Shown here in pieces: positions 1 to 63,693 of a DNA stretch of 63,693 bases; the first letter of the stretch is position 1, and each line of letters starts with the position of its first letter. Source of the DNA: Rikenellaceae bacterium (GTDB taxonomy: Bacteria; Bacteroidota; Bacteroidia; Bacteroidales; Rikenellaceae); NCBI GenBank assembly GCA_047173405.1, contig JBCQVD010000001.1, forward strand, positions 1 to 63,693, read 5' to 3'. A model generated the notes under the pieces. It was not told the DNA's origin. It saw only the letters and a list, made by a program, of their open reading frames with translations, and searched no databases. The position numbers and the translations under genes are program-made.

Positions 1-148
1 ATCGGCTTTAAAAAGCCGATGTATATTCGATAAACCCCTCTTGCATCTCCCCAAACCGTTTGGGGAGACTTACTTTTAGAGGTGTTTTGGATAAGAATTT
101 CTTATCCAAAACTCACGTTAATATAACGTAATTATTAGAAACTGTTTC

Positions 149-1546
149 TTAGTATCCTAGTATTCTAAGCATCGAGCGATACGACTGCTCTTTGGCGAAT
201 AGTCGAGTGAAGTACTCGGTGGTCTCGCCTTTATCGCGATCAATGATGATATGTTTAGGGGCGGGAATGAGGCAGTGCTGGACACCTCCAAAGCCACCGA
301 TACTCTCCTGGTAGGCTCCCGTATGGAAAAAACCAACATATTGAGGGTTCTCCTGCTCTAGTTTGGGCAGGAAGATAGCGTTGGTATGCATCTCGGCATT
401 GTAGAAATCTTCGCTATCGCAGGTTAGTCCACCGAGGAAAACACGTTGGTACTCCTTGTCCCAGTTGTTGATGGCGAGCATGATGTAGCGTTGATTGATA
501 CCCCATGTGTCGGGTAGTGTAGTGATGAAGGATGAATCTATCATATACCAAAACTCGCGGTCGTTCTGCTGCTTCTGGTTGATGATAGAGTAGAGTGACG
601 CGCCACTCTCACCCACGGTGAATGATCCAAACTCAGTGAAGATGTGTGGCTCATCAATGCCGTACTGCTCACAGATAGTTTTAATCTGGGCGATGATCTC
701 CTCGGTCATATACTCGTAGTCGTACTCGAAATTGAGGCTGTTCTTAAAGGGAAAGCCTCCTCCGATATTAAGGCTATCAAGCTCGGGGCATATCGCTTTT
801 AGCTCGGCGTAGATGTTGAGACACTTAGATAACTCATTCCAGTAGTATGCTGTGTCCTTAATTCCTGTGTTGATAAAGAAGTGGAGCATCTTGAGCTGAA
901 ACTTCTTATTTTTCTTGATTTTGCTCTTGTAAAAGTCGATAATCTCGTTGTAACGAATACCTAGGCGCGAGGTGTAGAAGTCGAACTTTGGACCCTCCTC
1001 AGAGGCGATACGAATACCGACCTTGCAAGGCTTATCTATCGCAGCATCAAAGAGATCAATCTCCTCCTTGTTGTCAATTACGGGGACAGTGTTTATAAAC
1101 CCATCTTTGATTAGTTGGGCGATATTCTCGACATATTGAGGGCGCTTAAAGCCGTTGCAAATAATATAGCGATCCTTGTCGAAGATACCCCCATCGAATA
1201 GCGCCTTGATGATATGGATATCGTACGCCGAAGATGTCTCGAGGTGAATATCATTCTTGAGTGCCTCCTCCATAACGAATGCGAAGTGGCTCGATTTTGA
1301 GCAGTAACAGTAGTTGTAAGTGCCCTTATAATCGACCTTAGCCATGGCGACATTGAACATGCGCTTGGCGCGGTTGATCTGCGATGAGATCTTGGGAAGA
1401 TAGGTTATTTTGAGGGGTGTACCATACTGTTTGATGATATCCATTAGGGGGATATCATGGAAGTTAAGTTGGTTGTCCTCGACAGAAAACTCATCTTGTG
1501 GAAAGTCAAACGTCTGCTCGATAAGGTCGATATATTTATTCTTCAT
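149..1546 (-). CDS. speA: Arginine decarboxylase (Bacteroidota short type, PLP-dependent Orn/Lys/Arg decarboxylase family)
   Basis: Start taken at MKNKYIDLIEQTF (ORF track extends to 1582); motifs YCYCSKSSH, LNIGGG, TEFG, GGLTCDSED, TGAYQE. Confidence 0.88.
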   Translation of the reverse strand: MKNKYIDLIEQTFDFPQDEFSVEDNQLNFHDIPLMDIIKQYGTPLKITYLPKISSQINRAKRMFNVAMAKVDYKGTYNYCYCSKSSHFAFVMEEALKNDIHLETSSAYDIHIIKALFDGGIFDKDRYIICNGFKRPQYVENIAQLIKDGFINTVPVIDNKEEIDLFDAAIDKPCKVGIRIASEEGPKFDFYTSRLGIRYNEIIDFYKSKIKKNKKFQLKMLHFFINTGIKDTAYYWNELSKCLNIYAELKAICPELDSLNIGGGFPFKNSLNFEYDYEYMTEEIIAQIKTICEQYGIDEPHIFTEFGSFTVGESGASLYSIINQKQQNDREFWYMIDSSFITTLPDTWGINQRYIMLAINNWDKEYQRVFLGGLTCDSEDFYNAEMHTNAIFLPKLEQENPQYVGFFHTGAYQESIGGFGGVQHCLIPAPKHIIIDRDKGETTEYFTRLFAKEQSYRSMLRILGY

Positions 1547-1777
1547 CGTGTAAAATTGAATTTCTTTATATATCCAACTCAATTACATTGTGTTGTCTCG
1601 GGCAATCTGCGTGAGTTGGATTGTCTAATCTATGGTGCAAATGTATTGATTTATTTTCAAAATTCATAAAGATAAAGTCCTTAAACTTATATTAAAAAGG
1701 TAAAAATAGTGCTCGCATATTTTATTTTAGCGACTTTTTTTGTATTTTTGACCACAAAACCAAATGTACATAACATC

Positions 1778-2587
1778 GTGCTAAAACAAATTATAACTCA
1801 ATATCTACACACTTCGCGTCGCTTGGTCATCCCTGGGCTTGGAGCCTTTATCGTTAAGGGTGAGGGTGGCGTGATTCTCTTTTCGGAGTTGCTTAAGAGT
1901 GACGATGGGATTCTTCGTGGTTTGTTGATAGCCAACGGTCTTAGGGATATAGAGGCGGCGGCGCTTATTGACCGTTTTATTTTTGAGCTTAAGCACTCTC
2001 TCGGTGAGCGGGACGGGGTGTACATAATTGAAGGGTTGGGTCTCTTTGAACGTAGCGAGGAGGGCAAGTTGCGCTTTATTCACAATGAGGAGGTTGGCGT
2101 CGAAGTATCGCAGGTTGAAGAGAGTGAGAGCGAGGTGGAGAATAGCGAGGACGAAGATGAGGCGGAGGCTTCAGAAGTTGAAGCAGTTGACAAGATTGAG
2201 GAGGCTGAAACTAAAGCTGAGAAGCCAGGCGAGCCAGAGGACGCAGTTGAGGAGGGTCTCCCCAATCAGGAACCGATATCGGCTGAGAGCTATCGTGCGC
2301 AGAGGATAAAGGAGCTATACGCGTCATCCTCGAAACCCACTTTCTTGAGTGAGGTTGACCCGACGCTCAAGGGGCTTGAGTATGGAAAGGGCAAAGCGGC
2401 AAAGAGAGGCGTTAAGTATGTCCCTAAGCGCGAGAAGAGGGTTGACTTCGTTATGCTTGCTGCGATTATAGCGGCTGTTGTAGCTATCTGCGTTGTAGGG
2501 TATGGTTACAATGTGAGTTTCATGGCGGAGCACGGTATCTCGGTTATAGATTATCTCATGGAGTTGATATTCGGAACCCAAGTATAG
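1778..2587 (+). CDS. HU-like (CCDC81-type) domain protein with acidic linker and C-terminal TM helix
   Basis: N-terminal LVIPGLGAF and IEGLGLF motifs; E-rich linker; hydrophobic C-terminal segment; GTG 1778 lies downstream of TATTTTTG at 1743. Confidence 0.6.
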   Translation: MLKQIITQYLHTSRRLVIPGLGAFIVKGEGGVILFSELLKSDDGILRGLLIANGLRDIEAAALIDRFIFELKHSLGERDGVYIIEGLGLFERSEEGKLRFIHNEEVGVEVSQVEESESEVENSEDEDEAEASEVEAVDKIEEAETKAEKPGEPEDAVEEGLPNQEPISAESYRAQRIKELYASSSKPTFLSEVDPTLKGLEYGKGKAAKRGVKYVPKREKRVDFVMLAAIIAAVVAICVVGYGYNVSFMAEHGISVIDYLMELIFGTQV

Positions 2588-2599
2588 ATAAATTTAAGT

Positions 2600-3817
2600 A
2601 TGGAGTTAAATAGTGTTAAGCAACGTTTCGGTATTATTGGTAACTCGACGCAACTAAATCGTGCGTTGGAGGTTGCTGTGCGTGTAGCCACGACCGATCT
2701 AACGGTGCTTATAACTGGTGAGAGTGGAGTGGGTAAGGAGTTTTTCCCACAGGTGATACATGCCCACTCATCGCGTAAGCACAATAAATATATCGCTGTC
2801 AACTGTGGCGCGATACCCGAAGGAACTATTGACTCGGAGCTTTTTGGGCACGAGAAGGGTGCCTTTACGGGGGCTATAGATGCGCGCAAGGGTTACTTCG
2901 AGGAGGCGGATGGAGGTACTATATTCCTTGACGAGGTGGCAGAGCTGCCTCTCTCGACGCAGGTTCGATTGCTGAGAATACTACAAACGGGAGAGTTCCT
3001 GAGGGTTGGCTCGGCGAAGGTGCAGCGAACCAACGTGAGGGTGGTTGCGGCGACCAACATAAACCTTCAAAAGGCCATTGACGAGGGGCGCTTCCGTGAG
3101 GATCTGTTCTATCGTCTCAGCACGGTGCCTATTGTGGTGCCTGCGCTCAGAGAGCGACGCGAAGATATATACCTGCTATTTCGAAAATTCGCATCCGATG
3201 TAGCAACGCAATACCGCATGCCTGCAATATCACTCGATGGTGAGGCACGAAAAATGGTAGAGAATTACTACTGGAGGGGTAATATACGCCAACTTAAGAA
3301 TGTAGCAGAGCAGATATCGGCAGTTGAGACTCAGAGGGTTATCACCGCCGAGATAATGGTTCACTACCTGCCCGATTATGGTAATAGCGGGGAGGGTGTT
3401 GTGCCTCTTAGATCTGCCTCGTCAGCCTCCGCGATGGGTGATAACACCGAGCGCGAGCTGCTCTACAAAGTGTTATTCGACATGAGGGGCGATATAAACG
3501 AGCTACGACGAATGATGATGGAGATTCTGCATAAGGGGGCTTCGTCGCCTGTCGCATCTACGATGTACGACGCAGGACACATCGCAGGGTTGTTACCTTC
3601 GGTGAGTGAGCCGCAAGCTGCCGAGGAGCTATACGCCGAGAGCGAAGTGGTGAGCGAGGAGCCGCGCGAACTAACTAAGGCGGATATGCAGCGCGAGCAG
3701 ATAACGCGGGCGCTAAGACGTCACGGTGGACGTCGACGCGAAGCGGCAGCCGAACTATTTATGTCCGAGAGGACACTATACCGTAAGATTAAAGAGTTAG
3801 GTATAGAGGATATATAA
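2600..3817 (+). CDS. Sigma-54-dependent Fis-family transcriptional regulator
   Basis: GESGVGKE Walker A, ELFGHEKGAFTGA, FLDEV, FREDLFYRL, C-terminal HTH (SERTLYRKIKE); no receiver domain. Confidence 0.92.
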   Translation: MELNSVKQRFGIIGNSTQLNRALEVAVRVATTDLTVLITGESGVGKEFFPQVIHAHSSRKHNKYIAVNCGAIPEGTIDSELFGHEKGAFTGAIDARKGYFEEADGGTIFLDEVAELPLSTQVRLLRILQTGEFLRVGSAKVQRTNVRVVAATNINLQKAIDEGRFREDLFYRLSTVPIVVPALRERREDIYLLFRKFASDVATQYRMPAISLDGEARKMVENYYWRGNIRQLKNVAEQISAVETQRVITAEIMVHYLPDYGNSGEGVVPLRSASSASAMGDNTERELLYKVLFDMRGDINELRRMMMEILHKGASSPVASTMYDAGHIAGLLPSVSEPQAAEELYAESEVVSEEPRELTKADMQREQITRALRRHGGRRREAAAELFMSERTLYRKIKELGIEDI

Positions 3818-3839
3818 TTTTAGAAAATTAAGAATTGAA

Positions 3840-4367
3840 TTGAACGTGAAGAAGATACTATCATTAATATTACTCTGTAGCACAATGCTGCTTAGTGGGT
3901 GTGGCTTCTCGGTGAAGTACTCCTTCTCGGGTGCATCTATACCCACCGACGCAAAGACCTACTCGGTGGCTTACTTCCCCAATAATGCGACGATGGTCGC
4001 GACGATCCTTAGCTCCACATTTACCGAGGCGCTGAAAGATGCGTTCTCGCGCAAGACGAGGCTCAGCGAGGTGGACAGCGGGGGCGATTTTGCTTTTGAG
4101 GGCGAGATCACAAACTATACCTCGACGACCTCTTCGGTGGCGGCAGGTGCAGAGAATGACTATGGTACACTTAACCGTTTGACCATAACCGTGAGGGTGA
4201 GATTTACAAACGCAATAGATGAAGCGGGTTCATTTAACAAGAGCTTCTCGGCATTTTCGGATTACGACTCATCGAGTCTGCTAACGGAGGTTGAGGGTGA
4301 GTTGATACCCGAGATTGTCAGCGATATTGTTGATGACATATTCCAGGCAGCAGCCTCTAATTGGTAA
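3840..4367 (+). CDS. lptE: LptE-family LPS assembly lipoprotein
   Basis: Lipobox LLSGC, YSFSGASI motif, C-terminal ...ASNW; usual Bacteroidota position after the sigma-54 regulator. Confidence 0.8.
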   Translation: MNVKKILSLILLCSTMLLSGCGFSVKYSFSGASIPTDAKTYSVAYFPNNATMVATILSSTFTEALKDAFSRKTRLSEVDSGGDFAFEGEITNYTSTTSSVAAGAENDYGTLNRLTITVRVRFTNAIDEAGSFNKSFSAFSDYDSSSLLTEVEGELIPEIVSDIVDDIFQAAASNW

Positions 4368-4370
4368 GTT

Positions 4371-4826
4371 ATGAATACACACTCAACCCTAGAAAAATAC
4401 CCGTGGTACATACCCGCAGCGATCGCAGCGTGGCGTGAGGGGGAGCGTGTTGTTGAGCCAATGGCGCGATTATATATTGAGAATCGAGCGATGGTGGTTT
4501 CGCCACCTGAGAGTGTGGACCTTGACACATCTTCATTTAAAGGCTCCGCCATTGACAACGTAATAGATACATTCCTGAGTTACGAGAATCTTAGAATTGT
4601 CGCCGAGGAGGGTGATGTCGATGGTAATGAGGTGAGTGTAGATGCCGAATTTGATGATATTGACGACCTTGTAACAGAGGAGTTAGCAGAAATTTACCAT
4701 AATCAAGGGCTACATCTCGAAGCAATAGCGATTTATACCAAATTAAGTTTGCTAAATTCAGAAAAAAGTGTTTACTTTGCCGAGCTAATTAGCTCCATAG
4801 AGAAAATCAACTCTCAAGGGCAGTAG
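4371..4826 (+). CDS. Hypothetical protein with C-terminal TPR-like motif
   Basis: VTEELAEIYHNQG...AIAIYTKLSLLNSEKSVYFA motif, typical of the gene between lptE and secG. Confidence 0.65.
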   Translation: MNTHSTLEKYPWYIPAAIAAWREGERVVEPMARLYIENRAMVVSPPESVDLDTSSFKGSAIDNVIDTFLSYENLRIVAEEGDVDGNEVSVDAEFDDIDDLVTEELAEIYHNQGLHLEAIAIYTKLSLLNSEKSVYFAELISSIEKINSQGQ

Positions 4827-5029
4827 ATTACTGGCCTCCAAGGGGGACGCAAACGAGGGGCTGAGGTGCAAAGTAGAGGGGTGAGTTTCGAGTAGAGTGG
4901 GTGAATGGTGTGAGAGTCAAAGTAACGACGAGGGGGGTGAGTAAGAATAAAGAGGGGGAGAGTTTAGGTTATGTGATTTTACGGTAACTCTGAACAAAAA
5001 ACGAGAATAAATAATTAAATTAAGATAAT

Positions 5030-5380
5030 ATGTTATATACAATTTGTATCGCTTTGATCCTTATCGCAAGTGTTCTTGTGATCTTGGCAGTATTGGTTCA
5101 GAGTCCTAAAAGCGGCATGGCTGCAAACTTCGGTGCATCAAATCAGGTGATGGGTGTACGTCAAACTTCAGATTTCCTTGAGAAATTCACATGGGCTATG
5201 GCTATCGCCATTCTCGGCATTAGCCTTCTTGCAACTGTTGTAATGGATAGTTCACTTGTTGACAAGAGCAACTCGGGACTTAGCCGCGACGCTCAAAAGC
5301 TTATCGAGATGCAAAGTGAGCAGGCTCCAATGGTTCCTCAAGCCGAAGTGCCAGCAGTTGAGCCTCAAGTAGAGGAGTAA
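5030..5380 (+). CDS. secG: Preprotein translocase subunit SecG
   Basis: Two TM helices; VLVQSPKSGMAANFG and DFLEKFTW motifs. Confidence 0.93.
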   Translation: MLYTICIALILIASVLVILAVLVQSPKSGMAANFGASNQVMGVRQTSDFLEKFTWAMAIAILGISLLATVVMDSSLVDKSNSGLSRDAQKLIEMQSEQAPMVPQAEVPAVEPQVEE

Positions 5381-5433
5381 TACGAACTCATGTAGGCTAT
5401 ACCAAAATAGTTATACAAAGAGCCAAAGGTTAT

Positions 5434-5469
5434 ATAACTACGATCAATAGAGATCGTAGTTATTTTTTT
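5434..5469 (+). terminator. Intrinsic terminator after secG
   Basis: ataactacgatc/gatcgtagttat stem followed by T run. Confidence 0.8.
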
Positions 5470-5560
5470 GTTAAAAAATTCGCAAATTAATAGTGTAATT
5501 ACGAAAATAATTATTAACTTCGAATTGTGAACCATAAATAAACCTTAAAACTCATAAGTT

Positions 5561-5791
5561 ATGACTATTACATTCAACGAACTGCGCCGTATTAAGGACA
5601 GACTACCAAGTGGTAGCATGCAGAGAATTGCAGACCAACTATCAATTGATGCTGATGTTGTTAGATGCTATTTTGGTGGAAAACATAACGCCTCAGCAGG
5701 TGTTCACTTCGAACAAGGTCCAGATGGGGGAGTGGTTACACTCGATGACAGTACTATTTTGAATGCAGCGATGCAGATTATCGAAAGTTAG
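5561..5791 (+). CDS. Small conserved putative DNA-binding protein
   Basis: ITFNELRRIKDRLPSGSMQRIADQL HTH-like N-terminus; GVHFEQGPDGG motif; own terminator. Confidence 0.7.
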   Translation: MTITFNELRRIKDRLPSGSMQRIADQLSIDADVVRCYFGGKHNASAGVHFEQGPDGGVVTLDDSTILNAAMQIIES

Positions 5792-5802
5792 TTTTTTAGT
5801 TC

Positions 5803-5865
5803 AGGATCGGCATTTTAAGTAGGGTAAGACATTGTCTTACCCTACTTAAATGTTGATCCTTTTTT
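5803..5865 (+). terminator. Long hairpin terminator
   Basis: aggatc...ttaagtagggtaagac/gtcttaccctacttaa...gatcct plus T run. Confidence 0.75.
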
Positions 5866-5905
5866 ATGGTACGAGAGGTTTTGTTTCCTCTCAAATGATA
5901 TTTTT

Positions 5906-7123
5906 ATGAGCAGTAATTTAGTCGAGATTATTCAGATCAACATCTCAGGTGAGGACAAACCAGGGATGACCTCCTCGTTAACGAGCATACTCGCTCGCTA
6001 CGACGCCTTTATCCTCGATATTGGACAGGCCAACATTCACCACTCTTTAGCGTTGGGTATCCTCTTTAAGACAACCCCCGAGAAGTCGGGCTTTATCATC
6101 AAAGAGCTACTCTTCAAGGCTTCAGAGATAGGTGTCAACCTAAAATTCTTCCCCGTCTCGGAGGAGCAGTACGAGGATTGGGTTAGGCGACAGGGCAAGA
6201 ACCGATATATCGTAACACTACTAGGTCGTCAGATCACAGCGTCGCACATCGCTAAGATAACCGATGCGGTGGCAGAGCAGGGGCTTAATATTGACGATAT
6301 AAAGCGTCTAACAGGTCGTATGCCGCTGGACGAGTCTGCACGTTCGCCTAAGTCGTGTATCGAGCTATCTGTCCGCGGAACGATGCGTGACAGGAGCCGT
6401 ATGCAGGAGCAGTTTATCGAGCTATCAAATTCAGGCGTTGACGTATCGCTGCAAGAGGATAACTACTTCCGTCGTTGCCGTCGTCTAATATGCTTTGATA
6501 TGGACTCCACGCTTATCGAGACCGAGGTTATTGATGAACTCGCCGAGAGGGCGGGTGTTGGAGTCGAAGTGCGCGCCATTACCGAGCAGGCAATGAGGGG
6601 CGAGATAGACTTCAGGGAGAGCTTCACGCGTCGTGTGGCGATGCTTGAGGGGCTGGATGTTGATGTAATGGAGGAGATAGCTCAAAACCTACCAATAACC
6701 GAGGGTCTGGAACGAATGATGCTCGTGCTTAAGCGTGTAGGTTTCAAAACAGCAATATTATCGGGAGGTTTCACATACTTCGGTAACCACCTGCGCAAGA
6801 AGTATGGTTTCGACTACGTATACGCTAATGAGTTAGAGATTGTCGACGGAAAGCTCACTGGACGTTATATTGGACAGGTTGTCGATGGACAGCGCAAAGC
6901 GGAGCTACTCCAGCTATTGTGTCAATTTGAACAGATTGATATTGCTCAATCTATCGCTGTGGGTGATGGAGCCAATGACCTTCCGATGCTCAACCTCGCA
7001 GGTCTCGGTATTGCATTCCACGCCAAACCAAAGGTCAAAGCAACAGCAAAACAGTCTATATCGACTATAGGTCTCGATGGTATTCTCTACTTCCTCGGAC
7101 TTAAAGATTCATGGGTAGATTAA
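5906..7123 (+). CDS. serB: Phosphoserine phosphatase SerB (2 ACT domains + HAD)
   Basis: FDMDSTLI, ILSGGF and VGDGANDL HAD motifs; N-terminal ACT domains. Confidence 0.95.
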   Translation: MSSNLVEIIQINISGEDKPGMTSSLTSILARYDAFILDIGQANIHHSLALGILFKTTPEKSGFIIKELLFKASEIGVNLKFFPVSEEQYEDWVRRQGKNRYIVTLLGRQITASHIAKITDAVAEQGLNIDDIKRLTGRMPLDESARSPKSCIELSVRGTMRDRSRMQEQFIELSNSGVDVSLQEDNYFRRCRRLICFDMDSTLIETEVIDELAERAGVGVEVRAITEQAMRGEIDFRESFTRRVAMLEGLDVDVMEEIAQNLPITEGLERMMLVLKRVGFKTAILSGGFTYFGNHLRKKYGFDYVYANELEIVDGKLTGRYIGQVVDGQRKAELLQLLCQFEQIDIAQSIAVGDGANDLPMLNLAGLGIAFHAKPKVKATAKQSISTIGLDGILYFLGLKDSWVD

Positions 7124-7914
7124 CGCAACAACTTCTTATTCTTGTCGCTCTTTCGGCTGCAATATCGAGTTGTTACGACTCCTTTGATGATAGCGCTCTC
7201 AACTCCCAAGATCAAACAACCGATCTAGTGGCAAACACAACAATAGAGAGTCTACACTCTACACTTGTGTCGGAGCGCTTTGATATCATGGACGACGTAA
7301 TTGTCGAAGGTGTCGTTACAGCAAATGACGAGAGTGGGAATATCTATAAGTCATTCTTTATGGAGAGTGACGGCTACGCCTTAGAGGTTCTTGAGGGGCA
7401 GTACGATCTTCATGTCGCACGTCCTGTGGGGCAGCGTGTGGTGCTAAAGCTCGAAGGTTTGAGCCTTGCGCGCTATAATAGTGTTGTGAGGGTGGGGCTT
7501 AAGGCTCCCGATTATAGCTACTATACATTGGACTATCTGGAGGTGCAGGCGCTCATAGATCTGCACATCTTTAACTGCGGCTCTACAACAGAAGTTGAGG
7601 CTCGAAGTGTTTCGATTGGGGAGCTAACCGCCGATATGTGTGGTAGCCTTGTCGAGATCGAGGGGTTAATACATACGCCTGCGGTGGATGATACGCAGCC
7701 ATATCTATGGGAGGGCTATGAGTGTTTCGAGGCAGACGGCGGCGCGAGGATATGGTGTAACACCTCGTCGTACGCGAACTTCGCCTCCGTGACCATACCG
7801 AGTGAGAGAGTTTTAATTCGTGGAATCTTGAAACAAGAGAGTGGCATACCCTCTGTTTCGGGTGAACAGTATATTGTAGTTATGCGCGATGTTGAGGATT
7901 GTATTATTTTGTAG
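7111..7914 (+). CDS. DUF5689-like lipoprotein
   Basis: Lipobox ISSC; IVEGVVTANDESGNIYKSFF and TSSYANFA motifs. Confidence 0.7.
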   Translation: MGRLTQQLLILVALSAAISSCYDSFDDSALNSQDQTTDLVANTTIESLHSTLVSERFDIMDDVIVEGVVTANDESGNIYKSFFMESDGYALEVLEGQYDLHVARPVGQRVVLKLEGLSLARYNSVVRVGLKAPDYSYYTLDYLEVQALIDLHIFNCGSTTEVEARSVSIGELTADMCGSLVEIEGLIHTPAVDDTQPYLWEGYECFEADGGARIWCNTSSYANFASVTIPSERVLIRGILKQESGIPSVSGEQYIVVMRDVEDCIIL

Positions 7915-8698
7915 TATCGTCGGTGCGCTGTTGTGTGGAGCGTGCTCCCCAACAAATACCCTTCCTTCGGAGTACGACGATAGTGAAGCGTCGCAGGATC
8001 TCTATATCGACCCATCGAGTGAGCAGAGCATATCAATAAAGGAGCTACGCGGATACTACACTGGTCAAACAACACTTCTCACCGACGATATCGTGATTGA
8101 TGGCGTTGTGATGGTAAACGATGCCTTTGGTGAGCTATACAAATCGTTTATTATCGAGGATGGCACGGCCGCCGTAAAGATAATGTGCGATATATCAAAT
8201 GTATATGATCGCTTTAGTGTTGGTAGCCAAGTGAGCGTCAGGTGCTCTTCGCTGTGGTTAGGGGCAAGTGGAGCCTCTATACATCTGGGCTATAAGCCGA
8301 CATCAGTCTATGCTGTAGACTATATCGACGAGGAGGATGTTGATATATACATTACAGTCACATCGACGGAACTTATCTACCCATCACTTCCCGTGGTTAC
8401 AATTTCAGAGTTGAGCGACGAGATGTCTCTTCGCTCAGTTGTCTTTAATAACATGACCTTCGCCAGTGCTTCGAGTGTGACCCATTACGTTATGTCGGAT
8501 GAATCGACCTCCGAGTCCGTGGCTACCTATCATACTCTTAGCGACCCCGAGGGCAACGAGATTGAACTCTACGTCTCGCCTTATGTGAGCTATGCCTCGC
8601 AGAGAGTCCCCTCGGGCGAAGTCTCTCTGGGTGTTGTCGTGGAGCGCTATGGTAGCGACTACTCTCTGATGATCGTCAACGCCTCGGTCAAGGAGTAG
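7889..8698 (+). CDS. DUF5689-like lipoprotein (paralog of upstream gene)
   Basis: Lipobox CGAC; IVIDGVVMVNDAFGELYKSFIIEDGT aligns with the upstream paralog. Confidence 0.7.
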   Translation: MLRIVLFCSIVGALLCGACSPTNTLPSEYDDSEASQDLYIDPSSEQSISIKELRGYYTGQTTLLTDDIVIDGVVMVNDAFGELYKSFIIEDGTAAVKIMCDISNVYDRFSVGSQVSVRCSSLWLGASGASIHLGYKPTSVYAVDYIDEEDVDIYITVTSTELIYPSLPVVTISELSDEMSLRSVVFNNMTFASASSVTHYVMSDESTSESVATYHTLSDPEGNEIELYVSPYVSYASQRVPSGEVSLGVVVERYGSDYSLMIVNASVKE

Positions 8699-8770
8699 CC
8701 TACACGCGCGAAATAAGTCCTCCCATTTACTATCAAAGCTCCGCGCAAAGCCCCCACCCATTTATTATCA

Positions 8771-8980
8771 TAGCTCCGCGGGGAGCACCCCGCCGCCGCC
8801 CGCGCAGGGCAGTTGTATATCTTTTCAAACGTGTTCTCGCCCTCTCTCATAAAAAGCGATTTTTGCACTTGCGCGAAAATCGCTCAGAGGGCGTTGGTTC
8901 GTCAGAACCAAAATTTATGTTGATTGTATTGCTCCTTACTGTCCTGCGCGGACAGCGGCGGGGTGCTCCCCGCGGAGCCT
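8771..8980. repeat. REPIN/MITE-like element: two inverted REP-like units around a hairpin-rich spacer
   Basis: tagctccgcggggagcaccccgccgccgcccgcgcagggcag ... ctgtcctgcgcggacagcggcggggtgctccccgcggagcc; inverted homolog at 26961-27176. Confidence 0.88.
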
Positions 8981-8991
8981 TTCTTTTATAG

Positions 8992-9111
8992 CGATTTGGT
9001 TTAAGAACTATGTTCTACAATAAAAAGTGTCAGATGATTATCTCAAATAAATTTGGATAACCATCTAACACTTTTCATCTTATAAACACTGAAGTGTTTA
9101 AAACCAAACCG
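8992..9111. repeat. ~120-nt four-way-junction module, copy 1
   Basis: Closing stem tttggttt/aaaccaaa, two short side hairpins, long central stem with apex caaataaatttg. Confidence 0.7.
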
Positions 9112-9123
9112 TAGTAATCGTTC

Positions 9124-9168
9124 AGTGTTTAATGTTAAGCGTTAAATGTTAAGCGTTAAATGTTAAGA
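9124..9168. repeat. Heptamer tandem array (aatgtta/agcgtta type)
   Basis: gtgtttaatgttaagcgttaaatgttaagcgttaaatgttaag. Confidence 0.8.
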
Positions 9169-9182
9169 AGCAAGCGCTACAA

Positions 9183-9285
9183 TAGTAAATGGGAGCTTGC
9201 TCCCCGCCCGTCGGCGTGAGACAGTAAGAGACAATATAAAGAGTAGCTCTGCAGGGAGCACCCTGCCGCTGTCCGCGCAGGACAG
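9183..9285 (+). repeat. Two further REP-like units (variant B then variant A)
   Basis: aaatgggagcttgctccccgcccgtcggcgtgagacag (inverted copy at 38444-38489) and tagctctgcagggagcaccctgccgctgtccgcgcaggacag. Confidence 0.85.
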
Positions 9286-9340
9286 TCCTCTGTAATATAG
9301 ATGCAATATAAACGGAGAGTACTCCGCTAACCGCTAAACA

Positions 9341-9380
9341 CAAAAGATAGCCATCTCTATCTATAAAGGATGGCTATCTA
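9341..9380 (-). terminator. Terminator after DksA-family gene
   Basis: agatagccatc/gatggctatct stem with short T tract on the minus strand. Confidence 0.65.
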
Positions 9381-9401
9381 ATTTTGTATGTATCTACCGA
9401 G

Positions 9402-9785
9402 TTATACGCGACGTTGCTGTTTTGCCTCGATGCACTCTGTTGCATGAGGTACGCGAAGAAGGCGTTGCTTTGGTATTAGTACTCCCGTAGTTTTGCAAAT
9501 GCCGTAAGTCTTATTCTCGATGCGAATAAGAGCAAGTTCCAGGTTACGGATAAACTTAAGTTGGTGAGCAGCGAGTCGTGCGCTCTCCTCCTTTGAGAGG
9601 GTTGTGGCACCCTCCTCTAACACTTTATAGGTGGGTGATGTATCCTCTGTGCCATTATCTGCCGTGTGGGTAATTGTTGCGCGAAGAAGTTCATAGTCAT
9701 CGCGTGCGTTACTTAGCTTTTGGAGAATGAGCTCCTTGAACTCTGCTAAATCAGCATCTCCGTATCTTACAACATCGGTGGACAT
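9402..9785 (-). CDS. TraR/DksA-family regulator
   Basis: RYGDADLAEFKELI N-terminus; ALIRIENKTYGICKTTG...RLLRVPHATECIEAK C-terminus. Confidence 0.88.
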   Translation of the reverse strand: MSTDVVRYGDADLAEFKELILQKLSNARDDYELLRATITHTADNGTEDTSPTYKVLEEGATTLSKEESARLAAHQLKFIRNLELALIRIENKTYGICKTTGVLIPKQRLLRVPHATECIEAKQQRRV

Positions 9786-9880
9786 AAATTTTAGTTTTTT
9801 ATTTTCGTAAAGTTAAGTATAAAAAAGGTCAAATCAAAATGAAAGCACTGTAAATATTACAAATATAATGCAAATAATAC

Positions 9881-9925
9881 AAACGTGAGTTTTGATTAAG
9901 ACACACTCAATCAAAACTCACGTTT
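9881..9925. terminator. Hairpin or terminator after PpiD-like gene
   Basis: 17-bp perfect inverted repeat aaacgtgagttttgatt/aatcaaaactcacgttt. Confidence 0.65.
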
Positions 9926-9946
9926 ATATGTGAAATTAGCTCTATC

Positions 9947-11980
9947 CTAGAAGAAGCGACCTCTTAGATCCTTGATGTTACTAAGTTGCTCAATGGCTGG
10001 GAACACACCCTGCTGAGCGTTACTCTCGGCATTTGCTTGTAGGCGAACCTTAACTTGCTCTTCGGTGACTGGCTCTGCGCTCTCATTGATGCTATCAACA
10101 ACAAAGACAAATAGTCCAGTTACACCCCTTACAGGAGCTGATACTACACCAACCTCGCTAGAGGCAACAGCACCGATAAATGCAGGCTCTACACCCACCT
10201 CACTAACATAGTAAGCATCGTACTTAAGATCTGTGAACTCTGCAATTTTAGAGTTAAGGCTTGCTGCCATATCCTCGAACGACGAACCACTCAACTCACT
10301 CTTGATAGCCTCAAATTTCTTAGTGCGTAGAAGCTCTGATCTGATAGATTTAGTAGCACTCTCGACTGGAGCATACTCGTTATCATCTACTTGTGTTAGC
10401 ATAGCAACAACATATCCATCATCAACCTTGAAGATCTCCGATAGGTCGTTCACCTCGGCTGAGTAGACCCATCTAGCAATCTCTCGAGAGTTTGCGACTC
10501 CCTGGATGTCGCGCTGTCCGCGGCGAAGCATTGATGAACGTACTGTCATCTTAGTTGAGTCGGCGGCTGTTTTGAAGTTCGCCGCAGTGCCCTTAGCATT
10601 TACAGCGAAGAGGCTAGCGTCGTTGTGCGCTTGGCGGATTGTTGCTTGTGACGGCTCGATAGGGTACTCGATAGATGCCACCATATAGTGCTTTGTTGGG
10701 CGACCAACATTGTATGGTTTTACGATCTGAATCATATCGGTGGTCTCAATCTTGATGAGCTTACCCTCTTTGGCTGTTGTTAGCGCGTCGGCGAACTCTC
10801 CCGCGAAAGCAGAGTATGGAGCACGTCCATAGTTACCGCCTACTTGTGCTGCCTGCTCATCTGCGGTGTAGACGCTCGCTGCCTTAGCAAAATCACCTCC
10901 CTTGCTAAGAGCTGTGTATAGGCTGTCGGCAAGTTTAGCTTGATCTATAGGAAGTACAATCATGCTTATACCCACGCTATCAGGAGCCATGCGGCTGCTC
11001 ACCACGCGCGAAGTTCTCCACACGTCGTTGTTTAGCTCGGGTCCATACATTTCATCTTTAGCGAGAGTTTCAACCTCTTTGGCTAGGAGCTGAGACTCGA
11101 TAACATAGTTGTTAGTGATCGAGGCGTTGCGGTTCTCACGAACATACGCTTTAAGATCTGCACTCTTAGCGAACTCACCACCTGCTGCCATCGCCTTTTT
11201 CTCTATCGCTAGCTTGTCGTCGGCAGTAGCTGCAATATTAAATAGCGTGTAGTTAATTGTTCGTGATGGAAGTTGTTTGTAGTTCTGCTTGTGTGCGTTG
11301 TAGTACAATTTAATCTCGCTGTCACTAACGGTAAATAGTGAGTCTGCAAGCTTCGAGTAGCGCTTACCAATCCACTTACCATTGTATGTCTTGTTGTCAT
11401 GAGCTACTGCCTCTTTAACCTCCAAAGCATTAGCGTATGCTCCTTGACGTATTAGTGCCATATACTTTGTAGCCTCACGCTCGGTACGTGCCTGACCATT
11501 GATAAAGTTCCACGCAGCCTCAGCTTGTGGGTTGCCAGCCGATTGTAGTAGGAACTGACCTACAGCCTCAGGGTGGTACTCGCCTGTTGTTCTATCCGCG
11601 AAAGCGGCATAGAAGGCTTGAGTGCGGATATCGCCACTCATTACTGCAAGACGCTCGTTCTCGCCCATGCCGATACCTAGCTCCTCGAAGCCTGGAAGTA
11701 GCACATATTTAGCTAACAAAGATTGTGCTGTTGAGTTAGCGAGCATATCGCTCTGCTCCTGTGTTGATTCGCTCATGCCGCTCTGCTCTCTTATCTCGTT
11801 GTATTCTGATAGATACTCGGTATAGCTTACTGAAGCGTCGTCAATTATTAGAACTTCGGGGTCATTGCCACCAAAGCCCATCTCTGCTTTGAGAGAGAAG
11901 ATAAATGCTAAAAGGGCAAATGCGATAACTGCTGAAAGCACAATGCCAAATTTAGTTCTTAGTGTATTAAGAGTTGCCAT
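9947..11980 (-). CDS. PpiD/SurA N-terminal-domain peptidyl-prolyl isomerase or chaperone
   Basis: MATLNTLR N-terminus with TM anchor, parvulin-like region (GGDFAKAASVYT), C-terminal IKDLRGRFF. Confidence 0.85.
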   Translation of the reverse strand: MATLNTLRTKFGIVLSAVIAFALLAFIFSLKAEMGFGGNDPEVLIIDDASVSYTEYLSEYNEIREQSGMSESTQEQSDMLANSTAQSLLAKYVLLPGFEELGIGMGENERLAVMSGDIRTQAFYAAFADRTTGEYHPEAVGQFLLQSAGNPQAEAAWNFINGQARTEREATKYMALIRQGAYANALEVKEAVAHDNKTYNGKWIGKRYSKLADSLFTVSDSEIKLYYNAHKQNYKQLPSRTINYTLFNIAATADDKLAIEKKAMAAGGEFAKSADLKAYVRENRNASITNNYVIESQLLAKEVETLAKDEMYGPELNNDVWRTSRVVSSRMAPDSVGISMIVLPIDQAKLADSLYTALSKGGDFAKAASVYTADEQAAQVGGNYGRAPYSAFAGEFADALTTAKEGKLIKIETTDMIQIVKPYNVGRPTKHYMVASIEYPIEPSQATIRQAHNDASLFAVNAKGTAANFKTAADSTKMTVRSSMLRRGQRDIQGVANSREIARWVYSAEVNDLSEIFKVDDGYVVAMLTQVDDNEYAPVESATKSIRSELLRTKKFEAIKSELSGSSFEDMAASLNSKIAEFTDLKYDAYYVSEVGVEPAFIGAVASSEVGVVSAPVRGVTGLFVFVVDSINESAEPVTEEQVKVRLQANAESNAQQGVFPAIEQLSNIKDLRGRFF

Positions 11981-12054
11981 ATGATTATGTTTTATTGTTT
12001 ACAATATTTTTAATTGACCCCAAAGATAGTAATTTTTTTGTAAAGGAGCGCTTT

Positions 12055-13323
12055 TTAGTCAATAATTTTTACGTTGAGAAGTTCTAATCGGGATGCTGTT
12101 GTGCGAATAATCTCAATTTCGAGATTTTCGAGCTTTATAGTCTCTCCATTGGATGGGATATCTTGGTGGTTGTAGATGATGTAACCCGCCAGAGTGTCGT
12201 ACTCGTCACTAAGCTCAATGCCTAGCCCGTATTTGTCGTTGAGGTACCTCACCTCTAGGCGTCCCGAGAAGGTGTACTCACTGTCGCTCACGGCACGCTC
12301 GATCATCTCCTGCTCATCGTGTTCATCCTCGATTTCGCCGAAGATCTGCTCTAGGATATCCTCAAGGGAGATAACGCCAGCTGTACCTCCGAACTCATCT
12401 ATAACGACTGCGATATTGCTCTTTTTTGATATAATACTCTGTAACAGAGCGTTTAGCTCCATGGTGTCTGGTACGAAGTTGACGGGTCGAAGTATCTCCT
12501 CTACGCTCTTTGGGTTGTGGAAGAGACTCTTAGAGTTTATATAGCCAATGATGTTGTCAATACTACCACGCCACACGAAGATACGCGAGTACTTGGTCTT
12601 AAAGAATACCTCCGTAAGCTCTTTGATTGAGATATTTTTGATATCTACTGCCACAATATCCACGCGTTGGGTCATGGAGTCACGTACGCGCAGGTCGGCA
12701 AAATCGAGAGCGTTCTGGAATAGCTTGATCTCCTTTTCGGTGTCGCCTTGCACCTCTCCACATCCGTTCGTGGCGTCAATAAGGCTAGCTAAGTCGCTCT
12801 TATTGAATGCCGCAGCGCTCTGCTCGCTATCTATATTGCTGTCTATGAGCTTTAGGAGTAGCTGCGAGAGTACCGTAGTGAACTTCGCAATGGGGTAGAG
12901 TATGATGTAGAACAATCCCATGATGGGGGACAGCATCTTATAGTAGAAGTTGGGGCTACTCTTGAATATTGACTTGGGTAGAAACTCCGCAACAAAGATG
13001 ATTATAAGTGTCGATACCGAGGTCTCGATTATCATTGATAGGTTTGTGGAGATCCAACTCTGCCCTTGCGTGAAGGCACCTATGGTCGATGACATATAGA
13101 GCGAGTAGATAACAAGCGCAATATTGTTACCTACGAGTATTGTCGTGATGTATTGACCAGGATTCTGGGCGAATACTTCGGCAATACGGTCAAACATCCT
13201 GTTTTGTTTGCGGTCAATCTCTAGTTTGAGTCTGTTTTTACTCAAAAAAGCTATCTCCATTCCAGAAAAGAAGGCGGAGAATAGAAGCATCAAGATAATG
13301 ACTATAAGTGCACTTGTTGACAT
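12055..13323 (-). CDS. Hemolysin-family (CNNM/DUF21-CBS-CorC) membrane protein
   Basis: SAFFSGMEIAF, TILVGNNI, AEFLPK, VIDEFGGTAG, YDTLAGYI motifs. Confidence 0.92.
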   Translation of the reverse strand: MSTSALIVIILMLLFSAFFSGMEIAFLSKNRLKLEIDRKQNRMFDRIAEVFAQNPGQYITTILVGNNIALVIYSLYMSSTIGAFTQGQSWISTNLSMIIETSVSTLIIIFVAEFLPKSIFKSSPNFYYKMLSPIMGLFYIILYPIAKFTTVLSQLLLKLIDSNIDSEQSAAAFNKSDLASLIDATNGCGEVQGDTEKEIKLFQNALDFADLRVRDSMTQRVDIVAVDIKNISIKELTEVFFKTKYSRIFVWRGSIDNIIGYINSKSLFHNPKSVEEILRPVNFVPDTMELNALLQSIISKKSNIAVVIDEFGGTAGVISLEDILEQIFGEIEDEHDEQEMIERAVSDSEYTFSGRLEVRYLNDKYGLGIELSDEYDTLAGYIIYNHQDIPSNGETIKLENLEIEIIRTTASRLELLNVKIID

Positions 13324-13330
13324 GTTAACT

Positions 13331-14143
13331 CTACTTTTTCACCGTTTTTCTAGGCGCAGGGGCTTTTTTTGCACTGTTCGAGGTTGTAGTTCCTCTCTTG
13401 GGAGCCTCTTTGGTGGTGTTACTCTTTTTGGTAACACTCTGCGGCGGAGTGCTCTTTTTGGGCGCTGTCTTGGTTGTGCTATCTCTCCTTGCTGCCGTGA
13501 GAGTGTCGCGCACGAGAGAATCCACCGCGAGAGAATCTTGCCTCATGGCGGTCGAGTCCTGCGCCTCTTTAGGCTCAAGGTCCATACCCATAACGCCCTT
13601 CATGCGGCGGAACTTCCAGTCCGACATATCCTCGGTCGATTCGAAACCCTCACCGATATAGCTGTCCCCACTCACCCTGTCGACAATTTTAGTATCTACA
13701 TTCGAGTATATTAGCTGTGTTGAGGCGTTCCAGAATAGCTGTTGCGAGAATAGCTCTTTGCCATCTGCGCGGATGATGGTGACATCACCTTGCGCCTCCC
13801 AGAGCTTACGATTCTCGTAATATATGGCGAAGTTGGCGGTGAGTACAGCGTCAACTTGTGGCGGATCTTCTTTGGTGAATGTCGTAATCTTTATCCCTTG
13901 AGGGAACTCGCGATAGGGGTCTTTAGCTAGGGTGTAGCCCTGTACTACGGGTGCCTTAAAGCGGTATGAGGTGCGTCCATTCTCCGCCATTATCATCTCA
14001 AGACTGTCGCTCGACTCATTCATCATGCGTTCATAATTGACGCTCTTAGACTCCCCGCCTCCACCTCCACACGAAAATAGAGAGATAGCACCCCCCCAGA
14101 AGAGGAGTGCTACCAAAAGTTTTGATATGGTGTTATCACCCAT
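13331..14143 (-). CDS. lptC: LPS export protein LptC with K/T-rich C-terminal tail
   Basis: Lipoprotein-like signal; EFPQGI, LWEAQGDV, SQQLFWN, GEGFES motifs; operon context. Confidence 0.8.
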   Translation of the reverse strand: MGDNTISKLLVALLFWGGAISLFSCGGGGGESKSVNYERMMNESSDSLEMIMAENGRTSYRFKAPVVQGYTLAKDPYREFPQGIKITTFTKEDPPQVDAVLTANFAIYYENRKLWEAQGDVTIIRADGKELFSQQLFWNASTQLIYSNVDTKIVDRVSGDSYIGEGFESTEDMSDWKFRRMKGVMGMDLEPKEAQDSTAMRQDSLAVDSLVRDTLTAARRDSTTKTAPKKSTPPQSVTKKSNTTKEAPKRGTTTSNSAKKAPAPRKTVKK

Positions 14144-14154
14144 TCAGTCTACGA

Positions 14155-15516
14155 CTATTTAGTACCCTTGCGAACGGTAGTCTTAATACCATTGGCAATA
14201 CCACACTTGATAGTGTATGGTGAACCCTCCTTGAGGTCACGCATGAAGTACTCCTCCTCCATTGGGTAGTATTGAGGGTATGTGTTAATAATCCTGCGAG
14301 CAACCTCTTTGTAGTCACTCTCCTCGCTGCTGAAGTTAGCGATAGCCTTAGCCATAGTCTCATACGCTACCCAGTATGTCGCTTGACCCTCGAAGCCCTC
14401 GCAGCGACCTGCTGCATTGGCATAACATTGAGCTATCACGAATAGAGCGATACCGTTGTCTTTGATTGTTCCATCGTCGGTGTTGAGCGATGCGCGAGCC
14501 GAAGCGTAAGCGGCAGACATATCATTTAGTGCAAGAGAAACAACAGCGATACGTGCGTTGAGAGCCTCCTGCTCCTCGATATCCTGCTCTGTTGCTAGAG
14601 CATCCTTAAGATACTTAAGAGCCTTGTCATACTCGCCCTTAGCTTGGAATGTTGCAGCTAGAGCCATTGCAGAGGCTGAGTTTGGCTTAAGTTCGTATAG
14701 GTTTTCAACTACTGTGTAGTAGTATGGAGATTGGCACTTGTTGCGACCCATAATAGCAACAACCTTGCTAAGTAGATCCGCATTTGTTGGATCTGCCTCA
14801 ATTTGTGCTGAGAAGAGTCTCTCAAGATCCTCACATGTTGCAGCACCGCTCTGGATAAATAACGAGTTAAACTGCTCGTTAAACTTAGCATTATCTCCTG
14901 TGAGCTTAGCGAAGTATGGTGCAAGGCGCTCATACTCAGAGAGTACCTCTGAACTCATCACCTCGTCCACACCGTAGTCGTCACAAAGGTTCTGGAAGTA
15001 TGTAGCAACAAGCTGAGCATCCGCCTTATCGCCATTGGCTGCGATCATCGCCTTGAATACCTCACGAAGACCCGCGCGATCCATCTTGTTGTATTTAAAG
15101 AAGTCGCGTGCTTTAGCATCGAGGATATAGGCTGTACCTCTAGTCTCATGGTCGCCATAGTATTTAGCTCGCAGGTCGTAGACAATCATAAGTGAATCCA
15201 CGAACATCTTCTTGTCAGAGAGGCTCTTTGCTAGATCACTCTTCTTGCGATAGATGGCTATACCGCGTGCGAAGATGGCGTCGGTAGCCTCAGGCACTGC
15301 CGTAGCTAGTAGGTTGAAGAGTCTAGCAGCCTCGTTGTAGTCTCCATTTGTAACCGCAGCACGCAAGTACGAGTTGTTGTGCATGTTGGTCTCACGTTCT
15401 TGTGTTGTTGCTCCCCATTTGGCGTAAGCTGGATTTGAGAAGTCCACCTGTTGAGCATTGGTGTTAACGCAGAGAAGCGTCAACGCTGCAACAAAGATTG
15501 ATTTGATATGTTTCAT
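14155..15516 (-). CDS. Secreted TPR-repeat protein
   Basis: Signal peptide; helical repeats (DSLMIVYDLRAKYY, GEYDKALKYLKDA); position upstream of lptC. Confidence 0.7.
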   Translation of the reverse strand: MKHIKSIFVAALTLLCVNTNAQQVDFSNPAYAKWGATTQERETNMHNNSYLRAAVTNGDYNEAARLFNLLATAVPEATDAIFARGIAIYRKKSDLAKSLSDKKMFVDSLMIVYDLRAKYYGDHETRGTAYILDAKARDFFKYNKMDRAGLREVFKAMIAANGDKADAQLVATYFQNLCDDYGVDEVMSSEVLSEYERLAPYFAKLTGDNAKFNEQFNSLFIQSGAATCEDLERLFSAQIEADPTNADLLSKVVAIMGRNKCQSPYYYTVVENLYELKPNSASAMALAATFQAKGEYDKALKYLKDALATEQDIEEQEALNARIAVVSLALNDMSAAYASARASLNTDDGTIKDNGIALFVIAQCYANAAGRCEGFEGQATYWVAYETMAKAIANFSSEESDYKEVARRIINTYPQYYPMEEEYFMRDLKEGSPYTIKCGIANGIKTTVRKGTK

Positions 15517-15547
15517 CTCTTAAGTAGTAATATAGATTAATTATTTA

Positions 15548-16891
15548 TTAGTCGTATTTTGGTCTCTGGAACCAGTAATCATCACCAAACATAGTGATTC
15601 CGATTCCAATCTTAAATTGGTTTTGACGTATTAGCTCGATGCTGTTATCGTTGTATGTAATAGTCTTGTTCTTGCCTAGCGAGTTGTACTCGACACCCAC
15701 GTCGATCTTCGATATTCCGAACATATTGGTTGGGAATCCCACACCCATAGTAATCGCGTATTGTGTTAGATCCTCACCTCCATAATTTTGGTAGTAGCCA
15801 CCATATCTAAGACCTGCGCGGTACGATGCTCTCTTGAGGTAGCTTCGGATGTCACCTCTATTGGGGATATACTCAGCTCCCACATTTATGGTGCTAAAGC
15901 CACTAAACCTAACAGGGATGTCGGTTATCGACATTGTCGCTTCTCCGTCATTTGAGCTACTCCAATCTTGGAACGTATAGTCCGCAAGCAGTGTGAGCTT
16001 AGGGGTTTGGTGCATTACTCCCAGTGAGAATTGAACTGGAAGCACTAGTTTGCTAGAGTATGAAATATCCTGCGCGTAGAAGTCCTGAACCTCGTTGTTA
16101 CCGTAGATTATCTCTGTGATAGTTGGTGATAGGTCACCTCCAGGGTTAAATGTCGCACCGAAAGTTAAGTTCTTCTTGCGCTCGGCAATAGGGCTCCACT
16201 GCACACCGAGTTGCCACTTGATACTCGATACTTGTGTTGTGTTTTTACCAATGGCGTAGGCGTAGTTTCCTCCGCTGGTGATCGAGGTGATCGAGAGACC
16301 ATAAGAGTGGTCGATCTGCCCCCAATAGTATAGAGCCGCAACACCGACCGACAGGTTCTCAACAATCTCCCAGCCCACACCAAACTTAACCTCGGTGATG
16401 TTACCTTCGCCCTCGTAGGCGTAGCTGATGTAGCCGAGTGCTGGGTACGACGCGTAGCTAGTGATTTTGTATCCCGTTTGGCTGTATGGTGTGACACTGA
16501 TGGCAGCACCTACACCCTCGTAGAGAGGGAGCTGAAGGGCTATATCATGGAAGTTAGCTGTCGCGTATTTGCTGTTGCTATCTCCTTGGCTGTTCGAGAA
16601 ACAGCTGACATTCATACCAAAATCAAAGAGTACACTCTTCTGGAGCGTTATACTGTACGACGCTGGGTTGAGTAGGTTTATGCTCGATCCACTACGCAGA
16701 GCAACACCCGCGCCTCCCATGGAGCGTGTGGGTAGAGTACCTTGTGTTTGTAGATCACCCAGACCATACATTGAGTATACCGAGTAGTTGTTAATGGTCA
16801 TTGGTTCAGCCACTACATCACTACAAAAGCAAATAGAGAGTATAAAGGTGAGGAGTGCAACTCCTCTGGAAATTTTATTTTTTATTAGCAT
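15548..16891 (-). CDS. Outer-membrane beta-barrel protein (FadL-like)
   Basis: YSMYGLGDL, RSMGGAG and NPAS motifs; C-terminal WFQRPKYD. Confidence 0.75.
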   Translation of the reverse strand: MLIKNKISRGVALLTFILSICFCSDVVAEPMTINNYSVYSMYGLGDLQTQGTLPTRSMGGAGVALRSGSSINLLNPASYSITLQKSVLFDFGMNVSCFSNSQGDSNSKYATANFHDIALQLPLYEGVGAAISVTPYSQTGYKITSYASYPALGYISYAYEGEGNITEVKFGVGWEIVENLSVGVAALYYWGQIDHSYGLSITSITSGGNYAYAIGKNTTQVSSIKWQLGVQWSPIAERKKNLTFGATFNPGGDLSPTITEIIYGNNEVQDFYAQDISYSSKLVLPVQFSLGVMHQTPKLTLLADYTFQDWSSSNDGEATMSITDIPVRFSGFSTINVGAEYIPNRGDIRSYLKRASYRAGLRYGGYYQNYGGEDLTQYAITMGVGFPTNMFGISKIDVGVEYNSLGKNKTITYNDNSIELIRQNQFKIGIGITMFGDDYWFQRPKYD

Positions 16892-17612
16892 TATATTCCA
16901 AAATTTTGTTCAAGCCCTTAAATAGCAGCTCTTGCTCTGCAAATATCGTATTTTTAATTCTTTTATCAAAGTATTTTGCGTCTCCACCTACAAAAATAAC
17001 CAACAATTTTTCAAACTTTGATCTAAAGTGTGAAATATATCCCTCCATTTCGTAGCAAATTCCATTCATTACGCCCTTTTTTATTGCGCTTTGAGTTGTT
17101 TGCGCAATATCAAAATCCTCCTCTTGAGCTTGACATAGAGGCAGCGAGGCGGTAAACTCGTGTAGCGCCTTGAACCGCATATTAACTCCTGGCGATATAA
17201 CGCCCCCCTCAAAGGCTCCCTCCGCGCTCACGAAGTCTATTGTTATGGCTGTGCCGCAGTCAATGAGTAGAATATCTCTGTTTTTATATGTGTCGTGTGC
17301 ACCAATAGCAAGAGCCAACCTATCCCGCCCAAGGGTCTCGGGTGTTGAGTAGTTGCACTCTATTGGTAGCTCAAGTGTTGTGTCAAAAAGTAGTGCGTCT
17401 TTAACGATCTCCTTTAGCTCCGCGATTATAGCCGTTGCGTCACCTCGCGTAGAGCAGACAATGGCGCCCGATATATCGTAGCGTCGAGCGAAGTCTCTCA
17501 CCCGCTCTTGCGAGAAGTTATCCTCTGAGAGCATCTCCATGATGGATCCATCACCCTCCATAACGGCATATTTAACGCGGCTATTGCCTATGTCAATAAG
17601 AATATTTACCAT
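16875..17612 (-). CDS. coaX: Type III pantothenate kinase
   Basis: IDIGNSRVK, TPETLGRDR, IDCGTAITID, GGVISPG, GGDA motifs. Confidence 0.95.
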   Translation of the reverse strand: MVNILIDIGNSRVKYAVMEGDGSIMEMLSEDNFSQERVRDFARRYDISGAIVCSTRGDATAIIAELKEIVKDALLFDTTLELPIECNYSTPETLGRDRLALAIGAHDTYKNRDILLIDCGTAITIDFVSAEGAFEGGVISPGVNMRFKALHEFTASLPLCQAQEEDFDIAQTTQSAIKKGVMNGICYEMEGYISHFRSKFEKLLVIFVGGDAKYFDKRIKNTIFAEQELLFKGLNKILEYNANKK

Positions 17613-17686
17613 TTTAAACAGTTTCTTAATGATTTTGAATGTTAGTAAATTATAAATAGATTAGATACGGAGGGTTTATTTTTATT

Positions 17687-17854
17687 CGTATTGTGTTTAA
17701 ATGCTTTGGGCATTTATAAATTTTGAGATTTAAGTTGTTACGTAAATTTATTTGCGATAATAACTTAAAACTCAAAATATTAGAGAGAAGTCTCTAATCA
17801 CAATACGCAAAAAATCCTTAGCTCCGCGGGGAGCACCCCGCTCGCCGAAGGCAG
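17687..17854 (+). repeat. Four-way-junction module (17687-17807) plus REP-like unit (17819-17854)
   Basis: Close homolog of 46075-46243 with compensatory substitutions. Confidence 0.85.
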
Positions 17855-17889
17855 TCCTCAGATTTAATCAGGTAATTTCAACATAAAAC

Positions 17890-20800
17890 TTAAATGGTTT
17901 TCAATAGTTTGTGCCCAGCCTCGATATCCGCCACGCGGCGTATTGTCATCGCTAGGCGGTTGTTGGCGTTACGAATCACGAAGCGGTCACTCTCGCGAGT
18001 AGCCCTTTCGAGGAGTTTCATAAAGGTGTCGCTCTTGTAGTATGCCGAGTTCTGATCCGCTACAAAGTGTACAATCATTAGACCATTCTTAACCTTCACC
18101 CTCTCCATGCCTAGCCTAATAGCTTCCCAGCGCAACCTCACTACATTGAGTAGCTCTTGAGCGGGGCGCGGCAACTCTCCGAAGCGGTCTTTGAGTCGAG
18201 AAGTGAACTTAAGTAGCTCCTCCTCACACTTGATAGAGTCCAGTTCGCGGTATAGCTTAAGCTTCTCGGCCGTCTGTGCTATGTAGGAGTCGGGAAGCTC
18301 TGCCGTAACATCAATATCCACTGTGCAGTCGTCGATGAAGTGGATATTCTGCTCCACCATATCCAGCTCCTTGGGGGTAAGTCCTGCAACGTTAAGCCCC
18401 TCATTGCGGAGTTCGGCTATTGCCTCCTGCATAATTTTCTGGTACGCCTCAAAGCCGATATTGGCGATGAAGCCGCTCTGCTCGGCACCTAACAGGTTAC
18501 CCGCACCTCGAATATCGAGATCCTGCATCGCGATGTTGAACCCCGAGCCTAGGTCCGAGAACTCCTCAATGGCGCGCAGACGACGACGTGCATCGTCGGT
18601 GAGTAGCTCGTCGGGAGGCGAGAGAAGATAACAGTACGCCTTGCGGTCGCTACGTCCCACACGCCCGCGCAGTTGGTGCAGGGCGCTGAGTCCGAAGTAT
18701 TGTGCGTTGTTGATTATGATGGTGTTGGCGTTAGATACGTCGATGCCATTCTCGATGATGGTGGTGGCGAGCAACACATCATACTCGCCATAGATAAAGT
18801 CCATGATGAGCGCTTCGAGATCCTTGGCGGGCATCTTGCCGTGTCCTACGGCGACCTTCGCCTTGGGGCAGACACGTCGCAGCATATCGCGCACTGAGTT
18901 GAGGTCCTCCACGCGGTTGTGTACCATGTAGACCTGTCCCGCGCGCGAAAGCTCTGTCTCGATAGCTTCGCGTATGATCTCCTCCGAGAAGACGTGCGAC
19001 TCGGTGAGTATAGGTTGGCGGTTGGCGGGTGGCGTGGAGATAACCGACAAGTCGCGCGAACCCATAAGCGAGAACTGGAGTGTTCGAGGTATGGGCGTTG
19101 CGGTGAGCGTCAGGGTGTCGACATTGACACTCAATTCGGTGAGCTTCTCTTTGGCTCCAACGCCAAACTTCTGCTCTTCGTCGATGATAAGTAGCCCCAG
19201 ATCCTTGAACCGAACCTGCTTGCCTAGGATTTTGTGTGTTCCGATGAGTATATCGACCTTGCCATCGGCGAGATCCTTGAGTATCATGGTTGTCTCGCGC
19301 GCCGACTTTGTACGGTTGAGGTACTCGATCTTTACGGGGAACTCCTTGAGTCGCGACATAAACGAGCGGTAGTGCTGCATGGCAAGGATTGTCGTTGGCA
19401 CAAGTATCGCCACCTGCTTACCATCTGTCGCCGCTTTGAATGCTGCGCGTATGGCAACCTCGGTCTTACCGAAGCCCACATCGCCACAGACGAGTCTATC
19501 CATTGGCTCTGGCGACTCCATATCCTGCTTCACCGCATTGGTGGCGGCAGTCTGGTCGGGGGTGTCCTCCCACATAAACGAAGCCTCCAGCTCTTGTTGA
19601 AGATAAGTGTCGGGCGAGAAGGCAAACCCCGCGCTCGCCTTACGTCTAGCGTAGAGGGCGATAAGCTCACGCGATATATCCTTGACAGCGCTCTTAGTTG
19701 CGTTTTTGAGCTTCTGCCACGCTCCAGTGCCTAGCTTGTAGATCTTGGGTGGCTCGGCGTCGCCACTCTTATAGCGCGAGATGCGGTGCAGTGAGTGTAC
19801 GTTGACAAAGAGTACATCATTATCCTTATAGGTTAGCTTTATCGCTTCGTGAAGCTTTCCATTCTCGTTGATCTTGACAAGTCCACCGAACTTACCCACG
19901 CCATGGTCGTAGTGTACAACATAGTCACCCACTTGTAGTTGGTTAAGCTCGGCGATGGTCATCTGCTCATCGCGCTTTATCTCGCCACGGATCTTGTAGC
20001 GCTGGTAGCGGTCGAAGATCTGGTGGTCGGTGTATAGTTGTAACCTAAGGTCATGATCGACGAAGCCCTCATGAAGAGTTATATTCTTGGCTTTGACTTC
20101 GAGCTGTTTGTACCCTAGCTGGTAGAAGATATTCTCAAGGCGCTCTATTTGAGCCTTATTGCGCGAGAGTATAAAGGTGTCGTACCCTTGGTTCGTGGAG
20201 GTGAGGATGTTGCTCGCTAGCACCTCGAAGTTCTTGTTGAACTTGGGTTGAGGCTTGGTGTGGAACTCAACGACCGAGTCTGCCTCACGTCTCTTGATTG
20301 TGGGGCGGAGTGTAAATACTCTGCAAGGTTTCAAATCGTCGAGCAGCTGATTGCCACTCGTGACGCTTAGATCGACGAGGGAAGGCTCTTCTGCCTCTAC
20401 GAGCATCTTACGTCTAAGCTCGTTGACCTTATCGAGCGCGTAGTCCCCATCCGTAAACCAGTAGCTTGCGTCCCTGCCCACGAACTCCACGAGCGAGATC
20501 TTTGTTGAACTATCGTTGTGTCGGGTGTTGAGGTTGGGGATAATCTCGCAACTCTTGACCTTGTCGAGTGAGAGCTGCGAAGATATATTAAAGCGCCTGA
20601 GTGAGTCTATTTCGTCACCAAAGAAGTCGACACGAAAAGGTTCGCTCTCGGAGTATGAGAAGATATCGACAATACCTCCTCGTGAGGAGTATTGCCCTGG
20701 TTCGTATACGAAATCGACCCTCTCGAAACCAGCCTCCTCGATCGTCTCCCTCAAAAAGTCGATAGATAGTTTATCGCCAACCTTTAGGTTTATCGCCTCG

Positions 20801-21207
20801 CGGTGCATAGCGTCAACATCGACCACCCTCTCGGCGAGCGCCTCGGCGTAGGTGCACACCACCGTGTAGGGTGCGTCGCTGCGTCTTAGGGCGTTGAGCG
20901 TTGAGGTGCGTTGAACAACACTGTTGGGATCTTGCTTGCCGTAGACCATGGAGCGCTTGTAGGACGATGGCAGGAAGTGGATCATCTCCTCGTTGAGGAG
21001 TTCGTAGAGGTCGTTTAGGAGGTATGCTGCGCTATCTCGATCGTCCGAGACTAAGATGTGAACACCTCCAACGCGAGCGATATGAGCTGCGGCATACGAC
21101 GAGAGAGCACCACCAACCAAATCTTTGAGATGGATGGTGGTGCTACGACTCTCTACTGCTTGTTGTAGACTCTTTAGTGACTTTGATTTTTCAAAGAGTT
21201 TTAACAT
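17890..21207 (-). CDS. mfd: Transcription-repair coupling factor
   Basis: CGDVGFGKTEVA, IIDEEQKFGV, LTATPIPRTL, QLRGRVGRS, CarD-like RID and TRCF domains. Confidence 0.97.
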   Translation of the reverse strand: MLKLFEKSKSLKSLQQAVESRSTTIHLKDLVGGALSSYAAAHIARVGGVHILVSDDRDSAAYLLNDLYELLNEEMIHFLPSSYKRSMVYGKQDPNSVVQRTSTLNALRRSDAPYTVVCTYAEALAERVVDVDAMHREAINLKVGDKLSIDFLRETIEEAGFERVDFVYEPGQYSSRGGIVDIFSYSESEPFRVDFFGDEIDSLRRFNISSQLSLDKVKSCEIIPNLNTRHNDSSTKISLVEFVGRDASYWFTDGDYALDKVNELRRKMLVEAEEPSLVDLSVTSGNQLLDDLKPCRVFTLRPTIKRREADSVVEFHTKPQPKFNKNFEVLASNILTSTNQGYDTFILSRNKAQIERLENIFYQLGYKQLEVKAKNITLHEGFVDHDLRLQLYTDHQIFDRYQRYKIRGEIKRDEQMTIAELNQLQVGDYVVHYDHGVGKFGGLVKINENGKLHEAIKLTYKDNDVLFVNVHSLHRISRYKSGDAEPPKIYKLGTGAWQKLKNATKSAVKDISRELIALYARRKASAGFAFSPDTYLQQELEASFMWEDTPDQTAATNAVKQDMESPEPMDRLVCGDVGFGKTEVAIRAAFKAATDGKQVAILVPTTILAMQHYRSFMSRLKEFPVKIEYLNRTKSARETTMILKDLADGKVDILIGTHKILGKQVRFKDLGLLIIDEEQKFGVGAKEKLTELSVNVDTLTLTATPIPRTLQFSLMGSRDLSVISTPPANRQPILTESHVFSEEIIREAIETELSRAGQVYMVHNRVEDLNSVRDMLRRVCPKAKVAVGHGKMPAKDLEALIMDFIYGEYDVLLATTIIENGIDVSNANTIIINNAQYFGLSALHQLRGRVGRSDRKAYCYLLSPPDELLTDDARRRLRAIEEFSDLGSGFNIAMQDLDIRGAGNLLGAEQSGFIANIGFEAYQKIMQEAIAELRNEGLNVAGLTPKELDMVEQNIHFIDDCTVDIDVTAELPDSYIAQTAEKLKLYRELDSIKCEEELLKFTSRLKDRFGELPRPAQELLNVVRLRWEAIRLGMERVKVKNGLMIVHFVADQNSAYYKSDTFMKLLERATRESDRFVIRNANNRLAMTIRRVADIEAGHKLLKTI

Positions 21208-21245
21208 CTAGCTTAAATTTTTATGGATAGCTCTCTCGAACACCC

Positions 21246-22793
21246 TTATGCTAATAGATTACGACCAGATTTGTCAAAATAACCAATATCAACGATGCCG
21301 ATGCTTTGGTCTACTATAACCTCAATCTTGCAACCATACTTCCATGCCCAGCGTCGCCTAAGAGATAGAAGCCCCTTGTTGATAAAAGCCTCAATATATG
21401 GGCTTACGCGCAGCTGGATATATTTGCACTTGCGGTCAACGGTGAGGAACGAGATCTGGTTCTCGATACTCTTATCTATGAGTATCGTTGGTTGTATCTT
21501 ACCTGTGCCATTACATGTCGGACATACATCTTCAACCTCCTCCACCGCGATTGGACGCACCCTCTGGCGAGTGATCTGCATCAATCCGAACTTCGAGAGT
21601 GGCAACACCGTATGCTTCGCCTTGTCGCTAGCCATCAGTTTATTCATCTCTTCGTATAGAAGTTGACGGTTGGCAGCCTTGTGAAGATCTATAAAGTCGA
21701 CAATCACAATACCTCCGAGGTCACGCAGTCGTAGCTGTCGAGCAACCTCTGCCGCCGCCGCTAGATTGACATCCATCGCTGTCTGCTCCTGATTATCCTC
21801 CGCCTTGGTGCGATTTCCAGAGTTTACATCAATGACGTGCATCGCCTCCGTATGCTCGATGATGAGGTAGGCACCTCGTTTAAGCGACACATATTTGGCA
21901 AAGAGGGATTTTATCTGCTTCGAGATATCGAAATTATCGAATATAGGAAGCTGTCCCTTATATAGTTTAACGATATTTTGGCGCTCAGGGTCAATGAGTT
22001 TAATATACTCTCTGATATTGTTGTACATCTCCTGCTCGTCGACAACAATCTGCGAGAAGCTACCGTTGAGCGTGTCGCGGATAATTGTTGTTGCACGGCT
22101 CATCTCGCTCATTATTAGAGCTGGAGCGGTGCTCTTACGGCAGTTTTGAGTTATGCTGTGCCACCTCTCGATTAGAGATTTGATATCTTGTTCTATATCT
22201 TCGTCCTTGGCATTTATCGCCGCGGTACGTATAATAACACCGAAGTTTTTAGGCAGCACTTCAGCTGCAATTCTTTTGAGTCTCTTCTTATCTTCGACCG
22301 ATCTTATCTTTTGCGATAGAAAGACTTTGTTGGTGAATGGCACCAACACCACGTTGCGCCCAGCGAGCGATATCTCGGCTGTGAGGCGAGGTCCTTTGGT
22401 CGAGATCGCCTCTTTGGCAATCTGTACCATGACACTCTGTCCAACCTCAAGGTATGAGGCGATCTTTCCGCCTCGAGGGAGTGGTTCTAGGAGTTTTAGC
22501 GCTTCGACCTTAACTCCTCGTTTGCCAGGTTGTAGACTCGATACCACCTTGTTGAGTGATGAGAACTGACTGCCTAAATCCAAAAAGTGGATGAAGGCAT
22601 CTTTTTCGTGTCCTATATTCACAAAGGCAGCATTAAGCCCTGGCATTATCTTACGCACTCGACCGATATATATATCTCCCACCGCGAAGCCTGTTTTAGC
22701 CTGCTCTTTGTTAAGCTCAACTAAAACCTTATCTTCACAAAGAGCAATTGATATCTCTTTAGAAGTTACATTGATGATTAATTCTCGATTCAT
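21246..22793 (-). CDS. rng: Rne/Rng family ribonuclease
   Basis: S1 domain (PGLNAAFVNIG), IDVNSG, LRDLGGIVIVDFID, CPTCNGTG. Confidence 0.93.
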   Translation of the reverse strand: MNRELIINVTSKEISIALCEDKVLVELNKEQAKTGFAVGDIYIGRVRKIMPGLNAAFVNIGHEKDAFIHFLDLGSQFSSLNKVVSSLQPGKRGVKVEALKLLEPLPRGGKIASYLEVGQSVMVQIAKEAISTKGPRLTAEISLAGRNVVLVPFTNKVFLSQKIRSVEDKKRLKRIAAEVLPKNFGVIIRTAAINAKDEDIEQDIKSLIERWHSITQNCRKSTAPALIMSEMSRATTIIRDTLNGSFSQIVVDEQEMYNNIREYIKLIDPERQNIVKLYKGQLPIFDNFDISKQIKSLFAKYVSLKRGAYLIIEHTEAMHVIDVNSGNRTKAEDNQEQTAMDVNLAAAAEVARQLRLRDLGGIVIVDFIDLHKAANRQLLYEEMNKLMASDKAKHTVLPLSKFGLMQITRQRVRPIAVEEVEDVCPTCNGTGKIQPTILIDKSIENQISFLTVDRKCKYIQLRVSPYIEAFINKGLLSLRRRWAWKYGCKIEVIVDQSIGIVDIGYFDKSGRNLLA

Positions 22794-22814
22794 AAAACGC
22801 TTTGCTATTTAACG

Positions 22815-22851
22815 TATTAAAGCTAAGGATATTGTCTCCTTAGCTTTAATA
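22815..22851. terminator. Hairpin between bS22 and rng
   Basis: 15-bp inverted repeat tattaaagctaagga/tccttagctttaata. Confidence 0.55.
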
Positions 22852-22879
22852 TTTAGGCGACATATAAGATGTCGGCTAC

Positions 22880-22972
22880 CTACTTTTTCTTCTTGTGACG
22901 ATTCTTGCGTAGACGTTTTTTACGCTTGTGGGTAGCCATCTTATGCCTTTTTCTTTTCTTTCCGCTTGGCAT
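22880..22972 (-). CDS. 30S ribosomal protein bS22 (AURKAIP1/COX24-like), 30 aa; absent from ORF track
   Basis: Manual translation MPSGKKRKRHKMATHKRKKRLRKNRHKKKK*; lies between HU and rng. Confidence 0.88.
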   Translation of the reverse strand: MPSGKKRKRHKMATHKRKKRLRKNRHKKKK

Positions 22973-23005
22973 AGCTGTAATTTTTTGATTTATACTCGTG
23001 TTAAC

Positions 23006-23278
23006 TTACTTTATCATTTCTGCAAAGCTCTTAGCTGGCTTGAATGCAGGGATATTGTGCTCTGGTATTGTGATAGTTGTGCTCTTAGATATGTTGCGAG
23101 CGACCTTCTGAGCACGCTTCTTAACGATGAAACTTCCAAATCCGCGCAAGTACACATTGTTATTTGCTGCCATTGAGTTCTTTACGCTATCCATAAAGGC
23201 GTCAACGATTACTTGTACTTGTACTTTTTCAACTCCTGTAGTTTTCGCAATTTCACTTACGATATCTGCTTTTGTCAT
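23006..23278 (-). CDS. HU-family DNA-binding protein
   Basis: MTKADIV, VYLRGFGSF, ARNISK and PAFKPAK motifs. Confidence 0.95.
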   Translation of the reverse strand: MTKADIVSEIAKTTGVEKVQVQVIVDAFMDSVKNSMAANNNVYLRGFGSFIVKKRAQKVARNISKSTTITIPEHNIPAFKPAKSFAEMIK

Positions 23279-23511
23279 AGTATTAAATATTTTAGAATAA
23301 ATGTATTTCTAGTGTTCGAGCAGCAAAGATACGCCTTATTTCATTATTATACAAGTAATAACGTGTTTTTTATTGTTTTATTTATTTGAGATATTGAGGT
23401 TGTTTGATTATGAGATAATAAATAATCTTTTTTTGTCTTTTTTTATTATTGGGTTATACCATTACCGCTATAAAAACGTTACCTTTGTTTTGTGAGATAA
23501 AAAAGCCATAG

Positions 23512-24120
23512 ATGATGAGTACAAATTTTGATATATATTTTGCAACAAAGAGGCTCTCTATAGCCCAACAGCCATTCGAAGGGTGTGGGAAAATTGTGGA
23601 GCTTGACGAGCTAAGCTCCATCACAGCAATTACCGAGTTGCTCGGTCGATACGCGAGTATCGTGGTCGTAACACCCGACCCTCAGCAGGCTCTATGTCGC
23701 ATAAGTTCACTATTTAGGAGTGTGCTTGCAGCTGGTGGCATTGCAAAAAATGCGCAGGGCGAGGAGCTGATGATATTTAGAGGTGGCAGATGGGACCTAC
23801 CCAAAGGACACCACGAGCAAGGTGAGAGTATCGAGGAGTGTGCCGTGCGCGAGGTCGAGGAGGAGACAGGCGTTGTGGGGCTAACCATAGGCGAGAAGTT
23901 ATGCGTAACGCTCCATGCCTACTACCTGCGTTCGGTGTGGGAACTCAAGAGCACACACTGGTACTCGATGAGCTGTGAGGGTACGCCTCCGCTAAAACCC
24001 CAATACGAAGAGGGCATAGAGGATGTTAGGTGGTGCACAGCCGCCGAGGTCGAAAAAAACCTAGAGGGTAGCTTCCCAACAATTAAAGCGGTCTTTGCGG
24101 CTAATAGTGTTAACCACTAA
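23512..24120 (+). CDS. NUDIX hydrolase
   Basis: WDLPKGHHEQGESIEECAVREVEEETG Nudix box. Confidence 0.92.
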   Translation: MMSTNFDIYFATKRLSIAQQPFEGCGKIVELDELSSITAITELLGRYASIVVVTPDPQQALCRISSLFRSVLAAGGIAKNAQGEELMIFRGGRWDLPKGHHEQGESIEECAVREVEEETGVVGLTIGEKLCVTLHAYYLRSVWELKSTHWYSMSCEGTPPLKPQYEEGIEDVRWCTAAEVEKNLEGSFPTIKAVFAANSVNH

Positions 24121-25328
24121 GCTATGACACCTGAGCCGCAGAGTTCGTCGTCGAGGTACCACGCTGCGAACTGTCCTGCCGCGACGCTGCGTTGTGGTTC
24201 GTCGAAGATGATATAGCCATCCTTGTTTGATGCAATATAGAGCGTAGCCCTCTGGAGTGGTTGGCGGTAGCGTATGCGCACCATGAACTGTCGGCTCTCG
24301 CCCTCGCTCATTGCGAGCGTTGGGTTAACCCAGTGCATCTCGCTTGCCTCTATGCGTATGGCGCGACGCAGCAGCCCCAGGTGTGCATCTCCCTCACCTA
24401 TATATATAACATTCTGCTCCACGTCGGTGCCTATTATATATAGCGACTCTTTGCGTCCTCCAATGCCTAGCCCCTTGCGCTGCCCAATGGTGTAGAAGTG
24501 TGCGCCGTTATGTGTGCCGATCTTCTTGCCGTCGCGCACCGTAAAGCGGTGTGGTTGAGATAGTTTGTGTAGTAACTCCTCGCTCTGTAATATCTCGCTT
24601 AGAGGGGTGTGTAGAAGTTCACTGTCGAAGCGACTCCATTCGGGCTTTATCTCGTGGATATTACCCGCTTTAGAGGATAGCTTCTGTTGTAGAAAAACAG
24701 GAAGGTCTACCTTGCCAACAAAACATATACCTTGAGAGTCTTTGCGCTTGGCTGTGGCAAGAGCTGTGTTGTTTGCCACCTCTCGAACTTCAGGTTTAAG
24801 CATATCCCCAATAGGGAACAGTGCACATGAGAGTTGCTCCTGGCTTAATTGACAAAGGAAGTAGCTCTGGTCTTTGTTGGGGTCCTTGCCCGCTAGTAGA
24901 GAGTATGTAACCGCCCCTGTTTGAGGGTCGGTGCTCTCGCTCTTGCGGCAGTAGTGTCCTGTGGCTACATACTCTGCGCCTAGCTTGAGTGCCTCTTTGA
25001 GGAATACATCGAACTTAATCTCGCGGTTGCAGAGCACATCGGGATTGGGGGTGCGCCCCTTCTCATACTCCGAGAACATATAGTCAACAACGCGTGTGCG
25101 GTAGTGCTCCGAGAGATCAACCACATGTAGCTCGATATCTAACTTCTTGGCGACAAGTTCGGCAAAGACCCTATCGTCATGCCAGGCACAGTCCCCTTCG
25201 AGGGTTCCTGTGGTGTCGTGCCAGTTAATCATAAAAAGCCCGATGACCTCGTGCCCCTGCTGCTTGAGCAGGTATGCAGCAACCGATGAGTCTACACCGC
25301 CCGATATTCCAACAACTACGCGTGCCAT
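24117..25328 (-). CDS. mnmA: tRNA 2-thiouridine(34) synthase
   Basis: SGGVDSSV, TPNPDVLCNREIKF, ATGHY, KDQSYFL, DSQGICF, GQRKGLG. Confidence 0.97.
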   Translation of the reverse strand: MARVVVGISGGVDSSVAAYLLKQQGHEVIGLFMINWHDTTGTLEGDCAWHDDRVFAELVAKKLDIELHVVDLSEHYRTRVVDYMFSEYEKGRTPNPDVLCNREIKFDVFLKEALKLGAEYVATGHYCRKSESTDPQTGAVTYSLLAGKDPNKDQSYFLCQLSQEQLSCALFPIGDMLKPEVREVANNTALATAKRKDSQGICFVGKVDLPVFLQQKLSSKAGNIHEIKPEWSRFDSELLHTPLSEILQSEELLHKLSQPHRFTVRDGKKIGTHNGAHFYTIGQRKGLGIGGRKESLYIIGTDVEQNVIYIGEGDAHLGLLRRAIRIEASEMHWVNPTLAMSEGESRQFMVRIRYRQPLQRATLYIASNKDGYIIFDEPQRSVAAGQFAAWYLDDELCGSGVIA

Positions 25329-25329
25329 G

Positions 25330-25839
25330 CTATAACTCTAAAAGTCCCTCAGGGAGGTTAAAAGTAATGACCTTAGCATCGAAGTCTATATGTGTGATAA
25401 ACTCCTCGACGGCGGGTACCAACACCTCTCGACCTGCTAGGGTGATGCCAAGAAGAGGGTTGTTTTTATTATCGTAGAAGTCGCTCACCTCGCCATCCAT
25501 GTCATCAATGATCGCCTTGAAGCCGATGAGATCCTCCATGAAAAACTCATCGTCGTGGTACGAGTCGTCGCTCTCTTGCGCTGTTGACTCCTCGGCGAAT
25601 AGCTCAGTACCAATAAATTCGCTCACACGTCGATTGTTATCCACATCGGCGAAGATTACTCGCGCACTAGAGCGCCCGCGCCTCTCGAACTTATCGCACC
25701 ATAGAGGTACCATCAGAGAGTCAACCCTCACAAAGAGCGGTGTCGAGGGGGTGAAATCTTCGGGGAAGGTGTTGTAGAGTGTAATTACAACCTCACCCTC
25801 AGCACCAAAGAGTCTATTTATGTGAGCTACGGGTATCAT
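25330..25839 (-). CDS. rimM: Ribosome maturation factor RimM
   Basis: Downstream of rpsP; DLIGF, EVLVPAVEEFI and LPEGLLEL motifs. Confidence 0.88.
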   Translation of the reverse strand: MIPVAHINRLFGAEGEVVITLYNTFPEDFTPSTPLFVRVDSLMVPLWCDKFERRGRSSARVIFADVDNNRRVSEFIGTELFAEESTAQESDDSYHDDEFFMEDLIGFKAIIDDMDGEVSDFYDNKNNPLLGITLAGREVLVPAVEEFITHIDFDAKVITFNLPEGLLEL

Positions 25840-26023
25840 TCGTGTAGAATTTAATGGATATAAAGTATATCTGATTGTCGCTAGTTAAAATTAAGCAATC
25901 AATGCTTTTGGTTGTCAATACGCTTGCATATAGAGTGCTTATGAGCCGTAAAGAAAAACAGTTGCGAACATCCCGTCCACTTGCGTGGTGCGGTCTGCGC
26001 ACAACTGTCTATTTGAATCGACC

Positions 26024-26566
26024 TTACTCTGCAGACTCAGCAGCAACCTCCTCGGTTGTCTCCTCAGCAGCAGCCTCAGCGTTAGCTGCAGCAGCCTCTG
26101 CCTCAGCAGCAGCTTTTCTCTCAGCGATAGCTTGAGCGCGATCCTCTTTTACCTTAGTCTCAGCAGCCATACGAGCCTTAGCCTCAGCCTTAGCAGCCTC
26201 AGCAAGCTTGTTCTCGGCAGCAGAGATCTGCATACCCTTAGACTCAGCCCACTTGTTGAACTTAGCCTCAGCATCGCTCTCAGAGAATGCACCCTTCTTA
26301 ACACCACCTTGAAGGTGCTTCATGTAGAGTACTCCCTTGTGTGAAAGGATTGCACGACAAGTGTCAGTAGGTTGAGCACCCTTGTTCAACCAATCAAGTG
26401 CGCGATCGAACTTAAGGTCGATAGTTGCAGGATTAGTGTTAGGGTTGTAAGTACCCAACTTCTCGATAAAACGTCCATCGCGTGGTGCGCGAGCATCAGC
26501 CGCGATGATGTGATAGAATGCGTAGCCCTTTTTACCGTGGCGAGCCAAACGAATTTTAACAGCCAT
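26024..26566 (-). CDS. rpsP: 30S ribosomal protein S16 (Ala/Glu-rich C-terminal extension)
   Basis: [38 protein letters not shown]. Confidence 0.98.
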
Positions 26567-26690
26567 TTGCTTTAAAATTTAATGTAGTTAATAATAATTG
26601 TTGAGGATTCACGATCCTCCAGAGATGAGCGACCGAATCGCCCTGCCTCCATTAGTGTTATGCCGCTTCCAACTCGTGGAAAATGCGCCA

Positions 26691-26698
26691 CAAAGGTA
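26691..26698 (-). promoter_or_regulatory. Bacteroidota -7 promoter element (TACCTTTG) for rpsP
   Basis: Matches TAnnTTTG; similar boxes precede the PpiD-like gene, HU, NUDIX, nifJ, M16, tRNA-Gln, glf, the hdr cluster and pssA. Confidence 0.7.
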
Positions 26699-26737
26699 AG
26701 AAACTTATAATCAATATCCAAATATAGATGAAAGTTT

Positions 26738-26946
26738 TTAGTGTTAAGTGTTTAATGTTAAGTGTTTAATTGTTTAATGTTTATTGACTAATTTCTTAAC
26801 GTTTAACACTAAACATTAAACGGTTTTTCGGTTCAAACACAAGAGTGTATGATAAATTTCAGAGGGATAGTTGGTTACTCAAATTTATTTGAAATAACTA
26901 ACTATCCCTTTGAAATATTATAGCTTTAGGTATAATCCGAAAACCG
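26738..26946. repeat. Inverted heptamer array (26738-26821) plus four-way-junction module copy 2 (26821-26946)
   Basis: agtgtta/aatgttt repeats then their complement; closing stem cggtttttcgg/ccgaaaaccg; apex caaatttatttg. Confidence 0.75.
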
Positions 26947-26960
26947 TAAAACATAAAGTT

Positions 26961-27176
26961 TAGCTCTGCGGGGAGCACCCCGCCGCTGTCCGCGCAGGAC
27001 AGTAAGAAGCAATACAAAAGATTTTGGTTCTTACGAACCAACGCCCTCTGAGCGATTTTCCCGCGAGCGCAAAAATCGCTTTTTAGGAGGGAGGGCGATA
27101 GAGTTTCTGTGATAGAGTTTCTGCGATCCGAGGACTGCCCTACGCGGGCGGCGGCGGGGTGCTCCCCGCGGAGCTA
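26961..27176. repeat. REPIN/MITE-like element, inverted relative to 8771-8980
   Basis: TAGCTC...GAGCTA termini with ~40-bp imperfect inverted units; shared spacer ttggttc..gaaccaacgccctctgagcgatttt. Confidence 0.9.
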
Positions 27177-27182
27177 TGATAC

Positions 27183-27214
27183 AAAAAAGGAGGCAACTAG
27201 ATTAGCTGCCTCCT
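27183..27214 (-). terminator. Terminator after nifJ
   Basis: aggaggca/tgcctcct stem plus T tract on the minus strand. Confidence 0.75.
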
Positions 27215-27240
27215 CAATAATATATGTGTTATACTATATA

Positions 27241-30200
27241 CTAGTACTCCATCTTAGCCAAACGCTTGTAGCCGTTATATCTCCACTTAGCGTTCTCCTC
27301 AGCTGCCTGGAACAACTCATCAGCCTCATCTGGGAATGCCTTCTTAAGTGATGTGTAACGTACCTCGCGCGCTAGGAATGCCTGGAACTTACTCCAATCT
27401 GGCTCCTTAGAATCAAGAGTAAATGGATTCTTTCCAGCCTCCTCAAGCTGTGGATTGTATCTCCATAGGTGCCAGTAACCAGCAGCTACGGCATCCTTAC
27501 CTACGGTTTGAGTGCGTGTCATACCGCCCTTGATACCGTGGTTGATACATGGTGCGTAAGCAATAACGAGTGATGGACCTGGATAAGCCTCAGCCTCCTT
27601 CAATACGTTAAACAACTGTGCTTGAGAAGCACCGATTGATACCTGAGCAACATATACATAACCGTAAGTCATGGCGATAGCTCCAAGGTCTTTCTTGCGG
27701 ATACGCTTACCCTTACTTGCGAACTTAGCGATAGCACCAACTGGTGTTGACTTAGATGATTGACCTCCTGTGTTAGAGTAAACCTCAGTATCAAGAACAA
27801 GGATGTTGATATCCATTCCCGATGCTAGAGCGTGGTCAACACCACCGAAGCCGATATCGTAAGCCCAACCATCACCACCGATGATCCATTGTGACTTCTT
27901 AACCAACCAGTCTTTGTACTCCAAGATCTTCTTGCAAGCGTCGCAGTCGCAAGCTTCAACAAGTGGTAGTAGAGCCTCTGTTGCTGCCGCTGAAGCAGAT
28001 GTAGAGCCACGTTGTGCGATCCACTCGCCCATAGCAGCCTTCAACTCCTCAGAGCAAGCGCCACAGTTAGCCATTGCATCCTCCATAGTCTCTTGTAGAC
28101 GGTCACGAAGCTTCTCGATACCCATACGCATACCCATACCGAACTCTGCGTTATCCTCGAAGAGTGAGTTTGCCCAAGCTGGACCTTGACCCTTCTCGTT
28201 TGTGCAGTATGGAGTTGATGGAGCTGAACCAGAGAAGATAGAGCTACAGCCAGTTGCGTTAGCTACCATCATGTTTTCACCGAACAACTGTGTAAGTGAC
28301 TTAACGTAAGGAGTCTCACCACAACCAGCACAAGCTCCAGAGAACTCGAAGAGTGGTTGTGCGAACTGCATGTTTTTAACGTTCTTAGTCTTATCGAAAT
28401 CCTTCTTGTAGCCGATATTCTTAATGACGTACTCCCAGTTCTTAGCCTCTTTAAGTTGAGTATCAAGTGGCTTCATAACGAGAGCCTTCACCTTAGATGG
28501 ACATACGTCAACGCAGTTGCTACATCCTGTACAGTCAAGTGGAGTAACCTGCATGCGGAACTTGTAGATCTTAGTCTCACCAATACCTTGCTTCCACTCC
28601 AAACCTGAAGCGGCAGCCTCCTCTTCGGTTGCCAAGAATGGACGAATAGCTGCGTGAGGACAAACATAAGAACATTGGTTACACTGAATACAGTTATCCA
28701 TGATCCACTCAGGAACATTAACAGCGATACCGCGCTTTTCGAACGCTGCTGTACCTGCCTCCCAAGTACCATCCTCGTAACCATTGAAGTCTGAAACCTT
28801 CAAATCGTCACCCTTAAGAGCGTTGATAGGATCAACAATCTTACGAACGAACTCTGTGCGGCTTAGGTCTACGGTAGCCTCAGCTGCCTTAACCTCGATT
28901 GAAGCCCACTCAGCAGGAACAGCAACCTCAACAACAGCATCACCACCTGCATCAACTGCAGCGTAGTTCATGTTGACGATATCCTCACCCTTCTTACCGT
29001 AAGACTTCAAGATAGCCTTCTTCATCTCCTTAACGGCCTGCTCGAATGGTATAACGTTTGCAATCTTGAAGAATGCAGACTGCATCACAGTGTTAGTTCT
29101 GGAACCTAGACCTAGCTCAGCACCGATCTTAGTTGCGTTGATGATGTAGAACTTGATATCGTTCTTAGCCATGTAAACCTTCATGTGGTCTGGCAAAGAT
29201 GCGCAAGTTGTCTCAGCATCGTGTACAGAGTTCAAAAGGAATGAACCACCCTTCTTAAGACCCTTCAATACGTCATACTTGTCAACATAAGATGGAACGT
29301 GACAAGCCACGAAGTCTGGTGTTGTTACCAAGTAAGGTGATGTAATTGGGTTGTCACCAAAGCGAAGGTGAGAAGAGGTGTAACCTCCTGATTTCTTTGA
29401 GTCGTATGCGAAGTATGCTTGACAATACTTATCTGTTGTGCTACCGATGATCTTGATTGAGTTTTTGTTAGCACCTACGGTACCGTCAGCACCCAAACCG
29501 AAGAATAGACCCTCGAAAGTTCCCTCTTTACCAAGTGCGATAGGCTCGCCAACTGGAAGTGAAAGGAATGTAACATCGTCCTCGATACCCACTGTGAAGT
29601 GGTTCTTAGGCTCTGCTGCTGCGAGGTTATCGAATACAGCTACGATGTGTGCTGGAGTTGTATCTTTTGAAGATAGACCATAGCGTCCACCGATGATTGA
29701 AGGAGTATTCTCCTTGCCGTTGAACATCTCAACAACATCCAAGAATAGAGGCTCTGCGTGGCATCCTGGCTCCTTAGTACGGTCAAGAACACAGATCTTC
29801 TTAACGCTTGCAGGAAGAACATTGAAGAAGTACTTCTCTGAGAATGGACGATATAGGTGAACGGTAATCAAACCAACCTTGCGACCTTGAGCGTTGAGGT
29901 AGTCAACTGTCTCCTTGATAGTGTCGCATGATGAACCCATAGCAACGATTGCCTCCTCAGCATCCTCAGCGCCGTAGAATGTGAATGGAGCGTAGCAGCG
30001 ACCAGTGATCTCAGAGATCTGAGCCATTGTCTCAGCCACCATATCAGGAATAGCGTCATAGTACTTGTTTGAAGCCTCACGAGTCTGGAAGTAGATATCT
30101 GGGTTCTGAGCAGTACCGCGAGCTACTGGGTGGTTAGGGTTAAGTGCGTTTTGGCGGAAAGCCTTAAGCGCGTCGCGATCGAACATTGCGGTAAGAGCCG

Positions 30201-30768
30201 CTTCGTCGATAAGCTCAACTTTTTGGATCTCGTGTGAAGTACGGAATCCATCGAAGAAGTGCAGGAATGGAATGCGAGCCTTAAGAGCTACGATGTGAGC
30301 AACACCTGCGAGGTCCATAACCTCTTGTACTGATGATGTAGCTAACATTGCGAAACCAGTCTGACGAGCAGCTAAAACATCTTGGTGGTCACCAAAGATT
30401 GATAATGAAGCTGCTGCAAGAGCACGAGCTGAGACGTGGAATACACCTGGAAGCAACTCTCCAGCGATCTTGTACATGTTAGGAACCATCAACAAGAGAC
30501 CCTGTGACGCGGTAAATGTTGATGTTAAAGCGCCACTCTGCAATGATCCGTGTACTGCACCCGCAGCACCAGCCTCTGATTGTAACTCAACTACTTCAAC
30601 AGTCTCGCCGAACATATTTTTACGTCCTTGTGCAGCCCACTCGTCAACGAGCTCTGCCATTGTAGACGAAGGGGTGATGGGGTAGATCGCCGCTACCTCA
30701 GAGAACATATAGGCAACGTGAGCAGCAGCGTAGTTACCATCACAGGTAATAAATTTCTTTTCTGCCAT
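27241..30768 (-). CDS. nifJ: Pyruvate:ferredoxin (flavodoxin) oxidoreductase
   Basis: YPITPSS, QSEAGAAG, GLGADGTVGANK, two CxxCxxC ferredoxin motifs, GGDGWAYDIG. Confidence 0.97.
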   Translation of the reverse strand: MAEKKFITCDGNYAAAHVAYMFSEVAAIYPITPSSTMAELVDEWAAQGRKNMFGETVEVVELQSEAGAAGAVHGSLQSGALTSTFTASQGLLLMVPNMYKIAGELLPGVFHVSARALAAASLSIFGDHQDVLAARQTGFAMLATSSVQEVMDLAGVAHIVALKARIPFLHFFDGFRTSHEIQKVELIDEAALTAMFDRDALKAFRQNALNPNHPVARGTAQNPDIYFQTREASNKYYDAIPDMVAETMAQISEITGRCYAPFTFYGAEDAEEAIVAMGSSCDTIKETVDYLNAQGRKVGLITVHLYRPFSEKYFFNVLPASVKKICVLDRTKEPGCHAEPLFLDVVEMFNGKENTPSIIGGRYGLSSKDTTPAHIVAVFDNLAAAEPKNHFTVGIEDDVTFLSLPVGEPIALGKEGTFEGLFFGLGADGTVGANKNSIKIIGSTTDKYCQAYFAYDSKKSGGYTSSHLRFGDNPITSPYLVTTPDFVACHVPSYVDKYDVLKGLKKGGSFLLNSVHDAETTCASLPDHMKVYMAKNDIKFYIINATKIGAELGLGSRTNTVMQSAFFKIANVIPFEQAVKEMKKAILKSYGKKGEDIVNMNYAAVDAGGDAVVEVAVPAEWASIEVKAAEATVDLSRTEFVRKIVDPINALKGDDLKVSDFNGYEDGTWEAGTAAFEKRGIAVNVPEWIMDNCIQCNQCSYVCPHAAIRPFLATEEEAAASGLEWKQGIGETKIYKFRMQVTPLDCTGCSNCVDVCPSKVKALVMKPLDTQLKEAKNWEYVIKNIGYKKDFDKTKNVKNMQFAQPLFEFSGACAGCGETPYVKSLTQLFGENMMVANATGCSSIFSGSAPSTPYCTNEKGQGPAWANSLFEDNAEFGMGMRMGIEKLRDRLQETMEDAMANCGACSEELKAAMGEWIAQRGSTSASAAATEALLPLVEACDCDACKKILEYKDWLVKKSQWIIGGDGWAYDIGFGGVDHALASGMDINILVLDTEVYSNTGGQSSKSTPVGAIAKFASKGKRIRKKDLGAIAMTYGYVYVAQVSIGASQAQLFNVLKEAEAYPGPSLVIAYAPCINHGIKGGMTRTQTVGKDAVAAGYWHLWRYNPQLEEAGKNPFTLDSKEPDWSKFQAFLAREVRYTSLKKAFPDEADELFQAAEENAKWRYNGYKRLAKMEY

Positions 30769-30974
30769 TTTCTTCGTTATTGTTAAATTTAGATATAATT
30801 ATTATAATTGAAATTTCTTTATTATACTGCTAAAGTTCTGGCAAAGATATAAAAATCATTTCGATTTTCCATATATATTAATAATATTTACATTTTTTTC
30901 GCTTCATAAAGATCTGTCAATGTGTCAAAAGTGCAATAAAATAGTTTTGTTTATTGGTGTTTGATCTAGTTTTT

Positions 30975-31018
30975 TAGTGTTTAATGATAAGTGTTTAATG
31001 ATAAGTGATAAGTGTTTT
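30975..31018. repeat. Heptamer tandem array
   Basis: tagtgtttaatgataagtgtttaatgataagtgataagtg. Confidence 0.7.
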
Positions 31019-31089
31019 AACTTCTGAAGATGTGCGATTGTGGCGCGATTATTTCTGAGGGTAATTTAATTTCATTACCTTTGCACGCT

Positions 31090-32328
31090 ATGATTAATTA
31101 CAACAAAAGAACATTGAGTAATGGGCTTACCGTTATTGTCAACCGCGACAGAGTCTCGAAGTTGGCGGCGGTGAATCTACTCTATAAGGTGGGTGCTCGT
31201 AATGAGAATCCGCACCGCACGGGTTTTGCTCACCTCTTTGAGCACCTGATGTTTAGGGGCACGTCGCAAAACCCGAATTTTGATTGTGAAGTACAGCTCG
31301 CCTCGGGCGAGAATAATGCCTTCACAAATAACGACTATACCGATTTTTATATTACACTTCCCAAGAGCAATATAGAGACTGCGCTACGTCTTGAGGCTGA
31401 TCGCATGCGCTCATTGGCGCTCACTTCTGAGAAGATGGAGACCGAGAAGATGGTTGTGGTAGAAGAGTTTAAACAACGATACCTTAACCAGCCCTACGGC
31501 GACACCATAATGCTTCTGCGTGATTTGTGCTATAAGGTTCACCCCTACCGATGGGCAACAATAGGACTTACGCCCGACCATATCACCGCGGCGACAATGG
31601 AGGATGTTGAGGCGTTCTATAATCGCTTCTATACACCTTCGAATTGTATATTGTCGATCTCGGCCGATATCGACGAAGAGGAGATGTTCGCCCTCGCCCA
31701 GAAGTGGTTTGGTGAGGTTCAAGATACAGGGCTTCGAGGAGGTGCGATCGAGCCAGAGCCAGAGCAGAGCGAGGCTCGTCGTGTGGAGGTTGAGCGCGAC
31801 GTGCCTGCCACGCATCTAACCATAGCTTTCCATGTTGGAGGTCGCTTGTCGCCCAATTTCTATGTTGCAGACATAATCTCCGATCTGCTTGCAGGGGGCG
31901 ATTCGGGGCGTCTATACCAGCGTCTTGTCAAAGGGCAAGGTCTCTTCTCGAGTGTCAACGCCTATATTACGGGCGACTGCGACCCAGGGCTATTCCTATT
32001 CACCGCGCAGCTGCTTCCCACAACAACCGTCGAGCAGGCGGAGGAGGCTTTGTGGAGCGAGATAGAGGCACTTAAGAGTGAGAGCGTAAGTGACTACGAA
32101 CTGGAGAAGGTGAAGAATAAGTTTGAGGCTAATACCCTCTTTGGCGAGATCAATGTGATGAATAAGGCTATGAACCTAGGGTTCTACGAGATGGTGGGAG
32201 ACCTATCGGTCATCAATAGCGAAGTCGATATCTATCGCTCAATAGATGAGCAACGTATTCGGGAGTTCAGTTGTGAGACCTTCAGCCGTGAGCGTAGTAA
32301 CACACTTGTTTATGCAGCAAAAAAATAG
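31090..32328 (+). CDS. M16 (pitrilysin) family zinc peptidase, active subunit
   Basis: TGFAHLFEHLMF (HxxEH), NAFT; start at MINY after TACCTTTG. Confidence 0.92.
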   Translation: MINYNKRTLSNGLTVIVNRDRVSKLAAVNLLYKVGARNENPHRTGFAHLFEHLMFRGTSQNPNFDCEVQLASGENNAFTNNDYTDFYITLPKSNIETALRLEADRMRSLALTSEKMETEKMVVVEEFKQRYLNQPYGDTIMLLRDLCYKVHPYRWATIGLTPDHITAATMEDVEAFYNRFYTPSNCILSISADIDEEEMFALAQKWFGEVQDTGLRGGAIEPEPEQSEARRVEVERDVPATHLTIAFHVGGRLSPNFYVADIISDLLAGGDSGRLYQRLVKGQGLFSSVNAYITGDCDPGLFLFTAQLLPTTTVEQAEEALWSEIEALKSESVSDYELEKVKNKFEANTLFGEINVMNKAMNLGFYEMVGDLSVINSEVDIYRSIDEQRIREFSCETFSRERSNTLVYAAKK

Positions 32329-32334
32329 AGTGAA

Positions 32335-33585
32335 ATGGAACAAAATAATATAACAGATATATCGCTTGCTTCGGCGGAGTGTCGCGAGCTAAAGAATGGA
32401 GTTAAGATCTACACCCTAAATAGCGATGAGTTTGAGGTTCTGCGTGTTACCTTTGTCTTTGGGGCGGGGTCCGTTATGCAACATAAACCCTTTGCTGCCA
32501 CCTCGACAGCCAATATGCTGTGTGAGGGTACTGCCGAGATGAACGCCCACCAGATAGCCGAACGACTAGACTACTACGGCTCTTACTTCGATGTAAATAT
32601 CGACCGCGACTACACCTACATCAGCTTCTGTTCGCTCACTAAATTTGTAGAGCCGACACTTGATGTCGCGGCTCAGATTATTTTACACCCAATCTTCGAT
32701 GAGCGCGAGCTGGAGATCTATGCCGCCAAGCGTAAGCAGCGCCTTAAGATCGAGCGCGAGAAGGTCGAGACGCGTGCTCGCGAGGAGTTTGCAAAGTCAC
32801 TCTTTGGTGCTGCGCACCCCTACGCCGAGAGCTTTTCGGAGGATGAGTACGACAATCTCACCAGAGACGACCTCGTAAAGACCTACGAACGCCTATATAT
32901 CGCGGAGAACTGTTTTGTTGTGTGCAGCGGGCGCGTCGGTGAGTACGAGATGGAGTCTATCGAGCGTATCGCGGAGGCTCTGCCTCAGGGAGTGAAGCCC
33001 GCGGCGAGAGATCTCACCAAGGTCGAGCAGCGCCGATACTTCTTAACCCCTAAGCAGGGTGCTGTGCAGTCATCAATACGCATTGGACGTCTTCTGTTTG
33101 GACGTAGCCACCCCGATTTTGTAGGTATGCAGATCCTTTCATCACTGCTCGGAGGTTACTTCGGTTCACGCCTTATGCGCACGTTGCGCGAAGAGAGAGG
33201 CTACACCTATGGTGTGATGTCGGCAATGGTGAACTTTGCCCATGCGGGGTACTTCGCTGTGGCTACACAGGTGGCTGTCGAGGTGGTCGACGACGCGCTA
33301 AAACTCATATACGAAGAGATTGAGCGTCTACGTACGGAGCCAATATCCCCCGAAGAGCTGGAGATGGTTAAGCGCATAATGAAGGGCGAGATAATGCGAG
33401 TTTTGGATGGTCCTTTTGGAGTCGCGGATGTCACAATCGAGAATATCCTCTGCGGTAGGGACAACGATGCTATCGAGGAAAACGTGCGCGCGATAGAGGC
33501 AGCAACACCCGAGGATCTTATGACTTTAGCCCAGAAGTATCTGGATTTTGATGATCTAGTAACTGTCGTTTCGGGGGCACGTTAA
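32335..33585 (+). CDS. M16 family peptidase, non-catalytic partner
   Basis: No HxxEH; LGGYFGSRLMRTLREERGYTYG motif. Confidence 0.88.
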   Translation: MEQNNITDISLASAECRELKNGVKIYTLNSDEFEVLRVTFVFGAGSVMQHKPFAATSTANMLCEGTAEMNAHQIAERLDYYGSYFDVNIDRDYTYISFCSLTKFVEPTLDVAAQIILHPIFDERELEIYAAKRKQRLKIEREKVETRAREEFAKSLFGAAHPYAESFSEDEYDNLTRDDLVKTYERLYIAENCFVVCSGRVGEYEMESIERIAEALPQGVKPAARDLTKVEQRRYFLTPKQGAVQSSIRIGRLLFGRSHPDFVGMQILSSLLGGYFGSRLMRTLREERGYTYGVMSAMVNFAHAGYFAVATQVAVEVVDDALKLIYEEIERLRTEPISPEELEMVKRIMKGEIMRVLDGPFGVADVTIENILCGRDNDAIEENVRAIEAATPEDLMTLAQKYLDFDDLVTVVSGAR

Positions 33586-33668
33586 GAAACATTTTTAAAA
33601 ATTTAGTTCAATATTATTTTGAGATGAATTTTTTTTGCACTACTTTTGCCACGTCCAGAATGACATAT

Positions 33669-33739
33669 TGAGCTATGGTGTAATGGTAACACAACAGATT
33701 CTGGTCCTGTCATTCCAGGTTCGAGTCCTGGTAGCTCAA
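33669..33739 (+). tRNA. tRNA-Gln (CTG)
   Basis: Acceptor TGAGCTA/TAGCTCA, anticodon loop tt-CTG-gt, T-arm ccaggttcgagtcctgg. Confidence 0.95.
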
Positions 33740-33763
33740 CAAAAGTGCTTGCAAAAGAAGCTG

Positions 33764-33802
33764 AAAACTCTTTAAGATCATACGATTTTAAAGAGTTTTT
33801 TT
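33764..33802 (+). terminator. Terminator after tRNA-Gln
   Basis: aaaactctttaa/ttaaagagtttt stem plus T run. Confidence 0.75.
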
Positions 33803-33864
33803 GTTACTTTTAATTTATAAAGTTTTATCTTTGTTGTAAAAGAATTGATATAATAATATTTATC

Positions 33865-34992
33865 ATGAAGAAATATGATTATTTAATCGTTGGGTCTGGC
33901 CTATATGGTGCATGTTGTGCTAATCGAGCAACACAATTAGGTAAAAGTGTTTTGGTAATTGATAAGAGAAAACATATCGGTGGTAATCTATATTGCCAAA
34001 GCATAGAAGGGATAAATGTACATAAATACGGTGCGCATATCTTTCATACTTCAAATAAGAGAGTTTGGGAATTCGTAAACTCTATTGTTGAGTTTAATAG
34101 ATATACAAATTGTCCTGTTGCAAATTATCGTGGTAAATTATATAATTTGCCGTTTAATATGAATACATTTTACCAAATGTGGGGTGTTATAACACCAGAA
34201 CAGGCAAAGGCAAAGATTGAAGAGCAATGCAGGGCGGCTATTGATAAGATGTCAGCAGCAGGCGTAACATCACCTCGTAACCTTGAAGAACAGGCGATGT
34301 CTTTGATAGGAAAGGATATATACGAGCGATTAATTAAAGGATATACAGAAAAGCAGTGGGGACGTAAATGCACGGAATTGCCCGTATTTATTATCAATAG
34401 GTTACCAGTGCGATTTACTTTTGATAACAACTACTTCAATGATACGTATCAAGGTATTCCTATCGGTGGGTATAATAAATTAATTGAAGGGTTACTGGAT
34501 GGCGTTAAAGTAGAGTGCAATGTTGATTATTTTGATGATAGACCGTATTGGGATTCTATTGCAGAGAAGGTTATTTTTACAGGGAAGATAGATGAATACT
34601 ACAATTATTGTTTCGGGAAACTAGAGTATCGTACAGTTTGTTTTGAAGAGGAGGTCGTGGATTGTGCAAATTATCAAGGTAATGCTGTTGTAAATTATAC
34701 AGAGTCTACAGTTCCTTACACGAGAGTGATAGAGCATAAACATTTTGAAATGTTTGGATCTGCTGTAGATGCGTGCCTCAAGAGTGTAATATCAAAAGAG
34801 TACTCATCCGAGTGGCGAGATGGAATGGAGCCATACTATCCAATCAATGATGAACGAAATAATAATCTAGCTCAACAATACCGAGAGTTAGCATCTCAAG
34901 AGAATAATGTTATTTTTGGAGGGCGCCTTGCAGAGTACAAATATTATGATATGGCTCCGATAGTTGAGCGAGTTTTAAATTTAAATCTATGA
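33865..34992 (+). CDS. glf: UDP-galactopyranose mutase
   Basis: IVGSGLYG, HKYGAHIFHT, GYTEKQWG, YQGIP, EPYYP, GGRLAEYKYYDM. Confidence 0.97.
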   Translation: MKKYDYLIVGSGLYGACCANRATQLGKSVLVIDKRKHIGGNLYCQSIEGINVHKYGAHIFHTSNKRVWEFVNSIVEFNRYTNCPVANYRGKLYNLPFNMNTFYQMWGVITPEQAKAKIEEQCRAAIDKMSAAGVTSPRNLEEQAMSLIGKDIYERLIKGYTEKQWGRKCTELPVFIINRLPVRFTFDNNYFNDTYQGIPIGGYNKLIEGLLDGVKVECNVDYFDDRPYWDSIAEKVIFTGKIDEYYNYCFGKLEYRTVCFEEEVVDCANYQGNAVVNYTESTVPYTRVIEHKHFEMFGSAVDACLKSVISKEYSSEWRDGMEPYYPINDERNNNLAQQYRELASQENNVIFGGRLAEYKYYDMAPIVERVLNLNL

Positions 34993-35828
34993 CACGTATA
35001 AAAATCTTAGTGTGCACTCACAAAAAAAGTTTTTTGAAGAGTGATGATATTTATACTCCTATTCATGTAGGAGCTGAGGGTTCTGATCTAGAGCTTAATA
35101 TTCTAAAAGATAATACAGGTGATAATATAAGTGCGAAAAATTATTGTTACTGTGAATTAACTGCGCAATATTGGGCTTGGAAAAATTTAAAAGATGTCGA
35201 TTATATTGGGTTATGTCATTATAGAAGATACTTTAATTTTTATAAAAGAGGTACTTCTTTTTGTTATTATACTCTTATTAGAGATGAGATAGATAGCTTA
35301 AATTTAGATGTGCCAAATATTTCAACACTTTTTTCAAAGCATGATATTGTATTAGCAAAACCTATGGTGTCTAAATACTCTCTACATGTCGGTTATTGTT
35401 TATCTCATTTTAGTAAGGATATCAGAATTATTGAACAAATTATAGCAGAGAAACATCCTCAATATACTCATAGTGTGAAACATATATTACATAATTGCAA
35501 CAGACTGTCTCCTTACAATATGTATATTATGAAATGGAGTGAGTTTGACAAATATTGCAACTGGTTGTTTCCGATATTGAAGGAGGCAGAGGCAAGGATA
35601 GATATCTCTAATTATGATGATGCCCAAAAAAGAGTATATGGTTATTTAGCAGAACGATTGCTTAACTTGTATGTTTATCATAATAAGATGAATGTAAAAT
35701 ATTACCCAATATACTGGCTAGAAAAAAATGAGAAGTTGTCAAATATATCTCGTCGAGTTTGGGGCTTTTTAAGAAGAAGTATAGCATTCTTTTTTAATAA
35801 ATCATATTCGATTAGAAAAACGAAATGA
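34989..35828 (+). CDS. DUF4422-domain glycosyltransferase (putative)
   Basis: PIHVG, DNTGDNISAKN, YCELTAQYWAWKN, YIGLCHYRRYF, RVYGYLAERL. Confidence 0.88.
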   Translation: MTRIKILVCTHKKSFLKSDDIYTPIHVGAEGSDLELNILKDNTGDNISAKNYCYCELTAQYWAWKNLKDVDYIGLCHYRRYFNFYKRGTSFCYYTLIRDEIDSLNLDVPNISTLFSKHDIVLAKPMVSKYSLHVGYCLSHFSKDIRIIEQIIAEKHPQYTHSVKHILHNCNRLSPYNMYIMKWSEFDKYCNWLFPILKEAEARIDISNYDDAQKRVYGYLAERLLNLYVYHNKMNVKYYPIYWLEKNEKLSNISRRVWGFLRRSIAFFFNKSYSIRKTK

Positions 35829-35839
35829 CAGCTGGGCGT

Positions 35840-35896
35840 TGAGTGTTTACTGTTAAATGTTAAAGAACTAAACACTAATCGCTAAACATTAAAGAC
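35840..35896. repeat. Inverted heptamer array between convergent genes
   Basis: agtgtttactgttaaatgtta followed by ctaaacactaatcgctaaacattaa. Confidence 0.65.
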
Positions 35897-36703
35897 TTAC
35901 AACCTAACGTCAAAAAGATGATCTACGGGTCCGTGTCCTGCGCCGATGGTGTACTTCGCGCCTGAGTTTATCGCTTTAGTGATGTACTCTTTGGCGCCGA
36001 TAGCCGCCTCTGTGGGGTTGAGTCCTCGCCCTAGCAGCGTTGCGAGTGCCGACGATAGAGTGCACCCTGTGCCGTGGGTGTTGCGCGTGTACAGCCTCGG
36101 TGAGCTAAGAGGTGTCGAGACGCTAGATTCAGCATCATAGATAATATCGGTGAGTGTCTCCTCGCTGAGGTGTCCCGCCTTGAGCAGCACCGAGCAGCGC
36201 CCTGCGAAGCTAAGCTCTTGGGCGAGTGCGGGTAGTTGATCTTGTGCGGTGATCGAGGTGTTGAGGATGATCTCTGCCTCGGGGATGTTGGGCGTTATCA
36301 CGCGTGCACGGGGTAGAAGCTCACGACGAAGTATGTCTATCGCACTCTCTTCGATGAGGCGATGCCCCGATGTCGAGACCATCACTGGGTCGACAACGAT
36401 GTTGGTAATCTTGTGCCTATCGAGAGCACGAAGCACAACCTCGACGACCTCGGCAGAGTGGAGCATGCCGATCTTTACCGCGTCGGCGCCAATGTCGCTC
36501 AGTACGGCATCAATCTGTGCCGAAATAATATCTACGGGAATTGGATGCACACCGCTTACACCCAGTGTATTTTGAATGGTCACCGCAGTGACTACCGTTG
36601 CAGCGTAGCCTCCAAGGGCTGAAATAGTCTTGATGTCGGCCTGAATACCAGCACCACCTCCTGAGTCGCTTCCTGCGATGGAGAGTATACGATTGTATTT
36701 CAT
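35897..36703 (-). CDS. thiD: Hydroxymethylpyrimidine/phosphomethylpyrimidine kinase
   Basis: IAGSDSGGGAGIQADIKT, VKIGML, DPVM, TPNIPEA, THGTGCTLSSA, GAGHGPVDH. Confidence 0.96.
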   Translation of the reverse strand: MKYNRILSIAGSDSGGGAGIQADIKTISALGGYAATVVTAVTIQNTLGVSGVHPIPVDIISAQIDAVLSDIGADAVKIGMLHSAEVVEVVLRALDRHKITNIVVDPVMVSTSGHRLIEESAIDILRRELLPRARVITPNIPEAEIILNTSITAQDQLPALAQELSFAGRCSVLLKAGHLSEETLTDIIYDAESSVSTPLSSPRLYTRNTHGTGCTLSSALATLLGRGLNPTEAAIGAKEYITKAINSGAKYTIGAGHGPVDHLFDVRL

Positions 36704-36743
36704 ACCCAGAAACTGTTTAGGTTTTGTATATGTGTTGTGAGTG

Positions 36744-36815
36744 TAGCCTCGCCGCGACTCGAACGCGAATCTAGGGTTTAGGAAACCCTCATTCTATCCC
36801 TTGAACTACGAAGCC
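36744..36815 (-). tRNA. tRNA-Arg (CCT)
   Basis: Minus strand GGCTTCGTAGTTCAAGGGATAGAA...AGGGT-TT-CCT-AA-ACCCT...GTTCGAGTCGCGGCGAGGCTA. Confidence 0.93.
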
Positions 36816-36854
36816 AAAAAAAGTGTCGCACCTCCTATTTCGGGGATGCGACAC
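36816..36854 (-). terminator. Terminator after FadL-family gene
   Basis: gtgtcgca/tgcgacac stem plus T7 on the minus strand. Confidence 0.65.
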
Positions 36855-36899
36855 AAAGATAATATTTTTTTTGATTCTTTACAAAAATCAACATTTATT

Positions 36900-38258
36900 T
36901 TAGAAACCCCAACTCATACCTAGCGAAAATGAGTGTGCGTAGACTGAGTAGTTACCTTGGAAAACGCCATTTGCGGAGTATTCATCTGGGTATGACCCCG
37001 TGCGCTCAGGATCTGCCGATGTAATATAAGCATACGATAGATCAATCGACATATTGGTGTTTTTACATGGGTAGATGCTTGCACCACCAGTGTATCCCAC
37101 TTTGGTCATTGATGGAGTCTCAGGGTTGAAATAATCCGATGCTACGGGGCTTTGGTCAACATAGAGACCTAAGCGCGCTGTAAGCCATTCGTTCACTTTG
37201 TACTGTGATCCAATACGAGTGATGATGGTATCAGAGTAGTTCTTCTCAGACTCGATATTCTCAAGTTCAAGCTCCTCCTCATTGAATATAAGGGTCAAAT
37301 CTTTGTAAGCGCTCCACTGTACCCACTGAGTCTCTAGCGATAGAGTCCAAATATCCGATGGCTGGTAAGTTACACCGACTGAGAGTGTTGCAGGGAGTGG
37401 TAGCTCTGCTGAAAATGTACCTTGGTCGATAGCTGGGATCACACCAGTCATATCAAGGATTGCTTGAACATTGCTGTTTGCATAGTTTAGTTGAGCGTGA
37501 CCATCGTCGACCTTCATATCCATACGTGAACGGTACGAAGCACCTACTGTCCATCTCTCGTTGATATCATACATCACACCGACGTTGACTCCTACGGCTA
37601 GTTTGGTATCTGCCGAGATCTCTGCCGAAACAAGAGGATTGTCACCAACGGCAGTGATATCAGCCCCATAATCCCCAACCATTGCAGCGATTGTGCTATT
37701 CATTGAGATTGGTAGTAGCGAGCGCGATAGGTTAACCGTACCCCACGAGAGCATAAGACCAACACCGACAGACATCCTATCATCGAGGAACTTGTACGAT
37801 ACGGTTGGTTGCAGTGAATACGCCATTAGTGAGATGTCTTGAATAATGTGAGCACCACTCCAGCTATCACCCCAGTTCATTGAGGAGCCAAAGGGAGTGT
37901 TGAAACTCAAACCAAGTGATAGATCCTCTGTTGCTTTGAAGTTGGCGTAGAAGTAGATAGGGGTTGAGAGTGGATTGTCTGATTTTGTTGTCACTACAGG
38001 ATCTGTGTAGTTGTTGATTGTGCTGTACTCTGCGTGAGAGTCGATAGCTGTCACTCCTCCCGAGATGTGGAATCTTGACTCTTGGTAAGCGGCACCCGCG
38101 GGGTTAAACCAAAGTGACTCAGAGTCTAGCTTCATAGATACTCCTACGTGTCCCATTCCGAGCTGTTTCGCACTAAGGGTGTTTACTTGATACCCCTCGG
38201 CTTGAACTGTTGATACTAGAGCAGCGAAGGCTGTAATTAGGCATAAAAATCTCTTCAT
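36900..38258 (-). CDS. OmpP1/FadL-family outer-membrane transporter
   Basis: Signal peptide, EGYQVNTLSAKQLGMG, FNPAG, TPFGS motifs, terminal Phe. Confidence 0.88.
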   Translation of the reverse strand: MKRFLCLITAFAALVSTVQAEGYQVNTLSAKQLGMGHVGVSMKLDSESLWFNPAGAAYQESRFHISGGVTAIDSHAEYSTINNYTDPVVTTKSDNPLSTPIYFYANFKATEDLSLGLSFNTPFGSSMNWGDSWSGAHIIQDISLMAYSLQPTVSYKFLDDRMSVGVGLMLSWGTVNLSRSLLPISMNSTIAAMVGDYGADITAVGDNPLVSAEISADTKLAVGVNVGVMYDINERWTVGASYRSRMDMKVDDGHAQLNYANSNVQAILDMTGVIPAIDQGTFSAELPLPATLSVGVTYQPSDIWTLSLETQWVQWSAYKDLTLIFNEEELELENIESEKNYSDTIITRIGSQYKVNEWLTARLGLYVDQSPVASDYFNPETPSMTKVGYTGGASIYPCKNTNMSIDLSYAYITSADPERTGSYPDEYSANGVFQGNYSVYAHSFSLGMSWGF

Positions 38259-38443
38259 AAAGATATGATTTTAAATTTAACGCTGCGAAGGTACGCTTTT
38301 TTGGTCTATTAAACTAATTTTTTGTTATAATTAGCCACTAATGTTAAGAAAACGTTAAATTAACGACCTCCAGAGCGTAGTTTTTATACAAAAAAAATTA
38401 CAACCATCTCTGAGGAGTGAGGTGCTCCTTGTTTTGTGTTGCT

Positions 38444-38583
38444 TCTTACTGTCTCACGCCGACGGGCGGGGAGCAAGCTCCCATTTACTTTTTGCTGCGC
38501 TTGTTGGAAAATCAATTCTTGATTTATTGCGGTTATATAAAATAGGGGATTCAAGCAAGCTTGATCCCTCTATTTCAGAGCCG
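38444..38583 (-). repeat. REP-like variant B (38444-38489) plus partial four-way-junction module
   Basis: Reverse complement of 9183-9229; followed by gcgcttgt..aaatcaattcttgattt..aaatagg, also seen at 59684. Confidence 0.75.
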
Positions 38584-40357
38584 AAGCGACCACCTCGCTA
38601 ATATCGCGGATAGGTGTTGTTGTGGTGCGTACTAGAGCCTTCTTGCAGAGTGGGCAGGAGGTGATGATGGTCTGTGCTTGTGTGGAGTCAAGCTCCTTGG
38701 TGAGTGCTGTGGCTATCTGCACCTGTTGGGCATCGTTGATCGTTGTGTTGGCGAGTGATGAGCCGCAGCAAAGTGAGTTCTGGCGCGCGTGAGGAGCCTC
38801 GTGAAGTTCCGCGCAGCTGTTGATAACACGTCGTGGCTCGTCGTAGATGCCGCATCCGCGCCCTAGCTCGCAGGGGTCGTGGTACGTGACTATCGTGCGG
38901 CTCTGTTCGACACTGATACGTTTTGAGCGTATGAGGCGATCAATATATTGGGAGTGGTGTATAACCTCAATACCTTGAAGGTTGTACTCCTCTAAAAAGA
39001 CCTTAAGGCATATTGGGCACGAGGTGACAAGCGTTGTGATATTGTGTTTTATGAAAAGCTCGCGGTTATGATCCATCATCTTGCGTGCGGAGTCGACCTC
39101 GCCCGAGAGGTGTAGCGGACGACCGCAGCAGACCCCGCCCTCGCGGTCGGCCCACCAGACACTCTCGCCAGCCGCTTTGAAGATACGCTCCATCGAGTGG
39201 AGGGTGGAGGGGGTGAGCAGAGTCATGCACCCCGCGAAGTACCCTACCTTACCGCTGCCCGACGAGTTGTCGAGGGGTTTGATATAGTCGAAGCGCCTCT
39301 CGTTGGGGGTGTTGCGCAGTGAGTGGCGGCTATTGAGTCTAAGCGTGTTGAGGTTGATGCCTACGGGGCATACGCTCTGACAGCGACCACACATCAGGCA
39401 GTTGTTGGTACGTGCGAGGTCGAGCATCTTGTAGCGCCTATCGCGCAGAAAGTAGCTCGACTGTACATCCTCTATACCGAGGACACTCTGTAGCTGGCAG
39501 GGGTCGATGCATATACCGCAGCGCGAGCATGCCTCCACCTCGAAGTTATCGTACGAAGTCTCTTTTGACTTGGCTTTAAGCCCCCAGTGGCGCATGAAGA
39601 TAAGGGGTATCTCGGTGAAGATGTGCATATATCTCGAAAATGGCAGTGCGCCAAAGAAGAGACACAGAGCAATGGAGTAGATCCACCACGCGGTGTTGTA
39701 GAGTGGGTAGATCGCTTGGGGGTTGAGCGCAGAGGCTATAAACTCGCCAATGCTGCCTGTTAGAAAACTGCCGCCACCATATATAGCGCAGGTGAGCGAC
39801 TCAGCAACAAGGCGCGCGGGAAATATCAGCCACAGCACGCTCATCGCAATACGATCGCCTAGCTTGTGTTGCGTTGTTCGCTTGAGACCTAGAGCCTTAG
39901 AGTATAGGCGTTTGAACCATGCCAAGCATACGCCCGAGAGTACAACCGCGAGCCATAGATCCATCAAAAAGGCGAATGTGTGGCTCTCGGGTAGCCCCAT
40001 GCGCGAGGCGAAATATCTAAAAAAAACGTGCCCCTGAGGGGGTATAAACTCAAAACCGAGGGTGTGGATAGTCTCCGCCCACCCCGTGGCGATAAGCAGA
40101 AACCAACCAAAGGCGAGGCTCATGTGCATGTAGCCTAGCAGCGGGTTGACCTTGAATATACGGCGGTGGAGCAGCGACTCGCTGATGATCTCACCGATGG
40201 CTTTGATGCTCTTTAGTGAGATGATGTTTCTAAGTACAAGGCGTTTGTCCGCACCTCGAAGTTGCAGAATCCACGATGCATATTTTGCAGCTACCACAGC
40301 AAAGAGGATGACGACACCTATAATAAAAGGGATTGTAAAAGGGGCAAAGAAACTCAT
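38570..40357 (-). CDS. Membrane-anchored Fe-S/CCG oxidoreductase (HdrF-like, HdrE+HdrD architecture)
   Basis: N-terminal TM helices, CSRCGICIDPC, CLMCGRCQSVCP, two CCG domains (YFAGC..VCCG; YHDPC..LCCG). Confidence 0.82.
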   Translation of the reverse strand: MSFFAPFTIPFIIGVVILFAVVAAKYASWILQLRGADKRLVLRNIISLKSIKAIGEIISESLLHRRIFKVNPLLGYMHMSLAFGWFLLIATGWAETIHTLGFEFIPPQGHVFFRYFASRMGLPESHTFAFLMDLWLAVVLSGVCLAWFKRLYSKALGLKRTTQHKLGDRIAMSVLWLIFPARLVAESLTCAIYGGGSFLTGSIGEFIASALNPQAIYPLYNTAWWIYSIALCLFFGALPFSRYMHIFTEIPLIFMRHWGLKAKSKETSYDNFEVEACSRCGICIDPCQLQSVLGIEDVQSSYFLRDRRYKMLDLARTNNCLMCGRCQSVCPVGINLNTLRLNSRHSLRNTPNERRFDYIKPLDNSSGSGKVGYFAGCMTLLTPSTLHSMERIFKAAGESVWWADREGGVCCGRPLHLSGEVDSARKMMDHNRELFIKHNITTLVTSCPICLKVFLEEYNLQGIEVIHHSQYIDRLIRSKRISVEQSRTIVTYHDPCELGRGCGIYDEPRRVINSCAELHEAPHARQNSLCCGSSLANTTINDAQQVQIATALTKELDSTQAQTIITSCPLCKKALVRTTTTPIRDISEVVASALK

Positions 40358-40358
40358 C

Positions 40359-40694
40359 TTAGAAATCTCCTAACTTTTGTTTGATTAACATTATCACACC
40401 GCGGGTATTGATGCCGCGCGGGCAGACAAGGCGGCACTTACCGCAGAGCATGCACTTATTCATCTCCTCGTAGGCTCCTTGGTACTCGCCACGACGTATG
40501 AGCGTGTGCACCTTACGGAAGTTAAACGATGTGAGGTTACCCGCTGTGCATAGCGCCGTACACGCTCCGCAACCTATACAACTCTGAAGCTCGGGCATGG
40601 CGTGAAGTATCTCATCGCTCTTGCGCAAGTTGTTGTTGTCGAGGTTGATAGCGCGAGGCTTGCTGATTGAGTATCCGAAGTTTATAAGCGCCAT
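40359..40694 (-). CDS. 4Fe-4S dicluster protein (HdrC-like, short)
   Basis: CIGCGACTALC and CMLCGKCRLVCP. Confidence 0.85.
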   Translation of the reverse strand: MALINFGYSISKPRAINLDNNNLRKSDEILHAMPELQSCIGCGACTALCTAGNLTSFNFRKVHTLIRRGEYQGAYEEMNKCMLCGKCRLVCPRGINTRGVIMLIKQKLGDF

Positions 40695-40697
40695 AGA

Positions 40698-41705
40698 TTA
40701 ACTATTTTGAAGGTATCGCCACACCGCCTCGGCAGCGTGTGCACCCTCGTTTATTGAGTCACCCACGTTCTTGGGCGCTGTAATAGCCCCAGCGTAGAAG
40801 ATGCCCTCCTTGTTGCTCGATGTGTTGCGTAGGAAGTGGTCGACGGGCTTCATGAAGTTACTTGGCTGAAGATCGAGACCTCTATTCTGGGCGATAGCTA
40901 TACTATCCGTGCTGGCGCTCATGCCCACAATAAGGATCAACATATCGACACTCATACGCAGCGGGCGCCCCGTGAGTGTATCCTCGGCTTTGATCTGTAT
41001 GCGCTTGTCGATTGTGGGGGCAGCCTCCGAGATACGTCCACGCACGAAGTGTATGTTGTGACGGATCTGCGCATCGCGGTACATCTCCTCGTAGCCCGCT
41101 CCAAACATGCGGATATCCATATAGAAGTTAAATATATCGCTGGTGGGGTAGTGCTTCTTTAGCTCTATTGCCTGCTTAACTCCCGTGATGCAGCAAACCT
41201 TAGAGCAGTGGCTCTGGCACACCTTCTCGTCGCGCGAACCTACGCAGTGCAGCAGCGCGATACGCTTGGGCGCCTTGTCCGCCGCGGGGAGCTTGCCATC
41301 GCAGAACATCCTCTCGATATCGAGCGTGGTGTATACATTGGGGTAGATTCCATAACCATACTCCTCCTTGATACGTGCATCGAAGGGTGTGAAGCCCGTA
41401 GCGACAACCACAGCGTCGCAGGCGAGAGTCTCGCCACCCTCAAGAGTTACACTTTGGTGGGTTAAATCGACCACATTACTATTTAGTCGAACCTCAATAT
41501 TATGGTTCGAGATCTGTTGCTTTAATCCATCGACCACCTCGTGCGCGGGGGTGAATGATGGGAAGAGTAGGTACCAACCATTCAACTTGCCGCCAAGCGT
41601 CTCCTCGCGCTCGATGATAGTGCTCGTGATACCTTTTTGGTGGAGGCTTATGGCTGTCTGCATCGCAGCAACGCCTCCTCCAACGATTATTACCTTTTTA
41701 TTCAT
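40698..41705 (-). CDS. HdrA-like FAD-dependent oxidoreductase (compact)
   Basis: IVGGGVAA, VVATG, EEYGYG, HCVGSRD, CSKVCC, FYMDIRMFG..YEE motifs. Confidence 0.88.
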   Translation of the reverse strand: MNKKVIIVGGGVAAMQTAISLHQKGITSTIIEREETLGGKLNGWYLLFPSFTPAHEVVDGLKQQISNHNIEVRLNSNVVDLTHQSVTLEGGETLACDAVVVATGFTPFDARIKEEYGYGIYPNVYTTLDIERMFCDGKLPAADKAPKRIALLHCVGSRDEKVCQSHCSKVCCITGVKQAIELKKHYPTSDIFNFYMDIRMFGAGYEEMYRDAQIRHNIHFVRGRISEAAPTIDKRIQIKAEDTLTGRPLRMSVDMLILIVGMSASTDSIAIAQNRGLDLQPSNFMKPVDHFLRNTSSNKEGIFYAGAITAPKNVGDSINEGAHAAEAVWRYLQNS

Positions 41706-41711
41706 TAGTTA

Positions 41712-41872
41712 GAAACTGTTTAAGTTTTATATTTTCGTTCTTTTTGTCTCTTTTACATTATTTTTTTACACCTCAAAATCGTTAAATAGAACCACTATTA
41801 GCCTCATTTGAGGTATAAAAACTAATACAAAATAGCTCTAAAATAACTTCGATACAAAATTTAAACAGTTTC
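41712..41872. mobile_element. MITE (~161 bp) with GAAACTGTTTAA terminal inverted repeats and TTA target duplication
   Basis: tta|gaaactgtttaagttttatat ... atacaaaatttaaacagtttc|tta; inverted copy at 52679-52838. Confidence 0.88.
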
Positions 41873-42958
41873 TTATACCTTTATAGGGTAGACAATATCT
41901 GCGTAGTTATTTACAATAGCGGGGGCTGGCTTGCCGATAAACTTACCGCTGCGCCCTAAGTATTTAGCCGCTGGGTCGTAGTTGATACCCATCTTATTGA
42001 GTAGTGGCTCGACATCGACTTGGTGCATCTGCATACCCAACTCCCAGGGGTCGTAGCCCAGTACCAATCCCGCCATCTCCTCGTAGGTGAGAACGGGTAT
42101 TCCGCGCCCTTGGTCGCCGTAGGTTATACCCTCCATCTCGGCAATGGCGTATTGCCACTTATCTAGGAACATGGCACATCCAGGGCAGTTGGCAACGATA
42201 AAGTCTGGCTTGTAGGGCGCCATGCTCTCGAGTTTCTTCTGCGAGTTAGCTATTGAGTAACCTCTATTAGCCTGCACGAGGTAGTTGCGAAAGCCAAAGC
42301 CACAGCAGTGACGACGCTCAGGGTAGTCGACGCACTCGCCGCCCCACTCCTCGACCATGCCCGCTAGGACGTACGGAAACTCCGAACCCCCGACTCCCGC
42401 CTTAGGGAAGATCTTAGCGTAGTGGCAACCTATATGTTCAACCACCTTTAGAGGCTCTAGCGTTGAGGCGTTGATAAGTTTGTGCTTTGCTTTTTGGGCT
42501 ATCTCCTCTCGTAGGTGAAACATAACGTCCGAAGTGTGAGCTGTTGTCTTAGGTATAGCAAACTCGCGCCCCGTCGCCTTGTAGAGGTATTCGCGTGTGC
42601 GCTCCTCGGTCTCGGGGAACTCCTCCCATGTGGCTAGCACCTCGGTGTAGATACCAAAAGAGGTGATGCACGAGGTTACGAGGTTCTCGTACCCCGCATC
42701 CTTCATTAGCGAGAACTGGCGCGCCACAACGGTCATGATTGTCTCCAGTGGGACAATGTCGGAGTGGTAGCCAATACCTGTGCAGGAGGTGTGTATAGGG
42801 GTCTCTTGAATATCGCGCCCTAGATCCCCTCCCACAATATTCAAAAACGCCTTCTCGCTTCCTGGGAAGAAGTTCTGGCGTATGCACGATCTGAAGTAGT
42901 AGTATTTATCGTCGGCAATACTCTTCTCGTACTCCGACCACGATCTCTTGTGTGTCAT
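41873..42958 (-). CDS. Heterodisulfide reductase subunit B-like protein
   Basis: YFRSC, TSCTG, EHIGCHY, HCCGFG, ANCPGC..FLDKWQ CCG-type motifs. Confidence 0.88.
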   Translation of the reverse strand: MTHKRSWSEYEKSIADDKYYYFRSCIRQNFFPGSEKAFLNIVGGDLGRDIQETPIHTSCTGIGYHSDIVPLETIMTVVARQFSLMKDAGYENLVTSCITSFGIYTEVLATWEEFPETEERTREYLYKATGREFAIPKTTAHTSDVMFHLREEIAQKAKHKLINASTLEPLKVVEHIGCHYAKIFPKAGVGGSEFPYVLAGMVEEWGGECVDYPERRHCCGFGFRNYLVQANRGYSIANSQKKLESMAPYKPDFIVANCPGCAMFLDKWQYAIAEMEGITYGDQGRGIPVLTYEEMAGLVLGYDPWELGMQMHQVDVEPLLNKMGINYDPAAKYLGRSGKFIGKPAPAIVNNYADIVYPIKV

Positions 42959-42960
42959 CT

Positions 42961-43647
42961 CTACTCGTTGTTATTAAGGTACCTATCCATCATATACTCT
43001 TGTGTGGCGCTCTGGTAGCCCATCTCGCGGGCTTTGCGCTCGGAGTGCTTCTCGATACTCTCGAAAAGCTCCATGCCGCCGCTAACCTCGAAGATACGAC
43101 GAATCTCGTCGAGTGAGTCTTGTTCGATTTGTCGCAGAGCACCCTCGCCAGGCACCCTGTACGATGGAGTGAAGCGCGAATATACCTCCTCGGCATTGGA
43201 GTGAATCCACCTCCAAACTTCACCCTGCTCGGGGTGTAAGTCGGGATCTAAGAGCTTGGGCGTAAGACAGTAGCCAGTGCTGAGGATATGCTCACCAATA
43301 GTTCGCTTGATGGCGAGCTGTTGGCGTCCCTTCTCGCTCTCGACAAAGTAGCCGAGCTTTTGAGATAGCGTGCGTAGCGCTTGTATGATGTAGCCTGGGG
43401 TGTTATGTCGTGGGCAGCGCGGACGGCACGACATGCACTCGCCGCAGAACCATATAGTGTCGCTTTTGAGTAGCTCCTCGATAGCCTCCTCGTCGCGCGT
43501 CTGCACAATGCTGGCTATATTACGAGGGTCGTAGTTGTAGAACTCCGCTGCGGGACATACCGCAGTGCAGACTCCGCAATTCATGCAGGCGTGGAGACCT
43601 TCGCGCATGCGAACATCCTCCATCAACATATCGAAATATTTGCCCAT
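42961..43647 (-). CDS. Heterodisulfide reductase subunit C-like 4Fe-4S protein
   Basis: CMNCGVCTAVCP and IWFCGECMSCRPRCP; start at MGKYF (ORF track extends to 43674). Confidence 0.88.
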   Translation of the reverse strand: MGKYFDMLMEDVRMREGLHACMNCGVCTAVCPAAEFYNYDPRNIASIVQTRDEEAIEELLKSDTIWFCGECMSCRPRCPRHNTPGYIIQALRTLSQKLGYFVESEKGRQQLAIKRTIGEHILSTGYCLTPKLLDPDLHPEQGEVWRWIHSNAEEVYSRFTPSYRVPGEGALRQIEQDSLDEIRRIFEVSGGMELFESIEKHSERKAREMGYQSATQEYMMDRYLNNNE

Positions 43648-43719
43648 AAGATATAGTTTAACTAATTCTTGCAAAGGTATTGGTTAAACTCTAATCAATC
43701 AATGGTATAAATACCTATT

Positions 43720-43812
43720 TATAGTTAGTAGTTTATAGTTAGTAGTTAGTAGTTGGAATTTTAGATACTAATTCCTAATTCTTAACTCCTAACTCTTAAC
43801 TCTTAACTCTCA
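43720..43812. repeat. Heptamer arrays (gtagtta; taactct)
   Basis: atagttagtagtttatagttagtagttagtagtt ... taattcctaattcttaactcctaactcttaactcttaactct. Confidence 0.8.
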
Positions 43813-44155
43813 TAACTAAGTAGTGTAAAATAATTATTGGTGTGTTTTACACTACTTAATTACTCATAAATAATCACTAATAACATTTTTTTTATATCTT
43901 TGTAGTTGGAAACACCTCGAAATGTTCGAGATGTAAAATATTTTTTTGCGTTCGCGTAAGATCTTGAAATCGGAAACTGGTAATTTTTGATACAGATAAG
44001 AGACTATGTGCAACGCTCGTGCTACGTTGTGGTGCGGGCTTGCTTGTCTGTCTGTATAGGTGTACCAGTACCTCGATTTCGGATTTGTTAAGTCCGTGCC
44101 ACCTTTTTTTGTCAAGGATTTAGCTGCTGCGGATTAGAGCTAAAACCCCGAAAAG

Positions 44156-44575
44156 ATGACACAGCACTACGAAGATCTTTACGATGAGAGTATTAGATTG
44201 ATTGATCGAAATCCAAATCTTACAACAAGCGCCATCCCCAACCATCTGCTTTATGTCTGGATATACAATGGATTGATTGTGGCAGATCCACCCTTTGAGT
44301 TTCTTTTCGCAGCGGCGATATATAAGTATGCAAATGATAAATATGGAGATTCGAATCTTGACCCCGCTGCCGACCGTGATAGATTTGAGAGGCTACAACA
44401 CATCCTTGCCGTAGAGTTCGTATGTCGTCAGGTTGGGGCGACTCTTCGTCCGCGAAAAATATTCGATTTTAAGCACGAGACAGATCCTATACATGTCGAT
44501 ATTAAGCGCCACCAAATGAAGAAATTTCAGGCTCTCGCGGCTCAACTAGCACCAATCAAAACGCCAGCAAGCTAG
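44156..44575 (+). CDS. Hypothetical protein
   Basis: 139-aa ORF in otherwise empty space, with an upstream TATCTTTG box (43895) and a long structured leader; no family recognised. Confidence 0.6.
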   Translation: MTQHYEDLYDESIRLIDRNPNLTTSAIPNHLLYVWIYNGLIVADPPFEFLFAAAIYKYANDKYGDSNLDPAADRDRFERLQHILAVEFVCRQVGATLRPRKIFDFKHETDPIHVDIKRHQMKKFQALAAQLAPIKTPAS

Positions 44576-44987
44576 CAGTAGTTAGTAGTTAGTAGTTTAG
44601 GTATTAACACTTAACACTCAACACTTAACACTCAACACTCAACAGTTATTTTGGTTCTTGCGAACCAACGCCCTCTGAGCGATTTTTTATTGAAAAATCG
44701 CTTTTCAGGAGTGAGGGCGAGAATATATTTGAAAATCCACGGACTGCCCTGCGCGGGCAGCGGCGGGGTGCTCCCCGCGGAGCTAATATTTTAGTAGTTT
44801 ATAGTTAGTAGTTTAGGTATTAACACTTAACACTTAACACTCAACAGTTATTTTGGTTCTTGCGAACCAACGCCCTCTGAGCGATTTTTTATTGAAAAAT
44901 CGCTTTTTAGGAGGGAGGGCGAGAATATATTTGAAAATCCACGGACTGCCCTGCGCGGGCAGCGGCGGGGTGCTCCCCGCGGAGCTA
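44575..44987. repeat. Tandem duplication (~202-bp period) of heptamer array + spacer + REP-like unit
   Basis: Two near-identical units ending ...gctccccgcggagcta at 44785 and 44987. Confidence 0.93.
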
Positions 44988-44994
44988 AGGATTA

Positions 44995-45975
44995 TTATAT
45001 ATCAAGATACAAGATATAGTCATTCTTGTAGTAGGGGGTGCCTTCGATTGGGAAGTTCTCCGTAACGGCGATCTTCATGCCCTGAGCGAAGTAGAACTTG
45101 GTGGCTCTATTCTCGCGATTTACGTTTAGCTCCATGCGGCATCCTGTGCCACCAATTCTTTTAACTTCGCTGGCGAGGTGCCAGAAGAGTCTCTTGCCGT
45201 AGCCTTTGCCTTGAGCCGAGGGGTTGAGGTAGAGCCTCTGGAGGTGAAAGAGCTTAGGTTCGACCTGTTCGATAGAGCCGTAGCCCGCCGCCTCATCCTG
45301 CTCATCGTAGAGTATGTAGAACTTGTGACCTTCGCGAAATTGCTTCTTGAGGCTCTCCACAGAGTACATCCAATCAAACATGTAGTCGATCTGTTCGGCG
45401 GAGCAGATATCTCGATATGTGGGTTCGAAGCTCTCTGCTGCTAGCTCCCTAATTAGCGGGATGTCAGATGTTGAAGCGGCACGAATAGTATACTCTGGGG
45501 CACGGGTGTACTCCTCAAAAGAGAAAGGGTACTCGTACTTCTCACCACGCTCAAAACTCTCCTTCGAGATGAGGTGCCACTTCTCGTTGTCCCATTTCGG
45601 GAAGAGTGTGTCGCCTTTGTAGTTGTGCTCAACGCGTGTGATATAGAGCTTGTCGGCTATATCAAGCGCCTCCTTATATATCTGAGCGCCACCGATGATA
45701 AATATCTCCTCGTCGGGCGAAAAGAGCGCCAAAGCCTCTTTGAGCGAATGTACAACCTCGCAGCCCTCGAACACGATATCTTGACGTGTGATAACGACAT
45801 TGGTGCGCTTAGGTAGTGGACGTCCGAGCGACTCGTAGGTCTTGCGTCCCATAATCACGGGGTGCCCCGAGGTGATGCGTTTGAAGTTGCGCAGATCCTC
45901 GCTTATATGCCAAAGAAGTTGGTTGTCACCTCCAATGACTCTATTTTGTGCAATGGCTACAATTATGCTTATCAT
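44995..45975 (-). CDS. folA: Dihydrofolate reductase fused to a C-terminal GNAT acetyltransferase
   Basis: DHFR motifs (VIGGDNQLLWHISEDL, IMGRKT, RPLPKR, IIGGAQIY, GDTLFP) then GNAT (LYLNPSAQGKGYGK, LNVNREN..ATKFY). Confidence 0.92.
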   Translation of the reverse strand: MISIIVAIAQNRVIGGDNQLLWHISEDLRNFKRITSGHPVIMGRKTYESLGRPLPKRTNVVITRQDIVFEGCEVVHSLKEALALFSPDEEIFIIGGAQIYKEALDIADKLYITRVEHNYKGDTLFPKWDNEKWHLISKESFERGEKYEYPFSFEEYTRAPEYTIRAASTSDIPLIRELAAESFEPTYRDICSAEQIDYMFDWMYSVESLKKQFREGHKFYILYDEQDEAAGYGSIEQVEPKLFHLQRLYLNPSAQGKGYGKRLFWHLASEVKRIGGTGCRMELNVNRENRATKFYFAQGMKIAVTENFPIEGTPYYKNDYILYLDI

Positions 45976-46074
45976 GGTGTTGTTTTGTTTTTATTACGTC
46001 CTGTGAAAATCTTTATGATCGTTATAATATTATGTGTATCACAAAGATGCGTAAAACTAGGACTTTTTTTTATT

Positions 46075-46243
46075 CGTATTGGGTTTAAATACTTTTGGTA
46101 TTTAATAAATTTTGAGATTCAAGTTGTTATGTAAATTTATTTACAATAATTACTTGAAAATCAAAATATTAGAGCGAAGTCTCTAATCCCAATGCGCTAC
46201 AATGTATTAGCTCTGCGGGGAGCACCCCGCTCGCCGAAGGCAG
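46075..46243 (+). repeat. Four-way-junction module (46075-46196) plus REP-like unit (46208-46243)
   Basis: Homolog of 17687-17854. Confidence 0.85.
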
Positions 46244-46276
46244 TTGTCGGATTTAATCGGGTAACGCTATTTTATT

Positions 46277-47176
46277 TTAGAACGACATCGGAGCCGAGAT
46301 TGTAGGGTGTGGATCATACCCCACAAGTGTGAAATCCTCGTATTTGAAGTCGAAGATCGACTCTACACCTTTGCGGATCTCCATCCTCGGGAGCGCGTGA
46401 GGTGTACGGTTAAGTTGTTCGTCGACCTGCACGAAGTGGTTGAGGTAGAGGTGGGTATCTCCTAGTGTGTGGATGAACTCTCCCGCCTCAAGTCCACAAA
46501 CCTGAGCTATCATCATCGTCAGTAGTGCGTACGAAGCGATGTTGAACGGCACGCCTAGGAAGGTGTCGGCACTACGTTGGTAGAGCTGGCACGAGAGGCG
46601 CCCCTCGGCGACGTAGAACTGAAAAAGTACGTGGCAAGGTGGCAGCGCCATATCCTCTACTTCGGCGGCGTTCCATGCCGAGACAACCATGCGTCGCGAG
46701 TTGGGCGAGTGTTTGATAAGCTCTATCACATCGCTGATCTGGTCAACAATGCCGCCATCCGCCTTGTCCCAGCTTCTCCACTGGTGACCATAGACATGGT
46801 TGAGGTCGCCATAAGCGTAACCGTCAAGAGGTGAGTCGCTCTGGTGCAGCGCCGCCTCCAAGAACTGCTCCTTTGTGAGGGGTGCGATCTGCGCCTTTGC
46901 GCATAGCTCCGTATAGTAGCGGTAGGCGTCGTTGTCCCAGATATGAACGCCCGCCTCGACAAGGTATTTGATATTGGTATCACCCTTCAAGAACCATAGT
47001 AGTTCGTGGATAATACCCTTCAGAAAGACTTTTTTTGTGGTGAGTAGAGGAAATCCTTCGCTAAGGTCGAAGCGCATCTGATGCCCGAAGATACTCTTAG
47101 TACCAGTACCTGTGCGGTCACCCTTAACGACCCCTGTATCTTTTATTTTATTGAGTAAATCGAGGTATTGTTTCAT
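46277..47176 (-). CDS. thyA: Thymidylate synthase
   Basis: [46 protein letters not shown]. Confidence 0.97.
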
Positions 47177-47199
47177 GTTGTCTTTATTGATAAATCCCT

Positions 47200-47940
47200 T
47201 TAAATCTCTTTAAGGTTGATATTGCCTTGGTTGTCTATTGCGATGCAGTGCGGGTTTTGGCTCCAGTCGTTGGTGAACATCACGCGTAGCCCATCCTCTC
47301 TTTTGTAGTCGAGTGTTTGGTGGAGGTGTCCAAAGATAAAACAGTCGAAAGGCTCTGTTTTGTATCTGTTAGATGCCCACTCTATGAGGTAGTCCCGCGC
47401 ACGATCACCATTCGAATAGTTCGATTTTTGGTGCGCGAGGCGCGATTTGCGACTCCACCAATGCCCAAACTTCATAGCGAGGTCGGGGTGTACGATTGAC
47501 GCAAAGAGGCGGCGTATTGTCTTTGAGTGAAATGTTTTATTGATTAGTTTAAGGATGGGGTCCTTTTTTACACCTAGATTATCACCATGCGCGACGTGTA
47601 ACCTCTTGCCTGCGACGGTGAACGCTTGGGGTGTTGTGTAGATATCGACGCCACACTCGTCGCAGAGGTACTCCCCAACCCATTGGTCGTGGTTTCCAGT
47701 CATAAAGATAACCCTTACGCCCCTCTCGCGGAGGTGTGTAAGCATAGCGAGCGTTCGGGTGAAACCTTTGGGCACTACATACTTATACTCAAACCAGAAG
47801 TCAAAGAGGTCGCCACAAATAAATAGTGTCTGAGCATCCTCTTCGATACTCTTGAGCCACTCCACAAGGCGTAGCTCCACCTGTCGGCTCTGCTCCTTAT
47901 CTCCTGCTCCTAGGTGTACGTCTGAAATAAAGTAGTGCAT
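47200..47940 (-). CDS. lpxH: UDP-2,3-diacylglucosamine diphosphatase
   Basis: [31 protein letters not shown] metallophosphoesterase motifs. Confidence 0.87.
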
Positions 47941-47945
47941 GGGGG

Positions 47946-49079
47946 TTATTTCGTTAACTTCTTAACTATGAGCTTTAGCTCTTCGCCCCATACGTCACGA
48001 GCAACAATCTCACCCTCCTTGTTAATCAAGAAGTTAGCTGGGAGTTTCGAGATGTTGTACAACCCAATGGCGGGCGATGAAGCACCGCGCAGGTCACTCA
48101 CCGAGATCCACGGTAGGCGTTGATCCTGAACGGCGTTGATCCAACGATCCTTAGAGGTGTCGATACCAACCTGGAAGATGTTAAATCCTTTGGATGAGTA
48201 CTCTTGATATATCTCTTTAAGCTCTGCGTTCGTTGAGTTGCTGTTGCCTAGCTCTGCCGACCAGAAGTCGAGTAGGACGACGCTGCCAATGAGCGACGAA
48301 AGCTCTACGTTGTTGCCAAACATATCGGGCATGCTTAGGTTCGGAAAGTTGCTACTGTTGATATTCTCTTTGAGGGCTATTGTAGCCTCCATCGTCTTAA
48401 TCTGTGCTTCGAGCCTCTTGAGAAGGGCCGATTTAGGGTATTGCTTGCTGACCTCCTCGGCAACAGTGCGAAGATATATAACATCGCTATCTCCACAAAA
48501 TAGTTGCCTATCACCAGGGAGGTGTTGAAAAATAGCGTAGATCGCCGCGATAGATGATTTATTCTCTATGATAAAGCTAAGTTGTTGACGTTTAATTCTT
48601 TGGTACTCCGTGTTGTACTCTTTGGAGAGCGAACTACGGAACTCTTCGCTTATATTCTCTTTGGCGTACTCGATAGCGATACTATCAAGGCGCTGCATGC
48701 CCTCAATGAAGGGTTGGTAGAAGCTACGTAGAAGCTCCGACTCACCAGAGCCATTTACGGTGTAGTTCTTTGTTAAGTTGCCAACCGATGATATCGTGAT
48801 ACTCTCACCGCGCGAGGCGAGGATGGGTATGCTGTGCCAGTTATTAGAGATGGTGTAGAGCGACGGGTCGCTGGGAGCGTTGTCGACGGTGAGTCGAAAG
48901 TGACCGCTCGGGTCGAGGGCAACAGAGTCGATAACCACATTTTGATCCCCTTTGACCTTCTTGAGGTATATTGTCTGTTCGTTAGAGCCTATTATTCGTC
49001 CTGAGATCTCAATATTAGCTCTTTGGCAGCTACCGAGAGCCGTGATTCCAAGAATATATAAAACTATCTTTTTAACCAT
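47946..49079 (-). CDS. TlpA/AhpC-TSA family lipoprotein (DUF4369-like N-terminus + thioredoxin fold)
   Basis: Lipobox LGSC; VVLLDFWSA, LPWISVSD, LPANFLINKEG; no CxxC after FW. Confidence 0.8.
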   Translation of the reverse strand: MVKKIVLYILGITALGSCQRANIEISGRIIGSNEQTIYLKKVKGDQNVVIDSVALDPSGHFRLTVDNAPSDPSLYTISNNWHSIPILASRGESITISSVGNLTKNYTVNGSGESELLRSFYQPFIEGMQRLDSIAIEYAKENISEEFRSSLSKEYNTEYQRIKRQQLSFIIENKSSIAAIYAIFQHLPGDRQLFCGDSDVIYLRTVAEEVSKQYPKSALLKRLEAQIKTMEATIALKENINSSNFPNLSMPDMFGNNVELSSLIGSVVLLDFWSAELGNSNSTNAELKEIYQEYSSKGFNIFQVGIDTSKDRWINAVQDQRLPWISVSDLRGASSPAIGLYNISKLPANFLINKEGEIVARDVWGEELKLIVKKLTK

Positions 49080-49140
49080 AGGTAGAGTTACTTTTTATTA
49101 TAACAACATAAATATAGTTATTATTTTTTACTCCACAAAT

Positions 49141-49833
49141 TTATTTTGCAACATTACGCCTTTGACCGCTATTTTTTGCAGAATTACGACTCTGGTGCTG
49201 TCCTCTGCTCTGGTGTTGGCTGCGATTCTTGGCGTGATTGCGCTGTTGACCCTTACCTTGATGTTGCGTAGAGTTGTTTTTGTACTCACTACGAATATTA
49301 TTTATAGCATCTTCATTAATTTCGATGTTTCCATTGGACATCATCTTTATATCTTTAATGATCTGCTCATTGTTGGGGTGCTCCTGATTGTACTCGAAGC
49401 TTTTGCTCCTCATAAAGCGAGCAATATTGTCGACCTCACGCGCTACGGCTTTAGGGTCGCTCTCATCGCTTAGTTTTGCGATGATCTTAGATGTGTACTT
49501 TCCGTAGTGCTTATAACGAATACGTCTTTGAGAGTAGTTCAAAATGCGCGGCTTTGCCGTTAGCGCCTGACGTGATGGCTGCTCGTATGGGGAGTCTACA
49601 TCTAGCTTAAAATCAGATATTATAAAGAGGTGATCCCATAGTTTATGTGTGAAGTCGGAGGTGTCGCGAAGCATCGGGTTGAGATTTCCCATCACCGCAA
49701 TGACAGCGTGCGCTTGACGATTGCGCTCCTCTCTATCCTCGATTTTAATGAGCGACTCTACCATCCCTTGAATATGTCGTCCATACTCGGGGATAATTAG
49801 TTTACCGCGCGTGTAGTTATAGTTTTTTTTCAT
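49141..49833 (-). CDS. DUF4290 domain protein
   Basis: YNYTRGKLIIPEYGRHIQ, HKLWDHL, LDVDSPY, YKHYGK. Confidence 0.87.
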   Translation of the reverse strand: MKKNYNYTRGKLIIPEYGRHIQGMVESLIKIEDREERNRQAHAVIAVMGNLNPMLRDTSDFTHKLWDHLFIISDFKLDVDSPYEQPSRQALTAKPRILNYSQRRIRYKHYGKYTSKIIAKLSDESDPKAVAREVDNIARFMRSKSFEYNQEHPNNEQIIKDIKMMSNGNIEINEDAINNIRSEYKNNSTQHQGKGQQRNHAKNRSQHQSRGQHQSRNSAKNSGQRRNVAK

Positions 49834-50032
49834 AAAAGATAATTCATACCCTCACAGTACTGAGTACTCTTTTTGGGCAGTTGTTTAATAAATGAGGTGT
49901 TCGGACAGTACGAAAATTGGGGCTGTTTATTGCCATTAACCCCTAAGTTATCCTCTCATACCAGTTGTTGTCAAGAGAGATATTCTTGTTAACTTTGGTG
50001 CAAAAGTAAGGATTTTTTTTGCAAATACAAAC

Positions 50033-51187
50033 ATGACAAAAATTTTAGTTATTGAACAATCAAAAAGTGTGCGAAACAATCTTCACGAGCGACTTCTTTT
50101 TGAGGGTTACAAGGTTGATGCTGTTGAGGATATTAATCAAGCCGCAGGTGTTGGGCTTTACGATGTAGTGTTGGTGGACGATGCTAATTTTCGCACTCCA
50201 CACCTACTCTCGTCGAGCCTTTTTATTGTGATGTCGAACGAGTCGACAATAGAGGCAGCGGTGGCAGCAGTACACGCTGGAGCCTACGAGTTTCTAACCA
50301 AGCCGCTCGATATGAATCGACTCCTCGCCTCGGTTAGGCGTCTGGAACACGAGCGTGAGGTGAGCGTTGAGGAGTCTCATGCAGCGCCCGTAAAACGCAC
50401 CGTGAGACGCTCTAGCTCTATTGAGGTGGAGGAGATGATCGGCTGCTCTATACCGATGGTTAAACTGCGCAATATAATGGATAAGGTGGCACCATCGGAC
50501 GCGCGAGTGATGATCCTCGGTGAGAACGGCACAGGCAAGGAGATGGTTGCGCGGTGGATACACCATAAGAGTCAGCGTGCGAGCCGCCCCTTTGTCGAGA
50601 TCAACTGCGCCGCAATCCCCTCGGAACTTATCGAGAGCGAACTCTTCGGGCACGAGAAGGGAGCCTTCACCTCGGCAATAAAGATGAGACGAGGTAAATT
50701 CGAGCAGGCGCACGGCGGAACTCTCTTTATGGACGAGATTGGAGATATGTCGCTCTCGGCGCAGGCGAAGGTTCTGCGTGCACTTCAGGAGCGCAAGATT
50801 TGTCGTGTGGGTAGCGACAAGGATATAGATGTCGACGTGAGGGTGCTGGCGGCGACAAATAAAGATATTAGAGCCGAGATCGAGAGGGGTAACTTTCGCG
50901 AAGATCTATACCATCGCATAGGTGTTATAGAGATGGTTGTAGCCCCTCTGCGTCAACGTAGCGAGGATATACCTCTTCTGATAGATGCCTTCTTGAACCG
51001 TATATGCGCAGATTATAATATCTCGCCCGTGAAGAGCGTAAGCCCCGAGGCGATGAGCCGTCTCAAGACCATGAGGTGGAGCGGCAATATACGTCAACTA
51101 CGTAATATTGTTGAACGGTTGGTTATCTTATCCTCCGACTCTACGATCTCTCTGCAAGATGTAGAGGCTCATTGCGAGATATGCTAA
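50033..51187 (+). CDS. NtrX-like sigma-54-family response regulator (receiver + AAA+)
   Basis: GAYEFLTKP, GENGTGKE, ELFGHEKGAFTSA, FMDEIGDMS, WSGNIRQLRN; no C-terminal HTH. Confidence 0.88.
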   Translation: MTKILVIEQSKSVRNNLHERLLFEGYKVDAVEDINQAAGVGLYDVVLVDDANFRTPHLLSSSLFIVMSNESTIEAAVAAVHAGAYEFLTKPLDMNRLLASVRRLEHEREVSVEESHAAPVKRTVRRSSSIEVEEMIGCSIPMVKLRNIMDKVAPSDARVMILGENGTGKEMVARWIHHKSQRASRPFVEINCAAIPSELIESELFGHEKGAFTSAIKMRRGKFEQAHGGTLFMDEIGDMSLSAQAKVLRALQERKICRVGSDKDIDVDVRVLAATNKDIRAEIERGNFREDLYHRIGVIEMVVAPLRQRSEDIPLLIDAFLNRICADYNISPVKSVSPEAMSRLKTMRWSGNIRQLRNIVERLVILSSDSTISLQDVEAHCEIC

Positions 51188-51303
51188 TTAGTGTTTAATG
51201 TTAGGAGTTAAGAGTTAAGGTATTTAATCTAATCACTAATCACTTAACTCTTAACATTAATCGCTTAACATTAAACGCTTAACACTTAACGTTAAACACT
51301 AAA
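51188..51303. repeat. Inverted heptamer array filling a convergent intergenic gap
   Basis: agtgtttaatgttaggagttaagagtta followed by about ten taacact/taacatt-like units. Confidence 0.85.
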
Positions 51304-51462
51304 CTACTCCTCAACAAAGACATCCTTACCCAAGCCACAAACTGGGCATACCCAATCTTCGGGTAGTTCGTCGAAAGGAGTCATAGGTTCAATACTATTC
51401 TCTGTGTCGCCCATCTCTGGGTCATATTCATAGCCACAAGGCTCGCAAATGTACTTTTTCAT
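51304..51462 (-). CDS. Rubredoxin, 52 aa; absent from ORF track
   Basis: Manual translation [19 protein letters not shown]...[24 protein letters not shown]. Confidence 0.95.
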
Positions 51463-51489
51463 AAAGATATAATTTCAAGTTAAAATGTC

Positions 51490-52656
51490 TTATTCTGCAA
51501 TCAGTGCGTCGGCGAGTGCGTTGAGAGCTGCTGCGTCGCTCGATTTATAGGTTGAACGTATAGTCACTATTGGCTCAAGTAGCTCAATGCCCTTCATTGG
51601 CTCGAGAAGTGCCTTCATTGTCTTAGCGGCAGTTGGTGCCCACGAACCATTCTCGATGATAGCAACGCGACGATTCTGGAAGTTCTTGCTCTTCAAGTGG
51701 TGCAGGTAGTGCTCCATAGGTGGGAATACCGAACCATCGTATGATGCCGCGGCGAGCACAAGGCTCTTGCCTACAAAGGCATCCTCTACGGCTTGAGCCA
51801 TATCATCACGGCTAAGGTCGCATAGTTCAACATCGCTCTTACCTTTCTGCTCTAGTAACTCCTTTAGCTTGATAGCTACGTTGGCGGTATTGCCGTGGAT
51901 CGAAGCGTAGCAGATAAGGATAGAGTCATCCTCGCTCTGGTAGCGGCTCCACGTATCATACATGCCGACGTAGTAACCTATATCTTCACGAAGGATAGGT
52001 CCGTGGAGAGGAGCTATTGTTGAGACCTCCACACCATCGAGTTTCTTGAGTAGAGCCTGCACGTTGGCGCCATACTTACCTACGATATTATAGTAGTAAC
52101 GACGCGCCTCACATGCCCAGCCTCCTGGAGCGTCCGAAGCACCAAACTTACCAAATCCATCTGCCGAGAAGAGCGTCTTGGTGTGGTTCTCGTAGGCTAC
52201 CATCACCTCGGGCCAGTGAACCATAGGAGCCATAATGAACTTAAGGCTGTGTGTGCCTAGCGATATCTCGTCACCCTCTTTGACTACAATCTTGTTCTGC
52301 TCAGCGATTGGAGCCTCGATAAATTGTGATATCATAGCGAAGCTCTTTGTGTTGCCGATGATCTTTATCGAAGGGAATCTATTTACGACCATCTCGATGC
52401 CTGCCGAGTGGTCAGGCTCCATGTGTAGAACAACGAGGTAGTCGGGTTCATCTCCCGCGAGAGCCGTGTCGAGCAGTGTAGACCACTCCTCTAGTTTGCG
52501 CTTGTCGACAGTGTCGAAGATAGCGATCTTGTCATCCTTGATAACGTATGAGTTGTAGCTGATACCCTCAGGGACGATATATTGAGACTCAAAAAGGTCG
52601 ATATCTTTGTCATCAACGCCAATGTATAAGATTGAGTCTGAAATATTTGCTTGCAT
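51490..52656 (-). CDS. fprA: Flavodiiron protein (FprA family)
   Basis: GISYNSY, HMEPDHS, PMVHWPE, FSADGFG, PLHGP; flavodoxin domain (YASIHGNT, ENGSW). Confidence 0.95.
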   Translation of the reverse strand: MQANISDSILYIGVDDKDIDLFESQYIVPEGISYNSYVIKDDKIAIFDTVDKRKLEEWSTLLDTALAGDEPDYLVVLHMEPDHSAGIEMVVNRFPSIKIIGNTKSFAMISQFIEAPIAEQNKIVVKEGDEISLGTHSLKFIMAPMVHWPEVMVAYENHTKTLFSADGFGKFGASDAPGGWACEARRYYYNIVGKYGANVQALLKKLDGVEVSTIAPLHGPILREDIGYYVGMYDTWSRYQSEDDSILICYASIHGNTANVAIKLKELLEQKGKSDVELCDLSRDDMAQAVEDAFVGKSLVLAAASYDGSVFPPMEHYLHHLKSKNFQNRRVAIIENGSWAPTAAKTMKALLEPMKGIELLEPIVTIRSTYKSSDAAALNALADALIAE

Positions 52657-52678
52657 ATATTTTTGTGTTTTTATTTTA

Positions 52679-52838
52679 GAAACTGTTTAAATTCTGTATC
52701 GAAGCTATTTTAAGGCTATTTTGTATTAGTTTTTATGCCTCAAATGAGGCGAATAGTGGTTCTATTTAACGATTTTGAGGTGCGAAAGATGATGCAAAAG
52801 AGCCTAAAAGAACGAAAATATAAAACTTAAACAGTTTC
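52679..52838. mobile_element. MITE (~160 bp), inverted copy of 41712-41872
   Basis: tta|gaaactgtttaaattctgtat ... atataaaacttaaacagtttc|tta. Confidence 0.88.
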
Positions 52839-53813
52839 TTATTGTACCGAACCGAAGTGGCGAAGAAATTGACTTCTTACGAGAACCTCTGCTTCGCTTT
52901 TACCTGCCGCAGAGAGGTTTGCTCGGTACTCGTCGATACTCTCGTAGCCATGGTTTTGTTGCCACTCTTTAACCTCCTCGGTTGCCTCTGCGACCCATTT
53001 ATTGCCTTTGGTATATAGCACGCTGCACACCTCTACTGCCGAGGCACCCGCTAAAATAGCCTTTACAACATCTGCGCCACTCTTAACGCCACCCGATAGT
53101 GCGACGTCGATATTTCGAACCTTTGCGGAGGTTATACCAACCCATCTAAGAGGGATGGCTAGATCCTGCGGTGTACTGAATGGACTACCTGCGACATACT
53201 CCATACTCTCGATGTCGATATCCGAGGAGTACATGCGGTTAAAGAGCACCACCGCCGCTGCGCCACAAGCTTTGAGTCGACTGATAAGTGCTACGGGGTT
53301 GGTTACGAGCGAACCGAGTTTTACTATGATAGGGATGTTGATTTGTGCCTTGATGCTGCGCACGATATCCTCGTGTGCCCTCTCCACGCGACCATCCTCG
53401 TAGTCGATACCACACTCTATACCCATAATATTAAGCTCTAGGGCGTCGGCTCCAGCCTCCTCGATGAGTCTTGCGAACTCCTCCCACTCACCATGTGTTA
53501 TGGCGCAGATGCTTGCGATGATAGGCACGGAGCACTCTTGCTTGCAGCGCTTGATAAGTTCGATATACTCGCTTAGTTCGTGTGATCGTAGGTAGCCGTG
53601 CAGGTAATCTGCACCCTCGCTGTGGTGAGTCTCTTGCGACAAGACCTCACTTTGAGAGATTATATTCTCCTCGAAGAGTGATTTAAGGACGATAGCACCA
53701 ACACCCGCCTCACAGAGGGCTATGTTGTGGGCTATGTTAGCCGTACGGCTACTGCTCGCAGCTATAATTGGGCTGCAAAGCTCTAAGCCTGCAAATGTGG
53801 TTTTTATATTCAT
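52839..53813 (-). CDS. Dihydroorotate dehydrogenase-like flavoprotein
   Basis: GAIVLKSLFEE, PIIASI, ADALELNI, PIIVKL, VLFNR, SGGV, AGASAVEVCS. Confidence 0.85.
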   Translation of the reverse strand: MNIKTTFAGLELCSPIIAASSSRTANIAHNIALCEAGVGAIVLKSLFEENIISQSEVLSQETHHSEGADYLHGYLRSHELSEYIELIKRCKQECSVPIIASICAITHGEWEEFARLIEEAGADALELNIMGIECGIDYEDGRVERAHEDIVRSIKAQINIPIIVKLGSLVTNPVALISRLKACGAAAVVLFNRMYSSDIDIESMEYVAGSPFSTPQDLAIPLRWVGITSAKVRNIDVALSGGVKSGADVVKAILAGASAVEVCSVLYTKGNKWVAEATEEVKEWQQNHGYESIDEYRANLSAAGKSEAEVLVRSQFLRHFGSVQ

Positions 53814-53877
53814 GCGTTACCTCGTAATTGTATATTTGCCAAAAGTAGATATTTTTTAACAAAAGTCAAACAGATTC

Positions 53878-55155
53878 TTACAATATATTAATTATTTTTT
53901 CGAGAGCCATAGCGCGTGATCCCTTTATGAGGATGGTATAGCCTTTAAGCTCTATTTCGGGTAGGGTTCGGAGTAACTCCTCGGTGGAGTTAAATATCTC
54001 GATATTTGATGGTTGTTCCGCGTCGTGCAGAGTTTTGAAGCTTTGGCTGAACTCCTCGCCAACGAGCACAGTTCGCACATGTGGCATCTGCTCTGCGCGC
54101 CTTACTATGTTTTGGTGCTCTTGGGTGCTCCACTCGCCTAGCTCGAACATATCGCCTAGTATCATCATCTTTTTGGAGTGCTCCGCGTAGCTGTCAGTTG
54201 CGAGGTTTGTAATGGCGACATCCATGCTTGATGGGTTGGCGTTGTAGCAATCAACGATAAGGCGGTTGCGTGGTGTTAGTTGTAGCTGTGAGCGATTGTT
54301 GGTGGGTCTATATGCAGCAATAGCTCGGTCTATATCCTCGCGCGCGGTGTTGTAGTGCTGGGCTATAGCTACCGCGGCAGCGATATTTTTTAGGTTATAC
54401 TCCCCCTCAAGGCTGTGCTGTATGCCGTTTGAAAGGTTGGTGCTATAATCTACTATATTGAGACCATTGCGACTCTCTGCCATTTGAGAAATCACACCAT
54501 CCTCTTGGGCGAAAAACGCTTCGCCTCCAGTTGATTGTAGGTAATCGAATAGCTCCCCTTTGCCTCTGCGTATCCCCTCTTCGCCACCAAAACCTTCGAG
54601 GTGGGCGCGTCCGACATTTGTGATAATACCTGCGCTGGGTTGGGCAATAGAACATAGTAGAGCTATCTCGCCCTGCGCGTTGGCTCCCATCTCAACCACT
54701 CCGATCTCGGTGGATGGAGTCATTTCAAGGAGCGTGAGCGGTACGCCGATATGGTTGTTGAGGTTGCCGCGGGTCGAGTAGACCCGATATTTAGTGGCGA
54801 GAGAGGCTGTGATAAGCTCCTTGGTTGTGGTCTTGCCGTTGGAGCCAGTGATGGCGATAATCGGTATGGATAACACCTGGCGGTGGTGGCGCGCGAGAGC
54901 TTGCAGTGTTTTGAGTGCGTCGTCTACAATGATGATACGTTGTGAATTAGCGGGGTCAATCTTCAGACTCTTGTCATCAACAATAGCATAAGCAGCCCCC
55001 TTTGAGAGAGCCTCCTCTGCGAAGAGATTGCCGTTGAATCTATCGCCACGAAGTGCGAAGTATAGCGATGACTCGGTGATGTTGCGTGAGTCGGTGCTTA
55101 TGCGTGGGTGCGATCTGAAAATATCGTATAGCTCTTTGATGGATATCATTTTCAT
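53878..55155 (-). CDS. murF: UDP-MurNAc-tripeptide:D-Ala-D-Ala ligase
   Basis: TDSR, ITGSNGKTTTKE, GNLNNHIGVP, EMGA, DCYNANPSSM, LGDMFELG, KGSR. Confidence 0.96.
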   Translation of the reverse strand: MKMISIKELYDIFRSHPRISTDSRNITESSLYFALRGDRFNGNLFAEEALSKGAAYAIVDDKSLKIDPANSQRIIIVDDALKTLQALARHHRQVLSIPIIAITGSNGKTTTKELITASLATKYRVYSTRGNLNNHIGVPLTLLEMTPSTEIGVVEMGANAQGEIALLCSIAQPSAGIITNVGRAHLEGFGGEEGIRRGKGELFDYLQSTGGEAFFAQEDGVISQMAESRNGLNIVDYSTNLSNGIQHSLEGEYNLKNIAAAVAIAQHYNTAREDIDRAIAAYRPTNNRSQLQLTPRNRLIVDCYNANPSSMDVAITNLATDSYAEHSKKMMILGDMFELGEWSTQEHQNIVRRAEQMPHVRTVLVGEEFSQSFKTLHDAEQPSNIEIFNSTEELLRTLPEIELKGYTILIKGSRAMALEKIINIL

Positions 55156-55309
55156 GAATTTAAAACGAATAACAGTGCGAAGATAGTCTATATTTGTTGT
55201 TATTCATGCAGTTATAGTGTTAAAAGTGATTTTAAAAGTGCTAAAATCACACAAATATAAAAAAAATATGTAACTTTGCACCGTGCAGTGCTATTATTGC
55301 CGCGAAAAG

Positions 55310-56023
55310 ATGGAGATAAAACTTTTTACGATACCCAATTTTATAACTCTCGCAAATCTAATTTGTGGGGCGTTAGCGATAAATCAAGTAGCTGTAAATC
55401 AGAATTATGTCGTAGCATTTGGGTTGATTATTCTTGCGGCAGTATTTGATTTCTTTGATGGCTTTGTTGCGCGTCTATTGTCCCAACAATCCGAAATAGG
55501 TCTACAACTTGATTCACTTTCAGATATGGTTTCGTTTGGCTTGGCGCCAGCGATGATCCTGTTTTATATGGCTCAAGGGGCAGAATCGTTGATTGATTGT
55601 GAACTATTATCAACAATTTGTCGATATCTGCCATTTATGGTGGTCGCATTTTCAGCCTTACGTCTTGCGAAGTTTAACATTGATAAGTCTCAGAGTAGTG
55701 AGTTTATTGGGTTGCCAACCCCCGCTTGTGCACTGTTTTGTGCCTCGGTGGCTTTGGTCTCCCAAATACAGATGGTTGCAATTCCGTTGGAGGCTGTGGC
55801 ACTAATATCGGTAGTCTTTTCGTTGTTATTAGTGTCTCCAATTAGAATGTTCGCCCTTAAGTTTAAGGATTTTGGTTGGCAAGGAAATGAGTTGAGGTAT
55901 CTATTTATAGCCGCCTCGGCATCATCAATATTGTTATTAAAGCTCTATGCCATAACGTTTATCATCCTTCTCTATGTTTCAATATCTATAGTGTGTGAGG
56001 TGATAAAGAGGATGAAGGCTTAA
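55310..56023 (+). CDS. pssA: CDP-alcohol phosphatidyltransferase (phosphatidylserine synthase type)
   Basis: IPNFIT, DFFDGFVAR, LDSLSDMVSFGLAP, LRLAKFN, FIGLPTP. Confidence 0.88.
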   Translation: MEIKLFTIPNFITLANLICGALAINQVAVNQNYVVAFGLIILAAVFDFFDGFVARLLSQQSEIGLQLDSLSDMVSFGLAPAMILFYMAQGAESLIDCELLSTICRYLPFMVVAFSALRLAKFNIDKSQSSEFIGLPTPACALFCASVALVSQIQMVAIPLEAVALISVVFSLLLVSPIRMFALKFKDFGWQGNELRYLFIAASASSILLLKLYAITFIILLYVSISIVCEVIKRMKA

Positions 56024-56044
56024 TTTTTGTTGAAGTTGATTTTT

Positions 56045-58186
56045 ATGCAGCGAAAAAGATATTTTAAAACTCTATCGACCATCGTCATACTACTAGTCGT
56101 AGTATTGATGCTTCTGCCTCAAGGTGCTAGTTATGCACAGAGTGCGAAGGATTTTCAAGAGGCGATGCAAAATGGAGAGGAGCTAACGTATGGTAATAAT
56201 CCCTTTGAGAGTGAAGAGGAGGGGGGGCAACAGCGTCCTGATACTGCAAAAAAGGAGGCTGTGTTGCGTAAACCGCTGGAGTCCTATTTCTTTAGCGATT
56301 CGCTCCGCGCTCAAGGTACGCTTAAGTGGACTATCAAGAGAGATCTCAACGAGGTAGAGTTCCAGAAACTAGATACAACCCTTACGGATTGGCGAATTGA
56401 TTACGCAATTCAAAAAGAGGGAGTTGGTGATATGTACTTGGGTGGTTTGGGTCAAGCCTCACAGCCAATAGACTATTTAGAGCGACCTCGGTATTTCAAC
56501 TTCTCGTTCGCGCAGAGCTATGACTCCTACATCTACGATATGGAGAGTACTCCGTTTTATAATGTTAAGCAACCTTTTACGCAGCTTAATTATATCGAGA
56601 GTGGTTCTAAGACATATCGAGAGGCTAACTTCTCGATTACTCACGCTCAAAATATCACGCCATCAACAGGTTTCAGCTTGAGCTACAAGTCACCTGGAAC
56701 CAAAGGTCTTTATCAGCGTCAAGATACTAAGAACCATAACTTAGCTCTCACATTCTCGCATACGGGAAAGCGTTACTCTGTGCACGCAGCCTATGTAAAT
56801 AACAACATAGAAGTTGAGGAGAGCGGAGGTGTTGTTGCCGATTGGATGATTCGAGATACGGTCTTTGATCTCTCTATTGGTATCCCTACGAAGTTAGGCG
56901 ACGCAGAGGCGACAAATCAGTACCGTAACAACTCCTTTTTTGTGGTTCAGTCGTACGGTATCCCGTTGGTTCCGATGAGCGATTATGACTTCTCGATGGA
57001 GCAGCTACCGTCGGTATATTTTGGGCACTCATTTGAGTACAATTCATGGAGCAAGAGCTACTCAGATGTTCGTGCTACATACGAAGATGAGCGAGGTTCG
57101 GTTGATGCGAATGGAGATTTTGTTACTGTCGAGGGTGAGTACTACGATAATTGGTATATAAACGGATATATGTCTCGTGATTCACTCTACGAGCAGGTTA
57201 TCTCCAATAGACTCTTTGTTCAAGCACAACCCTGGGACCGCAATGGTACGGTGGGTACATTGAGCGCTGGTCTGGGTATTGATATTCACACCTACTCTCA
57301 GTTTGTGTTGGACGATTATCTCTCGGGGGGCATGCAGGTTGACCGTGAGACAAGCTGGTACCTCTACGGCGATGTGAAGGGTATGATCCGTCGCGCGGTT
57401 GACTGGGGCGGTCACTTCAAGGTATACCCTTCGGGCTATCGAGGTGGAGATACAAGCCTCGGTGGAGACATCTCCTTTCACTCGAATATTGGCAAGCACC
57501 CTGTAAGGCTTTCGGGTAGCCTAGATATGGATATCCAGTCACCGTCGTATTGGCATAATAAGCTCTTTTCGAACCACTACGTGTGGGAGAATGACTTTAA
57601 TGCCGAGACTCAGACGAGCCTTAAGGCGAAGCTGGAGATGCCAAGTATTGGTGTGGAGCTGAGTTTCTCGCAGAGCATGGTGAGCGACAAGATATATTAT
57701 GACGCTAATGCCAATGTGGCACAATCATCTAGCTCGGTGAGCATTACGGCGCTCTATGCGCGCAAAGATTTCAAGGTCGGAGGTTTTAACTTCGGTCATA
57801 GGCTTCTCTTCCAGAGTTCGTCGGATGAGAGTGTTGTCGCAGTCCCCGACCTAAGTGCCTTTTTGTCGTATTACTACCAATTTTGGGTAGTGCCCAAGGT
57901 GTTGGAGTTGCAGATCGGTTTTGATGGTCGCTACACCACGGAGTATTATATGCCTGGTTACAACCCAGCGCTAGGTGTATTCTATAATCAGCGTGAGGTG
58001 GTTGTAGGTACAGACCCTTACGTCGACGTGTTTGTGGCGGGTAAGTGGAAAAGAATGAGAATAATTCTGAAATATCAACATATCAACGATGGATTAGTAG
58101 GCAGTGGAAACGATTTCTCTGTTGCCCATTATGCGCTAAATCCTGGTATGTTCAAATTCGGTATTTCGTGGGGATTCTATGACTAG
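56045..58186 (+). CDS. Putative outer-membrane porin (Bacteroidota type)
   Basis: Signal peptide, PFYNVKQPFT, beta-rich body, C-terminal FGISWGFYD. Confidence 0.8.
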   Translation: MQRKRYFKTLSTIVILLVVVLMLLPQGASYAQSAKDFQEAMQNGEELTYGNNPFESEEEGGQQRPDTAKKEAVLRKPLESYFFSDSLRAQGTLKWTIKRDLNEVEFQKLDTTLTDWRIDYAIQKEGVGDMYLGGLGQASQPIDYLERPRYFNFSFAQSYDSYIYDMESTPFYNVKQPFTQLNYIESGSKTYREANFSITHAQNITPSTGFSLSYKSPGTKGLYQRQDTKNHNLALTFSHTGKRYSVHAAYVNNNIEVEESGGVVADWMIRDTVFDLSIGIPTKLGDAEATNQYRNNSFFVVQSYGIPLVPMSDYDFSMEQLPSVYFGHSFEYNSWSKSYSDVRATYEDERGSVDANGDFVTVEGEYYDNWYINGYMSRDSLYEQVISNRLFVQAQPWDRNGTVGTLSAGLGIDIHTYSQFVLDDYLSGGMQVDRETSWYLYGDVKGMIRRAVDWGGHFKVYPSGYRGGDTSLGGDISFHSNIGKHPVRLSGSLDMDIQSPSYWHNKLFSNHYVWENDFNAETQTSLKAKLEMPSIGVELSFSQSMVSDKIYYDANANVAQSSSSVSITALYARKDFKVGGFNFGHRLLFQSSSDESVVAVPDLSAFLSYYYQFWVVPKVLELQIGFDGRYTTEYYMPGYNPALGVFYNQREVVVGTDPYVDVFVAGKWKRMRIILKYQHINDGLVGSGNDFSVAHYALNPGMFKFGISWGFYD

Positions 58187-58264
58187 AGACTGTAAGAGTC
58201 TAAAAACTAGTTGTATAGTTCGCGGAATTAATGTTGTCGGGTGTCGAATTTGCCCCTAAAATAG

Positions 58265-58963
58265 ATGTTTATGATAAAAAAATCAGCAATTTTATTAGTT
58301 GTTGTTGCTATGAGCGAGTTGTTGCTCACCGTCGAGACTACTATGTGTCGACCACAACTAATTATCCCATCTGTTCTACCCGCCGCGATGGTTAAGGAGC
58401 AGAGCTTCAAGGAGGCTGAGGTCATCTCTCCTTATGACCCAATTTTTAAGGAGGTGTGCATGATGCATGGTAATGACTGGAGATTGATGAGTGCTATGGC
58501 ATACCACGAATCGCGTTTTAAAGCCAACGCAACCTCTCCAGCAGGAGCGCAAGGGATGATGCAAATCATGCCCAATGTAGCTAAGTTCTTTGATGTTAGC
58601 GAACAAGATCTAAGTGATGTTTGGACAAATATCACAGTCGCTAACCTACTGGTTAACCGAATCGACAAGATGCTTAGTCTCCCCGCACGCGTGAGTGACG
58701 AGGATCGTATGTCGTTGATTCTGGCGAGCTATAATGGCGGTATTGGACGCGTCTTCGATGCGCAGCGCCTAGCTCGATTTTATGGTGAAGATCCCTACGA
58801 TTGGGATGTTGTCGCCAAGTACCTATGTCTCATAGCTCAACCCGAGTACTACAACCATGAGGTTGTTCGTAACGGACGTTTTGCAGGTAGCGGTGAGACT
58901 CTAGCCTATGTCGGCAAAGTTATCGGACAGTACGGTAACTACTGCCAAATAGCAGCTCTTTAG
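58265..58963 (+). CDS. Lytic transglycosylase (SLT domain, MltF-like)
   Basis: ISPYD, DWRL..AYHESRF, GAQGMMQIMP, LASYNGG, ETLAYV. Confidence 0.9.
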   Translation: MFMIKKSAILLVVVAMSELLLTVETTMCRPQLIIPSVLPAAMVKEQSFKEAEVISPYDPIFKEVCMMHGNDWRLMSAMAYHESRFKANATSPAGAQGMMQIMPNVAKFFDVSEQDLSDVWTNITVANLLVNRIDKMLSLPARVSDEDRMSLILASYNGGIGRVFDAQRLARFYGEDPYDWDVVAKYLCLIAQPEYYNHEVVRNGRFAGSGETLAYVGKVIGQYGNYCQIAAL

Positions 58964-59553
58964 AGCATTAACAGTGCGCGTAGTTCAGCGCAACTTTTAG
59001 CTGGGTTTGTGGCATCAAAGAGCGATGCGGCAAGCCCAGCATTTTTTGCCCCCTCTACATTTTGCTCCCTATCATCAATAAAGAGTGACTCCTCGGCTTT
59101 GAGGTCGAAACGCTCAAGCAGGGTGTTGTATATCTCAACCTCGGGCTTGATAAATCCCACCTCGCTCGATATCACATCGCCATCGAAGTAGTCGTATATG
59201 TCGAGCGAACGGATTTGACATATATACTCGTGGGGCATATTCGAGAGCACGTATAACCTATACTCCGCAGCCTTAAGATCTTGAAGAAGAGCGGTTGTCA
59301 CAGGTATAGGGATGTGCATCGTTATCGACTCCTCGATATATTTGTCGCACTCCTCGAGGGTTATTCCGTTGTGTGCCGCCAGCGCGTCTTTCATATCCTT
59401 GAAAGAGATTGTTCCACGATCGTAATCCTTCCAAAACTGAGGCATCGGGTCGCGTAGGTATACAAAGAACTCCACTAACTCCTTGGTGTACTTGCTGGTG
59501 TCGTGCTTTACAACAACACCGCCTAGGTCGAAGATTATATTCTTAATAGCCAT
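58960..59553 (-). CDS. HAD-family phosphatase
   Basis: IFDLGGV, LSN, KPEVEIY, FIDD motifs. Confidence 0.9.
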   Translation of the reverse strand: MAIKNIIFDLGGVVVKHDTSKYTKELVEFFVYLRDPMPQFWKDYDRGTISFKDMKDALAAHNGITLEECDKYIEESITMHIPIPVTTALLQDLKAAEYRLYVLSNMPHEYICQIRSLDIYDYFDGDVISSEVGFIKPEVEIYNTLLERFDLKAEESLFIDDREQNVEGAKNAGLAASLFDATNPAKSCAELRALLML

Positions 59554-59573
59554 TTTTTTCTGTTGTTTTATTT

Positions 59574-59955
59574 TAGCTCCGCGGGGAGCACCCCGCCGCC
59601 GCCCGCGCAGGGCAGTTGTATATATATTTCTGAGGACTGTCTCCGACGGGCGGGGTGCTCCCTGCGGAGCCTTTATTTTGTAGCGCTTGTCGGTAAATCA
59701 ATTCTTGATTTGTTGTGATTATATGAAATAGGAATCTAAAGAGAGCTTTATCCCTATTTCAGATAACCACTTCAATGCAAACATTCGTTTGCTATAACAA
59801 GCGTATATTAATGTTTAGCGTTAAGCGTTTAATGTTAAGAAACTAACCACTATGCGCTAAACACTTAACATTAAACGCTAAACACTGCTATTAACAGATG
59901 CAATACAAAAAATAGCTCTGCGGGGAGCACCCCGCCCGTCGGAGGCAGTCCTCGG
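59574..59955. repeat. Composite repeat: inverted REP pair (59574-59671), four-way-junction module (59684-59803), inverted heptamers (59808-59886), REP unit (59913-59950)
   Basis: Same modules and same order as at 8771-9285. Confidence 0.85.
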
Positions 59956-60000
59956 AATTGTAAATTAATGTCTGCACAAGATATAAAGAAAAAATGATCT

Positions 60001-60759
60001 TTACATCTTAGGTGCTCTCACCTCTTCGCTATCCTTCTCGGTCCACTCTTTGTTGTCGCCCTCCCACTCAAAATGGTCAAATTGACTCTTCCCCACGAGC
60101 GAGAACTGAGTGTAGGTGATAGGTAGCCCGCGGCTGAGGAAGTCACTCTCGTAGGCTGTCTTTATTGAAAGTGTAGCATCGGCAAATCCCGATCCATAGA
60201 TATCGCTATTACTCTGAATGAGGGGCAGTTCAAAGCGACGCACTACCTCGGCGGTATAGTTGTAGAGGTGCTGTGAATCGGTCTTGAGGTTGATAACGCC
60301 ATCAGCCTTTAGGAACCTACTGTATGACTCCAGAAATGGAGGTGCCGTGAGACGCTTCTTTGCACGGCGGCTCTTGAGCTGAGGGTCGGGGAAGGTGATC
60401 CAAATCTCGTCAACCTCACCTTCGGCGAAGAAAGAGTTGATAAATTCGATACGTGTGCGTAGGAATCCGACATTGGTCATACCCATCTCGGTGGCATCTT
60501 TGGCGCCACGCCACATACGTGCACCCTTAATATCAACACCTATATAGTTGCGTGATGGATCTGCCTGAGCCAGAGCTACGGTATATTCGCCCTTGCCGCA
60601 CCCAAGTTCAAGAACTATGGGGTTGTTGTTGCGGAAGAACTTCTCGCGCCACACGCCTCTAAGAGGGTGGTGCTTGTGGAATATATCCTCAAATTCGGGT
60701 TGTACAAAGCACTCAAATGTTAGGTTCTCGGCAAAACGCCTTAGTTTATCTTTGCCCAT
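60001..60759 (-). CDS. trmB: tRNA (guanine46-N7)-methyltransferase
   Basis: VLELGCGKGEY, GVDIKGAR, ITFPDPQ, LKTD, IKTAYE. Confidence 0.95.
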   Translation of the reverse strand: MGKDKLRRFAENLTFECFVQPEFEDIFHKHHPLRGVWREKFFRNNNPIVLELGCGKGEYTVALAQADPSRNYIGVDIKGARMWRGAKDATEMGMTNVGFLRTRIEFINSFFAEGEVDEIWITFPDPQLKSRRAKKRLTAPPFLESYSRFLKADGVINLKTDSQHLYNYTAEVVRRFELPLIQSNSDIYGSGFADATLSIKTAYESDFLSRGLPITYTQFSLVGKSQFDHFEWEGDNKEWTEKDSEEVRAPKM

Positions 60760-60772
60760 GTATGTTAATAAT

Positions 60773-61219
60773 CTATTTATATGTAATATCTTCGGTTGGT
60801 GTTATATTAACACCTATCGCCTCGACGCCATCTATGCTACTATTGTTTATTGGTGTTATGATAACCCGATAGTTGCCCTCTTGTCGCCAAACTGAGTTCT
60901 GTCGGTAGCGAATGCTCCTTAGCTCGGACTCTCCACGGTGGGATAGATACCGCTCAAAATTGAGCCTCAGGGTATCTGTTACGCTCACGGAGTCGGGCGC
61001 TATGGTCTCAATGGCAATATTTACCTCTTCACTTATCCAAGCGGGTCGATACCTAAATACAATGGATATGTCGCGTCTTGTCGAGGTGTCGAGGTTGGGC
61101 ATAGAGACCTCAATCATAGAACTCCAACCCATGACTGGAGTGTGCTCTACGACCGATTGGTGTTGCGCGATGCACCCTCCAAGAAGAGTTGAAAGTACTA
61201 TTAATATGCGTGGTAACAT
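60773..61219 (-). CDS. GldH-like lipoprotein
   Basis: True start likely MLPRILIVLSTLLGGC (lipobox); VTDTL, GNYRVIIT, GVEAIGV resemble GldH; follows the PSP1 gene. Confidence 0.6.
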   Translation of the reverse strand: MLPRILIVLSTLLGGCIAQHQSVVEHTPVMGWSSMIEVSMPNLDTSTRRDISIVFRYRPAWISEEVNIAIETIAPDSVSVTDTLRLNFERYLSHRGESELRSIRYRQNSVWRQEGNYRVIITPINNSSIDGVEAIGVNITPTEDITYK

Positions 61220-61235
61220 ATCGATAAAAAGGTGA

Positions 61236-62744
61236 TTATAGCTCTTTGCTCGTGTTGTTTTGCTCCTTGTTTTTATTTCGCTCCTCACCCTCTTGTTTTG
61301 CCCTAGGGGGTCTGTTACCTCGCTTCGCTCTATCATCACGCGGTTCACGCTCACCTCTTGGTTGGCGCTCCTTTGGCTCTGTTCTCTGAGGTCTTTCGTG
61401 GCGCTCACCACGAGGTTCTCGCTCACCTTGAGGCTCTTGGTTTTGCCTCTCGGCTCTAGGTGTTGCGTCGGTCTTTTGCCCTCCCTCGCGCGGTGTGCGG
61501 TTGTTACGACGACGCTGCTGCGACTCTCGCTTGGGGGTACTCTCCGCACCTTGATCCTGTGGCTCTCGAGCCTCGCTCTTAGGGGTGCCCTGAGCCTCGC
61601 TGGCGGGTCTGTTAGACTTGTTGCGATTACGTCCTCCCCCCTTAGCTTTTCGCTTATTATCAAAACGTGTGATGCTATCCTCCTCGGAGCGGTAGGTTGG
61701 CTCCTCGCTCTTGACAATGATATCCTCTTCGCGTTGTAGCTTCTCGACCTTTTTGCCAGCTCTGTTGAGCGCAACGATCTCCTTGACGCGAGATATTGGT
61801 AATACCTCGACGTTGGACATTGAGTCGCGGCTGCTGCTGAAGGTCATCGTACCTGCGAGGATATCACTCTTAACAGCGAAGTACTCACCGTCAATGGCTT
61901 GGAGTGGCTCTCTGAGGCGAGGGAATCCCTTGCGCGCGTCGACATAGGTGTCGTACTCGTGCATTAGGCAGCACTTAAGTTTAGAGCACTGACCAGCTAG
62001 CTTTAGTGGGTTGAGCGATATTTCCTGCACGCGCGCGGCGTTAGTCGTTACGCTGCTAAACTTAGAGATCCACGAGGCGCAGCATAGCTCACGCCCGCAG
62101 GCTCCTAGACCGCCAATGCGTCCAGCCTCTTGGCGTGCACCGATCTGTTTCATCTCGATGCGGATATGGAATCTATCGGCAAAGACCTTGATGAGTTCGC
62201 GGAAATCGACACGCTCGTCGGCTATATAGTAGAATATAGCCTTGATCTTATCGCCCTGATACTCGACATCTCCAATCTTCATGTTGAGTCCCATATCGGC
62301 GGCAATCTGGCGCGAGAGGATCATCGTCTCGTGCTCTAGCTCTATTGCCTCCTGCCATTTCTCGATATCGTATGGTTTAGCTTTGCGGTAGATCTTTTTA
62401 AACTCGCCATTTTGGGGTGTGAAACCCACGCGGCGCATCTGGCGAAGAACCATATCGCCAGTGAGCGAGACGACGCCTATGTCGTGCCCTGGGGATGACT
62501 CCACAGCGACAATATCTCCCCTTTTGAGTTCGAGGTTGTTGACGTTGGTGTAGTATCCGCGGCGTGTATTTTTGAATCTAATTTCGAATATATCGCACGC
62601 CTCATTGTCGGGGTACTCTTCAAGCCAGTCATATTCGTGTAGCTTGTAGCAACCCTCGTGTATGGATGCGCTTATCTCGTCTTGACACTGGCAAAAAGCC
62701 GCGCCACGACCTATATTTGGTTTATGTTTGCAGTTACAACTCAT
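61236..62744 (-). CDS. ricT: PSP1/RicT (YaaT) family protein with low-complexity C-terminal tail
   Basis: EIRFKNTR, FYYIADERVDFRELIK, IGARQEA, GACGRELCC, KLAGQCSKLKCCL. Confidence 0.9.
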   Translation of the reverse strand: MSCNCKHKPNIGRGAAFCQCQDEISASIHEGCYKLHEYDWLEEYPDNEACDIFEIRFKNTRRGYYTNVNNLELKRGDIVAVESSPGHDIGVVSLTGDMVLRQMRRVGFTPQNGEFKKIYRKAKPYDIEKWQEAIELEHETMILSRQIAADMGLNMKIGDVEYQGDKIKAIFYYIADERVDFRELIKVFADRFHIRIEMKQIGARQEAGRIGGLGACGRELCCASWISKFSSVTTNAARVQEISLNPLKLAGQCSKLKCCLMHEYDTYVDARKGFPRLREPLQAIDGEYFAVKSDILAGTMTFSSSRDSMSNVEVLPISRVKEIVALNRAGKKVEKLQREEDIIVKSEEPTYRSEEDSITRFDNKRKAKGGGRNRNKSNRPASEAQGTPKSEAREPQDQGAESTPKRESQQRRRNNRTPREGGQKTDATPRAERQNQEPQGEREPRGERHERPQRTEPKERQPRGEREPRDDRAKRGNRPPRAKQEGEERNKNKEQNNTSKEL

Positions 62745-62782
62745 TTGTAGTAAATTTTCGTAAAGATAATAAATTTTTCTCT

Positions 62783-63693
62783 TTATAGCCCTCGACGCAG
62801 CTTTTTTTGTCGATATTTAATTCTCCAGATATATAGGATCGAGGCGACGCACATTCCTACGATGAGTCCTACGTATAGTCCTGCTGTGCCCATTTCGAGG
62901 GTGAAGCAGCATAGATATGCTATTGGTATATTTAGTATCCAGTAGCAGATAATCGAGAAGGGTATAATGATGGTGACATCCTGCATACCTCTTAATATAC
63001 CCACGCCGACGCATTGAACGCCATCGGGGATCTGGAACGCTGCGATAAAAACTATGAGTATCGAGGCGATCTCTACAACTTCGGTGTTGGAGGTGTAGAT
63101 GTGTGGTATCTGGGTGCACAAGAGGGTGAAGATGATACAAGTCATAGTGTTCCACACAAGCCCCATGTGCCACGCCGCTTTGGAGGCGAGACGCATCTGT
63201 GCCATATCGTTTGCACCAAAGCAGTGCGAGACGCGTATTGTTGTCGCCGAACCAATGGCGAGCACGATCATAAAGGTGGCATTACCCATCGACATGGCGA
63301 TCTGGTTGGCGCTGATGGCGTTGGTGCCGAGCCACCCAAACATAATGCCGATCATCACAAACGACGATGCCTCCATAAAGATCTGTGTCGAGATTGGGAT
63401 ACCCATGTGGAGCAGCTTTTTTAGCGCGGCACGCGTTATATTGACTCTCGCAAAACGTATTATATATGCCTTGAACTGCGATGAGCGCAGGACGTATAGC
63501 GGTAGCGCAATAGCTAAGAATAGCCTCGAAATGAGTGTCGATAGACCTGCTCCTGTTGCTCCAAGCTCGGGTGCTCCGCAGTTGCCGCCGATGAGTAGCC
63601 AGTTGAGACCAATATTAATTACGTTGCTCATAAGTACGCACCACATAGCGATCTTCGTGTTGCCTATACCTTCGAGAAACTGCTTGAAACAGC
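62783..63693 (-). CDS. MATE family efflux transporter (5' end outside window)
   Basis: NIGLNWLLI, LGATGAGLST, GIPI, FQIPDGVQ..GILRG; runs off the window edge. Confidence 0.9.
   Translation of the reverse strand, partial: CFKQFLEGIGNTKIAMWCVLMSNVINIGLNWLLIGGNCGAPELGATGAGLSTLISRLFLAIALPLYVLRSSQFKAYIIRFARVNITRAALKKLLHMGIPISTQIFMEASSFVMIGIMFGWLGTNAISANQIAMSMGNATFMIVLAIGSATTIRVSHCFGANDMAQMRLASKAAWHMGLVWNTMTCIIFTLLCTQIPHIYTSNTEVVEIASILIVFIAAFQIPDGVQCVGVGILRGMQDVTIIIPFSIICYWILNIPIAYLCCFTLEMGTAGLYVGLIVGMCVASILYIWRIKYRQKKLRRGL

Follow-up and report, generated by a model that had tools for sequence, protein, structure and literature searches.

A gene-less repeat with a predicted four-way-junction fold in a Rikenellaceae genome, probably mobile DNA of a type not described before

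Features of the window

The window is a stretch of 63,693 nucleotides from the 2.07-Mb MAG of a Rikenellaceae gut bacterium. It contains five full copies and one partial copy of a module, located where an earlier note on this DNA had recorded them. Each full copy is composed of a closing stem, a side hairpin, a long central stem, and a second side hairpin, an architecture that forms under DNA parameters on at least one strand of each. The better-folding strand is the minus strand for the copies beginning at 8992, 38498, and 59684.

The module at 8992..9111 (minus strand) is a member of subfamily B (class 1, with an AAA-TTTA-TTT apex). Its REP-like unit, R, is found at 8938..8980 (minus), possesses a hairpin 1 and a hairpin 2 with a C-GCA-G loop, and makes up the 3' part of the element. 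A facing R unit at 8771..8815 (plus) and a G module at ~8837-8913 complete an R-G-R group. A heptamer tandem repeat (t spacer, strand unassigned) occupies 9124..9167, and 9186..9290 (plus) contains an r2 unit and then an R unit, the right end of a composite locus whose second module is missing. At another place in the genome, the same type of heptamer repeat is found on the flanks of a four-helix-bundle gene.

Subfamily C is found twice on the plus strand, at 17687..17807 in the mfd-coaX junction and at 46075..46196 in the thyA-folA junction. Both copies are followed by a plus-strand R unit with a C-GAA-G loop (17819..17857 and 46208..46244). The three paired substitutions reported earlier between these two copies are present in the sequence, as is the AAA-TTTA-TTT apex said to be common to four copies.

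The subfamily A module at 26821..26946 (plus) is preceded by an inverted heptamer repeat spacer (t, 26741..26820, strand unassigned). It is followed at 26961..27176 (plus) by an R unit, a G module (27021-27098), and a facing R unit (27126-27176, minus strand).

Subfamily D (class 2) accounts for the remaining two copies, both on the minus strand. The module at 59684..59803 adjoins two facing R units within 59574..59672 (59574-59616 plus, 59634-59672 minus). An inverted heptamer spacer, an F-type closing arm remnant, and an R unit lie at 59810..59950 (plus); they represent a doublet's right arm, the second module having been deleted. The partial copy, first placed at ~38498-38583, is a truncated module at 38498..38576 with an r2-type REP-like unit at 38448..38487 (minus). 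Its real end is ~38576; here the copy runs into the stop codon of the neighboring gene (38570-40357), and its 5' part is missing.

Copy number and subfamilies

A genome-wide search for further copies yields 204 four-way-junction modules, 177 of which are at least 100 nt and near full length, together with 261 R unit cores. Modules contain no genes and are located between genes across the genome. They form 6-7 subfamilies, and copies are 87-94% identical to their own subfamily consensus. Subfamilies A, B, and C are 62-70% alike; alignments between classes mostly collapsed, and their identities mean "not alignable" only. Across species, the junction and apex are conserved and the middle of the long stem varies freely. 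The earlier description of the sequence as not conserved is thus correct for the middle of the long stem, but not for the junction, the apex, or copies within a subfamily.

The closing stem lies 13-16 nt from the REP-like core in a fixed orientation. The note had given a fixed orientation, a gap of about 9-15 nt, and a TAGCTC-type neighbor throughout, whereas the neighbor of the 38498 copy is r2-type. That the element spreads together with REP-like units is supported, and the analysis suggests that module and unit are two parts of one ~200-nt element rather than a passenger and its carrier. An A-rich linker is found 3' of the module. Divergent (inverted) module pairs number 37, with partners of unlike classes in 35. 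Chimeric, deleted, and tandem copies occur, as do inverted apexes and swapped side arms. Outer ends are ragged, and tandem growth is seen.

Fold and covariation

With DNA parameters, the junction folds in 158 of the 177 near-full-length copies but in only 3 of 885 dinucleotide shuffles, more often than by chance. The corresponding values with RNA parameters are 118/177 and 9/885. Two-sided change is observed at 41 of 46 pairs across ~14 species; none of 500 shuffles scores as high, and slid controls collapse. Two-sided changes outnumber one-sided changes by ~260 to 17. Arm lengths are fixed across unrelated sequences. One alignment, A3, was too poor to give a consensus closing stem.

The note had proposed that the element is selected for its fold. 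Covariation agrees, but selection is not fully settled because template switching between arms, reportedly a known process at imperfect inverted repeats, copies one arm onto the other and also yields two-sided changes. Part of the covariation may therefore be mutational in origin. Evidence for some selection on the fold comes from the strand bias of the G-T pairs, the constant lengths of the arms, and the kinds of loop.

Template switching is also central to a decidedly unlikely reading with no dedicated enzyme, where the repeats spread because palindromes recombine or replication slips between them, and where the fold persists through continual re-matching of the arms by template switching. 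The excess of two-sided changes, the inverted apexes and swapped side arms, the chimeric, deleted, and tandem copies, and the failure to find an enzyme are all consistent with this. It does not explain the fixed arm lengths, the one-strand G-T and GNA bias, insertions in tightly coupled operon junctions, or the host-matched tRNA-end copies described below.

Single-stranded DNA or RNA

The loops of the element are of a DNA type. A C-GNA-G loop is found in 241 of 261 R units, where N is any of the four bases. In the modules, GNA words occur 73 times and their reverse complement 6 times, against a genome background of 2437 and 2482. Among 474 module loops, there is no GNRA and one UUCG. CTTG and CTCG apex loops are stable in RNA as well. 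According to PMC13037366 (sections 2.3 and 4), GNA alone of 64 triloops makes a very stable DNA mini-hairpin, and its RNA counterpart is much weaker.

The long stem contains 256 G-T pairs versus 10 A-C pairs on the oriented strand. This bias is compatible with RNA and DNA alike, and strand-biased deamination could be a source. Where the two neighboring genes are co-oriented, 32 folding strands are sense and 37 antisense. Modules lie between convergent genes in 85 of 177 cases and between divergent genes in 4, an enrichment also expected from RNA-level effects. DNA-type loops and the even orientation to transcription therefore favor single-stranded DNA, as far as sequence can tell, over RNA as the folded form. 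The original choice between RNA and ssDNA is narrowed in the same direction by loop types, orientation, and lineage-specific insertion.

An improbable alternative is a structured RNA, once a tRNA trailer, that is re-copied by a reverse transcriptase in trans in the manner of a SINE, or that serves as a transcript terminator or stabilizer. Such an RNA would fit the G-T bias, the A-rich linker, the convergent-gene enrichment, and those sense copies of relatives that directly adjoin a tRNA with a duplicated tRNA end. GNA triloops in place of GNRA or UUCG, the better folding with DNA parameters, and the even orientation oppose it. Of 4 distinct genomes, one encodes a reverse transcriptase, and the window genome does not.

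There is also no Rfam match to the element. Only tRNAs are matched in the window, and 8600-27400 has no match of any kind at E<=1. Four loci give sub-threshold eukaryotic hairpin models only. In a set of eight loci, the matches are limited to tRNA and RNase P, plus two sub-threshold models that fall on the tRNAs. No description of this repeat family was found in the literature covered, mostly open-access papers, and a word search of the text of PMC11748540 returns 0 occurrences of repeat, transposase, and palindrome. The statement that no described family is recognizable stands.

The folding strand corresponds to the lagging-strand sequence in 89 cases versus 65, a weak bias for which subfamily B alone gives p=0.016 (uncorrected). 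This excess is consistent with units that the host retains as signals for single-strand priming or fork restart, comparable to the ssi sites of phages and plasmids. Mini-hairpins resistant to SSB are described at phage and plasmid priming sites in part of PMC13037366, and the GCGTTA-type loop given there is present in R variants of relatives. However, copy positions are not conserved between species, the R pattern is missing from most genus members, and the strand bias is weak, making a priming role the most improbable explanation considered.

A possible role of the apex as a promoter was set aside. On the opposite strand, the apex reads as a Bacteroidetes -7-type element, but subfamily C often alters it.

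Insertion sites

Two window copies lie at sites that are empty in relatives. The element is absent from the mfd-coaX junction in 27/27 relatives and from the thyA-folA junction in 26/26. The spacers there are mostly -7 to +35 nt in relatives versus ~280-300 nt here; these copies are therefore insertions. Both sites are tightly coupled operon junctions without a prior repeat.

Flanking direct repeats around 37 single copies do not exceed control, in a test that is blind to 5-bp repeats and faces ragged ends. Gene-end duplication at copies of the window genome is at control level, and tRNA targeting is absent at all 35 of its tRNA genes. No excised, circular, or strain-polymorphic forms were seen, and sequencing-run contigs over two stretches contain no clean empty allele. 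That the long stem acts as a guide through its variable part was considered and dismissed, as this part matches no local DNA other than neighboring copies.

Metagenome scans with two sequence patterns give 0 matches, and a viral scan gives just 2 unrelated GC-rich matches. No match to the module model appears among the 23 candidates scored in each of 150 other genomes from the order.

Relatives linked to tRNA genes

Other members of the genus carry 1-4 copies of the same junction, for the most part next to tRNA genes. In the 12 regions covered, all from genus members that fall outside the clade, 10 of 16 junctions adjoin a full tRNA gene. Loci L296 and L280 possess an exact 17-nt direct repeat of the tRNA end, and L300 has a ~18-nt repeat of a tRNA-like end. 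These direct repeats begin in the tRNA T-loop. For eight copies in antisense orientation, the end of the element scores higher against the end of its own tRNA than against others (mean 10.0 versus 4.5). An exact pattern for the antisense type is found in 5 of 401 family genomes, all within the genus.

In the tRNA-linked copy L283, 19 of 24 tail positions agree with R. The tRNA-linked relatives reach only 40-54 bits under a roughly calibrated model, and their R homology is short.

Some tRNA-integrating elements cross over in the T-loop. The relatives resemble them in carrying a direct copy of the last 17-18 tRNA nucleotides or a host-matched mirror copy. Unlike such elements, they contain no integrase gene, and the window copies have no tRNA link.

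Search for a mobilizing enzyme

Y1/RAYT transposases (PF01797) are found in 0/47 genomes, all of them incomplete MAG-type assemblies or of unknown completeness, while controls matched in 6/14. IS110 fragments or genes occur in 2/4 distinct genomes (PF02371) and 1/5 (PF01548), but not in the window genome. DUF559 is found in 1/26 genomes, PDDEXK_3 and PDDEXK_2 in 0/5 each, and the Y2 transposase in 0/5, where controls were also without a match and the result is therefore uninformative. Tyrosine recombinases are present in 5/5 genomes, and no link to the element was found. Inspection of 147 basic ORFs by eye revealed no recognizable transposase. Small GIY-YIG and four-helix-bundle genes were set aside, being flanked by other repeat types and not by this element; genes bracketed by elements are housekeeping-like, judged by N-termini or Pfam.

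Comparison with known repeats

REPINs and BIMEs, mobilized by RAYT/TnpA-REP, share several features with the element. As set out in parts of PMC6006769 and PMC3733652, these include hundreds of intergenic palindromic copies, a convergent-gene bias, inverted doublets preferring unlike partners, no target duplication, and lineage-specific bursts. The same sources describe a 20-40-nt hairpin, whereas the unit here is ~200 nt with a four-way junction. The copies could be ordinary REPINs whose RAYT was lost or missed in assembly, with the junction an elaborated spacer. Ragged ends and tandem growth agree with this, and the window assembly does miss genes (no UvrC-type match). Atypical feet such as GCTC/GCTA are known for Bacteroidetes subclass 2.6 RAYTs from part of PMC6006769. 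However, there is no consistent GTAG-type foot, R cores being preceded by varied A/T-rich ends such as TTA, ATA, AAA, and GTA (by eye, among the matches listed). Duplicated tRNA ends do not figure among REP features in those parts of PMC6006769 and PMC3733652, and the lack of Y1 despite matched controls makes this explanation very unlikely.

The bcr1 repeat of the Bacillus cereus group is similar in shape, being a ~155-bp chromosomal repeat whose cruciform-like fold bears two side stem-loops; it shows compensatory changes, its positions are not conserved, and no enzyme is known for it (PMC3184786, in part). It is flanked by 5-bp direct repeats and reported as transcribed (same source); in the window genome, no flanking repeat rises above control in the test described above, which is blind to repeats of 5 bp. 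Several unrelated subfamilies, the REP-like tail, and doublets also set the element apart from bcr1, which was compared by its description in that source and by Rfam only. MITEs such as ERIC, Correia, and RUP share size, non-autonomy, and terminal pairing (PMC3184786, in part), but the element has no target duplication, ragged outer ends, and a branched fold kept across unrelated sequences.

Integron attC sites are folded-ssDNA substrates of a tyrosine recombinase. Their shape is kept while the sequence varies, one strand folds better, and conserved points have fixed spacing, all of which the element shares. Unlike attC, the fold is branched rather than a single hairpin, and copies lie between housekeeping genes without gene-cassette arrays. 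No attC core motifs are seen by eye in the consensus sequences, and no integron integrase was identified. The best reading is a non-autonomous ssDNA element that resembles REPINs or bcr1 and is a member of neither.

Proposed mechanism and significance

We consider it reasonably probable that this is a small, gene-less repeat of ~200 nt, inserted lineage-specifically, that likely moves as folded single-stranded DNA and is recognized by shape by an enzyme acting in trans. The tRNA-linked, low-copy form would be ancestral. The form in the fish-gut clade may have ceased to target tRNAs and multiplied amid other palindromic repeats close to the ends of genes. The junction and apex, ~26 bp apart, would be protein contact points, and the stem between them a ruler with free sequence and arms re-matched by template switching. 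Doublets may keep unlike partners either because a perfect palindrome of great length would arise from like ones or because the left end differs from the right.

The leading candidate for the enzyme would be a structure-reading tyrosine recombinase, either host Xer-like or an island integrase, proposed tentatively because the direct repeats of relatives start in the tRNA T-loop. The window genome shows no tRNA targeting, gene-end duplication, or flank repeats, so this step draws on relatives only. An HUH enzyme too divergent for Pfam is an unlikely candidate, and a small nuclease such as GIY-YIG a rather more unlikely one.

A bolder and doubtful extension is a protein-less mobile DNA read purely as branched ssDNA, a Holliday-junction mimic with a ruler arm. 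Its inserting enzyme would be one that has so far not been connected with transposition. Mini-elements at tRNA ends and bursts of REP-like repeats would be two life stages of one system, in which the target's mirror copy would serve as a DNA guide.

Genomes that have neither a RAYT nor a matching IS raise the question of how small palindromic repeats can spread in them; part of PMC3733652 poses it for CGTC repeats, and part of PMC3184786 leaves it open for bcr1. The textbook covariation observed here likely reports DNA structure, a warning to those who search for RNA motifs. Empty and filled sites, a sharp fold, and strong covariation make the enzyme huntable by gene profiling and ssDNA pull-down. 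Within a single genus, the numbers form a natural gradation between 1-4 copies linked to tRNA genes and ~200 free ones.

Copies of the element and their fold

Five full copies and one partial copy had been claimed in the window. All are present, and each folds as a closing stem, a side hairpin, a long central stem and a second side hairpin. The description of paired substitutions and of a shared apex also holds. The modules lie 5' of R or r2, the two REP-like unit types, and module and unit are read together as one element. The partial copy ends at the stop codon of a neighbouring gene and adjoins r2, the second type. The folding strand is the one that reads module and then REP-like unit, and it folds better in 6/6 window copies (RNA parameters).

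The window comes from a 2.07 Mb assembly, 94% complete, in which it is contig C142. DNA runs containing the stretch are recorded mostly as fish gut or gut metagenomes. This genome contains 261 R cores, and the DNA upstream of them clusters into six groups. A profile search of it recovered 204 modules, 177 of which are at least 100 nt long and belong to subfamilies A (33), B (34), C (35), D (35), E (15), and F (25). Copies are 87-94% identical to their own consensus. Class 1 comprises subfamilies A, B, and C, which are 62-70% alike and have a common apex; class 2 comprises D, E, and F, and its alignment with class 1 mostly fails. Median arm lengths are 10, 7, 26, and 7 bp in the window genome and 9, 7, 28, and 8 bp in other species. 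Compared with shuffled sequences, the modules bear out the claimed shape: the junction forms in 158 of the 177 against 3 of 885 shuffles with DNA parameters, and in 118 against 9 with RNA parameters.

Covariation and selection

Covariation was measured in 25 class-1 modules from about 14 genomes, picked among modules that fold as junctions. Two-sided changes are found at 41/46 pairs, in agreement with the covariation expected by the earlier note, with 260 two-sided cells against about 17 one-sided. No shuffled or slid control alignment approaches this result. Sequence is conserved at the junction and apex and varies freely midway along the long stem. Within the window genome, distinct stem-pair changes comprise 59 to other Watson-Crick pairs, 94 to G-T, 46 to A-C, and 117 to other mismatches. 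Some copies have inverted apexes and swapped arms. Direct pair-to-pair jumps are compatible with arm-to-arm copying by template switching, and covariation by itself is thus no proof of selection. That the fold is also selected is argued by the fixed arm lengths, the one-strand bias in G-T pairs (256, vs 10 A-C), and the loop types.

DNA or RNA

The element had been proposed to be a structured RNA or ssDNA; its loops, GNA and not GNRA, favour the second. C-GNA-G is present in 241/261 R units, with every N represented. Among module hairpin words, GNA outnumbers its reverse complements 73 to 6; the genome background is even. The 474 module loops include 81 GNA, 207 pyrimidine-pyrimidine-N-purine tetraloops, one UUCG, and no GNRA. 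In other species, GNA occupies 73/162 side loops, and GNRA is seen in 3/243 loops. In one study (PMC13037366), GNA is the only triloop to give the very stable DNA mini-hairpin; its RNA equivalent is reported as far weaker, and these hairpins are noted at ssDNA priming sites.

Spread and insertion

The R pattern is found in 32/376 genus genomes, about 22 of which have at least three matches. In loci from other species, a junction lies upstream of 81/122 distinct R cores. A covariance model search of 150 genus genomes gave matches in 25 (many strong copies in 6, 1-4 weak copies in 19); the same search of 150 genomes from the rest of the order, with 23 candidates scored per genome, gave none. The 17687 and 46075 copies occupy the mfd-coaX and thyA-folA junctions, where the element is absent in 27/27 and 26/26 relatives, respectively, most element-free spacers being just a few bases. 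The two copies must thus have been inserted, rather than conserved as regulators of the adjoining genes.

Modules lie between convergent genes in 85/177 cases and between divergent genes in 4/177. For modules flanked by co-oriented genes, the folding strand matches the sense strand 32 times and the antisense strand 37 times. On callable contigs, it has the sequence of the leading strand 65 times and of the lagging strand 89 times.

Inverted doublets are frequent and have a heptamer-repeat spacer at the centre. Class 1 is joined to class 2 in 35/37 divergent pairs and like subfamilies in 0/37, though the 37 share descent and are not independent events. Like-type pairs are present in another species, with wider spacing and differing long stems. 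The heptamer spacer also flanks a four-helix-bundle gene in the window genome, and doublet centres in other species are other repeats. The loci are thus nests of several repeat families.

Related elements at tRNA genes

Twelve regions were fetched from nine of the 19 genus genomes with weak copies. The same apex recurs in nearly all of their 16 junctions, and 10 of the 16 adjoin a full tRNA gene. Two layouts are seen at tRNA genes. In the first, the junction and then R-like hairpins follow the tRNA end, and after them the final 17-18 nt of the tRNA, from within the T-loop on, are repeated directly. Among the fetched loci, this repeat is exact in L296 and L280, tRNA-like in L300, and decayed in L283, L286, and L302. 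In L283, 19/24 positions of the tail agree with R. In the second, the element is antisense behind the terminator; its start is the reverse complement of the T-arm, matched to the host, and its end a copy of the tRNA end. Over eight such sites, the mean match score is 10.0 to the element's own tRNA vs 4.5 to others, with two sites weak and two from paralogous Leu genes.

In the window genome, searches for tRNA-end copies at its 35 tRNA genes, gene-end copies, flank repeats at the element copies, and a local guide in the long stem found none. Separately, a related junction element lies immediately upstream of the gene for RNase P RNA in a relative (L282, G026), and its ends carry a short repeat of promoter-side sequence.

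Proposed mechanism and mobilizing enzyme

The evidence is best explained by an element that is non-autonomous and moves as folded ssDNA. On this reading, it derives from tRNA-end elements and has expanded in one clade. A structure-reading recombinase supplied in trans might move it; this enzyme step is a guess and a doubtful one.

Gene-family searches of the window genome and relatives found no mobilizing enzyme. IS110, reverse transcriptase, DUF559, and PD-(D/E)XK were rejected, as their presence does not track the element. Tyrosine recombinases are present everywhere examined, with no link to it. The whole window genome has no GIY-YIG match, even to the UvrC-type seen in nearly all 25 relatives; the assembly therefore misses genes, and the absence of an enzyme from it is weak evidence. 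The absence of Y1/RAYT from all 47 genomes is a stronger negative.

The element works like REPINs and looks like bcr1. It fails the RAYT test, and no target duplication was seen. It is thus placed in neither. No described family had been recognized earlier, and this holds: Rfam gave no match, and no description was found in the literature searched.

Other repeats and genes nearby

Facing R units enclose a second branched module, G, at 27021-27098, 8837-8913, 44648-44720, and 44850-44922 of the window. The unit at 44620-44988 is a 202-nt tandem duplication. A 139-aa ORF with no Pfam match (44156-44575) lies between repeat clusters. In one relative (G017), a G-related module sits within longer arms. 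The same genome has an rfbC-like gene (PF00908) bracketed by two inverted arms (L071, G017:C9), a possible composite element. Another relative has tandem R-G units, each after a copy of the last ~60 nt of the upstream gene, the second copy being decayed (L081, G226:C23).

Two MITE-like elements are also present. Element H has sharp terminal inverted repeats, is 40-165 nt long, and is found at window 43818-43860 and about 17 other loci, sometimes inserted within modules, apparently at TA. The other, of about 165 nt and with terminal inverted repeats, is found at window 41709-41874 and 52677-52842, and pieces of it lie at 17609-17622 and 36710.

Inverted tandem heptamer repeats lie on both sides of four-helix-bundle (PF05635) genes at L123-L133, including L128 (G000:C68:676-927) of the window genome, where the gene carries an internal TGA. 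Many empty pairs of the repeat occur in that genome (window 35828-35900, 43720-43810, and 51183-51304).

Stand-alone GIY-YIG ORFs of about 90 aa are found at 11 loci in 9/26 genomes (L091, L093, L094, L095, L096, and others), flanked by CGTC-type palindromic repeats. A report on CGTC repeats (PMC3733652) describes them as having no dedicated transposase. The small GIY-YIG protein is a candidate driver of these repeats.
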